A DNA stretch of 64,000 nt from a virus (Duplodnaviria; Caudoviricetes), in the IMG/VR virus record IMGVR_UViG_3300021400_000130, positions 32,001 to 96,000 of that record; one strand, written 5' to 3'. Both the position numbers and the translations under genes were made by a program. The number at the start of each line of letters is the position of its first letter. The stretch's first letter is position 1. A model generated the notes under the pieces. That model was not told where the DNA came from, did no database searches, and saw only the letters and a list, made by a program, of their open reading frames with translations. Shown piece by piece: positions 1-64,000 of the stretch.

Positions 1-1334
1 GTCCTTCTTTACAACAGAAAGTAGGAATTGAGCCCACAGAAAGTGACCAAACAATAACATTTGATGAAGGTTATGACGGACTAGAATCAGTTCAGATAAA
101 TGCTATTAGTTCAAGTTACATTGGGAGTGATGTTCCACAGAAGAGTAGTTCTGATCTAACTGTTTCAGGTGCAACAATTAATGTTCCTTCAGGTTATTAT
201 TCTGAAGCAGCTTCAAAATCAGTTTCTGCTATGACACTGCCTACGTCAACTTCTTCAAGTGCAAGTAGTGGTTATACATCAAAAGCAACTGTTTCAAGAA
301 GTACATCAGATCAGTATATAAATATACCAACTGGTTATAATAGTTCCGGTGCATACTATAAAATAAATGCTGTTCCAAACGGGTCTGTAACTGCCCCTAG
401 TACAATCAGCGGATCAAGTGCAACTGTTTCAACAGGTACAAATACATTAACATTATCAAAGTCTGTTAGTGTAACACCAAATGTTACTACTGCTGGTTAT
501 GTATCTTCAGGAACCGCAGGAAATAGTACTGTTAGTTTAACGGCATCAGTAACTACACAAGCTGCTAAAACAGTGACCCCAACAGAAAGCGAACAAACAG
601 CTGTTGCATCTAATGTATATACAACTGGTGTAGTAAAAGTAGGGGCAATCCCTTCTACATATGTAGGTAGTGGAATAACAAGTAGAAGTAGTTCTGATTT
701 GACTGTTTCCGGAGGGACAGTAACTGCACCCGCGGGTTATTATTCGTCTAGTGCAAGTAAATCTGTTTCTTCCATGACTCTTCCGACGAGTGCTTCAAGT
801 AGCGCTACAAGTGGTTATACTTCAAAGGCTACGATAGGAAGAAGTACCTCAAACCAATATATTAACATACCAGCAGGATATAATAGCTCTGGAGCTTATT
901 ATTTAATAAGTGCCGTTCCAAATGGTTCTGCAAAAGGTCCTTCTTCGTTGTCTGGAACTTCTGCTACAGTAAGTACTGGAAATAATACGTTAACACTAAC
1001 AAAAACAAATGTTACAACTACACCTACTGTAACAGCAGGCTATGTGTCAGGTGCCACAGCTTCAAGTGCTACAGTTACACTTACTGCTGATGTCGCAACT
1101 AAGTCGGCAGAAACATTTACTCCTTCAACAACCAATCAAACAATTTCTTCTGGGACATACTTAACAGGTACTCAAACAATACAGGGCGATGCAAACTTAG
1201 TAGGATCAAATATACTTAGTGGAGTTTCTATATTTGGAGTACCCGGTCAGGTAACATTCCAGACTTACTATACAGGATCTTCTGCACCTTCATCTTCATT
1301 GGGAAAAAATGGAGATATATATTTACAAGCATGA
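1..1334 (+). CDS. Tail fibre-like repeat protein (5' truncated by window edge)
   Basis: Frame is open from nt 3 (PSLQQKVGIEPTESDQTITFDEGYDGL...), so the gene starts upstream of the ORF-track ATG at 231. Two ~180-aa Ser/Thr-rich repeats (MTLPTS.SSSA.SGYTSKAT...), SSSDLTVSG..V..P.GYY motifs, C-terminal SAPSSSLGKNGDIYLQA. Confidence 0.75.
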   Translation, partial: PSLQQKVGIEPTESDQTITFDEGYDGLESVQINAISSSYIGSDVPQKSSSDLTVSGATINVPSGYYSEAASKSVSAMTLPTSTSSSASSGYTSKATVSRSTSDQYINIPTGYNSSGAYYKINAVPNGSVTAPSTISGSSATVSTGTNTLTLSKSVSVTPNVTTAGYVSSGTAGNSTVSLTASVTTQAAKTVTPTESEQTAVASNVYTTGVVKVGAIPSTYVGSGITSRSSSDLTVSGGTVTAPAGYYSSSASKSVSSMTLPTSASSSATSGYTSKATIGRSTSNQYINIPAGYNSSGAYYLISAVPNGSAKGPSSLSGTSATVSTGNNTLTLTKTNVTTTPTVTAGYVSGATASSATVTLTADVATKSAETFTPSTTNQTISSGTYLTGTQTIQGDANLVGSNILSGVSIFGVPGQVTFQTYYTGSSAPSSSLGKNGDIYLQA

Positions 1335-1346
1335 GGAAATATATAG

Positions 1347-2075
1347 ATGACTAGAGTAGAGCAAGGAATTCAGTTAAACAATCAACACATATATAATGTA
1401 GAGCATAATATTGAAGAGCCTATTCCTTTTGTAGATCAGATATTAGAGTTGGGTTATAGTAGTTTACAAATGTTTTTTGATGAAAAAGTAGAATATGAAA
1501 TGCAGAGTATTCTGCACGGAAATGTTTATTCTGTTTCTCCTGCTAATGCTATGCCTACTTTAAGAACTCTTGTATTAAATAATGAATATGGAATTGTATC
1601 CGTATATACGGACGAAACTTGTGTTCATCACGGAGGAGATCCGAGTAAAACATTGAATGTTGATTATTGTGCTCAGCATAATATTCCGATCTACTCTTAT
1701 GACTCCTTTGGAGGTAACATAGTTGCAACAGAAGGAGATTACAGTATAGCCTTAGTAGTTCCTCAATCTATTGATATATCAGCAGAGTTTGTTCTGAATC
1801 ATACAAGAGCAATATTAGAGAAGTATTTCAAACATGTTGATATTCAAGGAAATGACATAATGATAGATAACAAGAAAGTCTGTGGTGCTACAAGTTTCGG
1901 TACTAATGATATATTCTTTTTAATCTATCATTTTTCAATGAGCGACAAAGCAGAGTTGATCCATACTATATGTGGAGACCCAACTAGCGAAAAAACACCA
2001 GGATATATTGACACTTCTATCCTGTCAACACAGAAGCTTATGGAGGAAATGTTGTTATGGCTTCAGGGACATTAA
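1347..2075 (+). CDS. Lipoate-protein ligase (BPL/LplA/LipB fold)-like protein
   Basis: LNVDYCAQHNIPI..SFGGNIV..GDYSIALV and GNDIMIDNKKVCGA resemble the LplA motifs VNxxxxxxxxIxVVRRxSGGGAV and NDxxxxGxKxxG, including the conserved Lys. Confidence 0.7.
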   Translation: MTRVEQGIQLNNQHIYNVEHNIEEPIPFVDQILELGYSSLQMFFDEKVEYEMQSILHGNVYSVSPANAMPTLRTLVLNNEYGIVSVYTDETCVHHGGDPSKTLNVDYCAQHNIPIYSYDSFGGNIVATEGDYSIALVVPQSIDISAEFVLNHTRAILEKYFKHVDIQGNDIMIDNKKVCGATSFGTNDIFFLIYHFSMSDKAELIHTICGDPTSEKTPGYIDTSILSTQKLMEEMLLWLQGH

Positions 2076-3748
2076 TATTTAGGCCAAATGCAGATATTTC
2101 CAATAACCACAATGAAAGCTCTGGGTCTGTTGGGTATTCGTTAATAGCAGATGCTACTGCAGACGATGATTCTACTTATATATATCAAACTTTAAGCTCT
2201 ACATCGTCAACTAGTGTAACGTCTGTTTTTACATTAGGTGTTGTTGGGTCTCTTCCGCAATCTTATATCAACATAACAGCAGCGCGTCTTTATTCACGAG
2301 CAAGAATAGGTAATAATGACGAGTCTGGTTCGTATACTTGTTATTTTGCTGCTAGTACAACAGCAGGAGGATCTTCTTCCTCTGCATCTACTTCTGGATC
2401 ACTAGGGAGTAATTATTCAACTGCACACTCTACAAGTTCATCTTTAGTTACTGACATAAATAGTCTGATTACTAAAGATGATTTTCCTGTAATTTCTGTT
2501 AAAGTTACAACAACAGGAACTAAGAGTAGTGGTAAGAACGCAAGTAACGGATTTATTCGTGTAACGCAAGTATATCTTGAGCTTGATTATGAAGAAGAAG
2601 AATATGTGCCGGACATACCAGATATTCCATCTGAAGATCCCACAAAGACATATCATTCAATTACTGTTTCTTCAATTAATGCGACAACTGACCCAGCTAA
2701 TGGAACAATTCGTGTAGTTGAAGGAACAGATCAAACAATTACAATCTATCCAACGGATCCAGTACTTACATTAGCTTTAGATAATGGTGTTGATATAACA
2801 GGTCAGCTCGGCGGTAGTGGTATCCCAGATAACTCCTATGATGTCGGACAACGCTCGGGCGCCTCTTATGGATTTGTAAAGACTGGAGATTATTACGTAT
2901 CACAGAATAAGGGTAAAAGCGCATCAGCTGCGCTGTGTAGAGTTAATTTTGATTTTGAAACCGAAGCGTTGGTTACAATTAAATATATAGTATACACTTC
3001 TGATGATGAATCACGGTATGACTATGCAGTATTCGGAAAAATAGATACTAGCCTACTTACTAGTAACTCTGAAGATAACTCAAATAATGTCTACCATAAC
3101 GGTCGCGGCGAGTCGTCAACGGCAGAACAAACCCTTACCTATACAATTCCGGCTGGCACTCATTACATTGATATTAAATATCGTAAAGACTCTAGCTATG
3201 ACTACGGAAACGATACACTTCAATTTAGAATTGATTCTATTGAATCAACCTCGGGCGGTGGAGAATTTACTTACACGCTTTCTGACGTATCAAAACGTCA
3301 TAGTTTGACTTTTGTATTTGGTAGTGTAGATTACTATTTTGTATCTAGTTCCGGTGGAAACGGATGTAGAGTATTTCCAGACGGACAACAAGTAAAATTA
3401 GCAAACGATAGCTATTCAGTTACAGTTGTTCCGGATAATATAAATGATTCTGTTGTTTTATTTGATAATAATGTAGATAGAACTTCTGAATTAATACGAA
3501 CAGATACAACCGATAAAGAAAGTAATCCAGTTGTAGTATATACATATGAGCTGTCAGATATAGTTACTGACCACACAATAACAGCAGGATGTTCCTCAAC
3601 TAGTACGTCTAAAATATTTATAAAAGTAAATGGAACATGGTCTCAATATTCAAAGATATATGTTAAAATTGATGGTGCTTGGGTTGAACAAAACTCTATG
3701 ATATGGTCAGCTCTATTTGATACCAGCGAAAGTTATAAACACGGATAA
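2057..3748 (+). CDS. Putative receptor-binding/adhesin protein
   Basis: Beta-rich, Ig/CBM-like segments (GTHYIDIKYRKDSS..GNDTLQF); C-terminal IFIKVNGTW..IYVKIDGAW docking-type repeat; lies in fibre cluster. Confidence 0.55.
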   Translation: MASGTLIFRPNADISNNHNESSGSVGYSLIADATADDDSTYIYQTLSSTSSTSVTSVFTLGVVGSLPQSYINITAARLYSRARIGNNDESGSYTCYFAASTTAGGSSSSASTSGSLGSNYSTAHSTSSSLVTDINSLITKDDFPVISVKVTTTGTKSSGKNASNGFIRVTQVYLELDYEEEEYVPDIPDIPSEDPTKTYHSITVSSINATTDPANGTIRVVEGTDQTITIYPTDPVLTLALDNGVDITGQLGGSGIPDNSYDVGQRSGASYGFVKTGDYYVSQNKGKSASAALCRVNFDFETEALVTIKYIVYTSDDESRYDYAVFGKIDTSLLTSNSEDNSNNVYHNGRGESSTAEQTLTYTIPAGTHYIDIKYRKDSSYDYGNDTLQFRIDSIESTSGGGEFTYTLSDVSKRHSLTFVFGSVDYYFVSSSGGNGCRVFPDGQQVKLANDSYSVTVVPDNINDSVVLFDNNVDRTSELIRTDTTDKESNPVVVYTYELSDIVTDHTITAGCSSTSTSKIFIKVNGTWSQYSKIYVKIDGAWVEQNSMIWSALFDTSESYKHG

Positions 3749-3767
3749 CTAGAAAGGACAAGAGATA

Positions 3768-4439
3768 ATGCCATCAGTAAGCAAAGTAATATTGAATGGA
3801 ACTACTCTTATAGATACAACTGATAAAACTGTAACATCAGGTAGTATGTTAAGTGGAGTAACCGCTCTCAAGAATGATGGAACAACTGCTATAGGAAGTA
3901 TTACATCAAAATCTTCATCGGATTTAACTGTAAGTGGAGCAACTGTTACTGCTCCTGCAGGATACTATGCAACTTCCGCAAATAGATCAGTTTCATCAGG
4001 AAGTGCTTCTACTCCTGCAACTACTATACAATCCAATCCAACAATAAGTGTAAATTCAAGCGGACTTATAACAGCAAGTGTTAGCTCTACAAAATCTGTA
4101 ACTCCTACTGTTTCGGAAGGATATATTTCTTCGGGAACAGCAGGTACAATTACTGTTAGTGGAAGCAATACAAGTCAGCTTAGTACCCAAGCAGCTAAAA
4201 CAGTAACACCTACAAAATCACAACAAACAGCAGTTACTTCAGGAAAGTATACAACAGGTGCTGTTAAGGTAGCACCTATACCCGATCAATATATTGAAAC
4301 AACTGATGCAACAGCAACAGCAGATCAGATATATTCAGGAGCAACTGCATATGTTGACGGAGAAAAAATTACAGGTACAGCCTCTGTGTCTGTAGACGGT
4401 CACAGACTTATTATGCCTGTTGGCCTTATTAGTATATAA
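3768..4439 (+). CDS. Tail fibre-associated repeat protein (paralog of 1..1334 repeats)
   Basis: Shares SSSDLTVSGATVTAPAGYY, SVTPTV..GY.SSGTAG and TQAAKTVTPT.S.QTAV motifs with the first ORF; DATATADQIYSGATAYVDGEKITG repeat. Confidence 0.65.
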   Translation: MPSVSKVILNGTTLIDTTDKTVTSGSMLSGVTALKNDGTTAIGSITSKSSSDLTVSGATVTAPAGYYATSANRSVSSGSASTPATTIQSNPTISVNSSGLITASVSSTKSVTPTVSEGYISSGTAGTITVSGSNTSQLSTQAAKTVTPTKSQQTAVTSGKYTTGAVKVAPIPDQYIETTDATATADQIYSGATAYVDGEKITGTASVSVDGHRLIMPVGLISI

Positions 4440-4451
4440 AGAGGAAAAAAT

Positions 4452-7400
4452 ATGAGTTATTTAGACCAGATTACAGTTGGATCTACTACGTATGATCTTC
4501 AAGATTCTGGAGCACAAAGAGAGACTATAACAGGATCTGGTGCCCCTAGTACTTCAACAGTAGGAACTGTTGGACTTCATTATATAAATACTTCTGCTAC
4601 GGGGCATCCTTATGAATATGTTTGTGTAGGTGCCACAGGAAGTACATATACTTGGATACCCATCGACTCTGCAGATGCTCCTGTTACCAGTGTAAACAAT
4701 AAAACTGGGGCAGTTGTTCTTACCGCATCAGATGTAGGAGCAGGAACATATAGTAAACCTTCTGGGGGTATTCCAAAGACAGATCTTGCATCTGCTGTCC
4801 AGACTTCTCTAGGAAAAGCAGATACTTCTTATCAGAAACCATCAACTGGTATACCCGCAACAGATCTTGCTGAAGGAGTTATTCCTTCTGTACCAACAGC
4901 TTATACAAGTGATCCAGAAGATTTAGGAACAGCCTCTCCCGGAACATCCAATTCCTGGGCAAGAGGAGATCACGTCCATGCAAAGCCAACATATTCAAAA
5001 AGTGATGTTGGTTTAGGAAATGTAGACAACATAAAACAGTATTCTGTTTCAAACCCACCACCTTATCCTGTTACTTCTGTGAATGGGAAAACAGGTGCTG
5101 TGTCAATTGCTGTTCCCGCTGCATCTTCCACAACTCCTGCGGACCTGGGTACTGCAGCAGTAGGTACTGGAACTACTTGGGCAAGAGCAGACCATGTCCA
5201 TAAAATGCCAAGTGCATCAGACATTGGTGCTGTACCTAGTACTACTAATATAGTAAATGATGTGCAGTATAACTCAACTCAGAAAGCTATAAGAATGTCA
5301 AAGAACGGTTCAATGTCTGATGTCGTAACCATATCAGAATTGAAATCCGATATGGATCTAAAAACTAGTGATTTGACGAATGATAGCGGGTTTGTTGATG
5401 CAACTGGCGCCGCCGCTGCTGCACCAGTTCAGTCTGTCAATGGTCAGACCGGAGCTGTTACTATACCAGAAGATGATAAAACATGGAATAATTATGTTCT
5501 AGATACCACTAATGAAATTACTGCTAGTTCTATTAAAATACCATGGTTAAAAAGTAATACTGATTCTGATAAACGATTTAGACTTGTCGATGCTTCAAGT
5601 ACTCCGTCTCAATATTATTTAGCTAAATATGATATATATGCTTACTTACATTCAACAACTCCGTCTGCTAATGATAATTCAACGAAGGTAGCTACAACAG
5701 CTTATGTAGACAATGCTATCGACAACCTCCCTGAACCTATGGTGTTCAAAGGATCTTTAGGTACGGGAGGAACAATAACTACACTACCAGCAGCTTCATC
5801 ATCTAATACAGGATTTACTTATAAAGTAATTACAAATGGAACTTATGCCTCACAGTCTGCAAAAGTAGGCGACACATTTATTAGTGACGGAACTGCTTGG
5901 ATACTGATTCCGTCAGGTGACGAACCTAGTGGTACAGTTACAAGTGTAGGAGTAAGTAATAGTACAAACGGCGGGTTATCTATTAGTGGTAGCCCAATTA
6001 CAACTAGTGGTACTATTTCAATTGGACACAGTAATGTACTAAGTAGTGCACAAACTACACAAGCAGTATACCCAATCAAGATTGATAAGAATGGTCATAT
6101 TAGCGCTTATGGTAGCGCTGTTAGTATTCCTAGTAAGACATCCGACTTAACTAATGATAGTGGATTTGTTGATTCTTCTGAAGCAGCTGCTGCTGCACCT
6201 GTACAATCTGTTAACGGAAAGACAGGGGCAGTTACAGTTTCAGAAAGTGATGAGAAATTAAAAACAACTGCATTAGGAGATTCTTCTGCGTATGTATTAT
6301 TAGGTCCTGATTCTTCAACGGCAGGGAATAAATACTATACTACTGGAATGTCTTTTGCGTCTCGTTCTGATGAATATACAGCTCGTTTAACAATAGGTGA
6401 AAGTGGAACTGGTACTAGTAGAAGGTCAGGACAGCTTGCACTTTATGATCAGGATAAGTATTGTATCGTAAGAAAGAATTCTACTACTAATAGTGGTTAC
6501 TATGTCAATCTTCCTGAATCAGGAGGAACCTTAGCGCTTAAATCAGAAATTCCAACAAAAGTTAGCAATTTAACTAACGACTCTGGATTTGTTAATGCAA
6601 GTGGAGCGGCGGATGCAGCACCAGTACAGTCTGTAAACGGCAAGACTGGCACAGTGGTTCTTGATGCTGACGACGTGGGCGCACTTCCCAATGATTACAC
6701 ACCGCCTGTCACAAGCGTCAACGGTAAAACAGGTGTGGTCGTGGTTAGCAAGTCTGACGTGGGGCTTACCAACGTAGACAACGTACAGCAATATAGCGCA
6801 GATAACCCTCCTCCGTATCCAGTTACATCGGTAAACGGCAAGACTGGTGCAGTTACAGTATCTGTCCCATCTGCAGCAACAGCTACCCCCGCTAATTTAG
6901 GAACTGCTGCCGTAGGAACTAGTACTAAATGGGCTAAAGAAGATCACGTGCACAAGATGCCAACTGCATCGGATGTCGGTGCACTACCTAGTTCAACAGT
7001 AATCCCTGCTGCATCGTCAGCTACACCAAAAGCTCTTGGTACAGCGGCTGCAGGTACTTCTAACGATTATAGTAGGGCAGACCATGTACATGCAAAGCCT
7101 ACTTATTCTAAATCTGATGTGGGTCTGGGAAATGTTGATAATGTTAAACAGTACTCGGCAAGTAATCCTCCCCCTTATCCGGTTACATCAGTTAATGGTT
7201 CAACAGGTGCAGTTACTGTTAGTGTACCTTCTGCTTCATCTACTGCCCCTGCAAATCTAGCAGCTACAGCAGCAGTAGGAACAGGAACTACTTGGGCAAG
7301 AGCGGATCATGTACACAAGATGCCCTCGGCATCAGATGTTGGTGCCCTTCCTTCTAGTACAGTTATTCCGTCAGCTGCAACTGCAACTCCTTCTAATCTA

Positions 7401-8444
7401 GGTACAGCTGCTGTTGGTACAAGTACAAAATATGCTAAAGAAGATCACGTACACAATTATCCTGATATTGTTCACGTTGGATCAAGTGCTCCAGCAGATA
7501 CCAATATTGAGTTATGGCTTGATAATAGCTCGGGAGGCAATTCAGTAGTTTCTTCTGTTGATGGTAAAACTGGTACAGTTACAGTATTACCTAGTGGGGG
7601 AACAACAGGTCAAGTTCTAAAGAAAGTATCTGGTACTAATTATGATGTTACTTGGGCTAATGAAAGTGGTTCAGTCACTTCAGTAGATGGTAAGACAGGG
7701 GTTGTTACTGTTCTTCCCGCTGGAGGAGCAGCAGGAAAGGTTCTTAAGAAAAAAACAAGTAGCGATTATGATGTAGAATGGTCAGATGAAAGTGGCGGGG
7801 TCACTTCTGTTAATGGCCAAACCGGCGATGTTGAGATTTCAACTGTCGCAGTACAAGATTCTGCTCCAACTGGAGGAGAACTTGTATGGATTGACACAGA
7901 TGAATCTGGTGAAAGTATAACCCTCCCTCAAATAGATGACAACAATGTTAGCACAGACGATACATGGTCGAGTTCTAAAATAAGAGACTTCATATATCCA
8001 ATCGGTTCTATTTACATGAGTGTAAACTCAATTTCTCCAGCTACTATCTTTGGTGGTACTTGGGAACAGATTGAGGACAGATTTCTGCTCGCGGCTGGTA
8101 CAACGTATAGCGCAGGAGATACTGGCGGAAGTGCTACAAATTCGCATACTCACACAATGGCGCATACACATAGTCTTGGTTCAGATGGCTTTGCTAAGAT
8201 GACAATATACACCGACGGCAGCCGTATCGCATACCGAGAAAAAGCCAACTGCCCCGCGTGGACTACTACATTTAGAACGGCGTCAACTGGGTCTGCCGCC
8301 GCAAGCTATTCAGCAAGCAGCACATGGGGCGCAGAACTTGGTGGTATCACTGGTGGATCAAATTCTTCTTCGACTGGCGAAGCAAGTAATACGGATAATA
8401 TGCCCCCTTATCTTGTCGTATACATGTGGAAAAGAACAGCTTGA
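4452..8444 (+). CDS. Long tail fibre protein with C-terminal T4 gp10-C/collar-like domain
   Basis: 11 VxSV(N/D)xxTG motifs, 6 DHVH motifs, 3 KSDVGLxNVDN repeats, STKVATTAYV repeat; C-terminal YPIGSIYMSV...FGGTWEQI..RFLLAAG...NMPPYLVVYMWKRTA. Confidence 0.85.
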   Translation: MSYLDQITVGSTTYDLQDSGAQRETITGSGAPSTSTVGTVGLHYINTSATGHPYEYVCVGATGSTYTWIPIDSADAPVTSVNNKTGAVVLTASDVGAGTYSKPSGGIPKTDLASAVQTSLGKADTSYQKPSTGIPATDLAEGVIPSVPTAYTSDPEDLGTASPGTSNSWARGDHVHAKPTYSKSDVGLGNVDNIKQYSVSNPPPYPVTSVNGKTGAVSIAVPAASSTTPADLGTAAVGTGTTWARADHVHKMPSASDIGAVPSTTNIVNDVQYNSTQKAIRMSKNGSMSDVVTISELKSDMDLKTSDLTNDSGFVDATGAAAAAPVQSVNGQTGAVTIPEDDKTWNNYVLDTTNEITASSIKIPWLKSNTDSDKRFRLVDASSTPSQYYLAKYDIYAYLHSTTPSANDNSTKVATTAYVDNAIDNLPEPMVFKGSLGTGGTITTLPAASSSNTGFTYKVITNGTYASQSAKVGDTFISDGTAWILIPSGDEPSGTVTSVGVSNSTNGGLSISGSPITTSGTISIGHSNVLSSAQTTQAVYPIKIDKNGHISAYGSAVSIPSKTSDLTNDSGFVDSSEAAAAAPVQSVNGKTGAVTVSESDEKLKTTALGDSSAYVLLGPDSSTAGNKYYTTGMSFASRSDEYTARLTIGESGTGTSRRSGQLALYDQDKYCIVRKNSTTNSGYYVNLPESGGTLALKSEIPTKVSNLTNDSGFVNASGAADAAPVQSVNGKTGTVVLDADDVGALPNDYTPPVTSVNGKTGVVVVSKSDVGLTNVDNVQQYSADNPPPYPVTSVNGKTGAVTVSVPSAATATPANLGTAAVGTSTKWAKEDHVHKMPTASDVGALPSSTVIPAASSATPKALGTAAAGTSNDYSRADHVHAKPTYSKSDVGLGNVDNVKQYSASNPPPYPVTSVNGSTGAVTVSVPSASSTAPANLAATAAVGTGTTWARADHVHKMPSASDVGALPSSTVIPSAATATPSNLGTAAVGTSTKYAKEDHVHNYPDIVHVGSSAPADTNIELWLDNSSGGNSVVSSVDGKTGTVTVLPSGGTTGQVLKKVSGTNYDVTWANESGSVTSVDGKTGVVTVLPAGGAAGKVLKKKTSSDYDVEWSDESGGVTSVNGQTGDVEISTVAVQDSAPTGGELVWIDTDESGESITLPQIDDNNVSTDDTWSSSKIRDFIYPIGSIYMSVNSISPATIFGGTWEQIEDRFLLAAGTTYSAGDTGGSATNSHTHTMAHTHSLGSDGFAKMTIYTDGSRIAYREKANCPAWTTTFRTASTGSAAASYSASSTWGAELGGITGGSNSSSTGEASNTDNMPPYLVVYMWKRTA

Positions 8445-8518
8445 TTATAATTCTAGAATTAACAAGATAGTTAAGATTGTATTAATAATATAGATAGAAA
8501 ATCATTCTTGGAGATATT

Positions 8519-9505
8519 ATGGCAATTACTTTAACAAACGATACACTTAAATTCCGTGAGTCTACGTCAGACCCGTGGGAAAGGCTTCTAATACAAGCCA
8601 ACATTAACTTCAATCTAATTTACCCAGTTGGCTCTATTTATATGAGCACAGTCAATGTAGATCCTGGTACAATATTCGGCGGCACTTGGGAGAGACTAAA
8701 AGATAAGTTTCTTCTGGGTGCTGGGGATACTTACACAGCTGGAGACACAGGAGGCGAAGCTACTCACACGCTGACTGTGGACGAAATGCCAGCTCATACG
8801 CATGGTAGTAAATCGTTGGTTGGTACAATGAACCCGCTCTCATGGGCAACAAGTGCTCAGGAAAGCGGCATTGTCAGCGCGGTGCAACAGCATATAGACA
8901 GAGTCGGAAATTCAGGATCCAACTGGGGTGACAGACTGTACACAATAGATGCCACCCACGAACATGACAGCGTAGGTGGAAGTCAAGCTCACAACAATAT
9001 GCCTCCCTACATCGTTGTGTATATGTGGCGTAGGCTTACTCTTTCGCCAACTATCTACACTCCTCCCGCAAATGTTCTCATTGGAGAAGTAGCAAGCGAG
9101 GACATTGTACCAGTTTCCAAAGGTGGCACAGGTGCAGACAATGCTGCGGACGCGAGGGTGAATCTCGGGATGAACGCAACTATCGTTCCTATTACAGACC
9201 CAAGCCCTTCGCTGTCTGACTGGTTCATGCAAGGGCAGCTTACCTTCGACCCCGGCACGAACACCGTGCGCATCTATCTTGTGTGCAGAGCAAGCGCAAA
9301 TATAACAACCTCACAACCGCTTGGCATTATCCCGGAGCCGTATAGGCCAAAAACGCAAAAGGCTGTTTTCTGCTACGAGAAGATGAACAACAATTCGGCG
9401 CAACTTGCGTACCCCGGCGTCGTTGAGACGAATGGCAACGTGCGGCAGACAGGTTCTAGCGCAGCGCTCGAATGTCTGGTAGTTGGCGAATATTCGCTGG
9501 ATTAA
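8519..9505 (+). CDS. Tail fibre/baseplate protein with gp10-C-like domain and variable C-terminal domain
   Basis: YPVGSIYMS...FGGTWERLKDKFLLGAG...GGEATHTLTVDEMPAHTH...HNNMPPYIVVYMWRR; VPVSKGGTGA..A..AR.NLG fibre repeat; GC-richer 3' part. Confidence 0.75.
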   Translation: MAITLTNDTLKFRESTSDPWERLLIQANINFNLIYPVGSIYMSTVNVDPGTIFGGTWERLKDKFLLGAGDTYTAGDTGGEATHTLTVDEMPAHTHGSKSLVGTMNPLSWATSAQESGIVSAVQQHIDRVGNSGSNWGDRLYTIDATHEHDSVGGSQAHNNMPPYIVVYMWRRLTLSPTIYTPPANVLIGEVASEDIVPVSKGGTGADNAADARVNLGMNATIVPITDPSPSLSDWFMQGQLTFDPGTNTVRIYLVCRASANITTSQPLGIIPEPYRPKTQKAVFCYEKMNNNSAQLAYPGVVETNGNVRQTGSSAALECLVVGEYSLD

Positions 9506-9515
9506 GGAGTAAAGC

Positions 9516-9569
9516 ATGGCATATACAAATAGTCCTATGGTAATCTACACCCATTTATATGTAATATAA
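9516..9569 (+). pseudogene. 17-codon remnant resembling the N-terminus of a Clostridiales phage amidase endolysin
   Basis: AAGGAG RBS at 9504-9509, then ATG: MAYTNSPMVIYTHLYVI*. Recalled similarity to MAYTNSPLVxYTKLSPNHSG-type amidase starts. Confidence 0.5.
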
Positions 9570-9580
9570 AGAGGTAACAC

Positions 9581-9832
9581 ATGAGTGTTTTAAAAATAAA
9601 AAATGGAAATACATGGATTGAAATACCTGCGGGAGGAGTTGGAATTCCTTCTGGAGGAACAGCAGGTCAAATATTAAAAAAGAGCAACTCAACAGATTAT
9701 TCTACAGAGTGGTATACATTAACAAGCAGCGATTTATTCGCTCAAGGTATAACAGTTTTAAGCTCCGATCAGTATGGAACAGAATTACCTTCTGCGGGAA
9801 ATGAAGGTAGAATTTTCTTCTTGAAAGTATAG
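9581..9832 (+). CDS. Small tail fibre connector protein
   Basis: IPSGGTAGQILKKSNSTDYSTEW repeat shared with 4452..8444; C-terminal YGTELPSAGNEGRIFF. Confidence 0.6.
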   Translation: MSVLKIKNGNTWIEIPAGGVGIPSGGTAGQILKKSNSTDYSTEWYTLTSSDLFAQGITVLSSDQYGTELPSAGNEGRIFFLKV

Positions 9833-9845
9833 TGAGGTGAGCTGA

Positions 9846-11336
9846 ATGGGTAGCGTAGTATTCCATGACAGCTACTTTGTCAGCGGAATTGGTTCGTCAG
9901 AACAAAACGTAAAGATCAACTTTTCTGAATCGTATAGTGCGTCGACTAACAAGACGACTATAACTTTTTCTAGCTGTCAGATCGCGTCAAACCTTTTTCT
10001 TGGCAACTGCGTAGTCAGAGGAAAAGTTCAGTTCAACGGTTCAGATGTCAAAACATACCCGACAAGTACATCTTCTTATACAGCCAGCATCGGAGGCGGA
10101 ACTTCAAATTATGCCACCGTAACAGGTGGTAGCGGTTCGTCCATCACTGTAACACACAACTCAAGTGGTGCGGCATCATTTACTATCAAACTAGTAGCTC
10201 TCGAGGGAAGCTATTTTGGTGCAGCTTACAATGGAAAAATGTTTGGTGTTAAAAACGGCTCATCTAAAAGCTATACTCTCACCACCCACACCTCATCGCT
10301 TACGGTCAACCCAAACAACGGTACTTGGAACGGTAGCACAACTACCCAAAGCTTCTCACAAGCACCGACTTCTACTAAAACTATCGCGAACCCAACAAGA
10401 ACTGGTTATACGTTTAGCGGCTGGACGCTGTCAGGCGGTGGTTCTATCAGCAACGGCGTCTACACTTTTGGTGGTAGCAACGGAACGCTAACCGCGCAGT
10501 GGACTGCCGACAACTACACTGTTAGCCTCACAGCAGGCGATTATATTGCATCTGTGTCCGGCGGCGGTAGTAAGGCATATGGTTCTAGCGTGACGGTCAC
10601 AGCTGTGCTCGGTTCTGCTACAGGCTACACTTACACATTTGATGGCTGGTACGACGGCACCACAAAAGTCTCGTCTTCTCTGTCGTACACATTCACAATG
10701 CCTGCTAGTTCAGTCTCGCTGACCGCTAAAGCTACTAGGACACTCAACTCGTATACTGTCTCCGTCTCGGCGGGAGATAACATCGCTTCGGTATCTGGTG
10801 GCGGTACTTATCCCTATAATTCAAACGTGACGGTCACAGCTGTGCTCGGCTCTGCTACGGGCTATACTTATACGTTTGACGGATGGTACATACTGACAAC
10901 AAAGGTCTCTTCTAGTTTGTCTTATTCCTTCGCGATGCCTGCGGAGTCTGTGTCACTCACGGCTGTAGGTACTAGAACTGAGAATTCTTACACCCTCTCG
11001 TTCGACGCAAACGGAGGCACAGGTGCACCAGAAGCTATAACGAGAACCCATGGCACTACGTTCGAGCTTCCAGCTACCATTCCGACAAAGGCGGGCTATC
11101 GTTTTCTTGGATGGTCAACTAACAGTTCTGCAACAACACCCGAGTATTTACCAGAATCAAGTTATACTATTACAGAAAACAGTATTCTATATGCAGTTTG
11201 GAAAGCAGAAGGTTCAGTACATATTGATAATGGAGCATCTTTTGATGTATATGCAATCTACATAGATAACGGTACAAGCTGGGATCAGTATGTTCCTTAT
11301 ATTGATAATGGCACTAGTTGGGATATATATAGTTAA
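9846..11336 (+). CDS. Adhesin/receptor-binding protein with InlB B-repeat (Flg_new-like) domains
   Basis: NPTRTGYTFSGW and IPTKAGYRFLGW..LYAVW repeats; internal 237-bp duplication (10590 vs 10827); three C-terminal (H/Y)IDNG(A/T)S(F/W)D repeats. Confidence 0.7.
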   Translation: MGSVVFHDSYFVSGIGSSEQNVKINFSESYSASTNKTTITFSSCQIASNLFLGNCVVRGKVQFNGSDVKTYPTSTSSYTASIGGGTSNYATVTGGSGSSITVTHNSSGAASFTIKLVALEGSYFGAAYNGKMFGVKNGSSKSYTLTTHTSSLTVNPNNGTWNGSTTTQSFSQAPTSTKTIANPTRTGYTFSGWTLSGGGSISNGVYTFGGSNGTLTAQWTADNYTVSLTAGDYIASVSGGGSKAYGSSVTVTAVLGSATGYTYTFDGWYDGTTKVSSSLSYTFTMPASSVSLTAKATRTLNSYTVSVSAGDNIASVSGGGTYPYNSNVTVTAVLGSATGYTYTFDGWYILTTKVSSSLSYSFAMPAESVSLTAVGTRTENSYTLSFDANGGTGAPEAITRTHGTTFELPATIPTKAGYRFLGWSTNSSATTPEYLPESSYTITENSILYAVWKAEGSVHIDNGASFDVYAIYIDNGTSWDQYVPYIDNGTSWDIYS

Positions 11337-11419
11337 CTTCAAAAAATAGTGCTTAATTGTATATATAAAGTATCCAAATTTCAAACTTATATTTTACAAT
11401 TAAAGGTCCGGTAAAGAAC

Positions 11420-11896
11420 ATGACATTAGACGAAATATTGAAATATAGTGGAGGGGCGATACTATTATTGTTAACATTTATTGAAATTGTCCCAATAAAG
11501 ATAAATCCGTGGAGTTGGATAGCAAGTAAGTTGGGGAAAGCTCTAAACAAAGATCTTTTACAAGAAATGAAGGACATTCAAGAAAGTCATAAGAAAGATC
11601 AAGAAGAGAATGAAAAAAGACTTCAAGCTGTAGAAAATACTCAGATAGAATTTGAAAAATATTGTAAACGCGATGATGCTAAAACTGCTAGAAGACGTAT
11701 ACTACGTTGTGCAGACGAACTACGGATGGGCATAGAACATTCTCAGGAATTTTTTGATGATGTTCTAGATGATGTTTCATGTTATAACAATTACTGCTTA
11801 GAAAACCCTGATTTTAAAAATATGAAAGCCGTAGTAGCAATTGAATTCATAAAAGATACTTACCAAAATTGTTTAAAGCAAAACAAATTTCTATAA
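11420..11896 (+). CDS. Holin-like membrane protein of lysis cassette
   Basis: N-terminal TM helix plus IEIVPIKINPWSWI, coiled coil and ARRRILRCADE; immediately upstream of endolysin. Confidence 0.6.
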   Translation: MTLDEILKYSGGAILLLLTFIEIVPIKINPWSWIASKLGKALNKDLLQEMKDIQESHKKDQEENEKRLQAVENTQIEFEKYCKRDDAKTARRRILRCADELRMGIEHSQEFFDDVLDDVSCYNNYCLENPDFKNMKAVVAIEFIKDTYQNCLKQNKFL

Positions 11897-11921
11897 TTTA
11901 CTAGTAAAGGTGGGATAGCAG

Positions 11922-13469
11922 TTGAATAGAAATACAGTATTAGAAGCTGCAAGATCCTGGTTAGGTTTCAAAGAATACGACGGATCATTCAAAGTTATAA
12001 TTGATACTTATAATAGTATTGTTCCATTACCTGCTGGATATAGGCTAAGTTATTCTGATCCTTGGTGTGCTGCATTTGTATCCGCAGTTGGCAAAAAAGT
12101 TAATGCAAATGATATCATATATCCCGAATGTAGTTGTGACAGAATGATTCAACTATATCAGAGAAATGGAAGATGGATGGAAGATGATTCATATATTCCA
12201 AAGCCAGGTGACATCATTTTCTATGACTGGAACGATTCAGGTTCAGGAGATAATTATGGAGGTTCGGATCACGTAGGAATTGTTTATTCCGTTGTAGGTT
12301 CGACAATGACAATAATTGAAGGAAACTGCAGTGATTCTGTATGTTTTACAACCAGGACAGTAAATCAGAGATTTATTAGAGGATATGGTCTGCCTAAGTA
12401 TAGCGATTCCATTGACACAGTTCCGTCAACTCCTGCTATAACAGTTCCGCAAACAAATATGTCTGTTGGTAGTAAAGTTAAAGTCACAGGAAGTTCCTGG
12501 TATACCGGAGCCTCAATACCACAGTGGGTGAAGGATGATACTTGGATAATCTTATGTATGAATGGTGACCGTGTTGTTCTGGACAAGAATATTTCTGGAA
12601 CAAGAAGTATAATGTCTCCTATAAATATTAAGGACATTGTTCTTGCTGACAGTTCTACTACCACAAATGTTGTAAATACAAAACCTACCGTTTCTGTTAT
12701 CACTTCAAGTAATATGACCGAAAAAGAAATGTGGGATTACTTGATGTCTGTGTACAATAATAAATATGGTGTAGCTGGTATAATGGGTAACCTTTATGCA
12801 GAAAGCGGACTAATATCCACAAATCTTGAAAACCAATATGAATCTAAATTGGGATATACAGACTTAACTTATACACAGAGTGTTGATAATGGAACTTATA
12901 CAAACTTTGTAAATGACAGTGCTGGTTATGGATTAGCTCAATGGACTTACTGGTCTTTAAAGAAAGGCTTGTATAACTATGCTAAGTCCATCAAGAAATC
13001 AATTGGCGATGCTAGAATGCAATTAGAATTTTTAGTTTCTGAATTTGCTTCTCTTCCTTCAATTGTTTCTGCAATTAAGAATGCAACTAATATCAGAACT
13101 CCTTCCGATATTATACTAACACAGTATGAAAGACCTGCAAATCAATCAGAAGCTGTTAAAGTTGCAAGAGCTAACTTTGGTCAAAATTATCTTAACAAGT
13201 ATGGAAATAGTACAACTGTTACACCTCCTTCTAATGAAACTAACATAACTCCTTCTACTTCAAAAGAATATTTTGTAGGTGACGTTGTAAACTTTACAGG
13301 AAGTAAACATTATGTTAGCTCTTATCTGGATTTAGGATTCAGTTGTAGACCTGGAAAAGCAACAGTAACTATTATAAACAAAAAAGGTAAACATCCTTAT
13401 CATCTCATAAGAACAGCGGATGGCGGATCAACTGTTTACGGATGGGTTGACTCAGGAACATTTAACTAA
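11922..13469 (+). CDS. Modular endolysin: CHAP + putative cell-wall-binding domain + phage-tail-type lysozyme + SH3-like domain
   Basis: CHAP motifs PWCAAFVS, PGDIIFYDW, DHVGIV, IEGN; lysozyme motifs GVAGIMGNLYAESGL, GYGLAQWT, YERPA; C-terminal HPYHLI...VYGWVD; TTG start. Confidence 0.9.
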   Translation: MNRNTVLEAARSWLGFKEYDGSFKVIIDTYNSIVPLPAGYRLSYSDPWCAAFVSAVGKKVNANDIIYPECSCDRMIQLYQRNGRWMEDDSYIPKPGDIIFYDWNDSGSGDNYGGSDHVGIVYSVVGSTMTIIEGNCSDSVCFTTRTVNQRFIRGYGLPKYSDSIDTVPSTPAITVPQTNMSVGSKVKVTGSSWYTGASIPQWVKDDTWIILCMNGDRVVLDKNISGTRSIMSPINIKDIVLADSSTTTNVVNTKPTVSVITSSNMTEKEMWDYLMSVYNNKYGVAGIMGNLYAESGLISTNLENQYESKLGYTDLTYTQSVDNGTYTNFVNDSAGYGLAQWTYWSLKKGLYNYAKSIKKSIGDARMQLEFLVSEFASLPSIVSAIKNATNIRTPSDIILTQYERPANQSEAVKVARANFGQNYLNKYGNSTTVTPPSNETNITPSTSKEYFVGDVVNFTGSKHYVSSYLDLGFSCRPGKATVTIINKKGKHPYHLIRTADGGSTVYGWVDSGTFN

Positions 13470-13479
13470 GGAGTAACAA

Positions 13480-13836
13480 ATGGAATTCATTTCCTTATAT
13501 GGTAATCAGATAATCTTTACATTACTTACAGGTATACTAACTGCAATAGGTACCTGGATAGGAAAAAAGTATCAAGAAATATGTAATGATAAAATTAAAA
13601 GAGATACAGTAAAGACTTGTGTGAATGCTGTTGAACAACTTTACCCCGATATGTTAGGGGAAGAAAAATATATAAAAGCAACTGAATCTATAAAAGAGAT
13701 TCTGTATAACAAGAATATTGCTATAACAGATCTTGAAATAAAAATGCTGATAGAAGAACAGTGTAATAGATTTAATCAATTCAAAAATATGAATAAAGAA
13801 AAACATTCTACTGAAGGAGAAAATTATAAACAATGA
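13480..13836 (+). CDS. Holin, LL-H family
   Basis: One N-terminal TM helix; VxAVEQL...GEEK..A...L...I...IE pattern. Confidence 0.75.
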   Translation: MEFISLYGNQIIFTLLTGILTAIGTWIGKKYQEICNDKIKRDTVKTCVNAVEQLYPDMLGEEKYIKATESIKEILYNKNIAITDLEIKMLIEEQCNRFNQFKNMNKEKHSTEGENYKQ

Positions 13837-14144
13837 ATATTACTCAAATTTGTTCCCTTGCTATTTTACTAGTGTTTGCTATTATTTCAGCTTTTGTTGT
13901 TCCTGTATTAAAGCAAAAGTTAGGTCAAGAGAAGCTGAATAAAATTCTTATGTATGTTGAAATTGCAGTTGCAGCTGCAGAACAACTATACAATGCAGAT
14001 CAAGGTGCGGAAAAGAAAGCATATGTTCTTGCCTATCTGAATGAAGAATTAGCAAAACATGGTCTTGTTGTTGACATGGAAACTCTTGAAAATCTAATTG
14101 AGTCTCAAGTGCTAATACTTCACAATCAGTTAAAGAATGAATAA
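13833..14144 (+). CDS. Holin, LL-H family (second copy)
   Basis: N-terminal TM helix; VEIAVAAAEQLY...GAEKKAYV...LIESQV. Confidence 0.8.
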   Translation: MNITQICSLAILLVFAIISAFVVPVLKQKLGQEKLNKILMYVEIAVAAAEQLYNADQGAEKKAYVLAYLNEELAKHGLVVDMETLENLIESQVLILHNQLKNE

Positions 14145-14160
14145 TTTATTCTAACGGTTT

Positions 14161-14194
14161 AAAACGCTCTCTTTATTTGAGAGCGTTTTTTTTT
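14161..14194 (+). terminator. Rho-independent terminator after lysis cassette (possibly bidirectional)
   Basis: AAAACGCTCTC-TTTATTT-GAGAGCGTTTT hairpin followed by a T-run. Confidence 0.9.
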
Positions 14195-14237
14195 AATTGA
14201 TAAAATTTTTAATTGTTCTACAGACACTTTTAATTTC

Positions 14238-14247
14238 TGCTAAATTA
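14238..14247 (+). promoter_or_regulatory. Candidate phage late-promoter motif TGCTAAATTA
   Basis: Intergenic, right after a terminator; the motif recurs at 24848, 30141, 37026 and 39159. Confidence 0.5.
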
Positions 14248-14297
14248 TTATGTTAGTTTATTGTATAATAATGTAACACCATAAAGAGGTACAAACA

Positions 14298-14669
14298 ATG
14301 AAATTTATACTAAAGGAAAGTCTTAATACAATTTATTATACTTTATTCCCTTCTTGGAACGGAGAAGGAGAAGTTGAGTGGGAATATAGTCCAACTCTTG
14401 ATGATGAAAAAAGATTTACAGATGTAATAATGAAAACATACTCCAAAGACACTCTTGAAGAACTTTTAAAAGATGCTCTTTCGGATGATTATTCAAATCT
14501 TGAGATAGAAGAACAGACAGCAGAATTAAGAGATCTTGTATTTGAAAATCTTGATTTATTTGATGAAGATGCTTATGACTTCTTCTACGATGATGCCCTT
14601 GAAGATTATGAAGAGCAATCTTCTTACGGTAATGATAACGGATCCGGAATGTCGGACAGAGATTTTTAA
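14298..14669 (+). CDS. Acidic hypothetical protein with LxE leader (putative head-internal protein)
   Basis: GAGG RBS; N-terminus MKFILKES; highly acidic. Confidence 0.6.
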   Translation: MKFILKESLNTIYYTLFPSWNGEGEVEWEYSPTLDDEKRFTDVIMKTYSKDTLEELLKDALSDDYSNLEIEEQTAELRDLVFENLDLFDEDAYDFFYDDALEDYEEQSSYGNDNGSGMSDRDF

Positions 14670-14680
14670 GGAGATTAACT

Positions 14681-16309
14681 ATGAATATTGATAAGATTAT
14701 GGAAGATATTCATCAGCTGTTACCTTCTACATGTGAGATGGATGATCTGTCATGGAATAATGAAGGAACAATGATGAGAACTCGTGTGTATAAAGTTAAC
14801 ATGAGCAAGATTCCAAAGCCTTTTGACCCTAATAGATATATTGAAGCGGTTTCTCCAATTTCTAGTGAAACAAAGAGGAGAATAAAAGCATACTTGCAGA
14901 ATAATGCTCTAGAGTATGAGTTTGGTACAGACTGGGAGGGCTATCCTACTCTTAAAATCTGGGAAGAAGCAGATATGATGGAAGATATACGGAAAAAGAG
15001 AAAAGACACAGCAGGTTTCTTTTCCACCTTGTTCCCCGGAGATCCTGAGAAAGATGCAAAAAGATTTAACAATAGTGTAAAAGATTGTGAAACTCCTGAA
15101 GTTTCGGATAGCGGTTCTTCTCCTGCTATTTCTGAAAGTTTCTCCGACACAAATTGGATGTATATATCTGATGTCATTGAAGGAATGATGGGCAACATGG
15201 ACGATGACGACATTGATAGAGATCTAAGAATATTCAAAAGAATAGCTCAGAAATTACAGGTTCGTAATATGGACGATGTTGTCGTTGTTATTGATAGCGA
15301 TTCAGAATATGATCCTCAGTATTATATAACTGAAGTTGGTCAAAAAGTAGGACCTGTTTATAAAAACTCTGATGATTTGATTGAATATGAACTATTTGGA
15401 TCACACCTTATTGCTGAAAATCATCCTAATGGTCTATTCTTATATTTTAGAGATAGTGCTTCCGCAAAGAAGTATATTGAAGCTGTAGAAAAACTTAATG
15501 AAAGTTTTTCCAATCACCGTTCTTTAACTGAAAGCTCTGATAGAACTGCCCTTATTGATAAGATTAAATCTTTTGGTAAGAACTATGACTTCGATAAGTA
15601 TACTGACCAACAGCTATTTAGAATTGTTAATAGATTGAAAGACAAAGCAGAAATAGAGGACGTCATGAAAGAATTTGCTGAAAAAAGAAAACAGAATGAG
15701 CAAAGAAAGTACGATTCAGAATATGACATTCCCGACGAAACTTATGTAGAAGAAGCTTTAACAGTAAGAGATAAACTAAGCCGTTTAGATGAACAATGTT
15801 TGGACAACGGAAGATATCTTGATCTTAGAAATTTGTTTGAAGCTGTTTCTCCTACAATGACACCTGAGGAAAAAGAAGAACTAAGAAAAGTAGTTAATGC
15901 TACAAATGATCCCGATATTATCTCTGCTTATCTGAATGGAAAATATGAAGAAAAAGACGAAAGTTTACAAGAAGATTTTGAATCTAATCTTTTCAGAAAA
16001 CTTGAATGGGCTGTTGGAGACTTCCTTGAATTCTGCGAAGCTGTTGAATGGGCATTTCCTGAAGGCCTAATCTTTGATGGATGGAAAGACTGGATAGATG
16101 ATAATGCAATGTCACTTCCTGAAGAGTCTGTAGAGAGCGCCGAAATCCTACTTAATGAATATAAACATCTATATGAGGTGAATAAAGAGTTACAGGATCA
16201 TGAAGTAGATGATTGGGAAACAAACGCTTTTCTTGAGTTATATGAAAATATGCGTTCTGCTTATGATGCAGCAATAGAAGAGTGGGAAAAGAACCACGCA
16301 GGAGAGTAA
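14681..16309 (+). CDS. Acidic multi-module protein (putative head-internal polyprotein)
   Basis: N-terminus MNIDKIMED; internal ISES, LNES, LTES, VEEA, LFEA, LQED motifs between segments. Confidence 0.55.
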   Translation: MNIDKIMEDIHQLLPSTCEMDDLSWNNEGTMMRTRVYKVNMSKIPKPFDPNRYIEAVSPISSETKRRIKAYLQNNALEYEFGTDWEGYPTLKIWEEADMMEDIRKKRKDTAGFFSTLFPGDPEKDAKRFNNSVKDCETPEVSDSGSSPAISESFSDTNWMYISDVIEGMMGNMDDDDIDRDLRIFKRIAQKLQVRNMDDVVVVIDSDSEYDPQYYITEVGQKVGPVYKNSDDLIEYELFGSHLIAENHPNGLFLYFRDSASAKKYIEAVEKLNESFSNHRSLTESSDRTALIDKIKSFGKNYDFDKYTDQQLFRIVNRLKDKAEIEDVMKEFAEKRKQNEQRKYDSEYDIPDETYVEEALTVRDKLSRLDEQCLDNGRYLDLRNLFEAVSPTMTPEEKEELRKVVNATNDPDIISAYLNGKYEEKDESLQEDFESNLFRKLEWAVGDFLEFCEAVEWAFPEGLIFDGWKDWIDDNAMSLPEESVESAEILLNEYKHLYEVNKELQDHEVDDWETNAFLELYENMRSAYDAAIEEWEKNHAGE

Positions 16310-16313
16310 ACAT

Positions 16314-17351
16314 ATGAAAGTAAATAATCTTAATGAATACTGGGACAAAATTGAAGACACTCCTTATTATAAAGTAGCCTCTAAACCTGTTATGGATAGT
16401 GACGGGTTTTGGACGGAATACACAATGTATTACAACGAGGACGAAGATAATTATTTCTTCATTTTTGGAGACAGTGATTTATATGGTCCCGATCCTGCAT
16501 ACGCTGATTGGGAATGTGAAACAAATGAGGAAGCTGTTGAATGGTACAATAGCTACAATGGATTTGAAGATGAGGATGAGGACAGCTCTGATTCTTTTGA
16601 ACTAGATGATGAAGATGTTGACGAGAGTTTAGAAGAAAAATTAACAATAGACGAAGATTTGTTTGATATTGTGGAACTTCCTCAGGCTGACCCTACTCCC
16701 GATCTTCCAGTAGTTGAAACAGATTCGGAACCTAGTAAAGAAGTTGCAAACCAAGGACCAGAATTTGGTGTAGCTGATCTACTTAACAATTTAATTTCTT
16801 CAAACTGGGATTTAAATAGCTCTTACAATGAGTTAATTGTTAACGCAGAAGCAAACAGTATGAATGATATTGCTAATGTAGCAAAAGATATATCTGCTGA
16901 TATAAATAATCACATTGGAAAATTACAAGCAGCTCTTTCTACTATCTGCCCAAGTGTTGAGAATATAAGTGTAGGAGAGGAAGAAGCAGCACAACAACTT
17001 GAACCTTCTGCTCCTGAAGTAAATGAAGCTTTATCTGATGAGGACAAAGAACGTCTAGAAAGAAAAGGAACTGTCAGTAGAAAAATAGTTCAAAAACTAA
17101 ACAATATTGTATCAAAATACAATGGCTGGCACGAGCCTTCTGAAATTCGTCACATGTGGGAAGAGCTTACAGACGAAGGCGTAGAAGTCGGAATGATCTC
17201 AGGATACGGTCAACAAGCTGCTGATGGCGGGAGAAGTTGGACTGTTGATTGGTCATTAGAAGGAATACCTGTTATGAACAGTATGTTTGTTTATTCGTTC
17301 TACGAACCACAAGAAGAATCAAAGAATGAGTACTTAATGTATTTTTCCTAA
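16314..17351 (+). CDS. Acidic multi-module protein (putative head-internal)
   Basis: MKVNNLNE leader; VDESLEE and VNEA linkers; central helical segment ending DINNHIGKLQ is weakly ferritin-like. Confidence 0.55.
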   Translation: MKVNNLNEYWDKIEDTPYYKVASKPVMDSDGFWTEYTMYYNEDEDNYFFIFGDSDLYGPDPAYADWECETNEEAVEWYNSYNGFEDEDEDSSDSFELDDEDVDESLEEKLTIDEDLFDIVELPQADPTPDLPVVETDSEPSKEVANQGPEFGVADLLNNLISSNWDLNSSYNELIVNAEANSMNDIANVAKDISADINNHIGKLQAALSTICPSVENISVGEEEAAQQLEPSAPEVNEALSDEDKERLERKGTVSRKIVQKLNNIVSKYNGWHEPSEIRHMWEELTDEGVEVGMISGYGQQAADGGRSWTVDWSLEGIPVMNSMFVYSFYEPQEESKNEYLMYFS

Positions 17352-17364
17352 GGAGAATAAATAG

Positions 17365-18663
17365 ATGAAGATTAAGAAATTAGTAGAAGAAATTACTAAC
17401 TTTGATAATATTAAAGATCTTAAAGTAGTAACTGATCCTATAACTGGTGATGCAATTGAGGCTTCTAAGAAAGCCCAAGATGAATTTGATAAAGTTACAA
17501 CACCATTCAAGAAACCCATTACAGGTACAAAAGACGATGAGAAGTCAAAGGCGGCAGACCTGAAAGAGGCTATTGAAAGTGATGGATGGGAATTAGAGGA
17601 TTCTCACATATCAGAAGTCCTTATGAGATGTGCTGCTCTTAAGTATGAGATTGACAACTGTGTCAGAGGTAGCTATGAGACCAAGGGTGCTGATACCTAT
17701 AGTGAGCTTGCTGTTTATGTTCGTGATCTTGCTAACGATTTGATGGACTGTGCTGAAGAACTAGCAGAGATGGACAACGATATCGGGTATGATAAAGATC
17801 ATTTTCTTGATGAAAGTTTTGATTGGTCAAACGGAAGTTTACAAGACTTTGATCCAGAAGATTTGATGGAGAAAGTAAAGAAACGTCAAATGTCGTTATT
17901 TACTCGTAGAGAGTTTGGAGATAAAGTATACGACATTTCTATTCATCCTCATGGTCGTGTTGATCAACCTACTGATATATGGATAGATATTATCTCTGAA
18001 GACGAGCAAGGTAATCAAGACAGAACATTCCTGAAGAAATTCTTAACTTATGACGAAGCTATTAACGCTATGAAAGAATGGAAAGAAAAAATAGTTGACT
18101 CTCAAGTAGACTCTGTTGTTAAAGAAGCTTTAGGAGAAGATGACTCTGACCCTATGGACTCAAAACTTTCTGATAAAGAGTCTGATATTCAACTAATAAT
18201 GTGGTACTTTGGTGTAGATCATCAAAAGGCTGAGGATAGATTGAACTCAGGTTTTTATAGCACAGCTGATATAGAAAAGGCAAAGAAATATCTAAATAAG
18301 AAACAAACTGCATCGTTAGAAGAAGATGGTCGTCAGAATAGATTAAATCTTACTCCAGAACAAAAAGCAGAAGAGAAAGCAATGGCAGCAACACTTTTTG
18401 ACCGTGTCTACAATGAATTAGAAAAAGACACAGATGGTTCAAAAAATCGTGTAAATAGGAAAGCTTCTCAAAGATATAATACGGAAGATATTTCAACTGA
18501 TGTAAATGGGAATATTGTTGTTTATTCCGATAGCAGAGATAAACTACAGAATGCAGTTAATGTTGCTAAAGAATATAACCTTCAGTATAAATTAGGTCCT
18601 GGTAGTATGAGAAATAAGGCTCATGCTTTCCAGTGTGTACTGTTCATCCCTGAAGAAGAATAA
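17365..18663 (+). CDS. Acidic multi-module protein (putative head-internal)
   Basis: MKIKKLVEE leader; LKEA, LDES, VKEA/LGED and LEED linkers. Confidence 0.55.
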   Translation: MKIKKLVEEITNFDNIKDLKVVTDPITGDAIEASKKAQDEFDKVTTPFKKPITGTKDDEKSKAADLKEAIESDGWELEDSHISEVLMRCAALKYEIDNCVRGSYETKGADTYSELAVYVRDLANDLMDCAEELAEMDNDIGYDKDHFLDESFDWSNGSLQDFDPEDLMEKVKKRQMSLFTRREFGDKVYDISIHPHGRVDQPTDIWIDIISEDEQGNQDRTFLKKFLTYDEAINAMKEWKEKIVDSQVDSVVKEALGEDDSDPMDSKLSDKESDIQLIMWYFGVDHQKAEDRLNSGFYSTADIEKAKKYLNKKQTASLEEDGRQNRLNLTPEQKAEEKAMAATLFDRVYNELEKDTDGSKNRVNRKASQRYNTEDISTDVNGNIVVYSDSRDKLQNAVNVAKEYNLQYKLGPGSMRNKAHAFQCVLFIPEEE

Positions 18664-18677
18664 AGGAAGTATTTAGA

Positions 18678-19127
18678 ATGTATAGAGTTGACCAACACAA
18701 AAATATCTATTTAAGTAGAGGCGACGATTTCAGCTATACATTCCCCGTTTATGTTGATAATGAAACAACAGCATACCACTTTGAACAAGATGACGGTTGT
18801 ATGCTGTTTTTCTATATTTTTCTTCCTAATTCTATCAACTATGAATTTGTATTAAGAAAAACATTCAAGACAGACGGAGAAATTATTACTGAAATAGTTG
18901 ATGAATATGAATCCGAAGTTACAACAGGAAATGACAATGTTGATAAAAACGGTAACATTATTGTTAGATTAACTCCTAGTGACACAATGTCAATTCGTCC
19001 CGGTCAGTATAAATATCAAATAAGAGTACAAGTACTTGACAAGGATAATAATCTTGTATTAAAAACAGTTACCAATAGAAAAGATTTTTATGTAATTGAG
19101 GATGATTATAGCGACAGAGTGTGGTAA
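18678..19127 (+). CDS. Hypothetical virion protein, Ig-like/BppU N-terminal-like
   Basis: IYLSRGDD...IVRLTPSDT..I.PG.Y.YQI pattern typical of this fold. Confidence 0.5.
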   Translation: MYRVDQHKNIYLSRGDDFSYTFPVYVDNETTAYHFEQDDGCMLFFYIFLPNSINYEFVLRKTFKTDGEIITEIVDEYESEVTTGNDNVDKNGNIIVRLTPSDTMSIRPGQYKYQIRVQVLDKDNNLVLKTVTNRKDFYVIEDDYSDRVW

Positions 19128-21178
19128 TATACAAAGGAAGTGAGCAGACTTTGCCTGACACACTAAATATAGATTACTCAGTCATACAAAAAGAATTAAA
19201 CAATCTTTCAGAGGAAGAAAAACAACTAGCAATACAGATATTGCAACAGTATTCTCAATCTGGATCTTCTGAAGTCTATAAAGATTTAATCTATCAAGAT
19301 TACGCAGAAATACCTGTTGATATAGAAACATTTCTATATGATGAAGAATACTTAGGCAAGAGTCTTATAAACTCAGAAGGAAAGAAAACAGTATATCCTT
19401 ACTGGGTAGAAACACTTAAAAAAATTTTTCCAAACAATGTAGACACAAGTTACAATACACTTGCTTTAACAGGTTCAATTGGTATTGGTAAGTCTTTTGT
19501 AGCTGTTCTGTGTATGCTTTATCAATTATACAGAATGATGTGTTTGAAAGACCCTTACTTACACTACGGGTTACAGCCAATTGATAAAATTACGTTTGCA
19601 TTTATCAATATAACAATGGATGCGGCAGCAGGTGTTGGTTGGCAGAAGTGTCAAGAGTTACTACAGAATTCACCTTGGTTTATGAAACGGGGTGCAGTTT
19701 CCGGAAATACAAACATTGTTTGGGTTCCGCCTGAAGGAATTGATTTATTATATGGTTCATTACCAAGACACATTCTAGGTCGTGCAGTATTTGCTTGCTT
19801 CTGCGATGAGATTTCTTTCGTTCCTACACAAGATGTAGAAATGCAGAAGAAGAAAGCAAAAGAACTAGTTAGTGCTGCTAGTGCTCGTATGCAATCTCGT
19901 TTTATGCACGGAGAGTATAATCCTACTCTGCTCATTCTTGCATCTTCTAAAAGAACTGAACAATCCTATATGGAAACATTCATACAAGGCAAGAAAAAGA
20001 ATGAGAGTAAAACAACATATATTGTAGACGAGCCACAGTGGGTTATTAGAACCGATAAAAATAGTAGTGTTAAATTTAAAGTAGCAGTTGGAAATAAGTT
20101 TCTGGACAGCGAAGTTGTTCCTCTAGATGCAACAGAAGAAGATATCCAAGCGTACCGGGACAGAGGATATACTTTACTAGATGTCCCAATGGGCTATTAC
20201 GAAAACTTTGTTGATGATATTAATATTGCATTAACAGATATCGCAGGAATTTCTACTTCGGGAACTACAAAATATATTGCTGGTAGTAGACTTGCAGCTA
20301 TTAGAAATGATAATAGAAAGAATCTATTTACAAAAGAATTAATAACTGTGGGCGATGGTCCTAATGATACCGCACAGTATTATGACTTTATTGATAAGAC
20401 TAGAATAGATTCTGTGCTAAAATCAAGACCGTTGTATATACACCTTGATATGTCGTTAACAGGAGACGCAACTGGTATTGGTGGCGTCTGGATAAATGGT
20501 AAGAAACCAACCAAACCTGGTGAGGATCCGTCTAAAGATCTTTACTATACACTTGCATTTCATGTTAGTGTTAAAGCTCCAAAAGGATGCCAAGTCTCAT
20601 TTGAGAAAAATAGAAATTTTATAAGATGGTTAAGAAATGAAGGTTTCAATATAAAAGGACTTTCAGCAGATACTTTCCAATCTTATGATTTGTTACAAGT
20701 TCTAAAAGCAGAGCATTTTAATACTTCAATTATTTCCGTTGATAGAGTTGATAGAGAACAAAGAGTGTGTCTTCCGTATCTAACTCTAAAAAATGCTATC
20801 TATGAACAGCGTCTGGATATGTATCCTACAACAAGACTTGTAGAAGAATTAATAAGTCTTGAAAAAGACGGAAATGGTAAGATAGATCACCCACCTATGT
20901 TTTCAAAAGACGCGGCTGACGGAATATGTGGAGCACTATATAATGCTTCACAACACGCGGAGGAATTTTCTTTTGAATGGGGAGATACTATACAGACTAC
21001 AATTGATGTTAGCTCTAGCGGTGTCGAACTTGATAAGAAACAAATTGTATTAAATTTTGAAGAAGAGCTAAAGAAACTAGACCCAACACAATCAGAAAAA
21101 TCATCTTTCATAGATTTTGGAATGGGAAAAGCACAGGACCTCTATTCTTCATATCTATTGAATGGAATTATCTTGTAA
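19121..21178 (+). CDS. terL: Terminase large subunit
   Basis: Walker A TGSIGIGKS, Walker B CFCDEI, ILASS coupling motif; RNase H-like nuclease HLDMSLTGDATG and KIDHP..SKDAADG; start may be TTG at 19151. Confidence 0.92.
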   Translation: MVIYKGSEQTLPDTLNIDYSVIQKELNNLSEEEKQLAIQILQQYSQSGSSEVYKDLIYQDYAEIPVDIETFLYDEEYLGKSLINSEGKKTVYPYWVETLKKIFPNNVDTSYNTLALTGSIGIGKSFVAVLCMLYQLYRMMCLKDPYLHYGLQPIDKITFAFINITMDAAAGVGWQKCQELLQNSPWFMKRGAVSGNTNIVWVPPEGIDLLYGSLPRHILGRAVFACFCDEISFVPTQDVEMQKKKAKELVSAASARMQSRFMHGEYNPTLLILASSKRTEQSYMETFIQGKKKNESKTTYIVDEPQWVIRTDKNSSVKFKVAVGNKFLDSEVVPLDATEEDIQAYRDRGYTLLDVPMGYYENFVDDINIALTDIAGISTSGTTKYIAGSRLAAIRNDNRKNLFTKELITVGDGPNDTAQYYDFIDKTRIDSVLKSRPLYIHLDMSLTGDATGIGGVWINGKKPTKPGEDPSKDLYYTLAFHVSVKAPKGCQVSFEKNRNFIRWLRNEGFNIKGLSADTFQSYDLLQVLKAEHFNTSIISVDRVDREQRVCLPYLTLKNAIYEQRLDMYPTTRLVEELISLEKDGNGKIDHPPMFSKDAADGICGALYNASQHAEEFSFEWGDTIQTTIDVSSSGVELDKKQIVLNFEEELKKLDPTQSEKSSFIDFGMGKAQDLYSSYLLNGIIL

Positions 21179-21199
21179 GCAGTTTACAAAGGAGTTACA

Positions 21200-23122
21200 A
21201 TGGACGAAATAAAAGATCAAAATTCAGTATTTGCTGATGGTACTGATATATATGGAACTAGAATAAATCCTGTTCCTGCTCCTCAGAAGACAATCGGAGC
21301 TGATACTTCGGGCGAATTCTATGATGCTCTTATTAATGGTGTTAAATCAAGTATGATGGACATCAGTAAGTTGGAGTCCTTCAGTCAAGTTTCTCAGAAT
21401 AGAGAGATGCTATATGAAGTAATTGACACTATGTGTGAAGATACTACAATAGCTGCAGCACTTGAAATATATTCTGAGGACTCTACTGAAACAGCTGAGA
21501 CTGGAAGAATAGTATGGTGTCAGTCCGACGATGAAGCAGTTTCGAAATATATCACATATCTATTAGATGTGTTGAATGTTGATAAGAATATATTTAAATG
21601 GGTATACTGTTTGTGCAAATATGGGGATCTTTATTTACGTCTTTATAGAGAATCTGACATGGAGGATAAACTGTTCGCAACTGAGTCCAATTCTGAGCAT
21701 AGAAAAGATCTAAGAGAACAGTTTGAACATTTAGATGATCCAAAAGAACCTGTAAATGAATCTGTTACAGTACATGCTTATAATGCTAATGACAGATATG
21801 CCCAGTATGTCGAGATGGTACCAAACCCCGCAGAGATGTTTGAGTTAACAAAGTTTGGAAAGACTTATGCTTATATCAAAGCCCCTGTTAGAAATGGTGT
21901 AGAAAGAACACAAGATTCTATAAGTGTTCCGATGTGGAGATATATGTTTAAGAAGAGCGATGTTTCTGTTTACGATGCTACTACATTTGTTCACGCTTCT
22001 CTTGAGGACGATTTTCAAAGATTTCCCGAATATGTTGATATATTCTTAGACGACAACATTGAAAATACTGGCGAGGATAATAAACTAAGTTATACAGTTC
22101 GTCATGGTCAGTCAATACTATATTCTGTTTATAAACTTTGGAGATCCTTAACACTGTTGGAGAATTCATTACTTCTTAACAGGTTAACAAAGAGCTCAGT
22201 ATTGAGAATTATAAATGTTGAAGTAGGAGATATGCCTAAAGAGAATGTTGGTAAACATATGATGGGCATAAAGGCGTTGTTTGAACAGAAAGCAGCTCTT
22301 GATACTGGAAACATAATGTCCGAGTATACAAATCCAGGACCTATGGAGAATTGTATTTATGTTCCTATTCATAATGGAATAGGAAATATTACTCCACAAC
22401 AAGTTGGCGGAGATGTTGATGTTAAAGGACTTAGCGACATTGATTATTTCAAGAATAAATTATACAGTGGTTTAAAGATTCCTAAACAGTATCTTGGTGA
22501 CACTGATGATAGCGCTGGGTTCAATGGTGGAACTGCACTTTCTTTAATTTCTTCTAGATACGCTAAAACAATAAAGAGGATTCAAAGTACTATAACTCAG
22601 TTAATTACTGATCTGATAAATTTAATGCTTTTGGATAAAGGTCTATTAGCTTATGTAAACAAGTTCACAATTAAAATGCAACCTCCAACAACACAAGAAG
22701 AGATTGATAGAAGAGACAACATGTCTTCTAAAGTAGGAGTTGCTCAAGACATCATGAACTTACTAGGCGACATTGAAGATCCTGTTCAGAAGTTAAAGAT
22801 ACTAAAGATATTACTTTCTGAGATTATAAGTGATCCCGAGGTAATAGATGTAGTACAAGAAGAAATTGATAGATTAGAAGCAACTCCAGAAATGGAAACA
22901 ACTGACGACGATGACTCCTCAATGGACATGGACATTAGTATGTCCGGTCCTAGAGGCCCAAGATCTTCACTCCCCATTGATAATATGAACATATCCCCCG
23001 AGGAGGGTTCAGAATCTGAATTTGGAGAAACTGAAGCTGAAGGATCACCAGAAGAGATGATCTCACAACTTCCTTCTCCAGCAGATTTAGGAATTGATAT
23101 GACAGACACAGCAAACATGTAA
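21200..23122 (+). CDS. Portal protein (T4 gp20-like)
   Basis: Follows terminase; IAAALEIYSED, LCKYGD.Y, GQSIL..VYKLWR.L.LLE, INVEVGDMP, DIDYFKNKLYSGLKIPKQYL; acidic C-tail. Confidence 0.88.
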   Translation: MDEIKDQNSVFADGTDIYGTRINPVPAPQKTIGADTSGEFYDALINGVKSSMMDISKLESFSQVSQNREMLYEVIDTMCEDTTIAAALEIYSEDSTETAETGRIVWCQSDDEAVSKYITYLLDVLNVDKNIFKWVYCLCKYGDLYLRLYRESDMEDKLFATESNSEHRKDLREQFEHLDDPKEPVNESVTVHAYNANDRYAQYVEMVPNPAEMFELTKFGKTYAYIKAPVRNGVERTQDSISVPMWRYMFKKSDVSVYDATTFVHASLEDDFQRFPEYVDIFLDDNIENTGEDNKLSYTVRHGQSILYSVYKLWRSLTLLENSLLLNRLTKSSVLRIINVEVGDMPKENVGKHMMGIKALFEQKAALDTGNIMSEYTNPGPMENCIYVPIHNGIGNITPQQVGGDVDVKGLSDIDYFKNKLYSGLKIPKQYLGDTDDSAGFNGGTALSLISSRYAKTIKRIQSTITQLITDLINLMLLDKGLLAYVNKFTIKMQPPTTQEEIDRRDNMSSKVGVAQDIMNLLGDIEDPVQKLKILKILLSEIISDPEVIDVVQEEIDRLEATPEMETTDDDDSSMDMDISMSGPRGPRSSLPIDNMNISPEEGSESEFGETEAEGSPEEMISQLPSPADLGIDMTDTANM

Positions 23123-23153
23123 TTTAGCCAATTATATTGGGAAAGGAAACAGA

Positions 23154-23624
23154 ATGGCAATATCAAAGATAGATTGTTTAGCATTACTAGATGATTTAGA
23201 AGAGAACGGAATTGACACTTCTACGATGGTACGCAAGTTAGTAAAACTGTCCGAACCAAACATAGAAATTTTAAAGTTTATAAATGATAATAGACAACTT
23301 GACCTTGCTGCTTTTTACGAAAAACTTAGAAAAAGTTACAATGCTAAAAGGTCAACACTGTATATAAATCTGATGAAAGATCCTGATGTTAATAACATCA
23401 ATAAAGTATTAGCTACTTTGAATTCATATGCTTTACAAGTAACACTTTTTGCTAGTGGTGTAGAAAATAAACAAATCTTTTTCAGATTTGCAAGACTACA
23501 AGAAGTATATCAATGTTTATACTACTACACAAAAACATATGATTTAACAAACTGTTTAAGACTACTTTCTCTTATAAGGGCTGACATCAAAGTGTTAGAA
23601 ACTTGTTACAGAGATGTAAGTTGA
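23154..23624 (+). CDS. Hypothetical protein in head module
   Basis: AAGGA RBS; 156-aa helical ORF after portal. Confidence 0.6.
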   Translation: MAISKIDCLALLDDLEENGIDTSTMVRKLVKLSEPNIEILKFINDNRQLDLAAFYEKLRKSYNAKRSTLYINLMKDPDVNNINKVLATLNSYALQVTLFASGVENKQIFFRFARLQEVYQCLYYYTKTYDLTNCLRLLSLIRADIKVLETCYRDVS

Positions 23625-23649
23625 ATTCAACCAAAAAATCTACTATAAT
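23620..23649 (+). promoter_or_regulatory. sigma70/sigmaA promoter with a palindrome over the -35
   Basis: TTGAAT (23621-23626), 17-nt spacer, TATAAT (23644-23649); 12-bp palindrome GTTGAATTCAAC at 23620-23631. Confidence 0.75.
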
Positions 23650-23686
23650 ATTATTATCTATAAAATAACGGAGGTATGTATTTTAC

Positions 23687-23884
23687 ATGGAAAATATTGA
23701 ATCTGAATTTCTTTATATACATAGCTTGAAGTTAGCTGACAGACTAGTTAACGCAGGTGTCCGCTGTGAGGGAAAGAAAGTAAATGTTCAGAATCCAACG
23801 TACTGTGATTTTATTTTCAAGAATACTCCTACAGTACGACAAATAATGGAACAATATATAGCTGAAAAACGCGCAACAGAATAA
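23687..23884 (+). CDS. Small DUF5659-like protein (putative DNA-binding)
   Basis: YIHSLKLADRLVNAG...NxQNPxxxxFIFKNTPxxxxxMEQY pattern; GGAGG RBS. Confidence 0.55.
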   Translation: MENIESEFLYIHSLKLADRLVNAGVRCEGKKVNVQNPTYCDFIFKNTPTVRQIMEQYIAEKRATE

Positions 23885-23904
23885 CATAATTTACGGAGGA
23901 ACTT

Positions 23905-24810
23905 ATGGGTCTTACATCAAGAGAAAAGAAATTGCTTTCGCAGTTTGCAAACAATAATTACGGTCTCTATAACAAAACACTTGCAAAAAAGTTAGGTCTT
24001 CATGAAAGTATTTTTCTTGGAGAGATCATATCTGAATATGATTACTGGAGTAAAAGAAGAGAGTTAACAAAAGATGGTTACTTCTATAGCACGCTAGAAA
24101 ATGTTACAGAGGCAACTACACTTTCTGAATACCAACAAAGGTCTATTGTAAAACATCTGATACAGTTACATATAATTGACATGAAGATTGCGGGAATGCC
24201 CGCAAAGAGATACTTCAAGATAAATGAAGAAGAGCTATATAATGTTATAATCGAAGAGGATGTTCCTCAAGTTGTAGTGAATCAGAACTTAACTGAGTTA
24301 GTAACAAGTTCTAAAGAAAGTAAAGAACAAGATCTTAACTTAGTAAGGACAAATAATAACAATACAACAATAACAACAAATAATAACAATATTGAAACTG
24401 TTCCGTTTACAAGTATGAGTAGTAAATCAAATCTTCTTGAAGAAGGAATTAATCAGAATACTAGTAAGCCAAAGAGAAAATCTAATAAGGAACAGTGTAT
24501 TGACACAACATATGAAGTTATACACGATGCAGCACTAGCAGAGTATATTAATAGTTATCTAGTGGATCAACAATTGTATAAATCAATAAATAGTACACAA
24601 TGGAAAATGAGACTTGAAAATATTATCAAGTATGCTCAAGGAAGTATTGATTTAGCAAAAGAAATTGTAAAACAAACTTGGATGCGTGGATATAGAGATT
24701 TCTATCCAGTTACAACTACACAGACTGCAACTAAGCCTGCTTATACTGCAATTACTAGAAGCGAAGTAACAAATGACGCTCCTAAAGTAAGTGAAGATAT
24801 AATTTTTTAA
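23905..24810 (+). CDS. Phage replication initiator-like protein (N-terminal winged HTH)
   Basis: NKTLAKKLGLHESIFLGEI...DGYFYST......TTLSEYQQRSIVKHL....II......MPAKRYFKIN resembles Firmicute phage replisome-organiser N-termini; central Asn/Thr linker with DNA repeats. Confidence 0.7.
   Translation: MGLTSREKKLLSQFANNNYGLYNKTLAKKLGLHESIFLGEIISEYDYWSKRRELTKDGYFYSTLENVTEATTLSEYQQRSIVKHLIQLHIIDMKIAGMPAKRYFKINEEELYNVIIEEDVPQVVVNQNLTELVTSSKESKEQDLNLVRTNNNNTTITTNNNNIETVPFTSMSSKSNLLEEGINQNTSKPKRKSNKEQCIDTTYEVIHDAALAEYINSYLVDQQLYKSINSTQWKMRLENIIKYAQGSIDLAKEIVKQTWMRGYRDFYPVTTTQTATKPAYTAITRSEVTNDAPKVSEDIIF
24282..24391 (+). repeat. Iteron-like repeats plus A-rich direct repeat (putative origin) inside the initiator-like gene
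   Basis: Three degenerate 23-bp units at 24282, 24305 and 24328 (tcagaacttaactgagttagtaa / caagttctaaagaaagtaaagaa / caagatcttaacttagtaaggac); perfect ACAAATAATAACAATA repeat at 24349 and 24376. Confidence 0.45.
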
Positions 24811-24847
24811 TTTTATACTAAATTAAACTAGTTTACTTAAAACTTAG

Positions 24848-24857
24848 TGCTAAATTT
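24848..24857 (+). promoter_or_regulatory. Candidate late-promoter motif TGCTAAATTT upstream of prohead protease
   Basis: Intergenic copy of the recurrent TGCTAAATT motif. Confidence 0.5.
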
Positions 24858-24952
24858 ATACATTCAAATAATACCAGAGTGTAGGAAGATAATATATTAA
24901 TGACTTCAAAGCACTAACAGGTTCTTATAAGGACATGTTGAAAGGGATTTAG

Positions 24953-26482
24953 ATGAATAAGAATTCTAATGAAGAACTAAAATTTGATAATTCAGCTGTG
25001 CTTAGCGAAAAAGGCAGCCCTATATTAGGACGGTTGTCTGGGCCTGTTGCTGACATAATAAATCCAACAAGAAATGGAAGAAAGTATTCCGAAAAACTTT
25101 GGGAGAATGTTTTTAACAGCCCTATTGCACAGGAAACATTTGAAAACGGTGGATATTTCGGAGAGTTAGGTCACCCTGAAGGTCGTCAGGAAGTAGACAT
25201 GGAAAAGATTGCTATTTGCATGCCTAAGCCTCCTGTAAAGAATAGTGACGGTCAGTTGATTGGCAGCTTTGATATTCTAGATACACCAAATGGTCGTATT
25301 CTGAAAACACTTTGTGACTATGGTTACAGAATGGGTATTTCCTCTCGTGGTTCCGGAGAAGTTTCACTGGACATGGAAGGAAATGAAGCTGTTGATGAAG
25401 ACAGTTATGATTTCAGCTGTTTCGATGTAGTGTTACTTCCAGCTGTGAAAGCAGCCCGTATGGATTATGTAACTGAGTCCTTAGGTGACGAAAAAGTTAC
25501 ACTGAAACAAGCACTTGCAGAATCGTTAGACAAAGCAAATGATTCTGAAAGAAAAATTATGCAAGAGACGTTGAGTAATCTTCATCTTGAGTATATTCCA
25601 GAAGAGGTAATTAAAGTTAATGACGAAACGCCTGCTTCTGTTAATAATATAGAAGTTGTCGAAGAAAGCGTTGCAGTCGACAATAACGAGGCAGAACTTG
25701 TTGAGCAACTTCAAACCCTTATACGAGAGAATAAGGAAAAAGAAGAGCAGATAATTGAGTTACAAGAAAAGTTATCAGTTAGTTATACTAAAGAGGCTGC
25801 ATGTAATGAAAAGATGTCTAGATACCAACAGGCAATTCTGAAATTATCTGAAGACTCGAAGAAAGTCAAATCTCTCGAAGAACAGTTGAGTAAAGCACAA
25901 ACAGATCTTTCTAATGTTAAACAATCGCTTGTAGAATCAGAGAAAGCTTCAAAAGATCGCCAGGCCAAACTCCAAGAGAAATCAAAATCACTTGTTGAGT
26001 CTGTTGATAATAGTAAAAGAAAGATTAAAGAGTTGCAAGAACAGTTAAAGGCCGCTAATGAAAATAGTAATAGCGAAATTAACTCTCTAACAGAGCAACT
26101 TTCTAGTGCTAAGAAAGACTTAGAATTAAAGAAGACTGAATACTCGAAAAAACTTAGTGCTTCAAATAAGTTAGTTGAAAAGTATAAAACAATTGCATCT
26201 GGTGCAGTTAATCGTTATATTGAGTCACAAGCACTAAGATTAGGTGTATCTCATAATGAAATTTTGAATAGATTGCCTGATAGTTATACATTTGATGACA
26301 TTGACACAGTGTGTGAAAGTTTACAGTCTGTTAATCTGAATCTTAGTAAACTTCCGTTTCAATCAATGAAACTTGAAGGAAAATTAGGTGCTAGAGTTTC
26401 ATCTCCTAAGAAGTCTGTTTTACCTGGTAATCAAGATGATGTAGTTGATGATGATCTTTTAGCTCTAGCGGGATTAAAATAA
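24953..26482 (+). CDS. Prohead protease (T4 gp21/S77-like) fused to coiled-coil scaffold
   Basis: NGRKY, FGELGHP, ILDTPNGRIL, GISSRGSG, FDVV..PA motifs; C-terminal ~300-aa coiled coil with VTES, LAES, LVES, LTEQ, VCES sites. Confidence 0.9.
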   Translation: MNKNSNEELKFDNSAVLSEKGSPILGRLSGPVADIINPTRNGRKYSEKLWENVFNSPIAQETFENGGYFGELGHPEGRQEVDMEKIAICMPKPPVKNSDGQLIGSFDILDTPNGRILKTLCDYGYRMGISSRGSGEVSLDMEGNEAVDEDSYDFSCFDVVLLPAVKAARMDYVTESLGDEKVTLKQALAESLDKANDSERKIMQETLSNLHLEYIPEEVIKVNDETPASVNNIEVVEESVAVDNNEAELVEQLQTLIRENKEKEEQIIELQEKLSVSYTKEAACNEKMSRYQQAILKLSEDSKKVKSLEEQLSKAQTDLSNVKQSLVESEKASKDRQAKLQEKSKSLVESVDNSKRKIKELQEQLKAANENSNSEINSLTEQLSSAKKDLELKKTEYSKKLSASNKLVEKYKTIASGAVNRYIESQALRLGVSHNEILNRLPDSYTFDDIDTVCESLQSVNLNLSKLPFQSMKLEGKLGARVSSPKKSVLPGNQDDVVDDDLLALAGLK

Positions 26483-26507
26483 TATTAAAATAAGAGGTTA
26501 AAAAATT

Positions 26508-27827
26508 ATGACACTTTTAGAGCAATATAAAGGTCGTCTTGCCGTTTCTGAGTCCGTTTACGGAAAGACTCACGCTGGCGAGAAGATGGACAATCACAAG
26601 AAATTAGTTATTGCTAAAGTCCTTGACAATACTTCTAAGTTTATCGCAGAGGCATTTGATGCTGCAAGTGGTACTCAGAGAAGTGATCTTGGTCTTTACA
26701 AGAAATTCACTTTAAATCTTACAACCGTAGCACTTCCTAACCTGATCGCTCATGATCTAGTTATCGTGCATCCAATGAGCTCAATGAGCGGTTTCATTAC
26801 CTACATTGAGTATTCTGCTAGCAAGACCAAGGGTCAGACCACTGCTGGTAAGTTCCTGAATAGCCCCTTCGCTCTTGGCGATGTGGATCCCGACTACACT
26901 GGTGACAGAGTTGTTGAGAATGCTGCTGCTGGTGCTTCTCTTGTTCTTTCTTGGACTCCTGTTGTTAAGGAAGCTTTCGAAGACGAAGCAACCGGAACCA
27001 AGTATGATGTGAAGATTACTCACGCTGATGGTACTGTTGACTTTGCAAATGTTGGTGCTGATGGGAAGACCGTCACTCCTTCTGCTGCTTTCGTAGCTAC
27101 TGACCGTGTAGCTTACTTCTACGACAATATTGTTGTTCCTCAGAACGATCTGCCTATGCTTAAGGCTGAGATGAAGAACATCGCTCTCGTGGCAAAAGCT
27201 CGTAGAATTGCTGTTTTCTATTCTCAGATCGCTGCTTTCCAGGCTAAGACCGATTATGGTTTCGACCTTGGTGACCAGCTTGCAGAAAAAGCTGTTGGAC
27301 AGTTAGAGTACGAGATTGACACTGAGATCGTTCAGTTGCTGATTGACAATGCTCCTACTGATGAGACTCTGTCTTGGAGCAAGACCCTTCCTGTGGGCGT
27401 TTCCAAGTCTGAGCACTATCAAGGATTTATGGAAATCGTTGAAGATGCTAAGAGAATCGTGTATGACCGTACAAAGAGATTTGTTCCTAACTACATGATC
27501 TGCGCTAGCGATCTTATCCCTGTGTTCTCTTTCATTCGTGACTGGAATCCTGCTCCTGTAAGCGATGTTAATGGTCCTTACTTTGCTGGTACTCTCGGTT
27601 CACTGAAAGTATTCGTTTCTCCTGCACTCGACGCTGGTAAGTTCTTAGTTGGTGTCAATGGTTCCGACATGATGTCCAGCGCTGCTGTTTATGCTCCTTA
27701 CATGGCTGTTGTTCCTACTATGCTGCTTCAGTATGCAGATGGTGGTACATCACAAGGTTGGAGCACAATGTACGACCTGAAGATGCTGAACGCTAACCTG
27801 CTCGTTGCTGGTGGCATCACAGCTTAA
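26508..27827 (+). CDS. Major capsid protein (T4 gp23-like)
   Basis: PNLIAHDLVIVHPMSSMSGFI, AKARR, EIDTEI, AVYAPY motifs; strong codon bias; follows protease; FIAE-A candidate propeptide cleavage site. Confidence 0.93.
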   Translation: MTLLEQYKGRLAVSESVYGKTHAGEKMDNHKKLVIAKVLDNTSKFIAEAFDAASGTQRSDLGLYKKFTLNLTTVALPNLIAHDLVIVHPMSSMSGFITYIEYSASKTKGQTTAGKFLNSPFALGDVDPDYTGDRVVENAAAGASLVLSWTPVVKEAFEDEATGTKYDVKITHADGTVDFANVGADGKTVTPSAAFVATDRVAYFYDNIVVPQNDLPMLKAEMKNIALVAKARRIAVFYSQIAAFQAKTDYGFDLGDQLAEKAVGQLEYEIDTEIVQLLIDNAPTDETLSWSKTLPVGVSKSEHYQGFMEIVEDAKRIVYDRTKRFVPNYMICASDLIPVFSFIRDWNPAPVSDVNGPYFAGTLGSLKVFVSPALDAGKFLVGVNGSDMMSSAAVYAPYMAVVPTMLLQYADGGTSQGWSTMYDLKMLNANLLVAGGITA

Positions 27828-27860
27828 TCGTCGCACATTTAGCAGAAATACCTTATAATC

Positions 27861-27899
27861 ATATAGGGAGGGGAGTAGTCTCCCTTCCCTATATTTTTT
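27861..27899 (+). terminator. Rho-independent terminator after major capsid gene
   Basis: ATATAGGGAGGGGAG-TAGT-CTCCCTTCCCTATAT hairpin followed by a T-run. Confidence 0.9.
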
Positions 27900-27937
27900 G
27901 TATTACAAAGAAAATATTACAAGAAGGAACATATCAA

Positions 27938-28675
27938 ATGAAAAATGTTCTAAAAGAAGATTTTCAAGTACATGACACACTAAATCCTAAATTGTGGGAT
28001 AGTGAAAATAAATTACTACCTGAAGTTCGTCAGAAGATTGTAGATATTGTAGCTAATTTTGAGGAATATGTAGAAATACCAATACATATTGTTGACATCG
28101 TTCTGGTAGGAAGTAACGCCGCATATAATTACACTCAATATTCAGACTTAGATGTTCACATTATAGTTAACCCTGAGTTGGTTACAGATATTCCTGAAGA
28201 AGTACAAGTTCTTATATATAATATGAAAAAGTCTTCTTTCAATAAAGAGTTTGATATTAAGATAAAAGGGATAGCTGTTGAACTATATGTAGAGGATATG
28301 CACACCTCAGCTGTTTCCAATGGCATATATTCTGTGTGTGATGATAGATGGGTAAAAGAACCAAAACAGAATACTTCCATAACTAAACACAATGTTGAAA
28401 AAGATGTAGAAAATTGGGTTGAAAGAATTGAAGAATCTATAGCTACTAGTGATAGTGAAACAATTGGAAATACAGTAGATATATTGTATTTAATGAGGAA
28501 GAACTCTATTGCTACAGAGGGTGAATATGGAAAAGGAAATGAAGTATTCAAAACCTTAAGAGATAGAGGATATGTCAAGAAGCTGAAGGAAGCACTTAAT
28601 AGTGCTATTTCTTCTAACCTGTCTCTTGAGTCTTATACATATACAGGAAAATTCATAAATCTATTCGAGGAGTAA
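27938..28675 (+). CDS. Nucleotidyltransferase (Pol-beta superfamily) with LxE leader
   Basis: VLVGSNAAYNYTQYSDLDVHI (GS...DxD) plus a third carboxylate in VELY; leader MKNVLKED. Confidence 0.8.
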   Translation: MKNVLKEDFQVHDTLNPKLWDSENKLLPEVRQKIVDIVANFEEYVEIPIHIVDIVLVGSNAAYNYTQYSDLDVHIIVNPELVTDIPEEVQVLIYNMKKSSFNKEFDIKIKGIAVELYVEDMHTSAVSNGIYSVCDDRWVKEPKQNTSITKHNVEKDVENWVERIEESIATSDSETIGNTVDILYLMRKNSIATEGEYGKGNEVFKTLRDRGYVKKLKEALNSAISSNLSLESYTYTGKFINLFEE

Positions 28676-28679
28676 ACAA

Positions 28680-28991
28680 ATGAATAAATTAGTACTAGAA
28701 GAGTCTTTGAATACTCTCAATGAACAAGAATTAAAAGAAGCGGATTTTAGGGATGTTAGAAATAAAGTTGATGAATTTCTTGAGAACTATTACGAGCGTA
28801 AAGTATTTGAATTTCTAACAGAAGAACAAGCAACTGTGCAAGAAGTTATGCAAGCTGTACCTGAGTATAATCCAGATTGGTGCCCAGAGGACTACACTGA
28901 TGAAGTAGCAAGAATTGAACAAACTTGCGGAGAGTCTATGATTAATGCACTTGTGAGTGCAGGATTAAGAACTTTGTTTCTTGATGCGTAA
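28680..28991 (+). CDS. Small acidic protein with LxE leader
   Basis: MNKLVLEESLNTLNEQELKEA contains several LxE motifs; GAGG RBS. Confidence 0.55.
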   Translation: MNKLVLEESLNTLNEQELKEADFRDVRNKVDEFLENYYERKVFEFLTEEQATVQEVMQAVPEYNPDWCPEDYTDEVARIEQTCGESMINALVSAGLRTLFLDA

Positions 28992-29035
28992 ATAATAATC
29001 TACTAATTAAAGTAAGAAGGAGGTATAATTAATCT

Positions 29036-29902
29036 GTGAATAGACTTTTAGAAGATAAAAGACAAGAGTTAATAACAAAATCAAAACATGCAGATAATTA
29101 TGCTCCTAGTAATCAATATCTTGGAAAGAATAGATACGAAAGAAGATTACATAGTAAAGTAGCAAACTCTGTTAGAGAAATGAATGCTATTAATATGAAT
29201 AAATTCTTTCAAGATAATATTCTAGACGTAGATATAAAAGTACGCGGCGAAACAGATGACTATATTGTTAGAATTAGTTTTGGCGGAGTACTTGATGAGA
29301 TACATAAACAGATTGAAAGTAACAATGGTGCCCTGAATTTACGATGTGTAATTAGAGCACTTGTTTCTGCTTTTAACGGAGATAGCGTTTATGTAAGATG
29401 TAGCTGTGCGGACTTTAAATATCGTCAAGCATATTTCCTAAGCGTGCATGACGTAATTGTTGGAGAGAAAGAAACTAGGCCTTCGGATATAACTAATCCT
29501 TATGATACAAAAGGGAGAGGTTGTAAACATATATTATTAGTATTATCTAATAATAGTTGGTTAACAAAAGTTGCTTCTGTTATTTTCAACTATATTAACT
29601 ATATGGAAAAACACTATCAGAATTTGTATGCTGATATAATCTATCCTGCGATATATCAAACAGAATATGAGGGAGATGTTCAGTTACAGATTCAAGAGCC
29701 CGAACCAGAAGAAGAGCCTGAACCTGAACCTGATGTATCTGTTAAGGCAGATAAAGATTTACTTGATATTTCTAATAAGTGGGCTAAAACGAAAAATCAA
29801 TTCCAGAAAGGTAACGAATATCGTTTCCAGAAACAAGACAGACCAATGAAGCGTCAAATTGATTTTGATAATTTAATCTCCGATTCGGAGGGAGTAACTT
29901 GA
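29036..29902 (+). CDS. SWIM zinc-finger domain protein with LxE leader
   Basis: VRCSCADF...GCKHIL (CxC...CxH); GTG start, GGAGG RBS; leader MNRLLED. Confidence 0.7.
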   Translation: MNRLLEDKRQELITKSKHADNYAPSNQYLGKNRYERRLHSKVANSVREMNAINMNKFFQDNILDVDIKVRGETDDYIVRISFGGVLDEIHKQIESNNGALNLRCVIRALVSAFNGDSVYVRCSCADFKYRQAYFLSVHDVIVGEKETRPSDITNPYDTKGRGCKHILLVLSNNSWLTKVASVIFNYINYMEKHYQNLYADIIYPAIYQTEYEGDVQLQIQEPEPEEEPEPEPDVSVKADKDLLDISNKWAKTKNQFQKGNEYRFQKQDRPMKRQIDFDNLISDSEGVT

Positions 29903-30414
29903 AGTTTAGATTAGTTGAGGAAAAGATTCCTATTTATAGAGGAGTTATAAAAGGATTAGCTCCGAATGTTTCTGGACCCGGTAGAGCAGAATGGTGGACT
30001 TACAGCGAAGACCAGGCTACTTCATACTGGAAAGACGGTACCGATGAGGAAGGTGCTGTACTAAGTTCATTTCTTGATTTAGATAAGGTAAATCTTATTG
30101 ATCTTGGTAAACAAAAGGATATAACAAGTGCCTATTTAAGTGCTAAATTAAATAACATATTAAATACAGAGATCGTAAATCAAACTAAAGATCTTGTATT
30201 TATAAAGTATAATGGAACAATTTATAGGATGACAAAAGGTCTAGATGACCTACAAACTTTCTATCATATAGTAGCAAAACAAGAAGGCTATGATGGATTG
30301 TTAATCCAGTTTATGATAAAAGGTGAACTTATAACAGAGATTGCATTATTAAGATCTGGTCTTGTTGAATATGATGCCCCTGAATGGTATAATAAACAAT
30401 GGGACAGAAAATGA
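29899..30414 (+). CDS. ADP-ribosyltransferase-fold protein (putative) with LxE leader
   Basis: IYRG...WWT....A..Y...G.V......GYDGLLI......EIAL resembles phage ART/ART-PolyVal signatures; leader MKFRLVEE; TTG start overlapping the previous stop. Confidence 0.55.
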   Translation: MKFRLVEEKIPIYRGVIKGLAPNVSGPGRAEWWTYSEDQATSYWKDGTDEEGAVLSSFLDLDKVNLIDLGKQKDITSAYLSAKLNNILNTEIVNQTKDLVFIKYNGTIYRMTKGLDDLQTFYHIVAKQEGYDGLLIQFMIKGELITEIALLRSGLVEYDAPEWYNKQWDRK

Positions 30415-30450
30415 TATAAACAAATCATAAATAGATAAGGAATATGAAGA

Positions 30451-32241
30451 ATGAGTGTAAAAATTCTAACAGAAGGATTTGAATCCAAATATTTCTATAT
30501 CCTGAAAGAGGATGCTATTAGACAGATAACCTCTATTCTTTCTAATCTGAACGAAGCAGAAATGTCAGATGAAGATAGAGAAGAGACCAGAATACTGAGA
30601 CAGATTTTAGATAAAGCTATGGATGCTTCTTATGACAGACGTAAAGCATTGAAGTATACTCCTAGAGAGCTTGAAGTTGCAGATAAGTACAATTTAACAT
30701 TACCTGCAAAAGTTAAGAAATGGGACGGAACTACAATAACTTCGTTATCCGATAAAGATGTAGATACTCCTAGAGGTACTGGTAGAGATAGATATACTCC
30801 TTCTCTTTCAAGAGACATTGAAAAATCTGGTATTAGAAACAGTCGTCAGGCTAACCTCGCTAACTTTATACGTGCTCGTAAAGAAAAAGGTCCTAGAAAT
30901 GAGCGTCCTTATTCTCAGATAGATAAATTTGCACGTGTTGATGACGCTTCTACATTTGGAGATACAACATTCACGCACGACAACTCTGGAAGATTTGGTA
31001 GAGATCGTTGGGATGAGGAACATGGTAGAGCTGCTACACTTGCAGGCGGAAGAAGCAGAACTCCTTCAGGAAGATGGATACGCGATAAGGAAAAAGATCT
31101 TACCGACGTTGAAAAAGACAGAATTGCTGTTAATAAACAGATGTCCCAGCCTGTTAACGATATGAAGAAAGCTCTGTCGGATCGTAAAGAGAATCAGAAA
31201 GATTTAGACAACGTCAATCTTAACTACGCTAGAAATGTTGCAAATGCTCGTAGACGTTTTGATGATGACATGGCCTATGCAGAAGAGAGAAGAAAGAAAG
31301 AGTCTGAGTCCGGTCGTCAAGGAGTAGACGATGCTAACAACAGAATTAATAAACTTCTGAAGAAAGAATCACTTGAAGAGGACGAAGTAGACTATAGTGA
31401 TTGGAAGTATGGTGATCCATATTCTCCCGAGGATCCAGATGACTATGTACCATTTGACGAAGAGTTAGATATTGATCCTAGTAAATCAGATGACATTGTT
31501 ACTGAAGAGATGTTTACAGAAGCATTTTCAATAAGATTAAGAAATACAATTAACTCTTTGAATGAAGCTGAGATGTCAGACGAAGATAAGCATGATACAG
31601 ATATTCTAAAGCAGATATATCAAAAAACTCAAGGTAGAGCAAATGCTGCTTTAACTCCTGAAGAGAAATCTGTATTACAAAAGTACAATCTTGAGAGAGT
31701 TCCGTATATGAAGAATATTCGTTCTTCTGAGGGTAGTTACAGAACTCCGATATTTGATGACAGAGACTTCCAAAGTTCTTATGATTGGAACAGTGGAAAG
31801 AGAATTCCTCCGAAGTCAAATAAGATAAACTATGCTGACAGAGCACGTAAGCGTCCTGAAAGAGATGCTCAGATGTACGATATGAGAGATAGAGATTTCT
31901 GGGATATGCCAACTCCTGATTATGAACGTCAGCATGAAGTTGATTCTGATGATTACAAACCTGCAACATATCAGCAGAGACAGAGATATTCTGACAATCA
32001 GAAGATGACTCAGAATGTTAGAGACATGACAAGAGCTCTTAGAGACAGAAAGGCAAGCCAAGCAAAAATTGACAGTGCTGATGCTGAACATCAAGCAGAG
32101 CTAGATAAGTTGAAGAAAGAATATGAAGATAGACTTGCAGCAGTTAAACGTAGTCAGCAGTATCGTACAGATTCAGATCGCAGACAAGTAGATTACGCTA
32201 ATAAACGTATTAACAAACTCCTTAGAAAAGAGGAAGAATAA
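30451..32241 (+). CDS. Putative head-internal protein with two tandem homologous modules
   Basis: Leader MSVKILTE; both modules begin LNEAEMSDED..(ET/DT).IL.QI and end AN.RINKLL.KE. Confidence 0.6.
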   Translation: MSVKILTEGFESKYFYILKEDAIRQITSILSNLNEAEMSDEDREETRILRQILDKAMDASYDRRKALKYTPRELEVADKYNLTLPAKVKKWDGTTITSLSDKDVDTPRGTGRDRYTPSLSRDIEKSGIRNSRQANLANFIRARKEKGPRNERPYSQIDKFARVDDASTFGDTTFTHDNSGRFGRDRWDEEHGRAATLAGGRSRTPSGRWIRDKEKDLTDVEKDRIAVNKQMSQPVNDMKKALSDRKENQKDLDNVNLNYARNVANARRRFDDDMAYAEERRKKESESGRQGVDDANNRINKLLKKESLEEDEVDYSDWKYGDPYSPEDPDDYVPFDEELDIDPSKSDDIVTEEMFTEAFSIRLRNTINSLNEAEMSDEDKHDTDILKQIYQKTQGRANAALTPEEKSVLQKYNLERVPYMKNIRSSEGSYRTPIFDDRDFQSSYDWNSGKRIPPKSNKINYADRARKRPERDAQMYDMRDRDFWDMPTPDYERQHEVDSDDYKPATYQQRQRYSDNQKMTQNVRDMTRALRDRKASQAKIDSADAEHQAELDKLKKEYEDRLAAVKRSQQYRTDSDRRQVDYANKRINKLLRKEEE

Positions 32242-32245
32242 TTAA

Positions 32246-32665
32246 ATGTTTATATATGAAAAAGACGGAACATTAGATATTATGTTCCAGAAAACACAGT
32301 TCCCAGCAACTGAAGACTCAAAAGTTGATATAATGTTAAAGAAGGTCGGGGATAAGGTTCAGATTTTAATCAATGGTGAACCCCTTAACGGCGGCAGCGA
32401 GCCTGCAGCTAAGTTAAGTGTGTCTCCTACTGAAGCAAATATTACAGCAGGTGGAGACCCTGTTGTACTTACAGTTTCCAATGCAGTTGGTGCAATTAAG
32501 TGTGCTAAGAAATCGCAAGGTTCGACCTCTACAGGTCTTAGCAGAGTAATTGATGAAAATACAATCACAGTAACCGCAGGTGCTGAAGCTACTGCTGGTA
32601 CTTGGATCTATACTGTAAGTGATGATAACGATTCTGTAGATGTTACATTTACAGTTTCTGCATAA
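32246..32665 (+). CDS. Putative capsid decoration protein with C-terminal Ig-like domain
   Basis: N-terminal MFIYE..L.IMFQ.TQ.PAT domain plus LSVSPTEANITAG...TVSD...V..TV Ig-like strand pattern. Confidence 0.5.
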   Translation: MFIYEKDGTLDIMFQKTQFPATEDSKVDIMLKKVGDKVQILINGEPLNGGSEPAAKLSVSPTEANITAGGDPVVLTVSNAVGAIKCAKKSQGSTSTGLSRVIDENTITVTAGAEATAGTWIYTVSDDNDSVDVTFTVSA

Positions 32666-32690
32666 CATTTATAAATGAGGTAAATAGAAT

Positions 32691-32870
32691 ATGTTTATTT
32701 ATGAAGGAAAGAAATTAGTTGACGATGTTGAAGTTGAATGCTTAAACATCATGTTCCAGAATACTCAAGTTCCTGCTACCGGAGATCCTGACATCTGCTT
32801 ATTCGCATCAGGTGAGGGCGATAATAGAGAAATTCACGTTCAAGTGTCAGGTAGCGACATAAACGAATAA
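32691..32870 (+). CDS. 59-aa paralog of the N-terminal domain of 32246..32665 (absent from ORF track)
   Basis: GAGG RBS; MFIYEGKKLVDDVEVECLNIMFQNTQVPATGDPDICLFASGEGDNREIHVQVSGSDINE*. Confidence 0.75.
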   Translation: MFIYEGKKLVDDVEVECLNIMFQNTQVPATGDPDICLFASGEGDNREIHVQVSGSDINE

Positions 32871-32883
32871 TTAGTTAAATAAA

Positions 32884-32905
32884 GGGCGGGTAAATCTGCC
32901 CGCCC
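32884..32905. terminator. GC-rich hairpin (terminator or RNA stabiliser)
   Basis: GGGCGGGTA-AATC-TGCCCGCCC; no T-run on +, A-rich on the 5' side. Confidence 0.55.
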
Positions 32906-32940
32906 TACATATCATGTTTAATGAAAGGTGAGTATAATAG

Positions 32941-33678
32941 ATGACAAATGCTGAAGTTCGTGAAGAAGTCACATTAATGCTCACAGGTAGATTACTTGAT
33001 CTAGAGCTCGAACCAAATACGCTCGACAGTATTATAAAAAGTTCTCTAAGAGAGTTACAAAGATATATTACTAGTACAAAGATTATAACAATTCCGTTTA
33101 GTAGATGTATTGATCTTTCAGATCCGACACAAACAAACGATACACAACTACATGTAAGTAATGTATTTAGAGTATATAGACCTAATGGTTACTCAGGAGA
33201 GAATACTTCTATGACAACCGTATTAGATCCAATACAAGCGTCACAGTGGCAATTGATTTCTGGTATGGGTAACATGAGAGGATTTCAAGATTACACATTG
33301 AATTATGCTTCTTGGAACACTCTTCTCCAGATGAGGAATACAAGTAGTACTGATTTAGCCTACATATTTGATAGAGACTCGCAAAAATTGTATATAAATG
33401 TTGCAAGTAATGCACCAAGTAGTATAACAATAGAATACATTCCAATATTTCAAGATGTTTCTGAAATAAATTCTGATTATTGGATTGATGTTCTAATTAG
33501 AATAGCAGTTGCTAAAACAAAAATTGTGGCAGGAAGAGTTAGAAGTAGATATACACAATCTAATGCAATATGGTCACAAGACGGAAAAGACATTCTTGCA
33601 GAAGGTACTGCCGAATTACAAGAATTAAGAGAAACATTATCCTCAAATACAGCTTTATTCTATAATGCCGTAGATTAA
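32941..33678 (+). CDS. Neck/head completion protein (T4 gp13-like)
   Basis: LDLEL....LDSII...L at the N-terminus; W.....A.AK.K...GRVRSRY.......DG..IL.EG..EL..LRE.L at the C-terminus. Confidence 0.75.
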   Translation: MTNAEVREEVTLMLTGRLLDLELEPNTLDSIIKSSLRELQRYITSTKIITIPFSRCIDLSDPTQTNDTQLHVSNVFRVYRPNGYSGENTSMTTVLDPIQASQWQLISGMGNMRGFQDYTLNYASWNTLLQMRNTSSTDLAYIFDRDSQKLYINVASNAPSSITIEYIPIFQDVSEINSDYWIDVLIRIAVAKTKIVAGRVRSRYTQSNAIWSQDGKDILAEGTAELQELRETLSSNTALFYNAVD

Positions 33679-33722
33679 GGATACTAGATTATTATTCGGA
33701 TAAATAATGAGGAGATTAATAA

Positions 33723-34979
33723 ATGAATTATCTGAGTGAAGCTTTCAAGAAATTAGATTTTCTGAATGAGGATGATTTTTCACTTGACAATGCCTCCGAC
33801 ATTGATGATATGAGCCAATTTTTGTCAGTGGAGAGAGATTCCGTACAAGATGTAATTGATCCTGAAGCTGAAAGTGAAGAAGAATTAGAAGATACTTATA
33901 TTGGAAAAGTTATTCTTCATTGTCCAGTGTGCAATTCAATGATCTATAAAGATCTTGAAGATATTGAAAGAGACGATGAAGAAGAACTTGTTAATGTTGG
34001 GGAAGAATGCCCTTATTGTTACACTTCTGACGGATTTGAAGTGATTGGTATTGTAAGCCCCTTTAAAGAAGAGTCAGAAAAAGAAGAGATAGAAGCTTCT
34101 GATGAAGCTGAAGCAGACGAAAATGTCGAGGGTTCAGACGAAGTCGAAGTTGAGGATAAAGTAGTAGAAGAATCAGTTGAAGAGTCCGTTGGAGACTCTA
34201 TTTCTGAATATCAGAAGTGGGTAGACTTTGATATGGAAAAATATCATAAGATATCCGATGTTACAATGAACAAGCTAAAGGAAGCTGGATTATCAGTAGT
34301 TAAAGATCAGTACGGAGACTATGAGGTAATAGCTGACAAAAAAGAAGAATCATTAGGTGAAGATTTTGAACATGTTGAAGTTTCAACTGATGAACAAAAG
34401 TTAGTTATGGACGCTGAAGAAGATGGTAAGATTACCATTGAAAGCGAACCGGTTGCTAATGAAGCTGACGTAGCTGAGAATGAATTTATTCAGCCCGTTC
34501 CTGATCTGGTAAAAGACGAAATTGAAGCTCCAGAAGCTGAGGAAACTGCAGAAGTAGAAGCTGAAGAAGAAATCCCTTTTGAGGATGACGAAGTTGATTA
34601 TGACATTGACGATTTCGATGAAGAGTCTTTCGATGGTCTCGGTGAAGCCTATCTTAAAAAGGTTTACGACAACGTAGCTTCTTACAAAACTTCAAATGTT
34701 TCTATGAAGGACAATTCCCTTGTTGTTGAAGGTGTCATTACATTTAATTCTGGTAAGACTAGAACTACTAATTTTATCTTTGAAGCAAAAACAGCTACAA
34801 AAGGTAAGAAACTTTGCTTCATCGGTGAAAACAAACAAATTACCAGAGGTCGTAAAGCCTTTACAATTACAGGCACATTGAACGAAAGTAAATCGTTTAT
34901 CACTGAAAAATTTAACTACAATTATATGGCCAAAAATTCTGAGGGTAAATCTAAAAGACTTTACGGCACATTGAAATAA
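33723..34979 (+). CDS. Acidic prohead core/internal protein with Zn-ribbon
   Basis: MNYLSEAF..LDFLNED leader; CPVC...CPYC; VEES, VEES, LGED, LNES sites; very acidic. Confidence 0.55.
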   Translation: MNYLSEAFKKLDFLNEDDFSLDNASDIDDMSQFLSVERDSVQDVIDPEAESEEELEDTYIGKVILHCPVCNSMIYKDLEDIERDDEEELVNVGEECPYCYTSDGFEVIGIVSPFKEESEKEEIEASDEAEADENVEGSDEVEVEDKVVEESVEESVGDSISEYQKWVDFDMEKYHKISDVTMNKLKEAGLSVVKDQYGDYEVIADKKEESLGEDFEHVEVSTDEQKLVMDAEEDGKITIESEPVANEADVAENEFIQPVPDLVKDEIEAPEAEETAEVEAEEEIPFEDDEVDYDIDDFDEESFDGLGEAYLKKVYDNVASYKTSNVSMKDNSLVVEGVITFNSGKTRTTNFIFEAKTATKGKKLCFIGENKQITRGRKAFTITGTLNESKSFITEKFNYNYMAKNSEGKSKRLYGTLK

Positions 34980-34992
34980 TAAGGAGAACATC

Positions 34993-35994
34993 ATGAAATT
35001 CAAACAAGTAAAGAATTCTCCAGAATTATTGAAAGAATCTCTTAGATGGCCTTCAGGAAAAGACCTTGAAAATGCTTGTGACGTGATTGAAAAGATGTTA
35101 CAAGACAGCGAAAGATTTGAGCTTACAGACGAAGAACAATCTATACTAAGTCAAGCATACGATATTATGTTCTGGATTGCTCCCAATCTTGAAGAAAGTT
35201 TGAAAGAAGCTGCTGATGAGCCTGAAAATCTTCTTGACGAATCTATAAGAAAGTATTCCGTACAAGAATGGATTGACGAACAAGGCTGGGCTCCAGATGA
35301 TGTGGACGATGATGAAGTAGCTTTCTTTGCTACAGAAAGTGGTCCTGTTTGCGGTTCAAAACATAAAGATGGAACTTATAGTGTATTTGGATTAGGACAG
35401 GATAAAGATGGGTTATCATATAAACAGATGATTAAGATTCTTAATGTCTGGGACTCATTGAACGAATCAAAAGATGTCAATCTTTCTGACAAAGAAAATA
35501 GCATCAGCGGCCTCCTTCTTGATCATAAAGATGAAATTGATTCCGCTTCGTCACAAGCTGAGTTAGTTAACGTGTGCAAGAACGCCCTTGCTGAAAAAGG
35601 CGGAGCTAAAGCACAACAGTTCTTAGCTGTACTAAACAGCAAGAAGAATCATTATGCAGCGCTTAAGTATGTGTATGATTTTATTCTTGCTGGAGAAGGT
35701 ATGAGGTCTGCTGATTCAAGAAGAAAGACTAAGCCTGCTCACATGAAAGAAGAATTAGAAGAAGATTTTTCAAATGAGCAAGAACTTATTGACGCTGGAT
35801 TTGAACAAGCAGGTCATAGAAAACAGTATGACTTTTATCGTAAACTAGTTGATGGAAAAGGTAAATGGTATGCTGTTGATACAGAAGAAGGAAAAGTTTT
35901 TCCTATAACTTGGGATCAAGCAGTTGGATATGAACCCATTGATTCTACAGAAGGTATGGCAATGAAGCTTGGTAATATGCTTCTTCCACAGTAA
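34993..35994 (+). CDS. Multi-module protein (putative head-internal polyprotein)
   Basis: About four 50-90 aa segments delimited by LKES, LEESLKEA/LDES, LNES and MKEELEED. Confidence 0.55.
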   Translation: MKFKQVKNSPELLKESLRWPSGKDLENACDVIEKMLQDSERFELTDEEQSILSQAYDIMFWIAPNLEESLKEAADEPENLLDESIRKYSVQEWIDEQGWAPDDVDDDEVAFFATESGPVCGSKHKDGTYSVFGLGQDKDGLSYKQMIKILNVWDSLNESKDVNLSDKENSISGLLLDHKDEIDSASSQAELVNVCKNALAEKGGAKAQQFLAVLNSKKNHYAALKYVYDFILAGEGMRSADSRRKTKPAHMKEELEEDFSNEQELIDAGFEQAGHRKQYDFYRKLVDGKGKWYAVDTEEGKVFPITWDQAVGYEPIDSTEGMAMKLGNMLLPQ

Positions 35995-36021
35995 CACTAA
36001 ATAAGAAAGGAAGTTGTGTAG

Positions 36022-36558
36022 TTGATGCAAGACAATGATAATTATGGGTTGCTTGTTAATTCTAACACAACTCTTCATAGAAGATATTTCAATGAGATGG
36101 CTCGTCTTCTTGGAATAAAAGTTATCTATAGAGCTCCTACTCCCGGTAAACATTATACTACATATGCAGAAATAGAAAGTAATTATCAAGAACCAAAGTT
36201 AGAGTATTGCATCTTTGAAGATCATCCTTCACAACAAACATTAAAGAAACTTGGTTGGGTATCCGAATTACAAGAAGGAAGTTCTATCATTCATGTTAGA
36301 TACGACCTCGAGGATTTACAACAAGGAGCATTGTTTGTTGTACCAAGCGGACTTGATAAAACAAAAGGAAGGCTATTTAGAGTAATAAAGATTTCAAGTA
36401 TTATGGTCTTTCCTTCTTCTCTTTCATGCGAAATAGCTCCTGAGTATGAAGACACACTTGTTAAAACAACAATTGAAGATCACTCGAAGTCAAGTTTTAA
36501 TCTGTTAAACCAAGAAAAAGATGATATGTTTGAATATTATTCATTCAAAGAGGGCTAA
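36022..36558 (+). CDS. Head-tail joining protein (T4 gp14-like)
   Basis: F.EM..LLGI.V.Y and TLKKLGW motifs; position between neck and sheath. Confidence 0.55.
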   Translation: MMQDNDNYGLLVNSNTTLHRRYFNEMARLLGIKVIYRAPTPGKHYTTYAEIESNYQEPKLEYCIFEDHPSQQTLKKLGWVSELQEGSSIIHVRYDLEDLQQGALFVVPSGLDKTKGRLFRVIKISSIMVFPSSLSCEIAPEYEDTLVKTTIEDHSKSSFNLLNQEKDDMFEYYSFKEG

Positions 36559-36561
36559 TAT

Positions 36562-37200
36562 ATGAGTGTATATTTATATGACGAAGCACTCGTAAGTAAA
36601 GTAAAATACTGGACTGAGAATACACAGTTACATGTTTACGGTGTAGATGAGATTAGAGATTTATTTCAAGTAATAGCCGATGAGAATGGTGACAAGCCAA
36701 TATCATTACCACTATTAACAATAAGTAGACCAAAAGGTTATTCGATAATAAACCCAAACAAGAAACCAACAACTTATAATGGAATAAGGGTTATACAAGG
36801 AGAAGACACAGCTTCGATGTTAGCTCAGATTCCAATTAACATTCAGTATCAATTTGATGTCATCTGTAGATATCAAAAAGAAGCTGATATGTATATGAGA
36901 AATCTTGTATTTAATATTATCAATTATCCAACATTAAAAATAGTAATACCTTATAGAGACATTAATTTTGAACATAATGGAACTATTAGATTAACTTCAG
37001 ATGTAATGGATACGTCAAATACTTCTGCTAAATTATTTAACGGACAGTTTACACGATTATCCGTTACAGTCAATATAGATGACGCTTATCTCTGGGATCT
37101 GCGTGTAGCAAACAATCTGTCTATTGAAGACTCAAATGTGCTATTTGTTAGAAATCCAGACGAAGTTACTTTTACTAAAGAAACAATTAACTTAGATTAA
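36562..37200 (+). CDS. Tail terminator/sheath stabiliser (T4 gp15-like)
   Basis: LPLLTISR...IPINIQYQFDV.......D pattern; immediately upstream of sheath. Confidence 0.6.
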   Translation: MSVYLYDEALVSKVKYWTENTQLHVYGVDEIRDLFQVIADENGDKPISLPLLTISRPKGYSIINPNKKPTTYNGIRVIQGEDTASMLAQIPINIQYQFDVICRYQKEADMYMRNLVFNIINYPTLKIVIPYRDINFEHNGTIRLTSDVMDTSNTSAKLFNGQFTRLSVTVNIDDAYLWDLRVANNLSIEDSNVLFVRNPDEVTFTKETINLD

Positions 37201-37211
37201 GGAGACAATAA

Positions 37212-38552
37212 ATGGCACTCAGAATAAATATTTCTGAAAGAGATTTAACTCAATCTGTTGAAGCTCTTTCAAATACTGACATTGTTTTTATTCCTGGATT
37301 GTCTTCCGTGACAACCGTTGAGCAGTTCACTCCTATTACCTGTACAACACTTTCAGAGTTCATTACTACTTTCGGACCTTATCCCGTACTATTCAATTCT
37401 GCAATGGAGTACAGTGGTTTTGGTGAAGGTCACGGATTTGCAGAGGCCGCTATTCCAACTACTGGTAATCTATTTGATGCTGAATCTCCTGATCCTTCTT
37501 GGATTTATGCAGCAAAACTTTTATCTCAAGGCTTACAGGTAATCTATTGTAAGATTAATACTAATGCTCAGATTAATGCAAATGGTAAGTTTACTGGGAG
37601 CGTAACTGATCTTTACGGTCAGCTTGCTACATTATTTGCATCTACTTCTACAAATCTTACCAGCAAGGGAGATTTTGATTTCAAGTATCTGACCTCTGGT
37701 GGATATCCTGTCTTTGAATATGAAGGCAATAGCATCGTGATGGATATGTTAAATATCTGTGCCACAAGAGGAGACGCAGTAGCACTTATTGACCATACTG
37801 ACAATCCTGGTAGAGCACTAAATGCTTCGGATACAACTTCTGTTGTATATGCACTGAATAATACTTATGCTAATAGCTTTACTAACGGAGCTTACGCATC
37901 AATGTTTACTCCTTGGGGTATATATCCTCAGACAGTATACACCAACGATACTTATTCAACATTCCCACTTCCCGGATCTTTTGCATACCTCACATCTCTT
38001 GCACAGTCCTTACAAACTAACTACAACTGGGCAGTTGTTGCTGGTGTAAGTAGAGGTCTTGTACCTGGACTTATTGAGTTACACACAAATGAGGTGTTAA
38101 CAAATGCAATTGCTGATGCTTACCAGAACTTCGGTGTTGGTACATCTCTGAATGGTATCTATGTAAATGCTATTACTCGTATTAAGCCTTATGGATTCTG
38201 CATTTGGGGTAACAGAACACTCAGACAGAATGGTACATTAGGTCTACAAGCAATGTCGTATCTGAATCTTCGTAACTTAACTTGCGATGTTAAGAAACAG
38301 ATCTACACAGCTTGCATCAATCTGCTATACGAACAGAATACTGCTACTCTTTGGACTAACTTTAAGTCATACTTAACTCCTCTTCTTGACCAGATGGTTT
38401 CAGGAAGTGGTATTTCTGGATACAGAATCTTAAGAAATGCTTCTGACAGCCCAACAAAGATTAGTGCTTCTATTCGTATATATCCGATCTATGCTGTTGA
38501 GAGTTTTGACATTACAGTCTATATGACTGACGATGATGTCACAGTAGCATAA
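37212..38552 (+). CDS. Tail sheath protein
   Basis: INISERDLT, C..RGDAVALID, W.VVAGVSRG, VNAI......GFCIWGNRTL, LNLRNL, YEQN...LW..F. Confidence 0.92.
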   Translation: MALRINISERDLTQSVEALSNTDIVFIPGLSSVTTVEQFTPITCTTLSEFITTFGPYPVLFNSAMEYSGFGEGHGFAEAAIPTTGNLFDAESPDPSWIYAAKLLSQGLQVIYCKINTNAQINANGKFTGSVTDLYGQLATLFASTSTNLTSKGDFDFKYLTSGGYPVFEYEGNSIVMDMLNICATRGDAVALIDHTDNPGRALNASDTTSVVYALNNTYANSFTNGAYASMFTPWGIYPQTVYTNDTYSTFPLPGSFAYLTSLAQSLQTNYNWAVVAGVSRGLVPGLIELHTNEVLTNAIADAYQNFGVGTSLNGIYVNAITRIKPYGFCIWGNRTLRQNGTLGLQAMSYLNLRNLTCDVKKQIYTACINLLYEQNTATLWTNFKSYLTPLLDQMVSGSGISGYRILRNASDSPTKISASIRIYPIYAVESFDITVYMTDDDVTVA

Positions 38553-38574
38553 GGGATAAGGAGGATAAAATCAT

Positions 38575-39183
38575 ATGGCTATAAAATATAATCCCAGTAC
38601 AGTAGATATCTCTTCTAACTTTGCTATTGGCACATATAATCTAGCTGATAATCCTAACCTGTATGAAATAGCTCGTTCAAACAACTTCGAGTTTATCATT
38701 TCTGATTTTGATAATTTACAACCTGCAAGCAGCAATGACACTAACATGACAAAGCTGCAAAAAGGTCAAGAGATTATTAGAATGTCAGTAACTCGTACTT
38801 CTGTTCCTCACTTCTCACAAGAAGTCATTCGTGTTAGAAGAGGAAATAATGAACTTAAGTATGCTGGTGTTCCTTCCTTCGGAGAAGGTAGCCTAGTTGT
38901 CAACGACTATATTGGAGCTGGAACAAAAGATTACTTAATGGCATGGCAGAATCTTTCTTACAATGTTATCACTGAGAAGGTCGGTCTTGTTCAGGATTAC
39001 AAGAAGAACTGCACACTCATTGAGTACAGCCCAGATTACCAAGTGGTTAGAAGCTGGACACTTTATGGCTGCTGGATTAGCAATCTGTCAGAAGATGACT
39101 TTGATAGCGACAATGGAAACGCTCCAAGAAGAGTAACAGCTACTATTCAGTATGACCATGCTAAATTAGACGCTGACGTCTAA
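38575..39183 (+). CDS. Tail tube protein (T4 gp19-like)
   Basis: RSNNFEF, KYAGVPSF, LMAWQ, DYKK, WTLYGCW, TIQYD; follows sheath. Confidence 0.88.
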   Translation: MAIKYNPSTVDISSNFAIGTYNLADNPNLYEIARSNNFEFIISDFDNLQPASSNDTNMTKLQKGQEIIRMSVTRTSVPHFSQEVIRVRRGNNELKYAGVPSFGEGSLVVNDYIGAGTKDYLMAWQNLSYNVITEKVGLVQDYKKNCTLIEYSPDYQVVRSWTLYGCWISNLSEDDFDSDNGNAPRRVTATIQYDHAKLDADV

Positions 39184-39348
39184 TAAAAAGATATTGTATA
39201 GAATAATAGGGACAGTCATATCCTATTATGATTTCTAGAAATAGATTACCTATTTATTTTATATATCAAGATAACTAAAAAGTTGAATAGATAACATTTG
39301 AATTACTGATATATAAGATAAATTTACTTAAATTAAATATTATTTTAT

Positions 39349-40125
39349 ATGGAGAGTATTCAAATGAATCAAAAAGACTATACTATTAATCAAACATTTA
39401 CTCTACCTAGTGGTGGTAGAGTGTATAACGAATTGGTAGGCCCAGACATCACACTTCGTTCTATGACAACTCAGGAAGAGATGAAAAGATTGTCTCATTC
39501 TGATTCGCCATATAAGAACATCTGTGAAATTATTGACGACTGTATTGTATCTAACTGCAGTATTTCCAGTCGCGATATGTGTCTTGCGGACTACCGATTT
39601 TTACTTTATATGCTAAGAGTTGTTACTTATGGTAATAATTATAAACTTAGCACTACATGTCCTTACTGTGGTTGTGGAAATGTAGATACGATTGACTTGA
39701 CCAAACTTCCGATGAAAGAATATGACGAGAAAGAAGTTTCAAGTTGTCTTTCATTTGAACTTCCTATGACAAAGAGTAAGGTAGAAATTTATCTACAGAC
39801 CCCAAGAATGATTGACACAGCACAGTACAATGCAAAAGAGTATCGGAAGAAGACAGGACAGAATATTGATTATACAACAGTATTCACTATTCAAGAATTA
39901 CTAAAGAGTATTGATGGAGATCCTGTAAATCCTGTAAAGATTACGGACTGGGTAAAGAATCTTCCGATGGCAGATACAAATATGATTCTAAACTATGCGA
40001 ACAAAGCCAATACAGCTTTTGGAATAGATAATACTTTACATTGTATGTGTGATGTTTGTGGGCTTGACTATTTTGTCAACCTTCGTGCTGACAGAGAGTT
40101 TTTTCGACCCTCTTTGGATATCTGA
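39349..40125 (+). CDS. Baseplate hub/tail assembly chaperone (T4 gp26-like)
   Basis: LPSGG..Y, LRSMTTQEE, D..FLL..LR..TYG..Y, CPYC and C..C Zn motifs, ends EFFRP; true start probably ATG 39364 (GGAG at 39351). Confidence 0.8.
   Translation: MESIQMNQKDYTINQTFTLPSGGRVYNELVGPDITLRSMTTQEEMKRLSHSDSPYKNICEIIDDCIVSNCSISSRDMCLADYRFLLYMLRVVTYGNNYKLSTTCPYCGCGNVDTIDLTKLPMKEYDEKEVSSCLSFELPMTKSKVEIYLQTPRMIDTAQYNAKEYRKKTGQNIDYTTVFTIQELLKSIDGDPVNPVKITDWVKNLPMADTNMILNYANKANTAFGIDNTLHCMCDVCGLDYFVNLRADREFFRPSLDI
40099..40107 (+). other. Candidate programmed +1 ribosomal frameshift site TTT TTT CGA
   Basis: In-frame UUU-UUU-CGA six codons before the stop; a +1 slip enters the open frame ending at 40342. Confidence 0.6.
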
Positions 40126-40342
40126 AAAAGATAAGAAACTATATGCTCCTGTAAGGTTTAGAGATATAGTAAAGGAAAGATATTTGATATCCAAGAATAC
40201 ACATACTTCATATAATGATACAAAGGACATAACACCTACTGAAAGAGAAGTTCTGTTGCAGTTAATTGTTGAAGATTTACAACGGCAACAGGAATTGATT
40301 GAAAAGCAAAAACGAGAAGCCGCTATGAGGAATAAGAGATAG
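40106..40342 (+). CDS. C-terminal extension of the tail chaperone (gp51/GT-like), probably made by frameshift
   Basis: DPLWISEKDKKLYAPVRFRDIVKERYLISKNTHTSYND...ITPTERE.LL..I.E; no obvious RBS-linked start; fills the gap before tape measure. Confidence 0.6.
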   Translation, partial: DPLWISEKDKKLYAPVRFRDIVKERYLISKNTHTSYNDTKDITPTEREVLLQLIVEDLQRQQELIEKQKREAAMRNKR

Positions 40343-40361
40343 CGGATGGCAGGTGATATAA

Positions 40362-42992
40362 TTGGCATTTGATTTAGATGCTTTCTTTGAAGAATATAAT
40401 AATAGAAAACGAATAACAGCTGACAATCTTGCTTCCGAAGCCGCTTTAACTGCGGAGCTTGAAAAACAGGCTAAACACATGGATAGTTTGCAGAAAGCTG
40501 AAGTTGAAAGATCGCTCAGAGCTCGTCAAGCATATGCCCTTGCAACGATGACTCTTACGGAACAAGAAAAAGCTACAAGAAATAATATTAAGTTTCTTGA
40601 GGGAAAGAAAGAAGAGCTCGATCTACGAAAAAGGATGCTAGAACTGGCTCAAGAAGAGACAGAATCTGACGGTGAGAAACAAAGATTAGCTGAAGAAATA
40701 CAGGAAGTATATTCTGAGCAGTTAAAGAATCAAACATTACTTAATGGCTATAAAGAAAGAGAGATACAGTTACAGAGACACATTTCTAAAGGCCAAGAAG
40801 AAGGAGCAACTCTTACAGAAAGAATTGCAAATGCTCAGAAAAGATCGAATGGTTTTCTTGAAAAGCAGAAAGAAAATGAGAAATTACATCAACGTATTCT
40901 TAAAGAAAATCAGGCAATAATTGAGGACACCGCAAGCACAGAAGAAGAACGAGCAGCTGCTAGAGAGCGTATCGCTAGAGAGAAAACTGACTATAATTAT
41001 CGTTCGGAACAGAACGCGGCACAGTATGGTTTTGCTTCTGCAAAAGAAGCAAATAGGCAGAGTATACTTTCCTCATCGTCTGTTAAAGCAACGATACTCA
41101 ATAAGATCTTTGAAGTTGTCGGAAGTATTGAAAAGAAAGTTGGACAATCTATTTCCGAATCTGCAAACTTCCAGGCTCAGTATATGGGCAAAGTTGATGC
41201 TCGTTTACAGAGCGAAGAAGAACTAACAGGCTTCTTCAAACAACTAACCGATGATGTTCAGAAACAAGTAGGTGCTAACAGGTTTGTTTCTCAGAAAGAA
41301 GTTTTGACAAATATTGCAAGATTAACGGAACAAGGTGTTGCTTATAACTTAGAGCAAAGAGCATTATTAGCATCTCTTTCTGATAAGATGGTGACAACAT
41401 TTGATGTTCTTGATGACACGCTTCAAAGACTTATAAGAGTGCAACAGGCTGATCTTACAATGTCTCAACTAGGATCAGAAGCAAAGTTAACTAGATTCTT
41501 AAATAGTCAGTTTGAAGATACTTCTTTCTTAAACCAGATGTATGACAGCGTACTAGGAGCGTTAACGGATTCTATTGCTAGTATGGATAAGAATTCAGCA
41601 ACCTCTTTTACATATGCAGTTGAAAAGTGGTTGGGTTCTCTTTACAGTGTAGGTCTTTCAGATTCTGCAATACAAACAATCGCTTCTGGAATCAATGCTT
41701 TAGCAACTGGTAATGTAGCATCTCTTAGTAGTAATCAGCCATTATCTGTTTTGATGAATATGTCAGCGACAGGTGCGGGCTTGTCGTATTCAGATTTACT
41801 TACACAAGGTCTTAATGCTTCAAATGTAAATGATTTGATGCGTTCAATGGTAGACTATTTAAGTACTATTGCAGACAATACAACAGAGAACCAAGTTCTT
41901 CGTTCTCAATGGTCTGATGTTCTTGGTATAACTCTGACAGATCTAAGAGCTGCTAGTAATTTAACACAGAATGATATTTCTGCCATATATAATTCACAAA
42001 CAGATTATAGTAAGTCTGTTGAAGAAACAAGAAATCAGATGCAAACAGTTGTTGGTAGAACTCCTACTTCTGAACGTATTAAGAATATTTCTGATAACTT
42101 TATGTTTGACTGGGGTATGAATATCGCTCAGAATGGTGCTCAATATGTAACTTGGCAACTTTCTCAGATGGCTCAAGGATTGCTTGATTCCTTTGGTCTT
42201 GGTAACAGTATGGTAGGAAAGATTGTGAAGTTAGTTGCCGCAGTTCCTGCACTTGCAAGTTTATCTGAAACTCTTGGAGACATCTCTGAAGCTAACGGTA
42301 GTTTATTTGACTTCTCGTTTGACACAAGCGGAGGAGGAGTTCTCGGTATACTTGGTACCATTGGAAATCTTTTAACGCTTCCTTTCAATATATCTAATGC
42401 GATTTCTAGTTCCTTGGGAAGTGCATTAACAACAGGAATGGGAAGTAATCAAACATTAAAAGGCTTCTCTTGGGATGAGTTTACAATGAGGGGAACAGAT
42501 TACTCTCAAGGTATCGTGGGTGTAACAAGTCCTCATACATCATCTGCTTTTTCTAGTTATAATAGTGCACAAGAAGCTTATGACGGTGTTGTAATTACAG
42601 GAAGTACATTTGGAACAGAAGCTCCTGTTATAGAAGGAGTTAGCTCTAGTGCTTACTATACTACTACGGGAGCAACTAGTACAATCAATAATCTTGTTAC
42701 TAATGCAAACAATCTTGCAACTGCAGCCTCATCAATAAGCGGATTGACAGAAGAAATTACTAGTGGAGCGAATGAGATCTACAAAGAATTATTTGAAACA
42801 CAATCAACTCCAATAAGAGTAAAACTTGCAGAGTTAGAAACTTCTTCGTTCAATCAGTTAAATAATATTGTTGCTCAGTTAGATCCAGAAGGAGTTAAGT
42901 TGCTATTACAACAGATACAGTCAACAATACCAACCAATGAAAATAATGCAACATATATGATGCAGATGATGGATATGGTGAGGAGGTTATAA
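40362..42992 (+). CDS. Tape measure protein
   Basis: 876-aa helical, Ala/Gln/Ser-rich protein with N-terminal coiled coil and hydrophobic Gly-rich stretch; follows tube and chaperone; TTG start. Confidence 0.75.
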   Translation: MAFDLDAFFEEYNNRKRITADNLASEAALTAELEKQAKHMDSLQKAEVERSLRARQAYALATMTLTEQEKATRNNIKFLEGKKEELDLRKRMLELAQEETESDGEKQRLAEEIQEVYSEQLKNQTLLNGYKEREIQLQRHISKGQEEGATLTERIANAQKRSNGFLEKQKENEKLHQRILKENQAIIEDTASTEEERAAARERIAREKTDYNYRSEQNAAQYGFASAKEANRQSILSSSSVKATILNKIFEVVGSIEKKVGQSISESANFQAQYMGKVDARLQSEEELTGFFKQLTDDVQKQVGANRFVSQKEVLTNIARLTEQGVAYNLEQRALLASLSDKMVTTFDVLDDTLQRLIRVQQADLTMSQLGSEAKLTRFLNSQFEDTSFLNQMYDSVLGALTDSIASMDKNSATSFTYAVEKWLGSLYSVGLSDSAIQTIASGINALATGNVASLSSNQPLSVLMNMSATGAGLSYSDLLTQGLNASNVNDLMRSMVDYLSTIADNTTENQVLRSQWSDVLGITLTDLRAASNLTQNDISAIYNSQTDYSKSVEETRNQMQTVVGRTPTSERIKNISDNFMFDWGMNIAQNGAQYVTWQLSQMAQGLLDSFGLGNSMVGKIVKLVAAVPALASLSETLGDISEANGSLFDFSFDTSGGGVLGILGTIGNLLTLPFNISNAISSSLGSALTTGMGSNQTLKGFSWDEFTMRGTDYSQGIVGVTSPHTSSAFSSYNSAQEAYDGVVITGSTFGTEAPVIEGVSSSAYYTTTGATSTINNLVTNANNLATAASSISGLTEEITSGANEIYKELFETQSTPIRVKLAELETSSFNQLNNIVAQLDPEGVKLLLQQIQSTIPTNENNATYMMQMMDMVRRL

Positions 42993-42995
42993 TAG

Positions 42996-44168
42996 ATGGC
43001 ACAGTATTTTTCAAACACTATAGAAAGTAAGTTTATAAAGAACCTTCTTTGTAATACTCCTCTCCCTACGTATGACACTGTTAGAGAAGGAGATTATATT
43101 CTTGCTCCTTTTACATATATAAATAGATGTGATATATTTAGATGTACTAAAAGTGGTATATTTACTGAAGATGCGGAAGTTGAAAGATTTAACCACTTTT
43201 CATTTGGTACATACTATCCTAAGTTTACAGAAAAGTTCATGTCAAATAATCTCTACTATGATGTAGATACCCATAAACAATTAGGACATTACTTAAGAAC
43301 TTATCGCGATTGTTTTAATATAGATCTAATGCCCTTTTATAATTGTTGGTGTAATGAGTATGTTTCAGGTTATTTTGTAACAGATAAAGGAGTAGTTGAA
43401 GGAGATAACTCACAGTATAAAGTTGCTATTGTACCTATTAAGTTCAATAAACAGTATACAATAGCAGCAGACTCAACTTCTCCTGTAATGATTGCTCCAA
43501 TATATCTTGAAAACAATCAGTTGATTCCTGCCTGGTCTGGTTCGGTGTCTTTTGATTTAACAAAAGATCTCTGTTCTAGAAATGGTTATAGTAACGTTCA
43601 TAGAGAATTATCTTGTTCTTTCAAACAACCATTTGTAGTAGAAGTTCAGAATCACGAAGGTGATTCTCATGCTGTTGTCCATCAGAGAAATGAAAGATAT
43701 CTTTACTTACTGATTCAATTTATGTCAACAGTAGACACTACATTGATTGTTCTAGAAGGGGATTACAGAAACCTTTCTTGCACCAAGATATATAATTCAG
43801 AAGAAAAACTTGATGTTGAACATGACGGAGTTGTAACCACTGAGAAAAATATTATTACTCCAAAAGAATGGGACGCTATGATGTTGAGTAATCTTGATTT
43901 ACTTCAGTTAAGTAGTAAAGAGCAGCGTCCATTTTCAAATAGATTAGTTGAATATCTCTTAGAGAATGTAATTACTTCTAGAGATGAAATTGCACTTGAT
44001 ATAAAGATTGCTCAAAGAAGTAGAATGGAACAATCTGGTATATGGAGTAACAATCTTAGAAGGTTACTCTACGAAAATTATTTACTGAGTAGACATACAA
44101 GAAAGATTGATATTACAGGGTATGTCGACAAAGATGTTGAAAATGCTATTATGAAAGGATACATGTAA
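42996..44168 (+). CDS. Hypothetical tail/baseplate protein
   Basis: Tightly packed in tail operon; no motif recognised. Confidence 0.5.
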   Translation: MAQYFSNTIESKFIKNLLCNTPLPTYDTVREGDYILAPFTYINRCDIFRCTKSGIFTEDAEVERFNHFSFGTYYPKFTEKFMSNNLYYDVDTHKQLGHYLRTYRDCFNIDLMPFYNCWCNEYVSGYFVTDKGVVEGDNSQYKVAIVPIKFNKQYTIAADSTSPVMIAPIYLENNQLIPAWSGSVSFDLTKDLCSRNGYSNVHRELSCSFKQPFVVEVQNHEGDSHAVVHQRNERYLYLLIQFMSTVDTTLIVLEGDYRNLSCTKIYNSEEKLDVEHDGVVTTEKNIITPKEWDAMMLSNLDLLQLSSKEQRPFSNRLVEYLLENVITSRDEIALDIKIAQRSRMEQSGIWSNNLRRLLYENYLLSRHTRKIDITGYVDKDVENAIMKGYM

Positions 44169-44170
44169 TA

Positions 44171-44824
44171 ATGGCAGTACCATTTAACAATCATTATAGT
44201 AGATATGTTATGCCAGATAACTATCTATATCTATATCATGTTCCCAATAATAGAGGAACGATGGGAGTATGTATATTACTTCCTGCATATGCAGATTCAG
44301 TTACTGATACACAGAATGTAAACTTTACTCCTTCAACTCCTCTTGCTCGTTCGGCTCCCATTTATTCATATGCAAGTTCTGGTCCTCGTTCGTTACAAGT
44401 GTCTTTCAATCTACACAGAGACATGATGAAACAGATTAATTATGGTGTTAGTACTGCTATGATAGAAAGTGAAAGTAATGATGATTATACAGATTTACTT
44501 ATCAAGTATATTCAAGCGGCTGCACTTCCTACATATGAAGTTGCTAAGAAGATGGTCAATCCTCCACAAGTAGCACTGAGATTAGGACAAGACTTGTTTA
44601 TAAAAGGAGTAATTTCTGGAGCTGTTGGTGTTACATATCGTTACCCTATGTTAAGTGATGGGAAGTATGCACTTGTTGATGTAGCTTTCAATGTAACAGA
44701 AACAGAACCTTATGATGCTTTAATAGCAGCTCAGATGGGTAGCTCAAGAGGTTTAAATACTTCTCTTGCAAGAAATCTGTATGTAGCAGCCCCGCCTTTT
44801 TCTACATATTCTAATATTTCTTAA
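44171..44824 (+). CDS. Baseplate tube-initiator-like protein
   Basis: DSVTD....F.....LARSAPIYSYASSGPRSLQVSF...P.Y......PPQV.LRLG..LFIKGVI. Confidence 0.65.
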   Translation: MAVPFNNHYSRYVMPDNYLYLYHVPNNRGTMGVCILLPAYADSVTDTQNVNFTPSTPLARSAPIYSYASSGPRSLQVSFNLHRDMMKQINYGVSTAMIESESNDDYTDLLIKYIQAAALPTYEVAKKMVNPPQVALRLGQDLFIKGVISGAVGVTYRYPMLSDGKYALVDVAFNVTETEPYDALIAAQMGSSRGLNTSLARNLYVAAPPFSTYSNIS

Positions 44825-44837
44825 GTGGTGATTAGAT

Positions 44838-45152
44838 ATGGATAAGTTAACAGATAAGACATACAAAACTTATAAAAGAGTTTCTAGATACAGTTCATTT
44901 CCGTATTATTATGATACTGTAAATAACAAATACATATACGGGACTCTAAATCATCTTGACCCTTCTACTCCTTATACTTCATATATAGTTAAGAAGAATG
45001 ATACACTTGATTCTATCTCTCTTGCTTTCTATAATACTCCTTTATACTTTTGGGTCATATGTGACTTCAATAAATTGAATGACCCGTTTGTTAAACTTGT
45101 TGAAGGTACATCAATCAATATACCTATTTTGTCAAGTATTGAGTTTCAGTAA
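44838..45152 (+). CDS. LysM-domain baseplate protein (gp53/P2 X-like)
   Basis: YIVKKNDTLDSISLAFYNTPLYFWVICDFN...DPF....G..I.IP. Confidence 0.8.
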   Translation: MDKLTDKTYKTYKRVSRYSSFPYYYDTVNNKYIYGTLNHLDPSTPYTSYIVKKNDTLDSISLAFYNTPLYFWVICDFNKLNDPFVKLVEGTSINIPILSSIEFQ

Positions 45153-45166
45153 GAAGGTAGATTAGT

Positions 45167-47863
45167 ATGATATATACTTCAGTTTATTCGGGTGACGGTG
45201 GAAGTGGTCGTTCAGGAGCTAGTGCTGTTACTACAACAAATCAAACAGTAGAGCAGAAAATATGGTCATTCTTTAAGGGTAAAGGATATACAGCAGCTGG
45301 CGTAGCTGGCGTGATGGGAAACTTTCAAGCAGAAAGTGGACTTAACCCTCAGAATGTTCAAGACGGTTTCGGCTGGTCAGATAGTGACTACACAAAAAAG
45401 GTAGACAATGGGTCATATTCAAAAGATCGGTTTATGAACGACCAGATGGGCTACGGACTAGCTCAATGGACTTGGTGGTCATTAAAACGCGATCTTTATG
45501 ACTTTGCAAAACATCGTGGCACTTCAATTGGCGATCTAGATACGCAACTTAATTTTGCATATAATACTATTAAAACAACTGGGTCGCTTGAAAGTATCTT
45601 AAAATCAACAAATGATGTTGGTGCGGCTTCTGATGCTGTTCTAACTCAATATGAAAAACCTGCTGTATACAACTACGATACTAGAAGGAATTTTTCTTAT
45701 AACTTTTACAATAAGTATAGTGGGTATACTGCTTCATATAGTGCCGCGGGCACTACTCCCGTGTATTCACAGCCAACAGCTACAGATAAAGCTATAGAAT
45801 GGGCTCTTGCTCAATGCGATAAAGGATACACCTATAGTATGCAGAATCGTTGGGGTCCAACTTCTTATGACTGTTCTGCTTTTATCATTACAGCGTGGAA
45901 GAAAGCAGGAGTTAGTACAGGAGCTTCATATACTGGAGACATGGCTCGGTACTTTACTAAACATGACTTTAAGAATGTTCCTAACCTTGTTAATATCATA
46001 ACAGGAGAAGGGTTAAGGGCAGGAGATGTACTTGTTTGGAATGCTCCTGGAACTTCTGGTGCTGGGGCAGACGGTCATACCTGTATGTATATTGGAGAGG
46101 GAAGAATTGTTGAGTGTACTCCTCTCGGTATAAAAACAAGAGATTATTATAGCACAAATGTACACGGAATGGCTGTTCATTGGCAGGACGTATTAAGATA
46201 TAAAGATCCCGCTACAGGCTATTCTTCTGGTGAAGAAGATACGAGTACAGAGTCCGCAGTTAAAGATGCTTTCTTGACAGGACTTTCTAACATAGGTAAT
46301 TCAATTTCTGGTGCAATAAATAATTGGAAAAACATTATTCCAAATATACTTACTCAGCAACAGTTCAACAACGATACTAATATGAATCGTCAATATGGTT
46401 CTTATGCGGAGTATGTTGCAGCTCAAAGAAAACTGAGAAGTGCCGGAGCGGTTGAAGAATCAGAAACGATAAGAAGAGTTACTATTGCAGAAACTCCTAC
46501 AAATATTTCTACACAAAGAACAACAGGCTTATTAAGTGCTGGAACATTTGTTGAGAGCCCATTTATCATTGTTAAGATCGGTGATTATACATTTGGTACA
46601 TATGGTTATAGAAAAACTGGAAATAGCGTTAGAGTAACTTATCCTAACTATATGGACAGTATAAATATAATAAAGATAAATGGAACTGTAAATCAGTACA
46701 CAATTAACATGACTTATCAAATCGAACAAGGACAAGATCCAAATCTACTTGATAAGATATTTAGTAGTGTTGGATATGGAACTATAAAGATAAGTTATGG
46801 TGATTATAGTTCTCCTTCCTTTATCTTTAGAGAAGAAGAAGCAATTATAACAAACTTAAATTCTTCAATAGATTTTTCAAACTCAAGAATTACTTACATA
46901 ATTTCATGTACTAGTAATGCTTTACAGTTAGCAGCAAGGTCATATAATTTTCCTGGTACAGTATGCAAGCCAAGTGACAAGATAATAGAAATATTGTTTT
47001 CTGAAAAGTATGGGCTAAGAGAACTGTTTACTGGGATGAAAAATAAAACAATTGCTAGAAGGCTGATTGCAGGAGACGATTGTCAGACTAAATTAGAGCC
47101 TAAAGAAGGAATGAGTCCTTTAAATTATCTTAACTATTTAGTTTCAGAGATGTCTTCTGCAGGAGAACAAGAAACTAGTATCGGTAAATCAACATATCAT
47201 CTAACAATTGTTGACGATATAACAAATGAATATAATGGACCATATTTCAAAGTTGTTAAAGTTACAGCTGATTGTACTGCGGAATCATTAAGTGGTTCTG
47301 ATGTGTATGAAGTTGATGTTGGATACTCAGGTTATGTAGGAGATACTCCTAGTAATTATGTTTTGGGGTTCCAAGTTGAAAACAATAACTCATGGGCTCT
47401 TTTGTATAAATATTCACAAGAAGTACCAACGGAAGATTATGTGTATAACATTGATAACAATGGTAATGTTACAACACAGTATTCTCCAAACGCTATGACT
47501 TCAAGTGTTCATCACAAGACGACACAAGCACAGAAGACTTGGTGGACTCAGATGACACAATTCCCTATTACAGCAAAATTAACTTTGAAAGGTTTATTAA
47601 GACCTGCAATGTTAATGAGCTATGTTAGAGTTAACGCTTTATTTTATGGTCAACGTCATATTTCTAGCGGATTGTATATAATAACAAAACAGCAGGATGT
47701 TGTTGATAGAAATGGTTATAGAACTACTCTTTCCTTAACAAGAGTTACTGGTGACAATAATCTAGTCTTTACAACTACAGAAGTAAAACCAGCTGTTGGA
47801 GGAAGTACTACACACTATTCAAGTAGTGGTAGAGAACATGGGGGCTCTAGTGGGAGCTTCTAA
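45167..47863 (+). CDS. Baseplate hub with tail-associated lysin domains (lysozyme + NlpC/P60)
   Basis: AGVAGVMGNFQAESGL, GYGLAQWT, YEKPA; YSM..RWGP.SYDCS.F, GDVL, GHT; C-terminal hub-like region (LTLKG...SGLYIITK..D......Y.TTL.L.R). Confidence 0.8.
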   Translation: MIYTSVYSGDGGSGRSGASAVTTTNQTVEQKIWSFFKGKGYTAAGVAGVMGNFQAESGLNPQNVQDGFGWSDSDYTKKVDNGSYSKDRFMNDQMGYGLAQWTWWSLKRDLYDFAKHRGTSIGDLDTQLNFAYNTIKTTGSLESILKSTNDVGAASDAVLTQYEKPAVYNYDTRRNFSYNFYNKYSGYTASYSAAGTTPVYSQPTATDKAIEWALAQCDKGYTYSMQNRWGPTSYDCSAFIITAWKKAGVSTGASYTGDMARYFTKHDFKNVPNLVNIITGEGLRAGDVLVWNAPGTSGAGADGHTCMYIGEGRIVECTPLGIKTRDYYSTNVHGMAVHWQDVLRYKDPATGYSSGEEDTSTESAVKDAFLTGLSNIGNSISGAINNWKNIIPNILTQQQFNNDTNMNRQYGSYAEYVAAQRKLRSAGAVEESETIRRVTIAETPTNISTQRTTGLLSAGTFVESPFIIVKIGDYTFGTYGYRKTGNSVRVTYPNYMDSINIIKINGTVNQYTINMTYQIEQGQDPNLLDKIFSSVGYGTIKISYGDYSSPSFIFREEEAIITNLNSSIDFSNSRITYIISCTSNALQLAARSYNFPGTVCKPSDKIIEILFSEKYGLRELFTGMKNKTIARRLIAGDDCQTKLEPKEGMSPLNYLNYLVSEMSSAGEQETSIGKSTYHLTIVDDITNEYNGPYFKVVKVTADCTAESLSGSDVYEVDVGYSGYVGDTPSNYVLGFQVENNNSWALLYKYSQEVPTEDYVYNIDNNGNVTTQYSPNAMTSSVHHKTTQAQKTWWTQMTQFPITAKLTLKGLLRPAMLMSYVRVNALFYGQRHISSGLYIITKQQDVVDRNGYRTTLSLTRVTGDNNLVFTTTEVKPAVGGSTTHYSSSGREHGGSSGSF

Positions 47864-47878
47864 TAGGAGAGTTAACAT

Positions 47879-48124
47879 ATGAAACCAAAAATAATTAACA
47901 CTCAGTATCTTACAGCGATTCAACAACGGAAAGATAAAGTAATAGATTATGTTTACTGTCCTGCATTTACTAATTATTATTTTGATTCTAACTTAACAAG
48001 ATTTGCTGGTCAGTTAAGTTCCGATACACAATGCCAACAAATAAATAATGAATACGGAAAAGTTAAAACTGGAACAGGAACATTCTTTGTTAACAGTAAC
48101 ACTATAAAGGTAAGAACTTTCTAA
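47879..48124 (+). CDS. Small hypothetical baseplate-region protein
   Basis: AGGAG RBS; 81 aa. Confidence 0.55.
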   Translation: MKPKIINTQYLTAIQQRKDKVIDYVYCPAFTNYYFDSNLTRFAGQLSSDTQCQQINNEYGKVKTGTGTFFVNSNTIKVRTF

Positions 48125-48139
48125 AGGAGATACTATCTC

Positions 48140-51100
48140 ATGCTTCAAAAGGCAATTATTGAACAGAAAATAGATAAATATTCAATGAAGGTCAGGATAC
48201 CTGTATATAACAAGATAAAATCTGATCCTACAGCAACTCCTACCGATGAATTATATACAGCTATTATTCAAACACTTCCTGGTTGCAGTCCTGTTTATCA
48301 AGAGGGAGATTTAGTATTAGTTGAATTTGAAAATGATAATATTTCTCTTCCCGTAATTATTGGACTACTTTTTAGACAGAACATGCCAGAAAGTTCTACC
48401 GATATAAATGCAGATTCTTTGAAAGTAAATGTAAATACAAATCTTACAGAAAATACTTTGATTGGATCTGTTACTCCCGAGGCCATCAAAAAGTTAAATG
48501 ATAAGTATACAAACAATGTTAAGAGAGTAGTTGTTGAGTACTCTCTTTCTAACTATGAAGATCATTATGACCAGTTTAGTCAATGGTCTGAACAGGCTCC
48601 ACAGTTCTGGCCTGGAAAGTTTATGTGGCAGAGAACAACTGTTACTTATGAAAATGATCTTACAACAAGAAGTATGACTTGCATACAGGGAGCAAAGGGT
48701 GACCCTGGATCCGGTATAACAATTACTGATACTTATGTTAAGTATGCAATCAACAATAGTGGAACAACACATCCTAGTACTTCTGCACAGAATGTGTGGT
48801 ATACCAATCCTCCTCAAACAACAGATGTTAATCCATATCTGTGGTCATGGACATATGTCTTGTATTCGGATGGAACTTCAACAAACACTTTTAATGTAGC
48901 AAGAACTAGCGCCAATTCAATAATTGTTTATCTTTATAAGAGATCCGCTTCCGACATAACGCATATTGATTGGTCTCAAACACTAACATACGATTTTGAC
49001 ACTAAACAGTTTGTTGCTTTACCAACAGGATGGTCTTCTGATATTCCAGCTGGAAATGATCCGATTTACATGACAGCTGCAACTGTTAGCTCTGTTGAAT
49101 CACAAGGTGACATTACATCTTCTTCTTGGTCTACACCAATTCTATTTACAAAAAGTGGTTTCAATTCAAAAACCATTCAGCTATATAAGAGGTCGGCTAC
49201 AACTCCTTCCGCACCAACTACTTCTGTAGTTTACACATTTTCAACAGGAGGACTTTCTCCTGCATCTCCCGACGGTTGGTCACTCGGTATTCCTACTGCT
49301 GATGGAAATCCTTGTTATGTAGTGCAGGCAACAGCTATTAGTTATGAAGGCACTGACACTATTACTAGTGGTGAGTGGTCAACTCCTACAGTTATTGTTC
49401 AGGACGGAAACTCTGATTATATTGACCAGCCTGTTGTTGATTGGTATAAAGCAACAACTAATACAACAACTCCTACAACTCCTACAACTGATATTGAAAT
49501 TGCAAGTGAGTGGACAACACTTGGTTGGACAAATGATATATCTTCAATAACTTTATCAGAAACTAATAAGTATCTTTGGAATGCAGAAGTTACACACTAT
49601 AGCATTAGTGGATATGTGAAAACAAATGCTCACATTATAACAATATATGCTGAGTCAGGAGCTGGAATATTATCCTCTACAATATACTATTTTGTAGATA
49701 CTCAAGGATCTACTCCTCCGTCAGATTCTGCTGCATGGTCTACTACATTCCCAAGCTCAATACAACAAGGTCAGTACTTGTGGACAAAAACAGTTACACA
49801 GTATACTGATACTACTATTCCTGATTCTGTTGCTTATAGTGTTAGCAGAGATGGAGAAACTGGCAGTGATGGTAAAGGAATTACTAGTATTGTTCAATAC
49901 TATGCAATAAATAATTCTGATACAAACCCGCCTGCTCCTGGATCTTCGGATTGGGAAACTACTCCTATGAATCCAACTAGCGAAAAACGGTATCTATGGA
50001 GTTACCAAAGAATTAGTTATACTACTGGAAATCCAACTATTACAACACCACATGTTATAAGTATGTATGTAGAAGATGGAGCAGCAGGATCAAATGCCGC
50101 AACAGTATTTCTGTACCAAAGAGCAGAAACTTCTTCTTCTCTAAATAAACCTGCAACAGATCTTACATATACATTCTCAACAGGTTTACTTTCTGGTAAT
50201 CTTAATGGATGGTCTCAAACAATACCTGCTACCGATGGAAACCCTTGTTTTGTAATACAAGCTACCGCTATTAGTACAGGAACAACTGACATAATTCAAT
50301 CCTCGGAGTGGAGTAGTATAGTAAAACTTATTGAAGATGGTCAGAACGGAACAGGTATTACTTCTTCAGCAGTTTCTTATGCAATATCTTCTAGTGGAAG
50401 TACTGTTCCAGAATCTGGATGGTCTCCAACATTTCCTTCAAATATTCAACAAGGAGATTATCTCTGGACTAGAACCATCACTGATTATTCAGATGGAACA
50501 TCTTCTACCTCATACTCAGTAAGTAGAGACGGTACAAACGGAACTAATGGAACCAATGGATTAAATAACGCTGTTGTATATCTGTATAAGCGTTCAGATT
50601 CTGTAGCATTAGTAGACTGGACAACAACACTTACTTATAATTTTTCTAATAAGGCTCTTAATTCTGTTCCTACAGGTTGGAGTGAGTCTGTCCCGTCTGG
50701 TACGTATCCTATATATGTTACAGCGGCTACCGCATCATCTAGAACTAATACTGATACAATACCTTACACAGAGTGGTCAGGTCCTGTTATTCTTGCTGAG
50801 AATGGTAATAACGGAACTGACGGTCTTAATACTGCAACAGTATTCTTGTATCAAAGGGCAGCCAATGCAAGTAGTTTGAATAAACCTTCTTCCAACCTTA
50901 CTTATACATTCAGTACTGGAGTACTTTCCGGGACACTTGGTAATTGGTCTCAAACATTTCCTCCTGTAAGCGGAAATCCGTGTTTTGTTATTCAGGCGAC
51001 TGCTATTAGCAATACAAGTACTGATATTATTGAAGCTTCTGAATGGAGCGATATAACAAAGATTGTTGAAGATGGTGAAGACGGAGTTGGAATTACTTCA

Positions 51101-54100
51101 TCCTCTGTTATGTATGCTACTTCTAGCAACGGCTCAACAGCTCCAGAAACAGGTTGGCAGCCTACTGTACCAACAGTGTCACAAGGAGAATATCTGTGGA
51201 CTAGAACAATAACAACATATTCAGATAGTACTTCTTCAACATCTTATTCTGTTAGCCGTAATGCTATTAACGGAACTAACGGAACAAATGGTCTAAATAA
51301 TGCCATTGTTTATCTATATAAAAGAAGTAGTAGTGCCGCAACAATTGACTGGACTAATACTTTAACATACAACTTTAGTAATAAATCTTTAACTTCTACA
51401 CCTACTGGGTGGAGTCAGACAGTTCCTACAGGGACAGCTCCTGTATACATAACAGCAGCTACTGCATCTTCAAATACAAATACAGACACTATTGCATATA
51501 CTGAATGGTCTACACCAGTAGTATTTGCTCAGAACGGTACAAATGGTACGGACGGTATGAATACAGCTACTGTATTCTTGTATAAGCGTGCAGAAAGTTC
51601 TTCAAGTCTTTCAAAGCCTTCAAGTAATTTGACATATACTTTCTCAACAGGTATACTATCAGGAACATTAGGCGGCTGGTCTCAAAAGATTCCCGCAACT
51701 GATGGTAATCCTTGTTTCGTCATTCAGGCTACTGCAGTAGGAACCGGAACAACAGATACAATATCTCCTTCCGAATGGAGTAATATAGTAGAGTTAGTTT
51801 CAGATGGTCAGGATGGAACAAATGGTGTCAGTATTACAGGAGTAACTGAATACTTCGCTACCAATAATTCTGATACAACTGCTCCTACTTCTGGTTGGAG
51901 TACAAGTTTCACAGCACCAACTGCGTCTGAAAAATATGTTTGGAATTATGAGAGAATAACATACTCTTCCGGTAATCCTACAGATACAACTCCGGCGATT
52001 ATTGGTATGTATTCAGCAGACGGTAACGATGGTCGTAGCATTACCGGTGTAGTGAATTACTATTTAGCTACAAATGCTGATAGTGGAGTTACAACATCAA
52101 CACCAGGATGGACTACAACAGTTCAGTCTGTTTCTTCTAGTAAAAAGTATTTATGGAATTATGAAGTTGTTAACTATGATTCTGGAAATCCTACAACAAC
52201 TACGCCTTGTATAGTTGGTGCATATGGAGATACAGGAGCAGCTGGAACAGATGGCCTTAACAACGCAGTTATATATCTATATAAGAGATCTTCCTCTGCA
52301 GCCACTGTAGATTGGACAAACACCTTAACATATACATTTGCAACACATACATTAGATACTATTCCTACAGGATGGAATCCTTCAATACCTAGTGGAACAG
52401 CTCCTCTGTACGTAACAGCTGCTACTGCTAGTTCAAATACAGGCACGGATACAATTGCTTATACAGAATGGGCAACACCCGTCATTCTTGCAGAAAACGG
52501 AGCTACTGGTAGTAACGGTGCAAATTCTGCTACAGTATTTCTCTATCAAAGAGCTAGTAGTTCATCTTCAATTAGTAAACCTTCTGGAGCATTAACATAT
52601 ACTTTTGCTACAGGAACACTTTCAGGAACATTAGGAAACTGGACTCAAACAATTCCTACAAGTGACGGTAATCCTTGCTTTGTTATACAAGCAACAGCTG
52701 TAAGTTCTACGGCTACAGATACGATACAAGCATCTGAGTGGAGCAATATTGTTGAGCTTGTTTCCGACGGAACAGATGGATCTCCTGGTACGAATGGACT
52801 AAACAACGCTATTGTATATCTTTATAAAAGATCTTCAACAGCAGCAACAATTGATTGGACTTCTACATTAACATATGATTTTACAAATAAGTCCTTAACT
52901 TCAACACCAGCAGGATGGTCGGAAACAATTCCTTCTGGAAGCAATCCGATATATGTTACTGCTGCATCCGCATCGTCAAATACAAATACTGATACGATCT
53001 TATACACTGAATGGTCTCAGCCTGTAGTACTTGCACAGAATGGTGCAAATGGTCGTAGTATTACAAATGTAACTAACTACTATTTAGCTACAGATCAAGA
53101 TTCAGGTGTTACAAGATCTACTACCGGTTGGACAACAACAATTCAAAATGTTACAAGTACAAATAAGTATCTTTGGAACTATGAAGAAATAACATATAGT
53201 TCTGGAAATCCAACTTATACTGACCCATGTATTATCGGGGCTTATGGTGATAATGGTCAAACCGGTGTAGGTATTTCAAGCATATTAGAATATTATGCTT
53301 TAAGTACAACTACAACAAGACCTACAAGTGGATGGTCGACAGAACTTCCTTCTATGGATTCTGTTAATAGATATTTGTGGAATTATTCAGTTATTACATA
53401 TACAGATGGATCAAGCTCTGGAACACAATCCGATGCTTTAATAATAGGTGTGTATGGAGAAAGTACTCTGTCTCTTGAGATACAATCCGATAATGGAACA
53501 CTGTTTAATTCTAAGACATTATCTACAACACTATCCGCTGTTGTATATTTAGGAGTAAGTCAACTTACTGTAAATAGTAATGGATCCGTTGTTAGTGGCT
53601 CAACTTCTATTGGTCAGATTAACTGGTTTGCTAAAGAAAGACTTATTGGAAACGGAGAAGCAACTACATATGATCTAGGTCTTGATATATATGATCACAC
53701 TGGAAGTCCAAACATTCAAGTAACAATAGATGATGTAGTTACTACTGCTTTTACAGTTGTTGATGAAAATACTATTTCGTTTAATACTGCTCCTGCTGCT
53801 CAAAGTGTTGTTATTATTCAGTACTTAACTTCGACCAGCGGAACATTAGTTATAAATAGAACAGATGTTAGAAATCAGTTGCTTATAACATGTAAATTGA
53901 TTTCTGGAGCAGAAACACTTAGTATATCGGAAGTTACCATTAAAGATCTGAATGACGCAACTTCTTTACAGAGTTGGTATATGTTAACTGTTCCTGATGC
54001 TCAGTTTATATCTTTACCAACAGTTATATATAATTCTTCTGATTATACAGTTACACCGACAGGATCTTATTCATATCAGACATTAGATCCTGATACTCAT

Positions 54101-54703
54101 ACATATACCGAGCACACTGCAACATTTACTTGGGATAGTGTTGCTCCTTCAGTTGATACACAGACTGCATCAAACATTACTTGTGTCTGCTATTCATTCC
54201 AAATGATTATTTTCTACGACAACAGTTGTTCAGCTGGTACAGTAGAACGTAATGCAACATTTGATTCTGCAGTAAGTGCTTATCATCAAGCACAGAGCGC
54301 AAGTAATGCAGCTAACCAAGCTCAATCTACTGCTAATGAGGCAGCAGATGGAGTTCAGTCCAACTCTAATAAAATAACAGGAATACAATCAACATTAACT
54401 GCCATTGACGGAACACTAGCATCAAAACTAGACACAGTAGTGTTCCAGCCTTATCAAGAAAACATTGATTCCTTCATACAGTTTGATATACCTCAGAGTA
54501 CAATGACTCTAGGTAGAGGTAACTTCAAACAGCAGTTGTCCGCAACTAAGAATAGCTTTATGGAAGGCTCAACAGAAGTTGCTTATATTTCTAACCAGGA
54601 ATTGTATATAAATAATACGACAGTTAATAATCAATTATCACTAGATCAAGAATGGGTAATAACCTTTGACAGTACAAACGGATTAATAATTAAACACTTC
54701 TAA
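48140..54703 (+). CDS. Central spike/fibre: gp5-like OB-fold N-terminus plus ~21 tandem repeat domains
   Basis: KVRIP...PG......GDLVLVEF......PVIIGLL; 11 W..Y(L/V)W-type repeats and 10 LY(K/Q)R-type repeats with G-X-Y linkers; C-terminal SF.EG..EVAYISN..LYI. Confidence 0.75.
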   Translation: MLQKAIIEQKIDKYSMKVRIPVYNKIKSDPTATPTDELYTAIIQTLPGCSPVYQEGDLVLVEFENDNISLPVIIGLLFRQNMPESSTDINADSLKVNVNTNLTENTLIGSVTPEAIKKLNDKYTNNVKRVVVEYSLSNYEDHYDQFSQWSEQAPQFWPGKFMWQRTTVTYENDLTTRSMTCIQGAKGDPGSGITITDTYVKYAINNSGTTHPSTSAQNVWYTNPPQTTDVNPYLWSWTYVLYSDGTSTNTFNVARTSANSIIVYLYKRSASDITHIDWSQTLTYDFDTKQFVALPTGWSSDIPAGNDPIYMTAATVSSVESQGDITSSSWSTPILFTKSGFNSKTIQLYKRSATTPSAPTTSVVYTFSTGGLSPASPDGWSLGIPTADGNPCYVVQATAISYEGTDTITSGEWSTPTVIVQDGNSDYIDQPVVDWYKATTNTTTPTTPTTDIEIASEWTTLGWTNDISSITLSETNKYLWNAEVTHYSISGYVKTNAHIITIYAESGAGILSSTIYYFVDTQGSTPPSDSAAWSTTFPSSIQQGQYLWTKTVTQYTDTTIPDSVAYSVSRDGETGSDGKGITSIVQYYAINNSDTNPPAPGSSDWETTPMNPTSEKRYLWSYQRISYTTGNPTITTPHVISMYVEDGAAGSNAATVFLYQRAETSSSLNKPATDLTYTFSTGLLSGNLNGWSQTIPATDGNPCFVIQATAISTGTTDIIQSSEWSSIVKLIEDGQNGTGITSSAVSYAISSSGSTVPESGWSPTFPSNIQQGDYLWTRTITDYSDGTSSTSYSVSRDGTNGTNGTNGLNNAVVYLYKRSDSVALVDWTTTLTYNFSNKALNSVPTGWSESVPSGTYPIYVTAATASSRTNTDTIPYTEWSGPVILAENGNNGTDGLNTATVFLYQRAANASSLNKPSSNLTYTFSTGVLSGTLGNWSQTFPPVSGNPCFVIQATAISNTSTDIIEASEWSDITKIVEDGEDGVGITSSSVMYATSSNGSTAPETGWQPTVPTVSQGEYLWTRTITTYSDSTSSTSYSVSRNAINGTNGTNGLNNAIVYLYKRSSSAATIDWTNTLTYNFSNKSLTSTPTGWSQTVPTGTAPVYITAATASSNTNTDTIAYTEWSTPVVFAQNGTNGTDGMNTATVFLYKRAESSSSLSKPSSNLTYTFSTGILSGTLGGWSQKIPATDGNPCFVIQATAVGTGTTDTISPSEWSNIVELVSDGQDGTNGVSITGVTEYFATNNSDTTAPTSGWSTSFTAPTASEKYVWNYERITYSSGNPTDTTPAIIGMYSADGNDGRSITGVVNYYLATNADSGVTTSTPGWTTTVQSVSSSKKYLWNYEVVNYDSGNPTTTTPCIVGAYGDTGAAGTDGLNNAVIYLYKRSSSAATVDWTNTLTYTFATHTLDTIPTGWNPSIPSGTAPLYVTAATASSNTGTDTIAYTEWATPVILAENGATGSNGANSATVFLYQRASSSSSISKPSGALTYTFATGTLSGTLGNWTQTIPTSDGNPCFVIQATAVSSTATDTIQASEWSNIVELVSDGTDGSPGTNGLNNAIVYLYKRSSTAATIDWTSTLTYDFTNKSLTSTPAGWSETIPSGSNPIYVTAASASSNTNTDTILYTEWSQPVVLAQNGANGRSITNVTNYYLATDQDSGVTRSTTGWTTTIQNVTSTNKYLWNYEEITYSSGNPTYTDPCIIGAYGDNGQTGVGISSILEYYALSTTTTRPTSGWSTELPSMDSVNRYLWNYSVITYTDGSSSGTQSDALIIGVYGESTLSLEIQSDNGTLFNSKTLSTTLSAVVYLGVSQLTVNSNGSVVSGSTSIGQINWFAKERLIGNGEATTYDLGLDIYDHTGSPNIQVTIDDVVTTAFTVVDENTISFNTAPAAQSVVIIQYLTSTSGTLVINRTDVRNQLLITCKLISGAETLSISEVTIKDLNDATSLQSWYMLTVPDAQFISLPTVIYNSSDYTVTPTGSYSYQTLDPDTHTYTEHTATFTWDSVAPSVDTQTASNITCVCYSFQMIIFYDNSCSAGTVERNATFDSAVSAYHQAQSASNAANQAQSTANEAADGVQSNSNKITGIQSTLTAIDGTLASKLDTVVFQPYQENIDSFIQFDIPQSTMTLGRGNFKQQLSATKNSFMEGSTEVAYISNQELYINNTTVNNQLSLDQEWVITFDSTNGLIIKHF

Positions 54704-54729
54704 TATAGATTTTATGAGGTATTGAGTTT

Positions 54730-56364
54730 ATGAGTAGCGTTTCAATGACATACTATAAATATAGAGCCGGAGGTAACAACTCTTGGAATACAGATGTTGC
54801 AAACCTTACAGGCCCATATGTTTATGGTTATACAACTGGTAGCGTACTGTACGGAACACTTTATCGTCTAAGTGTAACGGTTCCGTCAGGTTATACACTA
54901 ACTAGATTAGCTTTTAACATACCTCGTATGAGAGCACTGAGTAACAGCGGCTCTACTAATCTATATGCTGTTGTTTACGATCATGACCCATCTGACGAGT
55001 TTATAGGAGCAAGTGCCTCGTCTAACTATTCATGGCGAGGCTACGCCTCTGTTTCTGTAAGTAGTAATGGACCAGATAACACTAAAGTATATGTAAATAC
55101 AAGTATTCCTTCTACGGGTACTTATTATGTATTCTTCTCCGCAACAGACGGAGGGTCAATACAACCTTACTTCAATCTTACTTTACAATCTACTCAGCTG
55201 TCATGCTCTGCAACTGATACAAAAAATGCTACACCTGCAACAAATGTTACTGTGTCAAGTTCAATGGTAATGAACAGTTCAACATCAATATCTTGGACTC
55301 CATTTACATCTGGATATACATATAAATTAACTTACAAGTTTACAGGCCAATCTTCAGAAACAACGATTGTGTCTTCTACTTCAAGTTCTTCTTATTCATG
55401 GACTCCTCCAGTTAGTTTGGGAAATAATATTCCAAATAGTGATTCAGGAACCTTAACAATATATGTATATTCATATGAAGGTGGAAGTCAGATAGGAAGT
55501 AAATGTTCTGGTAGCTTCTCACTTACAATACCGTCTTCAGGAAGAAGTCCTATTTGTGCTTCTGGGTGGGCTTCAGCGTCATATACAGCTGTTGCTAATC
55601 ACTGTGTTGCTGGATATAGCTCAATAAATGTAACATTAGATAGTACAAAGGTCTCCGGAGCATATGGAGCAACAATCAGCTCAATTGTAGCAACATGTAA
55701 TTCTCAAAGTGTTACTACAAGTGGGTCTTTAGGAAAAGCTTTACAAGGAAACAATGTAGTTTCAGTTGTTGCAACAGACTCAAGAGGCTATACTACAACA
55801 TATAGTCAAACAATTGTAGGAGAAGCCTATTCTCCTCCTTCTTTTGACTCTCTTCTTCTTATAAGATGTAATAGCTCTGGAACAGAAGATCAGAGTGGAA
55901 CTTATTATGCAGTTACTCCAAGTGTAAACTATACAGCATATAGTGGAGATAATAGTTTAACTATTAAAACTAGATGGAAAGTTGTAGATGGTACTTATAG
56001 TTCTCCCGTAACTATTTCTAACAATGTTAAATCTTCTGCTCAAGGCGGAGGAAATATATCTACTTCATATTCATATCTTGTTGAAGTTTCTGCATACGAT
56101 ACTGTTATAACATCAAGTAATCCAACAGTATTAACACGAAGGTTAGCAAACTCTACCGTTGATGCTACACTTAATTTAAGACCTACAGGTCTTGGGGCAG
56201 CATTTTTCGGATTGTCAACTGCTGATAATGAATTACAAGTATATGGAAATGTTAAGATTACTAACTCGGGAAAACTTATATTAGACCCCAGTATGTACGG
56301 AACTGCTGATCCTTCAACAAGTGGAGCAGTTATTGGTCAGATATATTTAAAACTGATTGACTAA
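54730..56364 (+). CDS. Siphovirus DUF859-like tail fibre protein
   Basis: SYSWTPP..L...IPNS.SGT.TI, VVATDSRG, Y.PP......RCN..GT....GTY; C-terminal YGTADP...AVIGQIYLK. Confidence 0.65.
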   Translation: MSSVSMTYYKYRAGGNNSWNTDVANLTGPYVYGYTTGSVLYGTLYRLSVTVPSGYTLTRLAFNIPRMRALSNSGSTNLYAVVYDHDPSDEFIGASASSNYSWRGYASVSVSSNGPDNTKVYVNTSIPSTGTYYVFFSATDGGSIQPYFNLTLQSTQLSCSATDTKNATPATNVTVSSSMVMNSSTSISWTPFTSGYTYKLTYKFTGQSSETTIVSSTSSSSYSWTPPVSLGNNIPNSDSGTLTIYVYSYEGGSQIGSKCSGSFSLTIPSSGRSPICASGWASASYTAVANHCVAGYSSINVTLDSTKVSGAYGATISSIVATCNSQSVTTSGSLGKALQGNNVVSVVATDSRGYTTTYSQTIVGEAYSPPSFDSLLLIRCNSSGTEDQSGTYYAVTPSVNYTAYSGDNSLTIKTRWKVVDGTYSSPVTISNNVKSSAQGGGNISTSYSYLVEVSAYDTVITSSNPTVLTRRLANSTVDATLNLRPTGLGAAFFGLSTADNELQVYGNVKITNSGKLILDPSMYGTADPSTSGAVIGQIYLKLID

Positions 56365-56377
56365 TTGGTGATAAAAG

Positions 56378-57538
56378 ATGACAATTACAATAAATACAGG
56401 TAAAATAGGTTCTGGTCCTTCTATAACTTGGACAATAAGTTGGGATGGTAGCGGTACTTCATTTTCTATCACAGGCACAAAAAATGCAGATGGTGCTCTT
56501 TATAATTCAAACCAGAGTGCTGGATGGACATGCTATGTTGGGTTTGAAGGAGGAAGCTCCTCTAGCGTATTCTTCTACTCAAAGAACATAGGTTTTTCTA
56601 ACGGTGGTTCAAGCCAATCAAAGTCGTACACGGTATCAACAACAATTTCTAACAGACCCGAATCAGGTACGATGTATTTCTATACTACCAGTAGCTCATT
56701 TGGTAGTAGTGGTGTTATTTCTTACTCTAATAGAAAGCAAGCAACATTCTACAAAGTTACTGCACAAGACAGAGTAGGAAGTTCTTCAGGAACTCTTCTA
56801 GGTAGCGGATGGGAAAGAGTTCCGTCTGGTACAACTAGAACTGGTCGTCAAGTAAGAAGCGCTTCATATACAGGGTATACTTATTCCTCAACAACTTCCG
56901 CAACAATATATTCTAATACAACACTCTATAACTACTTTACAGGGAATTCAGTTCAAGTTAACTACTATAAAAATGATTCTGCTGGAACTGTAACAAACAT
57001 GCCTTCTAATGGTACTGTTAATTATGGATCTCCTATTAGCTCAACCGTTCCTGTAAACACATATAAAGTTACCTTTAATGCTAACGGAGGAAGTTCTTCT
57101 ACTACATCTCTTAATTCAACAAGAGCATTTTCAACCTGGAACACTTCTTCTAATGGTTCTGGTACAAACTATGCTGCTGGCGCTACAATGAATTCAACAT
57201 CAACTTTATCATTGTATGCACAATGGGGAAATGCTTCATCAATAACACTTCCTACAGCAACGAGGACAGCATATCGTTTCATGGGGTGGAATACATCTTC
57301 CACAGCAACTACCGGAATGACAGGAAGTTATACTCCTTCAGGAAATGTAACACTATATGCAATATGGCAAGCTAACGGAGTGATAAGAGTATATAACAGT
57401 TCAGGATCTTTTCATTCATACGCCGTTTGGATATACCTAGGGGATAACGGAGGACCAAATAGAAACGGTTGGCATCACGCCATGCCAAAAGTATATTGTA
57501 CTATAAATGGTAGTACAAAATATCACACAGCAGGATAA
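56378..57538 (+). CDS. Adhesin with InlB B-repeat-like domains
   Basis: VTFNANGG...WNT...G.G..Y......LYAQW and LPTATRTAYRFMGW...TLYAIW; C-terminal V/Y/W-rich docking segment. Confidence 0.65.
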   Translation: MTITINTGKIGSGPSITWTISWDGSGTSFSITGTKNADGALYNSNQSAGWTCYVGFEGGSSSSVFFYSKNIGFSNGGSSQSKSYTVSTTISNRPESGTMYFYTTSSSFGSSGVISYSNRKQATFYKVTAQDRVGSSSGTLLGSGWERVPSGTTRTGRQVRSASYTGYTYSSTTSATIYSNTTLYNYFTGNSVQVNYYKNDSAGTVTNMPSNGTVNYGSPISSTVPVNTYKVTFNANGGSSSTTSLNSTRAFSTWNTSSNGSGTNYAAGATMNSTSTLSLYAQWGNASSITLPTATRTAYRFMGWNTSSTATTGMTGSYTPSGNVTLYAIWQANGVIRVYNSSGSFHSYAVWIYLGDNGGPNRNGWHHAMPKVYCTINGSTKYHTAG

Positions 57539-57587
57539 TAAAAAATACTGTATATATATTTATTAACAGTAGGATGAGGAAAAATAT

Positions 57588-57965
57588 ATGGCAATATATT
57601 CATTAGCTTTCCCTAATATGTTTTCAAGTGAGAAAGTAAATATATATAAAGACAAAGAAGCCACAAAGACAAATTTAAAATTACTGTTATCAACTGAGGT
57701 AACTTCTTTGTTTGGAGACCCCGGTTACGGTAGCAGACTAATGCAAACAATCTATTCACAGAATAATATGATTCTTCGGGATCTAGTTATAGATGAAATA
57801 TATACATGTATAAAGACGTATATGCCTCAGATAATTGTTGAAAGAAAAAATATTGTAATTGTTGCTGATGACGATGCTTTATACGCAGAGATAAAAGCAG
57901 TGAGCACATCTGATTATAGTATTGACTTATATAGGATACGGTTAATTGACACAGATGAAATCTAA
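57588..57965 (+). CDS. Baseplate wedge protein (T4 gp25/P2 W-like)
   Basis: NLKLLLST......GDPGYGS.L...I..Y.PQI. Confidence 0.85.
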   Translation: MAIYSLAFPNMFSSEKVNIYKDKEATKTNLKLLLSTEVTSLFGDPGYGSRLMQTIYSQNNMILRDLVIDEIYTCIKTYMPQIIVERKNIVIVADDDALYAEIKAVSTSDYSIDLYRIRLIDTDEI

Positions 57966-57989
57966 GTAATAGAATTGGAGTATTAATAA

Positions 57990-60900
57990 ATGAGTGTACA
58001 AAATCCATTAGGCCCGATTAGCTATACTGATAAAGACTTTGAAAGTGTTTATGTAGAGTTACTAGATTTAGTTAAACAACTTACATATAAGTGGGACCCG
58101 TCTGTGTCAAACGAGTCAGACCCAGGTGTTATACTTTTAAAGTTGAATGCTATTATAGCAGACAAGATTAACTACAATATTGATAGTAATATTCTTGAAT
58201 GCTTCCCAGAGACTGTCTCACAGCTTCCTAATGCTCGTCAGTTATTTGCTCAACTTGGGTACAATATGAAGTGGTATCGGTCTGCTGGTACTATTGCTTC
58301 CTTAAAGTATATAGGAAATGAAACTAGTGTTCCTTCATATACTATCCCGAAGTTTACAATGATAACAGATAGCGAAAGAGAAATTATTTATTCTATCATC
58401 GGTTCGACTACAACAAATTCTACTGATGCTACTGTAAGTGATGTTCAATTACTGACTGATGGAACTGTTTCTTCTGTTCTTGTTATGGAAGGTGTTGCAA
58501 CTAACTATTCAATAAATGGTGAAACTAACATCAATGTTTCTCATCTTGACACAAAAAATAGATTGTATTTTGACACTAACATGGTAGCGGAGAATGGAGT
58601 ATTCATTACCAACTCTGACAACACAAATTATAATCAGTGGGTAAGAAAAGATAATCTGCTTGTTGAAGAGCCAGGTCAAACAATCTACAAATTTGGTGTT
58701 ACGAATGATGGTAACTACTGTTATCTAGAGTTCCCTGAGGATGCTGAGTTATTATTCAAGAATGGAATAAACATAACATACCTGAGAACTGACGGCCAAA
58801 GCGGAAATATTGCTGCCAATGTCTTGAATGATTTCTATTATTCATTTGCTCCTATTGAGGATACTTCCGTAACTATCAACTCTGACAATGTAAAAGTGAT
58901 GAACATCTACAGTGCTGTAGATGGTAGAGATCCAGAATCAATTGAAGATGGATATAAGAATTATAAAAGAGTCGTAGGAACATTTGATACTCTAGTTACA
59001 TTAAGAGACTATCTAAACTACGTCTTAACTTCTGAATTAGTTTCTAACGGATTTGTTTGTGATAGAACAAATGATTTGCAAGATACTTACAATATTGTTA
59101 CTCTAAATGATAGTATTATTTCTTCCGTACATGTGATTGAAAATGATGCACTACCAGGATACTTACATAATGGAGTATTCTATGCGGGAAAGATTGGAAG
59201 TATATACTATAATGAATATACAGAGGAAAAGATAGGAACATCTTACTGCTACGATTTAGATACTGGAAAGGTATATAATTTGGTTAACAGTTCATTTGAT
59301 GAAGTTGAAACTGTTCCAACCTTTGATGCTTTCTCATTGAAACTATACTTATTACAGTATATGCCGTCAGTAACAACAGCTGCTGGGCATCAATTAACAT
59401 TCAATATGTTAAGTAATACTCAACAAGATACTGTTAAAGATTATTTACAGGATGTTAAATCTTTACAGCATGATTTCAAGAACCTTGAGTCTCCTTCAAG
59501 TATTTCTTCTCACTTCTGTTTCTTTAAGAATAAGTTCCCTATTGACTGCAGAATAACTACACAGTACCCATTAAGTGCTGTAGAAGCAAATGATATGTTA
59601 GGAACTATAAAGAGAGCACTTTATAATAGATTAAGTTCAAAAGAAGTTGAGTTTGGGTCTGAAATAACATTAGAATATGTTAAAGAGATAGTAAAAAATT
59701 CTGATGCAAGAATTAAAGATGTGAATATGTCAAATATTCAGTTTACTACATATGCTGTTTATTATGATTCTTCATTAGAAGAAGGAACTTATCCTTTTGT
59801 TGAAGTAGAAATCAACACTCCAGAAGATGAAGTTAACATTGAGTATACATTTACAAATGATTCTGAAGCAGTAGTTGATTCTCAGACATTCATGCACAAA
59901 GCAGGTCAGATAAATTACGAGCCTATAAAATTTGTTTATAGTAATCCTAACTGGAAGATAAATAGTACAAATGTAAATATAACTGAGTATGGCATCTATT
60001 TTAGATATACCGAGTCATTCATGGCTACAGCGGGCCAGACACAATTTACTGTAAGTAACTCCATTAACAGAATTGAAAGTGTTCTCAGAAGTAAAGTAGA
60101 ACTATCCGGAGTAACATTTAGTGGTAGTACTGTTACACTTCCGTCTGCATCTTCAGTTGGAGCACCAGTTGTTATTACATATTGGTCATCAGATAATAGT
60201 GATCTTGTTACTGGCGATAGTATAACAGCTCGTATATCTTACAGAACGCAATTCAGAGACGAAATATTTGCAAAATCTGTTCTAGCAGGTAAGACTCCCC
60301 TGATTGTTTCTGGTAATAAATATACACATAGATTTGATCAAACATATAATTCAAACAGACCCAATACTTCAGAACAAGATAAGTATGAAATAAATGGTAT
60401 TAGTCATATTCAAACAAATGTAGATATTTCTGTTAGCAATCTTTCTAATGAGTATACTCTTCGTAATAATGAGAGTATTCAATTCTACTCTCCAAACTTA
60501 CTTGATATAACAAGTTATTCGAACTATGTCAAGTTTGAGTTCTATACACCGAACGCTTCTAGTAAAGTAATAAATGCTGATACTAATTATCAACTATTAC
60601 AGAATGAGTATTTATTCTTATATTGGAAAGACAGCGATAACCCTGATGCTTATTATAAGTTTGCTAGTTATGGTAAAGGACATATTATCTGCCCGACATT
60701 TGAACTAACTTCCAGCAACACTTCAGTTGGCGGAGCATATCTGCAAGCTGAAACTGATCTGAGTCCAGAAAATTATATAAGCACTGACAATCTAGGTTAC
60801 TTAGCGGATCTTTCAAGTCTTGTTAGCTTGAATGTAAACTCTGCGGCAAATATTCTTTCCGGTACAAAGACTATAACTGTAAAAGCAGTAAATGAAGTTA

Positions 60901-62564
60901 CAATTACTTCTACAGACGGTTGTTACTGTTATTGGATACTAAATGAAACTACTGATGATCTTCAGTATTATGAATTCCCAGTAAATCATGGCCAAGACAC
61001 TTCAAATGATAAACTACTAGATGCTGGTGAATATTTTATCTATTCTAATTCAGATCTAACAGAAATGTATATTATGGGAACAGGAACTAAGATCCACATT
61101 GTTGAACCAAATGTGGAAATCAATGTTTGGAGAGTTAAAGTTCTTGATTCATCTGTAATTCTAAATTCTGGTGCATCTGCATTAGCTAATTACTGGAAAG
61201 AAATTCCTACTAATGGAAGAGTAGAACTAACAGAAAATAAAATATATACACTTAACGCTGGAACTAAGTTCAGACTTGTTAACGATGAACTAACATCCTG
61301 GTCAAGAACATTTGACAGAACTGGTGTTAAGTCTGGCTCGAATATAACGCCATATACAACAACAAAGACTATTAACTCTTGGGCTGATGGAACAAGTAAC
61401 GAAATAACATTTACTCAAACATCTGTTACATCTGTTGCTTCTGTTGTTTATACTTCTGGTGGAGAAGGAACAGTTACGGTAACTAACTATACATTTGATC
61501 AGGCTACTCAGAAGTGTACGGTAGACCTGGGAGTAATTCCTAATGGAGCAACCGTAGTTGTTACTTATACATATATCGAACAAAATACCGATCCTGATAC
61601 ATTAACCTTACAAGGTTTTGCTATTTCCTATATGAGTCCTGAGAGTAAAGAGTGGGTATACTTACCACAGATGGAACTACAGAATAGCAGTGGTAATGTT
61701 GTTTCTTGGAATGCTCAGTCCTTACTTAATTTAAATATAGGACCCGACACAGAACAAGTACTTCTTGGAAATCAAACAGTGAAATTCCAGCTGTCAACTT
61801 CAGATACTTTTTCTGATTATGTAATTACTGGTGCGGATAAAGGAAGTTACAATTACTATCAAACAGCTATTATATCTTCTCTTTCTATTGATTCTGATGG
61901 TAGTAGCGATAGATTACCAACATATCTTGTTGACACAGATGGTAATAGAAAATATCTTGACCTCTTTGTATATCAGAAACAGCTTTCTTCAAATACAGTT
62001 GTTTATGGTGAAGATAATGTTAAGATAAAACTTCTGCCTGGTTCTAGCGGAAGAACAGCAACAATAGAATTTATTCTTCCAAAAGGAAACTACATAATAC
62101 CATTTAGTAATACAAATGTATTTGCTGATTCAGACAGTTTGAATATTCAGTTTGATGGAGTGAATTTAACTTCTTTAAATTCTTCTCAATCTGATTTAAA
62201 AGAACAGAGGACTTACTATCTGACACTTGAAGTAACAGATGATAAGATTACAAGTAATCATCAATTAACTGTATCAAGAACACTTGCTACAGAGGAAGTT
62301 ACTATCACGCTACAGAACCCATTCTTGTATACTCACACAGATAATATAAATGATGAGTATTTTGAAAGAATGTTATTATTAATCCCAAGATTTGATAGAG
62401 ATAATGTTTTCAACTATACATATCAAGTTGATGAAGATGAACTCATTGAAGATCCTCTAGAAGCATCATCTTTCTTGAATCCTAATCATATATTCAACAA
62501 GTTTACTATATGTGAACTTGATACATCAGATAATACTTCAATATATATTGCAGGTAAGAAATAA
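57990..62564 (+). CDS. Baseplate wedge protein (T4 gp6/J-like), extended
   Basis: SYTDKDFES...W...NESDPG..LL........INYNID....E.F, LGY, YL.TDG..GN, G.DPESIE, LVTLRDY. Confidence 0.85.
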   Translation: MSVQNPLGPISYTDKDFESVYVELLDLVKQLTYKWDPSVSNESDPGVILLKLNAIIADKINYNIDSNILECFPETVSQLPNARQLFAQLGYNMKWYRSAGTIASLKYIGNETSVPSYTIPKFTMITDSEREIIYSIIGSTTTNSTDATVSDVQLLTDGTVSSVLVMEGVATNYSINGETNINVSHLDTKNRLYFDTNMVAENGVFITNSDNTNYNQWVRKDNLLVEEPGQTIYKFGVTNDGNYCYLEFPEDAELLFKNGINITYLRTDGQSGNIAANVLNDFYYSFAPIEDTSVTINSDNVKVMNIYSAVDGRDPESIEDGYKNYKRVVGTFDTLVTLRDYLNYVLTSELVSNGFVCDRTNDLQDTYNIVTLNDSIISSVHVIENDALPGYLHNGVFYAGKIGSIYYNEYTEEKIGTSYCYDLDTGKVYNLVNSSFDEVETVPTFDAFSLKLYLLQYMPSVTTAAGHQLTFNMLSNTQQDTVKDYLQDVKSLQHDFKNLESPSSISSHFCFFKNKFPIDCRITTQYPLSAVEANDMLGTIKRALYNRLSSKEVEFGSEITLEYVKEIVKNSDARIKDVNMSNIQFTTYAVYYDSSLEEGTYPFVEVEINTPEDEVNIEYTFTNDSEAVVDSQTFMHKAGQINYEPIKFVYSNPNWKINSTNVNITEYGIYFRYTESFMATAGQTQFTVSNSINRIESVLRSKVELSGVTFSGSTVTLPSASSVGAPVVITYWSSDNSDLVTGDSITARISYRTQFRDEIFAKSVLAGKTPLIVSGNKYTHRFDQTYNSNRPNTSEQDKYEINGISHIQTNVDISVSNLSNEYTLRNNESIQFYSPNLLDITSYSNYVKFEFYTPNASSKVINADTNYQLLQNEYLFLYWKDSDNPDAYYKFASYGKGHIICPTFELTSSNTSVGGAYLQAETDLSPENYISTDNLGYLADLSSLVSLNVNSAANILSGTKTITVKAVNEVTITSTDGCYCYWILNETTDDLQYYEFPVNHGQDTSNDKLLDAGEYFIYSNSDLTEMYIMGTGTKIHIVEPNVEINVWRVKVLDSSVILNSGASALANYWKEIPTNGRVELTENKIYTLNAGTKFRLVNDELTSWSRTFDRTGVKSGSNITPYTTTKTINSWADGTSNEITFTQTSVTSVASVVYTSGGEGTVTVTNYTFDQATQKCTVDLGVIPNGATVVVTYTYIEQNTDPDTLTLQGFAISYMSPESKEWVYLPQMELQNSSGNVVSWNAQSLLNLNIGPDTEQVLLGNQTVKFQLSTSDTFSDYVITGADKGSYNYYQTAIISSLSIDSDGSSDRLPTYLVDTDGNRKYLDLFVYQKQLSSNTVVYGEDNVKIKLLPGSSGRTATIEFILPKGNYIIPFSNTNVFADSDSLNIQFDGVNLTSLNSSQSDLKEQRTYYLTLEVTDDKITSNHQLTVSRTLATEEVTITLQNPFLYTHTDNINDEYFERMLLLIPRFDRDNVFNYTYQVDEDELIEDPLEASSFLNPNHIFNKFTICELDTSDNTSIYIAGKK

Positions 62565-63649
62565 TGAGTATATTAAAAGTACAAGAATTAACTCCTTCGG
62601 TCTACACTGAAGATTCAAGAGATTTTCAATTACTAGGCAGACTGTACGACAGTGTGTTTAATGGAATGAAGTTTGATACAGATTCTATTATTTCTTTAAT
62701 AGATACAAAGGAGTGTAGAACGAGTGTCTTACAATTACTTCAAACTAAGTTAGGCTTCTTTACAGAAAGAAAAATAGATGACGAAAAACTTAGGAGTATA
62801 CTTGAATGCTTTCCAATAGTAGTTCGTAACAAAGGTTCATTGAAAGCAATCAAAGAAACATTATATCTATTTCTAAGAATGTATTCAGTAGCCTCTGATA
62901 TGGATATCTACTATCTTAAGACGCCAACAAGTCCACCTTTTTCAGAAGATGGTCCATGTGTTCTTTCAAATGGTAAGTTGCCTGATAATAATAGTTTGAT
63001 AGTAAGAATACACTCTTTCCATACAAAACCAGATACTTCTGTTTTAGAAGAATTATTTAGATATATTCTTCCTGCAGGAATTAACTACTATATAGAATTT
63101 GATAAAGGTACTTCTCTTCCGGACATTGTATTAAAGAGTGAAGATTCCGCAGAACTACTATTTCTTTCTGATAATATTAGTGCCAACTTAAGAGGGCATG
63201 ACCAGTCACAGTCTTATAAGTTAGGTTCTGCAAATACGTCATCAATTATTTCAAATACTAGTTATGTAAGTAATCGTTTCATTGGGTACTACGATTCAGA
63301 ACAAGATGCTGACGATTATCTTGAAACTTTATCAACTCAAGTTTACAGTACCGCAATTATAAACTATACTTCTGAAGATAGTACCTCAACAGAATCAAGA
63401 CCAATGATATGTGTTGCATATTCAAATAATACTCCTACTTGGTATAGAATTAATTTCTTAGGAAATATAAGTACTGAAGAAGTTAGTACAGAGGGAGGAA
63501 TTATTTCAGCTCTTGAAGAAAAAGGTATAACTGTTAATAATGGAGATCTTATATTATATAATGATGTATATCTTTTAAGAGTTGAAAATAATTGGCAAGA
63601 ATGTAATTATGCAAGATATATTCTAAATACATACTCTATAACGGGATAA
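62564..63649 (+). CDS. Baseplate wedge protein (gp7/P2 I-like)
   Basis: P.VY...SRDFQ, L.LL...LGF, R.KGS..AI, YILPAG motifs. Confidence 0.7.
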   Translation: MSILKVQELTPSVYTEDSRDFQLLGRLYDSVFNGMKFDTDSIISLIDTKECRTSVLQLLQTKLGFFTERKIDDEKLRSILECFPIVVRNKGSLKAIKETLYLFLRMYSVASDMDIYYLKTPTSPPFSEDGPCVLSNGKLPDNNSLIVRIHSFHTKPDTSVLEELFRYILPAGINYYIEFDKGTSLPDIVLKSEDSAELLFLSDNISANLRGHDQSQSYKLGSANTSSIISNTSYVSNRFIGYYDSEQDADDYLETLSTQVYSTAIINYTSEDSTSTESRPMICVAYSNNTPTWYRINFLGNISTEEVSTEGGIISALEEKGITVNNGDLILYNDVYLLRVENNWQECNYARYILNTYSITG

Positions 63650-63658
63650 GGAGTACAC

Positions 63659-64000
63659 ATGAATATTACTAACACTTGGTATGTAGGAACAGTAAATGTT
63701 AAACTAAAGATAAAAGATAAAGTATTTTCTTATCAATCTCATAATGAAGGTCTACCTGGATTATTTGAATCATTTGCAAGAATAATGAGCGGAAACTATC
63801 GCGGAGACTGCGATATTCCTAAATATATTGATATAAGAAAATTAGTACCAGGAACAGAAGATGAATATCTTTCTTTCTTAACACTTAACAGACTTCCTCT
63901 AACAGGAGCTAACTGGAGTGTTAACGACCAAGGAGAATTTACCGCTAATTTCACTGCTACAGTATCTAGTGATATGTTATACAATCAAGTTCCTGTAACT
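63659..64000 (+). CDS. Baseplate-region protein (3' truncated)
   Basis: AAGGAG RBS then MNITNTWYVGTVNVKLKIKDKVFSYQSHNEG..., open to the end of the window. Confidence 0.6.
   Translation, partial: MNITNTWYVGTVNVKLKIKDKVFSYQSHNEGLPGLFESFARIMSGNYRGDCDIPKYIDIRKLVPGTEDEYLSFLTLNRLPLTGANWSVNDQGEFTANFTATVSSDMLYNQVPVT

Follow-up and report, generated by a model that had tools for sequence, protein, structure and literature searches.

Head module and prohead protease

The window analysed here, 64,000 nucleotides in length, comes from the 154 kb genome of an uncultured gut phage and contains a T4-type head module in which portal, protease and capsid genes are recognised by Pfam. The portal protein (21200..23122, + strand; Portal_T4, E 4e-44) is of the T4 gp20 type and has no leader of the kind described below. 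The protease claimed by the first-pass annotation is borne out by a Pfam match to the T4-type S77 family (24953..26482, + strand; Peptidase_S77, PF03420, residues 37-176, E 6.6e-10; score 39.2 bits, cutoff 27) and by a match (E 4e-38) to the head maturation proteases of PHROG 207; joined to it in one polypeptide is a C-terminal coiled-coil part that resembles a scaffold. The major capsid protein (26508..27827, + strand) is of the T4 gp23 type (Pfam Gp23, E 1.5e-26), with ~21-25% identity to T4-like phages versus 27-31% to cultured Bacillus, Listeria and Streptococcus relatives.

Both the capsid protein and the protease-scaffold contain all of the candidate cleavage sites that had been quoted for them. 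The protease-scaffold has 23 [LIVM]-x-E sites versus 13.9 +/- 3.0 in shuffled sequences (P 0.003), and the surplus of candidate sites is also seen in the scaffold part (P 0.0006, shuffles); for the scaffold the counts are 19-23 observed and 10-14 expected. The predicted maturation cut of the capsid protein lies after Glu48 (I-A-E↓A-F; residues 46-49 are I-A-E↓A), near the position expected from alignment with T4 gp23, in which residue 69 aligns to residue 31 of the mature T4 protein. Throughout the gut clade the aligned site reads [LMI]-[NA]-E↓A-F, and further candidate sites follow Glu5 and Glu15.

Eleven proteins with short N-terminal leaders

Eleven candidate proteins, chosen by eye for an N-terminal [L/I]-x-E and named here by their start coordinates in the window, are all encoded on the + strand; the ORFs are present with plausible ribosome-binding sites, and their N-termini are as first quoted. 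The Glu falls at residue 6-8 in ten of them and at residue 15 in one. Every candidate, like more than 200 homologs, has Leu, Ile or Met at P3. They are not paralogs, the sole related pair being 32246 and 32691.

Four acidic proteins form the leftmost group. The first (14298..14669) is very acidic, with 123 aa, a net charge of -26 and an L-x-E ending at residue 7, which is kept in orthologs at related loci L019 and L020/L022 with other residues changed. The 542-aa product of 14681..16309 (net -55; I-x-E ending at residue 8) contains the best internal leader-like site of the genome, after Glu274; its ortholog in L019 keeps the leader, and those in L020-L024 are without the first ~104 residues and the leader. 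In the 345-aa protein at 16314..17351 (net -62) and the 432-aa protein at 17365..18663 (net -33) the L-x-E ends at residue 8 and is retained in orthologs, for the former at the likely true start and for the latter at 40-44% identity.

To the right of the capsid gene, an acidic 103-aa protein (28680..28991; L-x-E ending at residue 7) has orthologs with an extended leader of the L/I-N-E-S-F type, one of them with Phe at P3, and a 171-aa protein (29899..30414; L-x-E ending at residue 7) has orthologs that retain the motif and differ at P2 and P4. The 596-aa product of 30451..32241 begins with an extended leader, L-T-E↓G-F. It contains an internal repeat of a widespread domain of uncharacterised function, with L-N-E↓A ahead of every copy, and has internal sites after Glu35, Glu357 and Glu372. 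Its C-terminal domain is common to at least 169 clusters formed at 50% identity; of 150 representatives with this domain, 123 begin with a leader of the extended type. The 418-aa product of 33723..34979 is very acidic (net -75), with sites after Glu6 and Glu16; among 1527 homologs its 22-residue N-terminus is nearly invariant and its middle varies in length. Mosaic proteins bearing the 30451 domain also contain the N- and C-terminal modules of 33723. For the acidic 333-aa protein at 34993..35994, in which L-x-E ends at residue 15, a single ortholog was found (L001/L031), with the motif kept.

The only recognisable enzyme among the candidates is the 245-aa product of 27938..28675 (L-x-E ending at residue 7), predicted to be a nucleotidyltransferase of the Pol-beta superfamily with an ANT/CD-NTase-like two-domain fold. 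The Pfam match to NTP_transf_2 is barely over the cutoff (21.3 bits against 21). The invariant G-S..D-x-D..E pattern (G58, S59, D70, D72, E115) suggests an intact active site, and the AF2 model (pLDDT 85.6, residues 1-6 below 50) matches AadA/AAD(9) and CdnE with Foldseek probabilities up to 0.98. A conserved 288-aa SWIM zinc-finger protein (29036..29902; L-x-E ending at residue 6) is recognised by a C-x-C-x(n)-C-x-H signature (C122, C124, C163, H165) invariant in 51 sequences; the Pfam SWIM profile matches the family weakly, hitting 17 of 51 members with a best E of 0.004. In the AF2 models of these two proteins the leader lies in a low-confidence segment ahead of the fold, residues 1-6 of 27938 and 1-4 of 29036. 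Of 80 related loci, 11 encode the two as a fusion. The SWIM gene is found 3' of the tail tube gene in many distant relatives, and in LIS04 it is annotated as a tail protein; the HSE3 homolog is without the leader.

Both families, with more than 100 homologs each, have Leu/Ile fixed at P3 and Glu at P1, and vary at P2, at P4-P6 and in leader length. Entropies at P3, P2 and P1 are 0.96, 3.13 and 0 bits for the nucleotidyltransferase (92 anchorable sequences among the 120 homologs listed) and 0.25, 2.69 and 0 bits for the SWIM protein (119 homologs). In the nucleotidyltransferase family the putative removed piece can be as short as four residues. The description of the leader-bearing proteins as non-core does not hold for 29036 and 33723, which are conserved core genes with 935 and 1527 homologs respectively, the former present in cultured relatives.

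Enrichment of the motif and its extended form

Counting [LIVM]-x-E with Glu at residue 4-9, the motif is present in 14 of the 21 genes of 14298-35994 and, elsewhere in the 153.6-kb genome, in 13 of 122 (p 1.3e-7, Fisher test), a 5-6 fold enrichment in the head block; the background is the chance rate given by internal motif density (~10%). The proposed N-terminal enrichment is thus strong, and the motif is conserved in homologs. It remains at p 3.8e-5 when 32246, 32691 and 32941, in which the motif is lost in distant orthologs, are left out. Ten consecutive genes carry the motif, a run reached in none of 1e5 permutations. The surplus is beyond what composition predicts: 10 of the 11 candidates have the motif by this count, the site of 34993 (residues 13-15) lying beyond residue 9, against 1.6 predicted by composition-preserving shuffles. 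Related phages have many more unrelated families with such an N-terminus between the capsid and sheath genes. At the family level across 38 related loci, the capsid-to-sheath zone and the tail zone do not differ significantly (28/70 versus 14/45), and over the whole genome of Streptococcus phage GXN1 the motif rate is no higher than background.

A leader profile was built from foreign homologs of 30451 and scored on all 2293 internal Glu residues of the genome. The predicted maturation site of the capsid protein ranks fourth, and 12 of the top 20 internal matches lie in proteins of the head set versus 3.5 expected (P 2e-5). Because P3 and P1 are fixed in large families and the capsid site ranks so high, the candidate leaders are most likely prohead-protease sites. 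The leader of 33723 has the highest profile score in the genome, and by the extended consensus it and 30451 score 20.7 and 15.9 bits, with all other candidates at 2.5 or less. The portable tag that had been suggested is supported for these two proteins alone, which share an extended leader of the L-N-E↓[SAG]-F type; the others share the bare tripeptide, 4-8 residues from the start. Relatives hold more families with the extended form, including that of 28680 and some extra genes. Since most leaders have only 4-8 residues, short for an autonomous signal, and share no sequence past the tripeptide, a targeting role is doubtful.

Proposed prohead-protease sites and alternative readings

We favor, at a probability of roughly 0.6, the reading that the S77 prohead protease encoded by the phage cleaves at the N-terminal [L/I]-x-E motifs, which mark proteins built into the prohead core. 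The portal, protease-scaffold (24953-26482) and capsid protein (26508-27827) would form a prohead as in T4, with the leader-bearing proteins entering its core. Once activated, the protease would cut after the Glu of [L/I/M]-x-E, favoring L-N-E↓[S/A/G]-F; it would take off the first 48 residues of the capsid protein, shred the scaffold at ~20 sites, clip 4-15 residues from the tagged proteins and cut some of them at internal linkers. Trimmed proteins or fragments could then remain in the head or exit. By analogy with T4 we infer that the cuts are made, that the proteins lie within the head and that the leaders have any part in targeting; about ten unrelated proteins would probably be built into the head and trimmed there, in an enlarged, looser version of the T4 trick. 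Of the first-pass interpretation, the S77 protease, the enriched and conserved motif and the capsid and scaffold sites stand; a general portable tag is not supported, nor is the non-core status of 29036 and 33723.

The T4 protease gp21 cleaves behind the Glu of I/L-x-E (PMC12991175), and T4 removes N-terminal propeptides of 7-65 residues; the first 10 residues of IPIII are a capsid targeting sequence, of which residues 8 and 10 are needed for processing (PMC9026906). The T4 system (IPI, IPII, IPIII, Alt, gp24, gp23) shares with this phage the S77 family, the gp20-type portal and the gp23-type capsid protein, as well as the L/I-x-E motif, after whose Glu T4 cuts and which is here read from the genes alone. 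Propeptides are short in T4 (7 residues in Alt, 10-19 in the internal proteins), as are the leaders here; in both the motif sits on otherwise unrelated proteins including at least one enzyme, Alt in T4 and the nucleotidyltransferase here, and the scaffold is multiply cut in T4 and has many predicted sites here. Unlike T4, to which its genome and host lineage are only distantly related, this phage has protease and scaffold in a single polypeptide, more and larger tagged proteins (up to 596 aa), leaders mostly of 4-8 residues with the tripeptide alone in common, and strong internal sites in several proteins. Two of the tagged genes are also conserved core genes, unlike those of the hypervariable T4 internal-protein locus.

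Most of the candidates are very acidic mosaics with internal sites, and so could be accessory components of the core instead of cargo. It is possible, although we hold it only tentatively, that 14298, 14681, 16314, 17365, 28680, 33723, 34993 and perhaps 30451 are prohead core or scaffold components like T4 gp22, gp67 and gp68, cut and mostly expelled before DNA packaging and not a delivered payload. Their net charges of -15 to -75, their 20-28% Asp+Glu and their many internal [LI]-x-E sites, including the top-scoring internal leader-like sites of the genome, suit such a role, as do modular mosaics whose domains are linked through metagenomic intermediates; T4 core proteins are likewise cut to fragments that exit the head (PMC9026906). 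However, four of these genes lie upstream of the terminase and not beside the protease, the predicted nucleotidyltransferase (27938, with its active site predicted intact) and the zinc-finger protein (29036) are unlike scaffold, and acidic, processed proteins are also kept in the mature T4 head.

Tail sheath and baseplate-hub families also conserve [LIV]-x-E near the N-terminus, of the I-x-E type, and cannot be prohead substrates, having no plausible access to the protease; the motif is thus not diagnostic by itself. It could instead be an uncut structural or expression-related feature of late proteins, such as the opening turn of a helix at the N-terminus, which each family keeps for folding or assembly and which is clustered through shared selection on virion proteins. 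In line with this, residues directly after the Glu are also conserved in both large families, and nucleotidyltransferase-SWIM fusions keep L-x-E-D internally as part of the SWIM module. We nevertheless consider it improbable, as it leaves unexplained the extended motif at the predicted capsid maturation site, the scaffold enrichment, and the free P2 and upstream residues beside fixed P3 and P1; the conserved Leu also lies in a segment left unstructured by AF2, and the rate in the 122 other genes is exactly that of chance. Recognition of the leaders by some other factor (a chaperone, a Glu-specific protease of the host, or machinery for secretion or export) is very improbable: the genes lie in the head module of a phage encoding an S77 protease, all relatives of which cleave behind Glu, and the Pfam, PHROGs and ORF survey of 14298-38552 found neither a second protease among the head-module genes nor signal-peptide-like hydrophobic stretches at the candidate N-termini.

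If the predicted prohead-protease cuts are real, an S77 protease together with N-terminal or linker L/I-x-E sites matching the capsid site would identify head-internal proteins, a sequence rule useful for uncultured gut phages, where virion proteomes do not exist; for the cultured relatives SP-15, LIS04, HSE3 and GXN1, no virion proteomics was found in the literature. The nucleotidyltransferase-SWIM pair and the very large, uncharacterised 30451-type family, with its 169 or more clusters, would then be candidate packaged factors, and the load-and-clip principle, already known from T4 and phiKZ-like phages, would extend to a distant Firmicutes-infecting lineage. Delivery of the trimmed proteins into the host is speculative. 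It seems rather unlikely that gut Firmicutes phages with T4-type heads load a dozen proteins through a minimal protease-site leader, the conserved nucleotidyltransferase-SWIM enzyme pair together with a large class of acidic proteins whose modules are shuffled, and that the pieces cut from multi-domain precursors at L-N-E↓[SAG]-F linkers are injected to act in host takeover or against defences. Were this so, the leader would serve generally to recognise injected phage proteins from sequence in metagenomes.

The giant phages phiKZ, 201phi2-1 and SPN3US have a diverged protease of the gp21 type that processes many of their head proteins after Glu, ejected proteins among them, and the propeptides carry redundant sites (PMC10052503; PMC9026906). 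Our surveys, which were not aimed at phiKZ-type head genes, showed none, and the genome is of 154 kb. At P3 the giant-phage proteases favor small residues (A-x-E in SPN3US), and the propeptides that they take off are mostly long, at 111-254 residues; the phage studied here differs in having Leu, Ile or Met at P3 and leaders of 4-15 residues.

Layout of the head gene region

The window spans bases 32001-96000 of a phage genome that is 153.6 kb long and looks complete, and nearly all of the window's genes lie on the + strand. The head gene region and its surroundings comprise, in order, a lysis block, four ORFs at 14298-18663, a small ORF together with the large terminase gene (18678-21178), a T4 gp20-type portal gene (21200-23122), three small or medium-sized ORFs, a protease-scaffold gene (24953-26482) and a gp23-type major capsid gene (26508-27827), 3' of which a run of ORFs reaches the neck, sheath and tube genes. 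The protease-scaffold is 509 aa long; residues 37-176 match Peptidase_S77, the family of the T4 gp21 prohead protease, and the rest is coiled-coil-like. Its putative His74/Ser130 pair is placed by correspondence with H85/S140 of T4. One ORF between the portal and protease genes (23905-24810, 301 aa) matches replication-initiation O-like PHROGs and contains 11 [LI]-x-E sites.

The closest cultured phages by capsid protein are Bacillus phages HSE3 and SP-15, Listeria phage LIS04 and Streptococcus phage GXN1 (27-31% identity), with T4-like cyanophages next (~21-25% identity). In close relatives the capsid gene is broken up by inserted ORFs matching NUMOD3 and SegE-type GIY-YIG (related loci L002:8604-11122, L003:8447-11077 and L008:8730-11032; also L013, L014 and L016), and these insertions are probably homing elements resembling introns or inteins; none interrupts the capsid gene of the window.

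An N-terminal motif in head-region genes

The first-pass annotation described short N-terminal [L/I/V]-x-E leaders on at least eleven ORFs, eleven of which it listed, named here by their start coordinates (14298, 14681, 16314, 17365, 27938, 28680, 29036, 29899, 30451, 33723 and 34993), and proposed that these target otherwise unrelated, non-core proteins to the capsid for release by the 24953-26482 protease and probable injection. All eleven N-termini are as it quoted them, each with a credible ribosome-binding site. Among + strand ORFs of the whole genome with at least 50 aa and a Shine-Dalgarno-like sequence upstream, [LIVM]-x-E with its Glu at residue 4-9 is present in 14/21 genes in 14298-35994 but only 13/122 elsewhere (p 1.3e-7), and the rate outside the block, 11%, is what chance would give at the internal motif density. 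Ten motif-bearing genes stand in an unbroken run, an arrangement seen 0 times in 1e5 permutations.

Glu/Leu-rich composition is ruled out as the explanation by shuffling each candidate's own residues, which gives 1.6 expected hits among the eleven where ten are seen. Common descent does not explain the similar N-termini either; all-against-all BLAST bears out that the candidates are not paralogs, joining only 32246 and 32691. The start codons are unlikely to be misassigned, since ribosome-binding sites precede them and hundreds of homologs share the same start. The motif in 32246, 32691 and 32941, three genes of the unbroken run, is probably due to chance, because their distant orthologs lack the Glu, and these three are not counted as members; the enrichment without them is still p 3.8e-5. 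Upstream of the window and distant from the head module, a 166-aa ORF (G000:C1:21976-22476 of the whole genome) starts with an I-x-E↓A-L-N-T leader (the arrow marks the putative cut) resembling those of 14298 and 28680, and may be a further substrate encoded away from the head genes.

Correspondence with the predicted capsid maturation site

The gp21 protease of T4 cuts after Glu in I/L-x-E (PMC12991175), taking off N-terminal propeptides that range from 7 residues in Alt to 65 in gp23; in T4 IPIII the first 10 residues serve as a capsid targeting sequence, with residues 8 and 10 controlling processing (PMC9026906). Diverged relatives of gp21 in SPN3US and phiKZ likewise cut after Glu (PMC10052503). 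Residue 69 of the window capsid protein aligns to residue 31 of mature T4 gp23, and the sole L/I-x-E within residues 16-134 is I-A-E↓A-F at 46-50. Aligned with relatives, this column reads [LMI]-[NA]-E↓A-F in the gut clade and L/T-x-E↓[ST] in cultured relatives, and the core of the 30451-type leader is the same as this predicted maturation site. A leader profile spanning P4 to P3' (P1 being the Glu before the cut), built solely from foreign proteins sharing the 30451 C-terminal domain, places the capsid site 4th of 2293 internal Glu genome-wide. When 30451 is excluded, 12 of the profile's 20 top internal hits fall in the capsid protein, the protease-scaffold or one of the ten other candidates, compared to 3.5 expected (P 2e-5), and sites in the scaffold part are about double the number expected from shuffles. 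We thus favor, with a probability of roughly 0.6, the reading that the N-terminal motif is recognised by the S77 prohead protease and marks proteins entering the prohead. Cutting there would leave the capsid protein starting at residue 49, 27938 at residue 8, 30451 at residue 9 and 33723 at residue 7 or 17.

Several observations weigh against this reading or limit it. The tail sheath gene (37212-38552) belongs to a family with I-x-I-x-E-x-D conserved at residues ~4-10, and the T4_baseplate-type hub gene (39349-40125) to one with a conserved N-terminal T-I-A-E that is lost in the window copy; we regard both motifs as mimics of the protease site. The enrichment is not replicated in cultured phage GXN1, whose whole-genome motif rate (20/185) is at background. 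Its only leader-bearing ORFs in the head module are from one small paralogous family, with three small ORFs 3' of the capsid gene (L026:4000-6121) and one elsewhere in the genome sharing an 8-residue start that ends L-[TN]-E. The HSE3 and LIS04 head modules have one or two such leaders at most. Across 38 related loci the capsid-to-sheath and tail zones do not differ significantly at the family level, in part because the SWIM gene (see below) and small leader-bearing genes follow the tube gene in many relatives.

The proposal of a portable tag finds support only for 33723 and 30451, which have an extended leader in common, whereas the other candidates share only the tripeptide and, in some homologs of nucleotidyltransferase 27938, the piece predicted to be removed is just four residues; for most candidates, then, the case for a portable targeting tag is not made. 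Non-core status does not hold for 29036 and 33723, which are conserved core genes rather than accessory ones. If they do enter the prohead, the leader-bearing proteins may be either delivered cargo, as initially suggested, or auxiliary core proteins that get degraded, and any part in injection or anti-defence is speculative. T4 and phiKZ-like phages already exemplify the principle, and compared with them the present case is a larger and looser variant, found in a phage lineage of gut Firmicutes type. A literature search found no paper tying capsid targeting sequences to metagenomic phages.

Conservation of the leader and the leader-bearing proteins

Related loci were collected from IMG/VR using scans with the capsid protein (17 loci), 14681 (6 more) and the 29036 family (80 more). 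L/I-x-E is kept while neighbouring residues change in orthologs of 14298, 16314, 17365, 27938, 28680, 29036, 29899, 30451, 33723 and 34993; the leader is missing in some orthologs. Entropies were calculated from the best 120 homologs of 29036 and 27938, aligned on the Glu. For 29036, a conserved SWIM zinc-finger protein, 119 of the best 120 of 935 homologs were anchored on Glu, with entropies of 0.25, 2.69 and 0 bit at P3, P2 and P1, and the Glu at residue 5 to 27. For 27938, 92 of the best 120 of 582 homologs were anchored (0.96, 3.13 and 0 bits; Glu at residue 4 to 11), and the other 28 missed only the anchoring pattern, L-x-E being present in them too. A fixed P3 and P1 with a free P2 and upstream leader is the pattern expected for a T4-type site. 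AlphaFold places the leader within a low-confidence stretch preceding the fold (residues 1-6 in 27938 and 1-4 in 29036).

Candidates other than 27938 and 29036 are mostly very acidic, with net charge as low as -75 and many internal sites, and searches of Pfam, PHROGs, PDB sequences and a protein atlas returned nothing on their function. These candidates are mosaics: segments of 14681, 16314, 17365, 33723 and 34993 reappear in metagenomic proteins that also bear the 30451 domain. Proteins with the 30451 C-terminal domain make up at least 169 clusters at 50% identity; of 150 representatives, 123 begin with a leader of consensus hydrophobic-K-x-[LMI]-N-E-[GSA]-F-x-[KR]-x-[YF]. The 30451 gene (30451-32241) also encodes internal repeats of this charged domain (residues ~19-156, 212-307 and 347-595), each preceded by L-N-E↓A; the domain has no Pfam or PHROG match.

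The 27938 product is a nucleotidyltransferase of the Pol-beta type; its catalytic residues are invariant, and its predicted two-domain fold is ANT/CD-NTase-like. For the fold of the SWIM protein, Foldseek gave no match at E < 1 and VIA-align none above Z 3.2, and a literature search found no paper connecting SWIM proteins with virions. In 11 of 80 related loci (e.g. L045:9323-10816) the two form a single fused ORF of ~490 aa, with the L-x-E-D site of the SWIM protein kept at the joint, and in 15 further loci they are separate genes, either next to each other or 1-2 genes apart; they are therefore predicted to act together, as a putative complex. In many distant relatives the SWIM gene lies 3' of the tube gene. 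Intein domains are present in one SWIM homolog (P0118).
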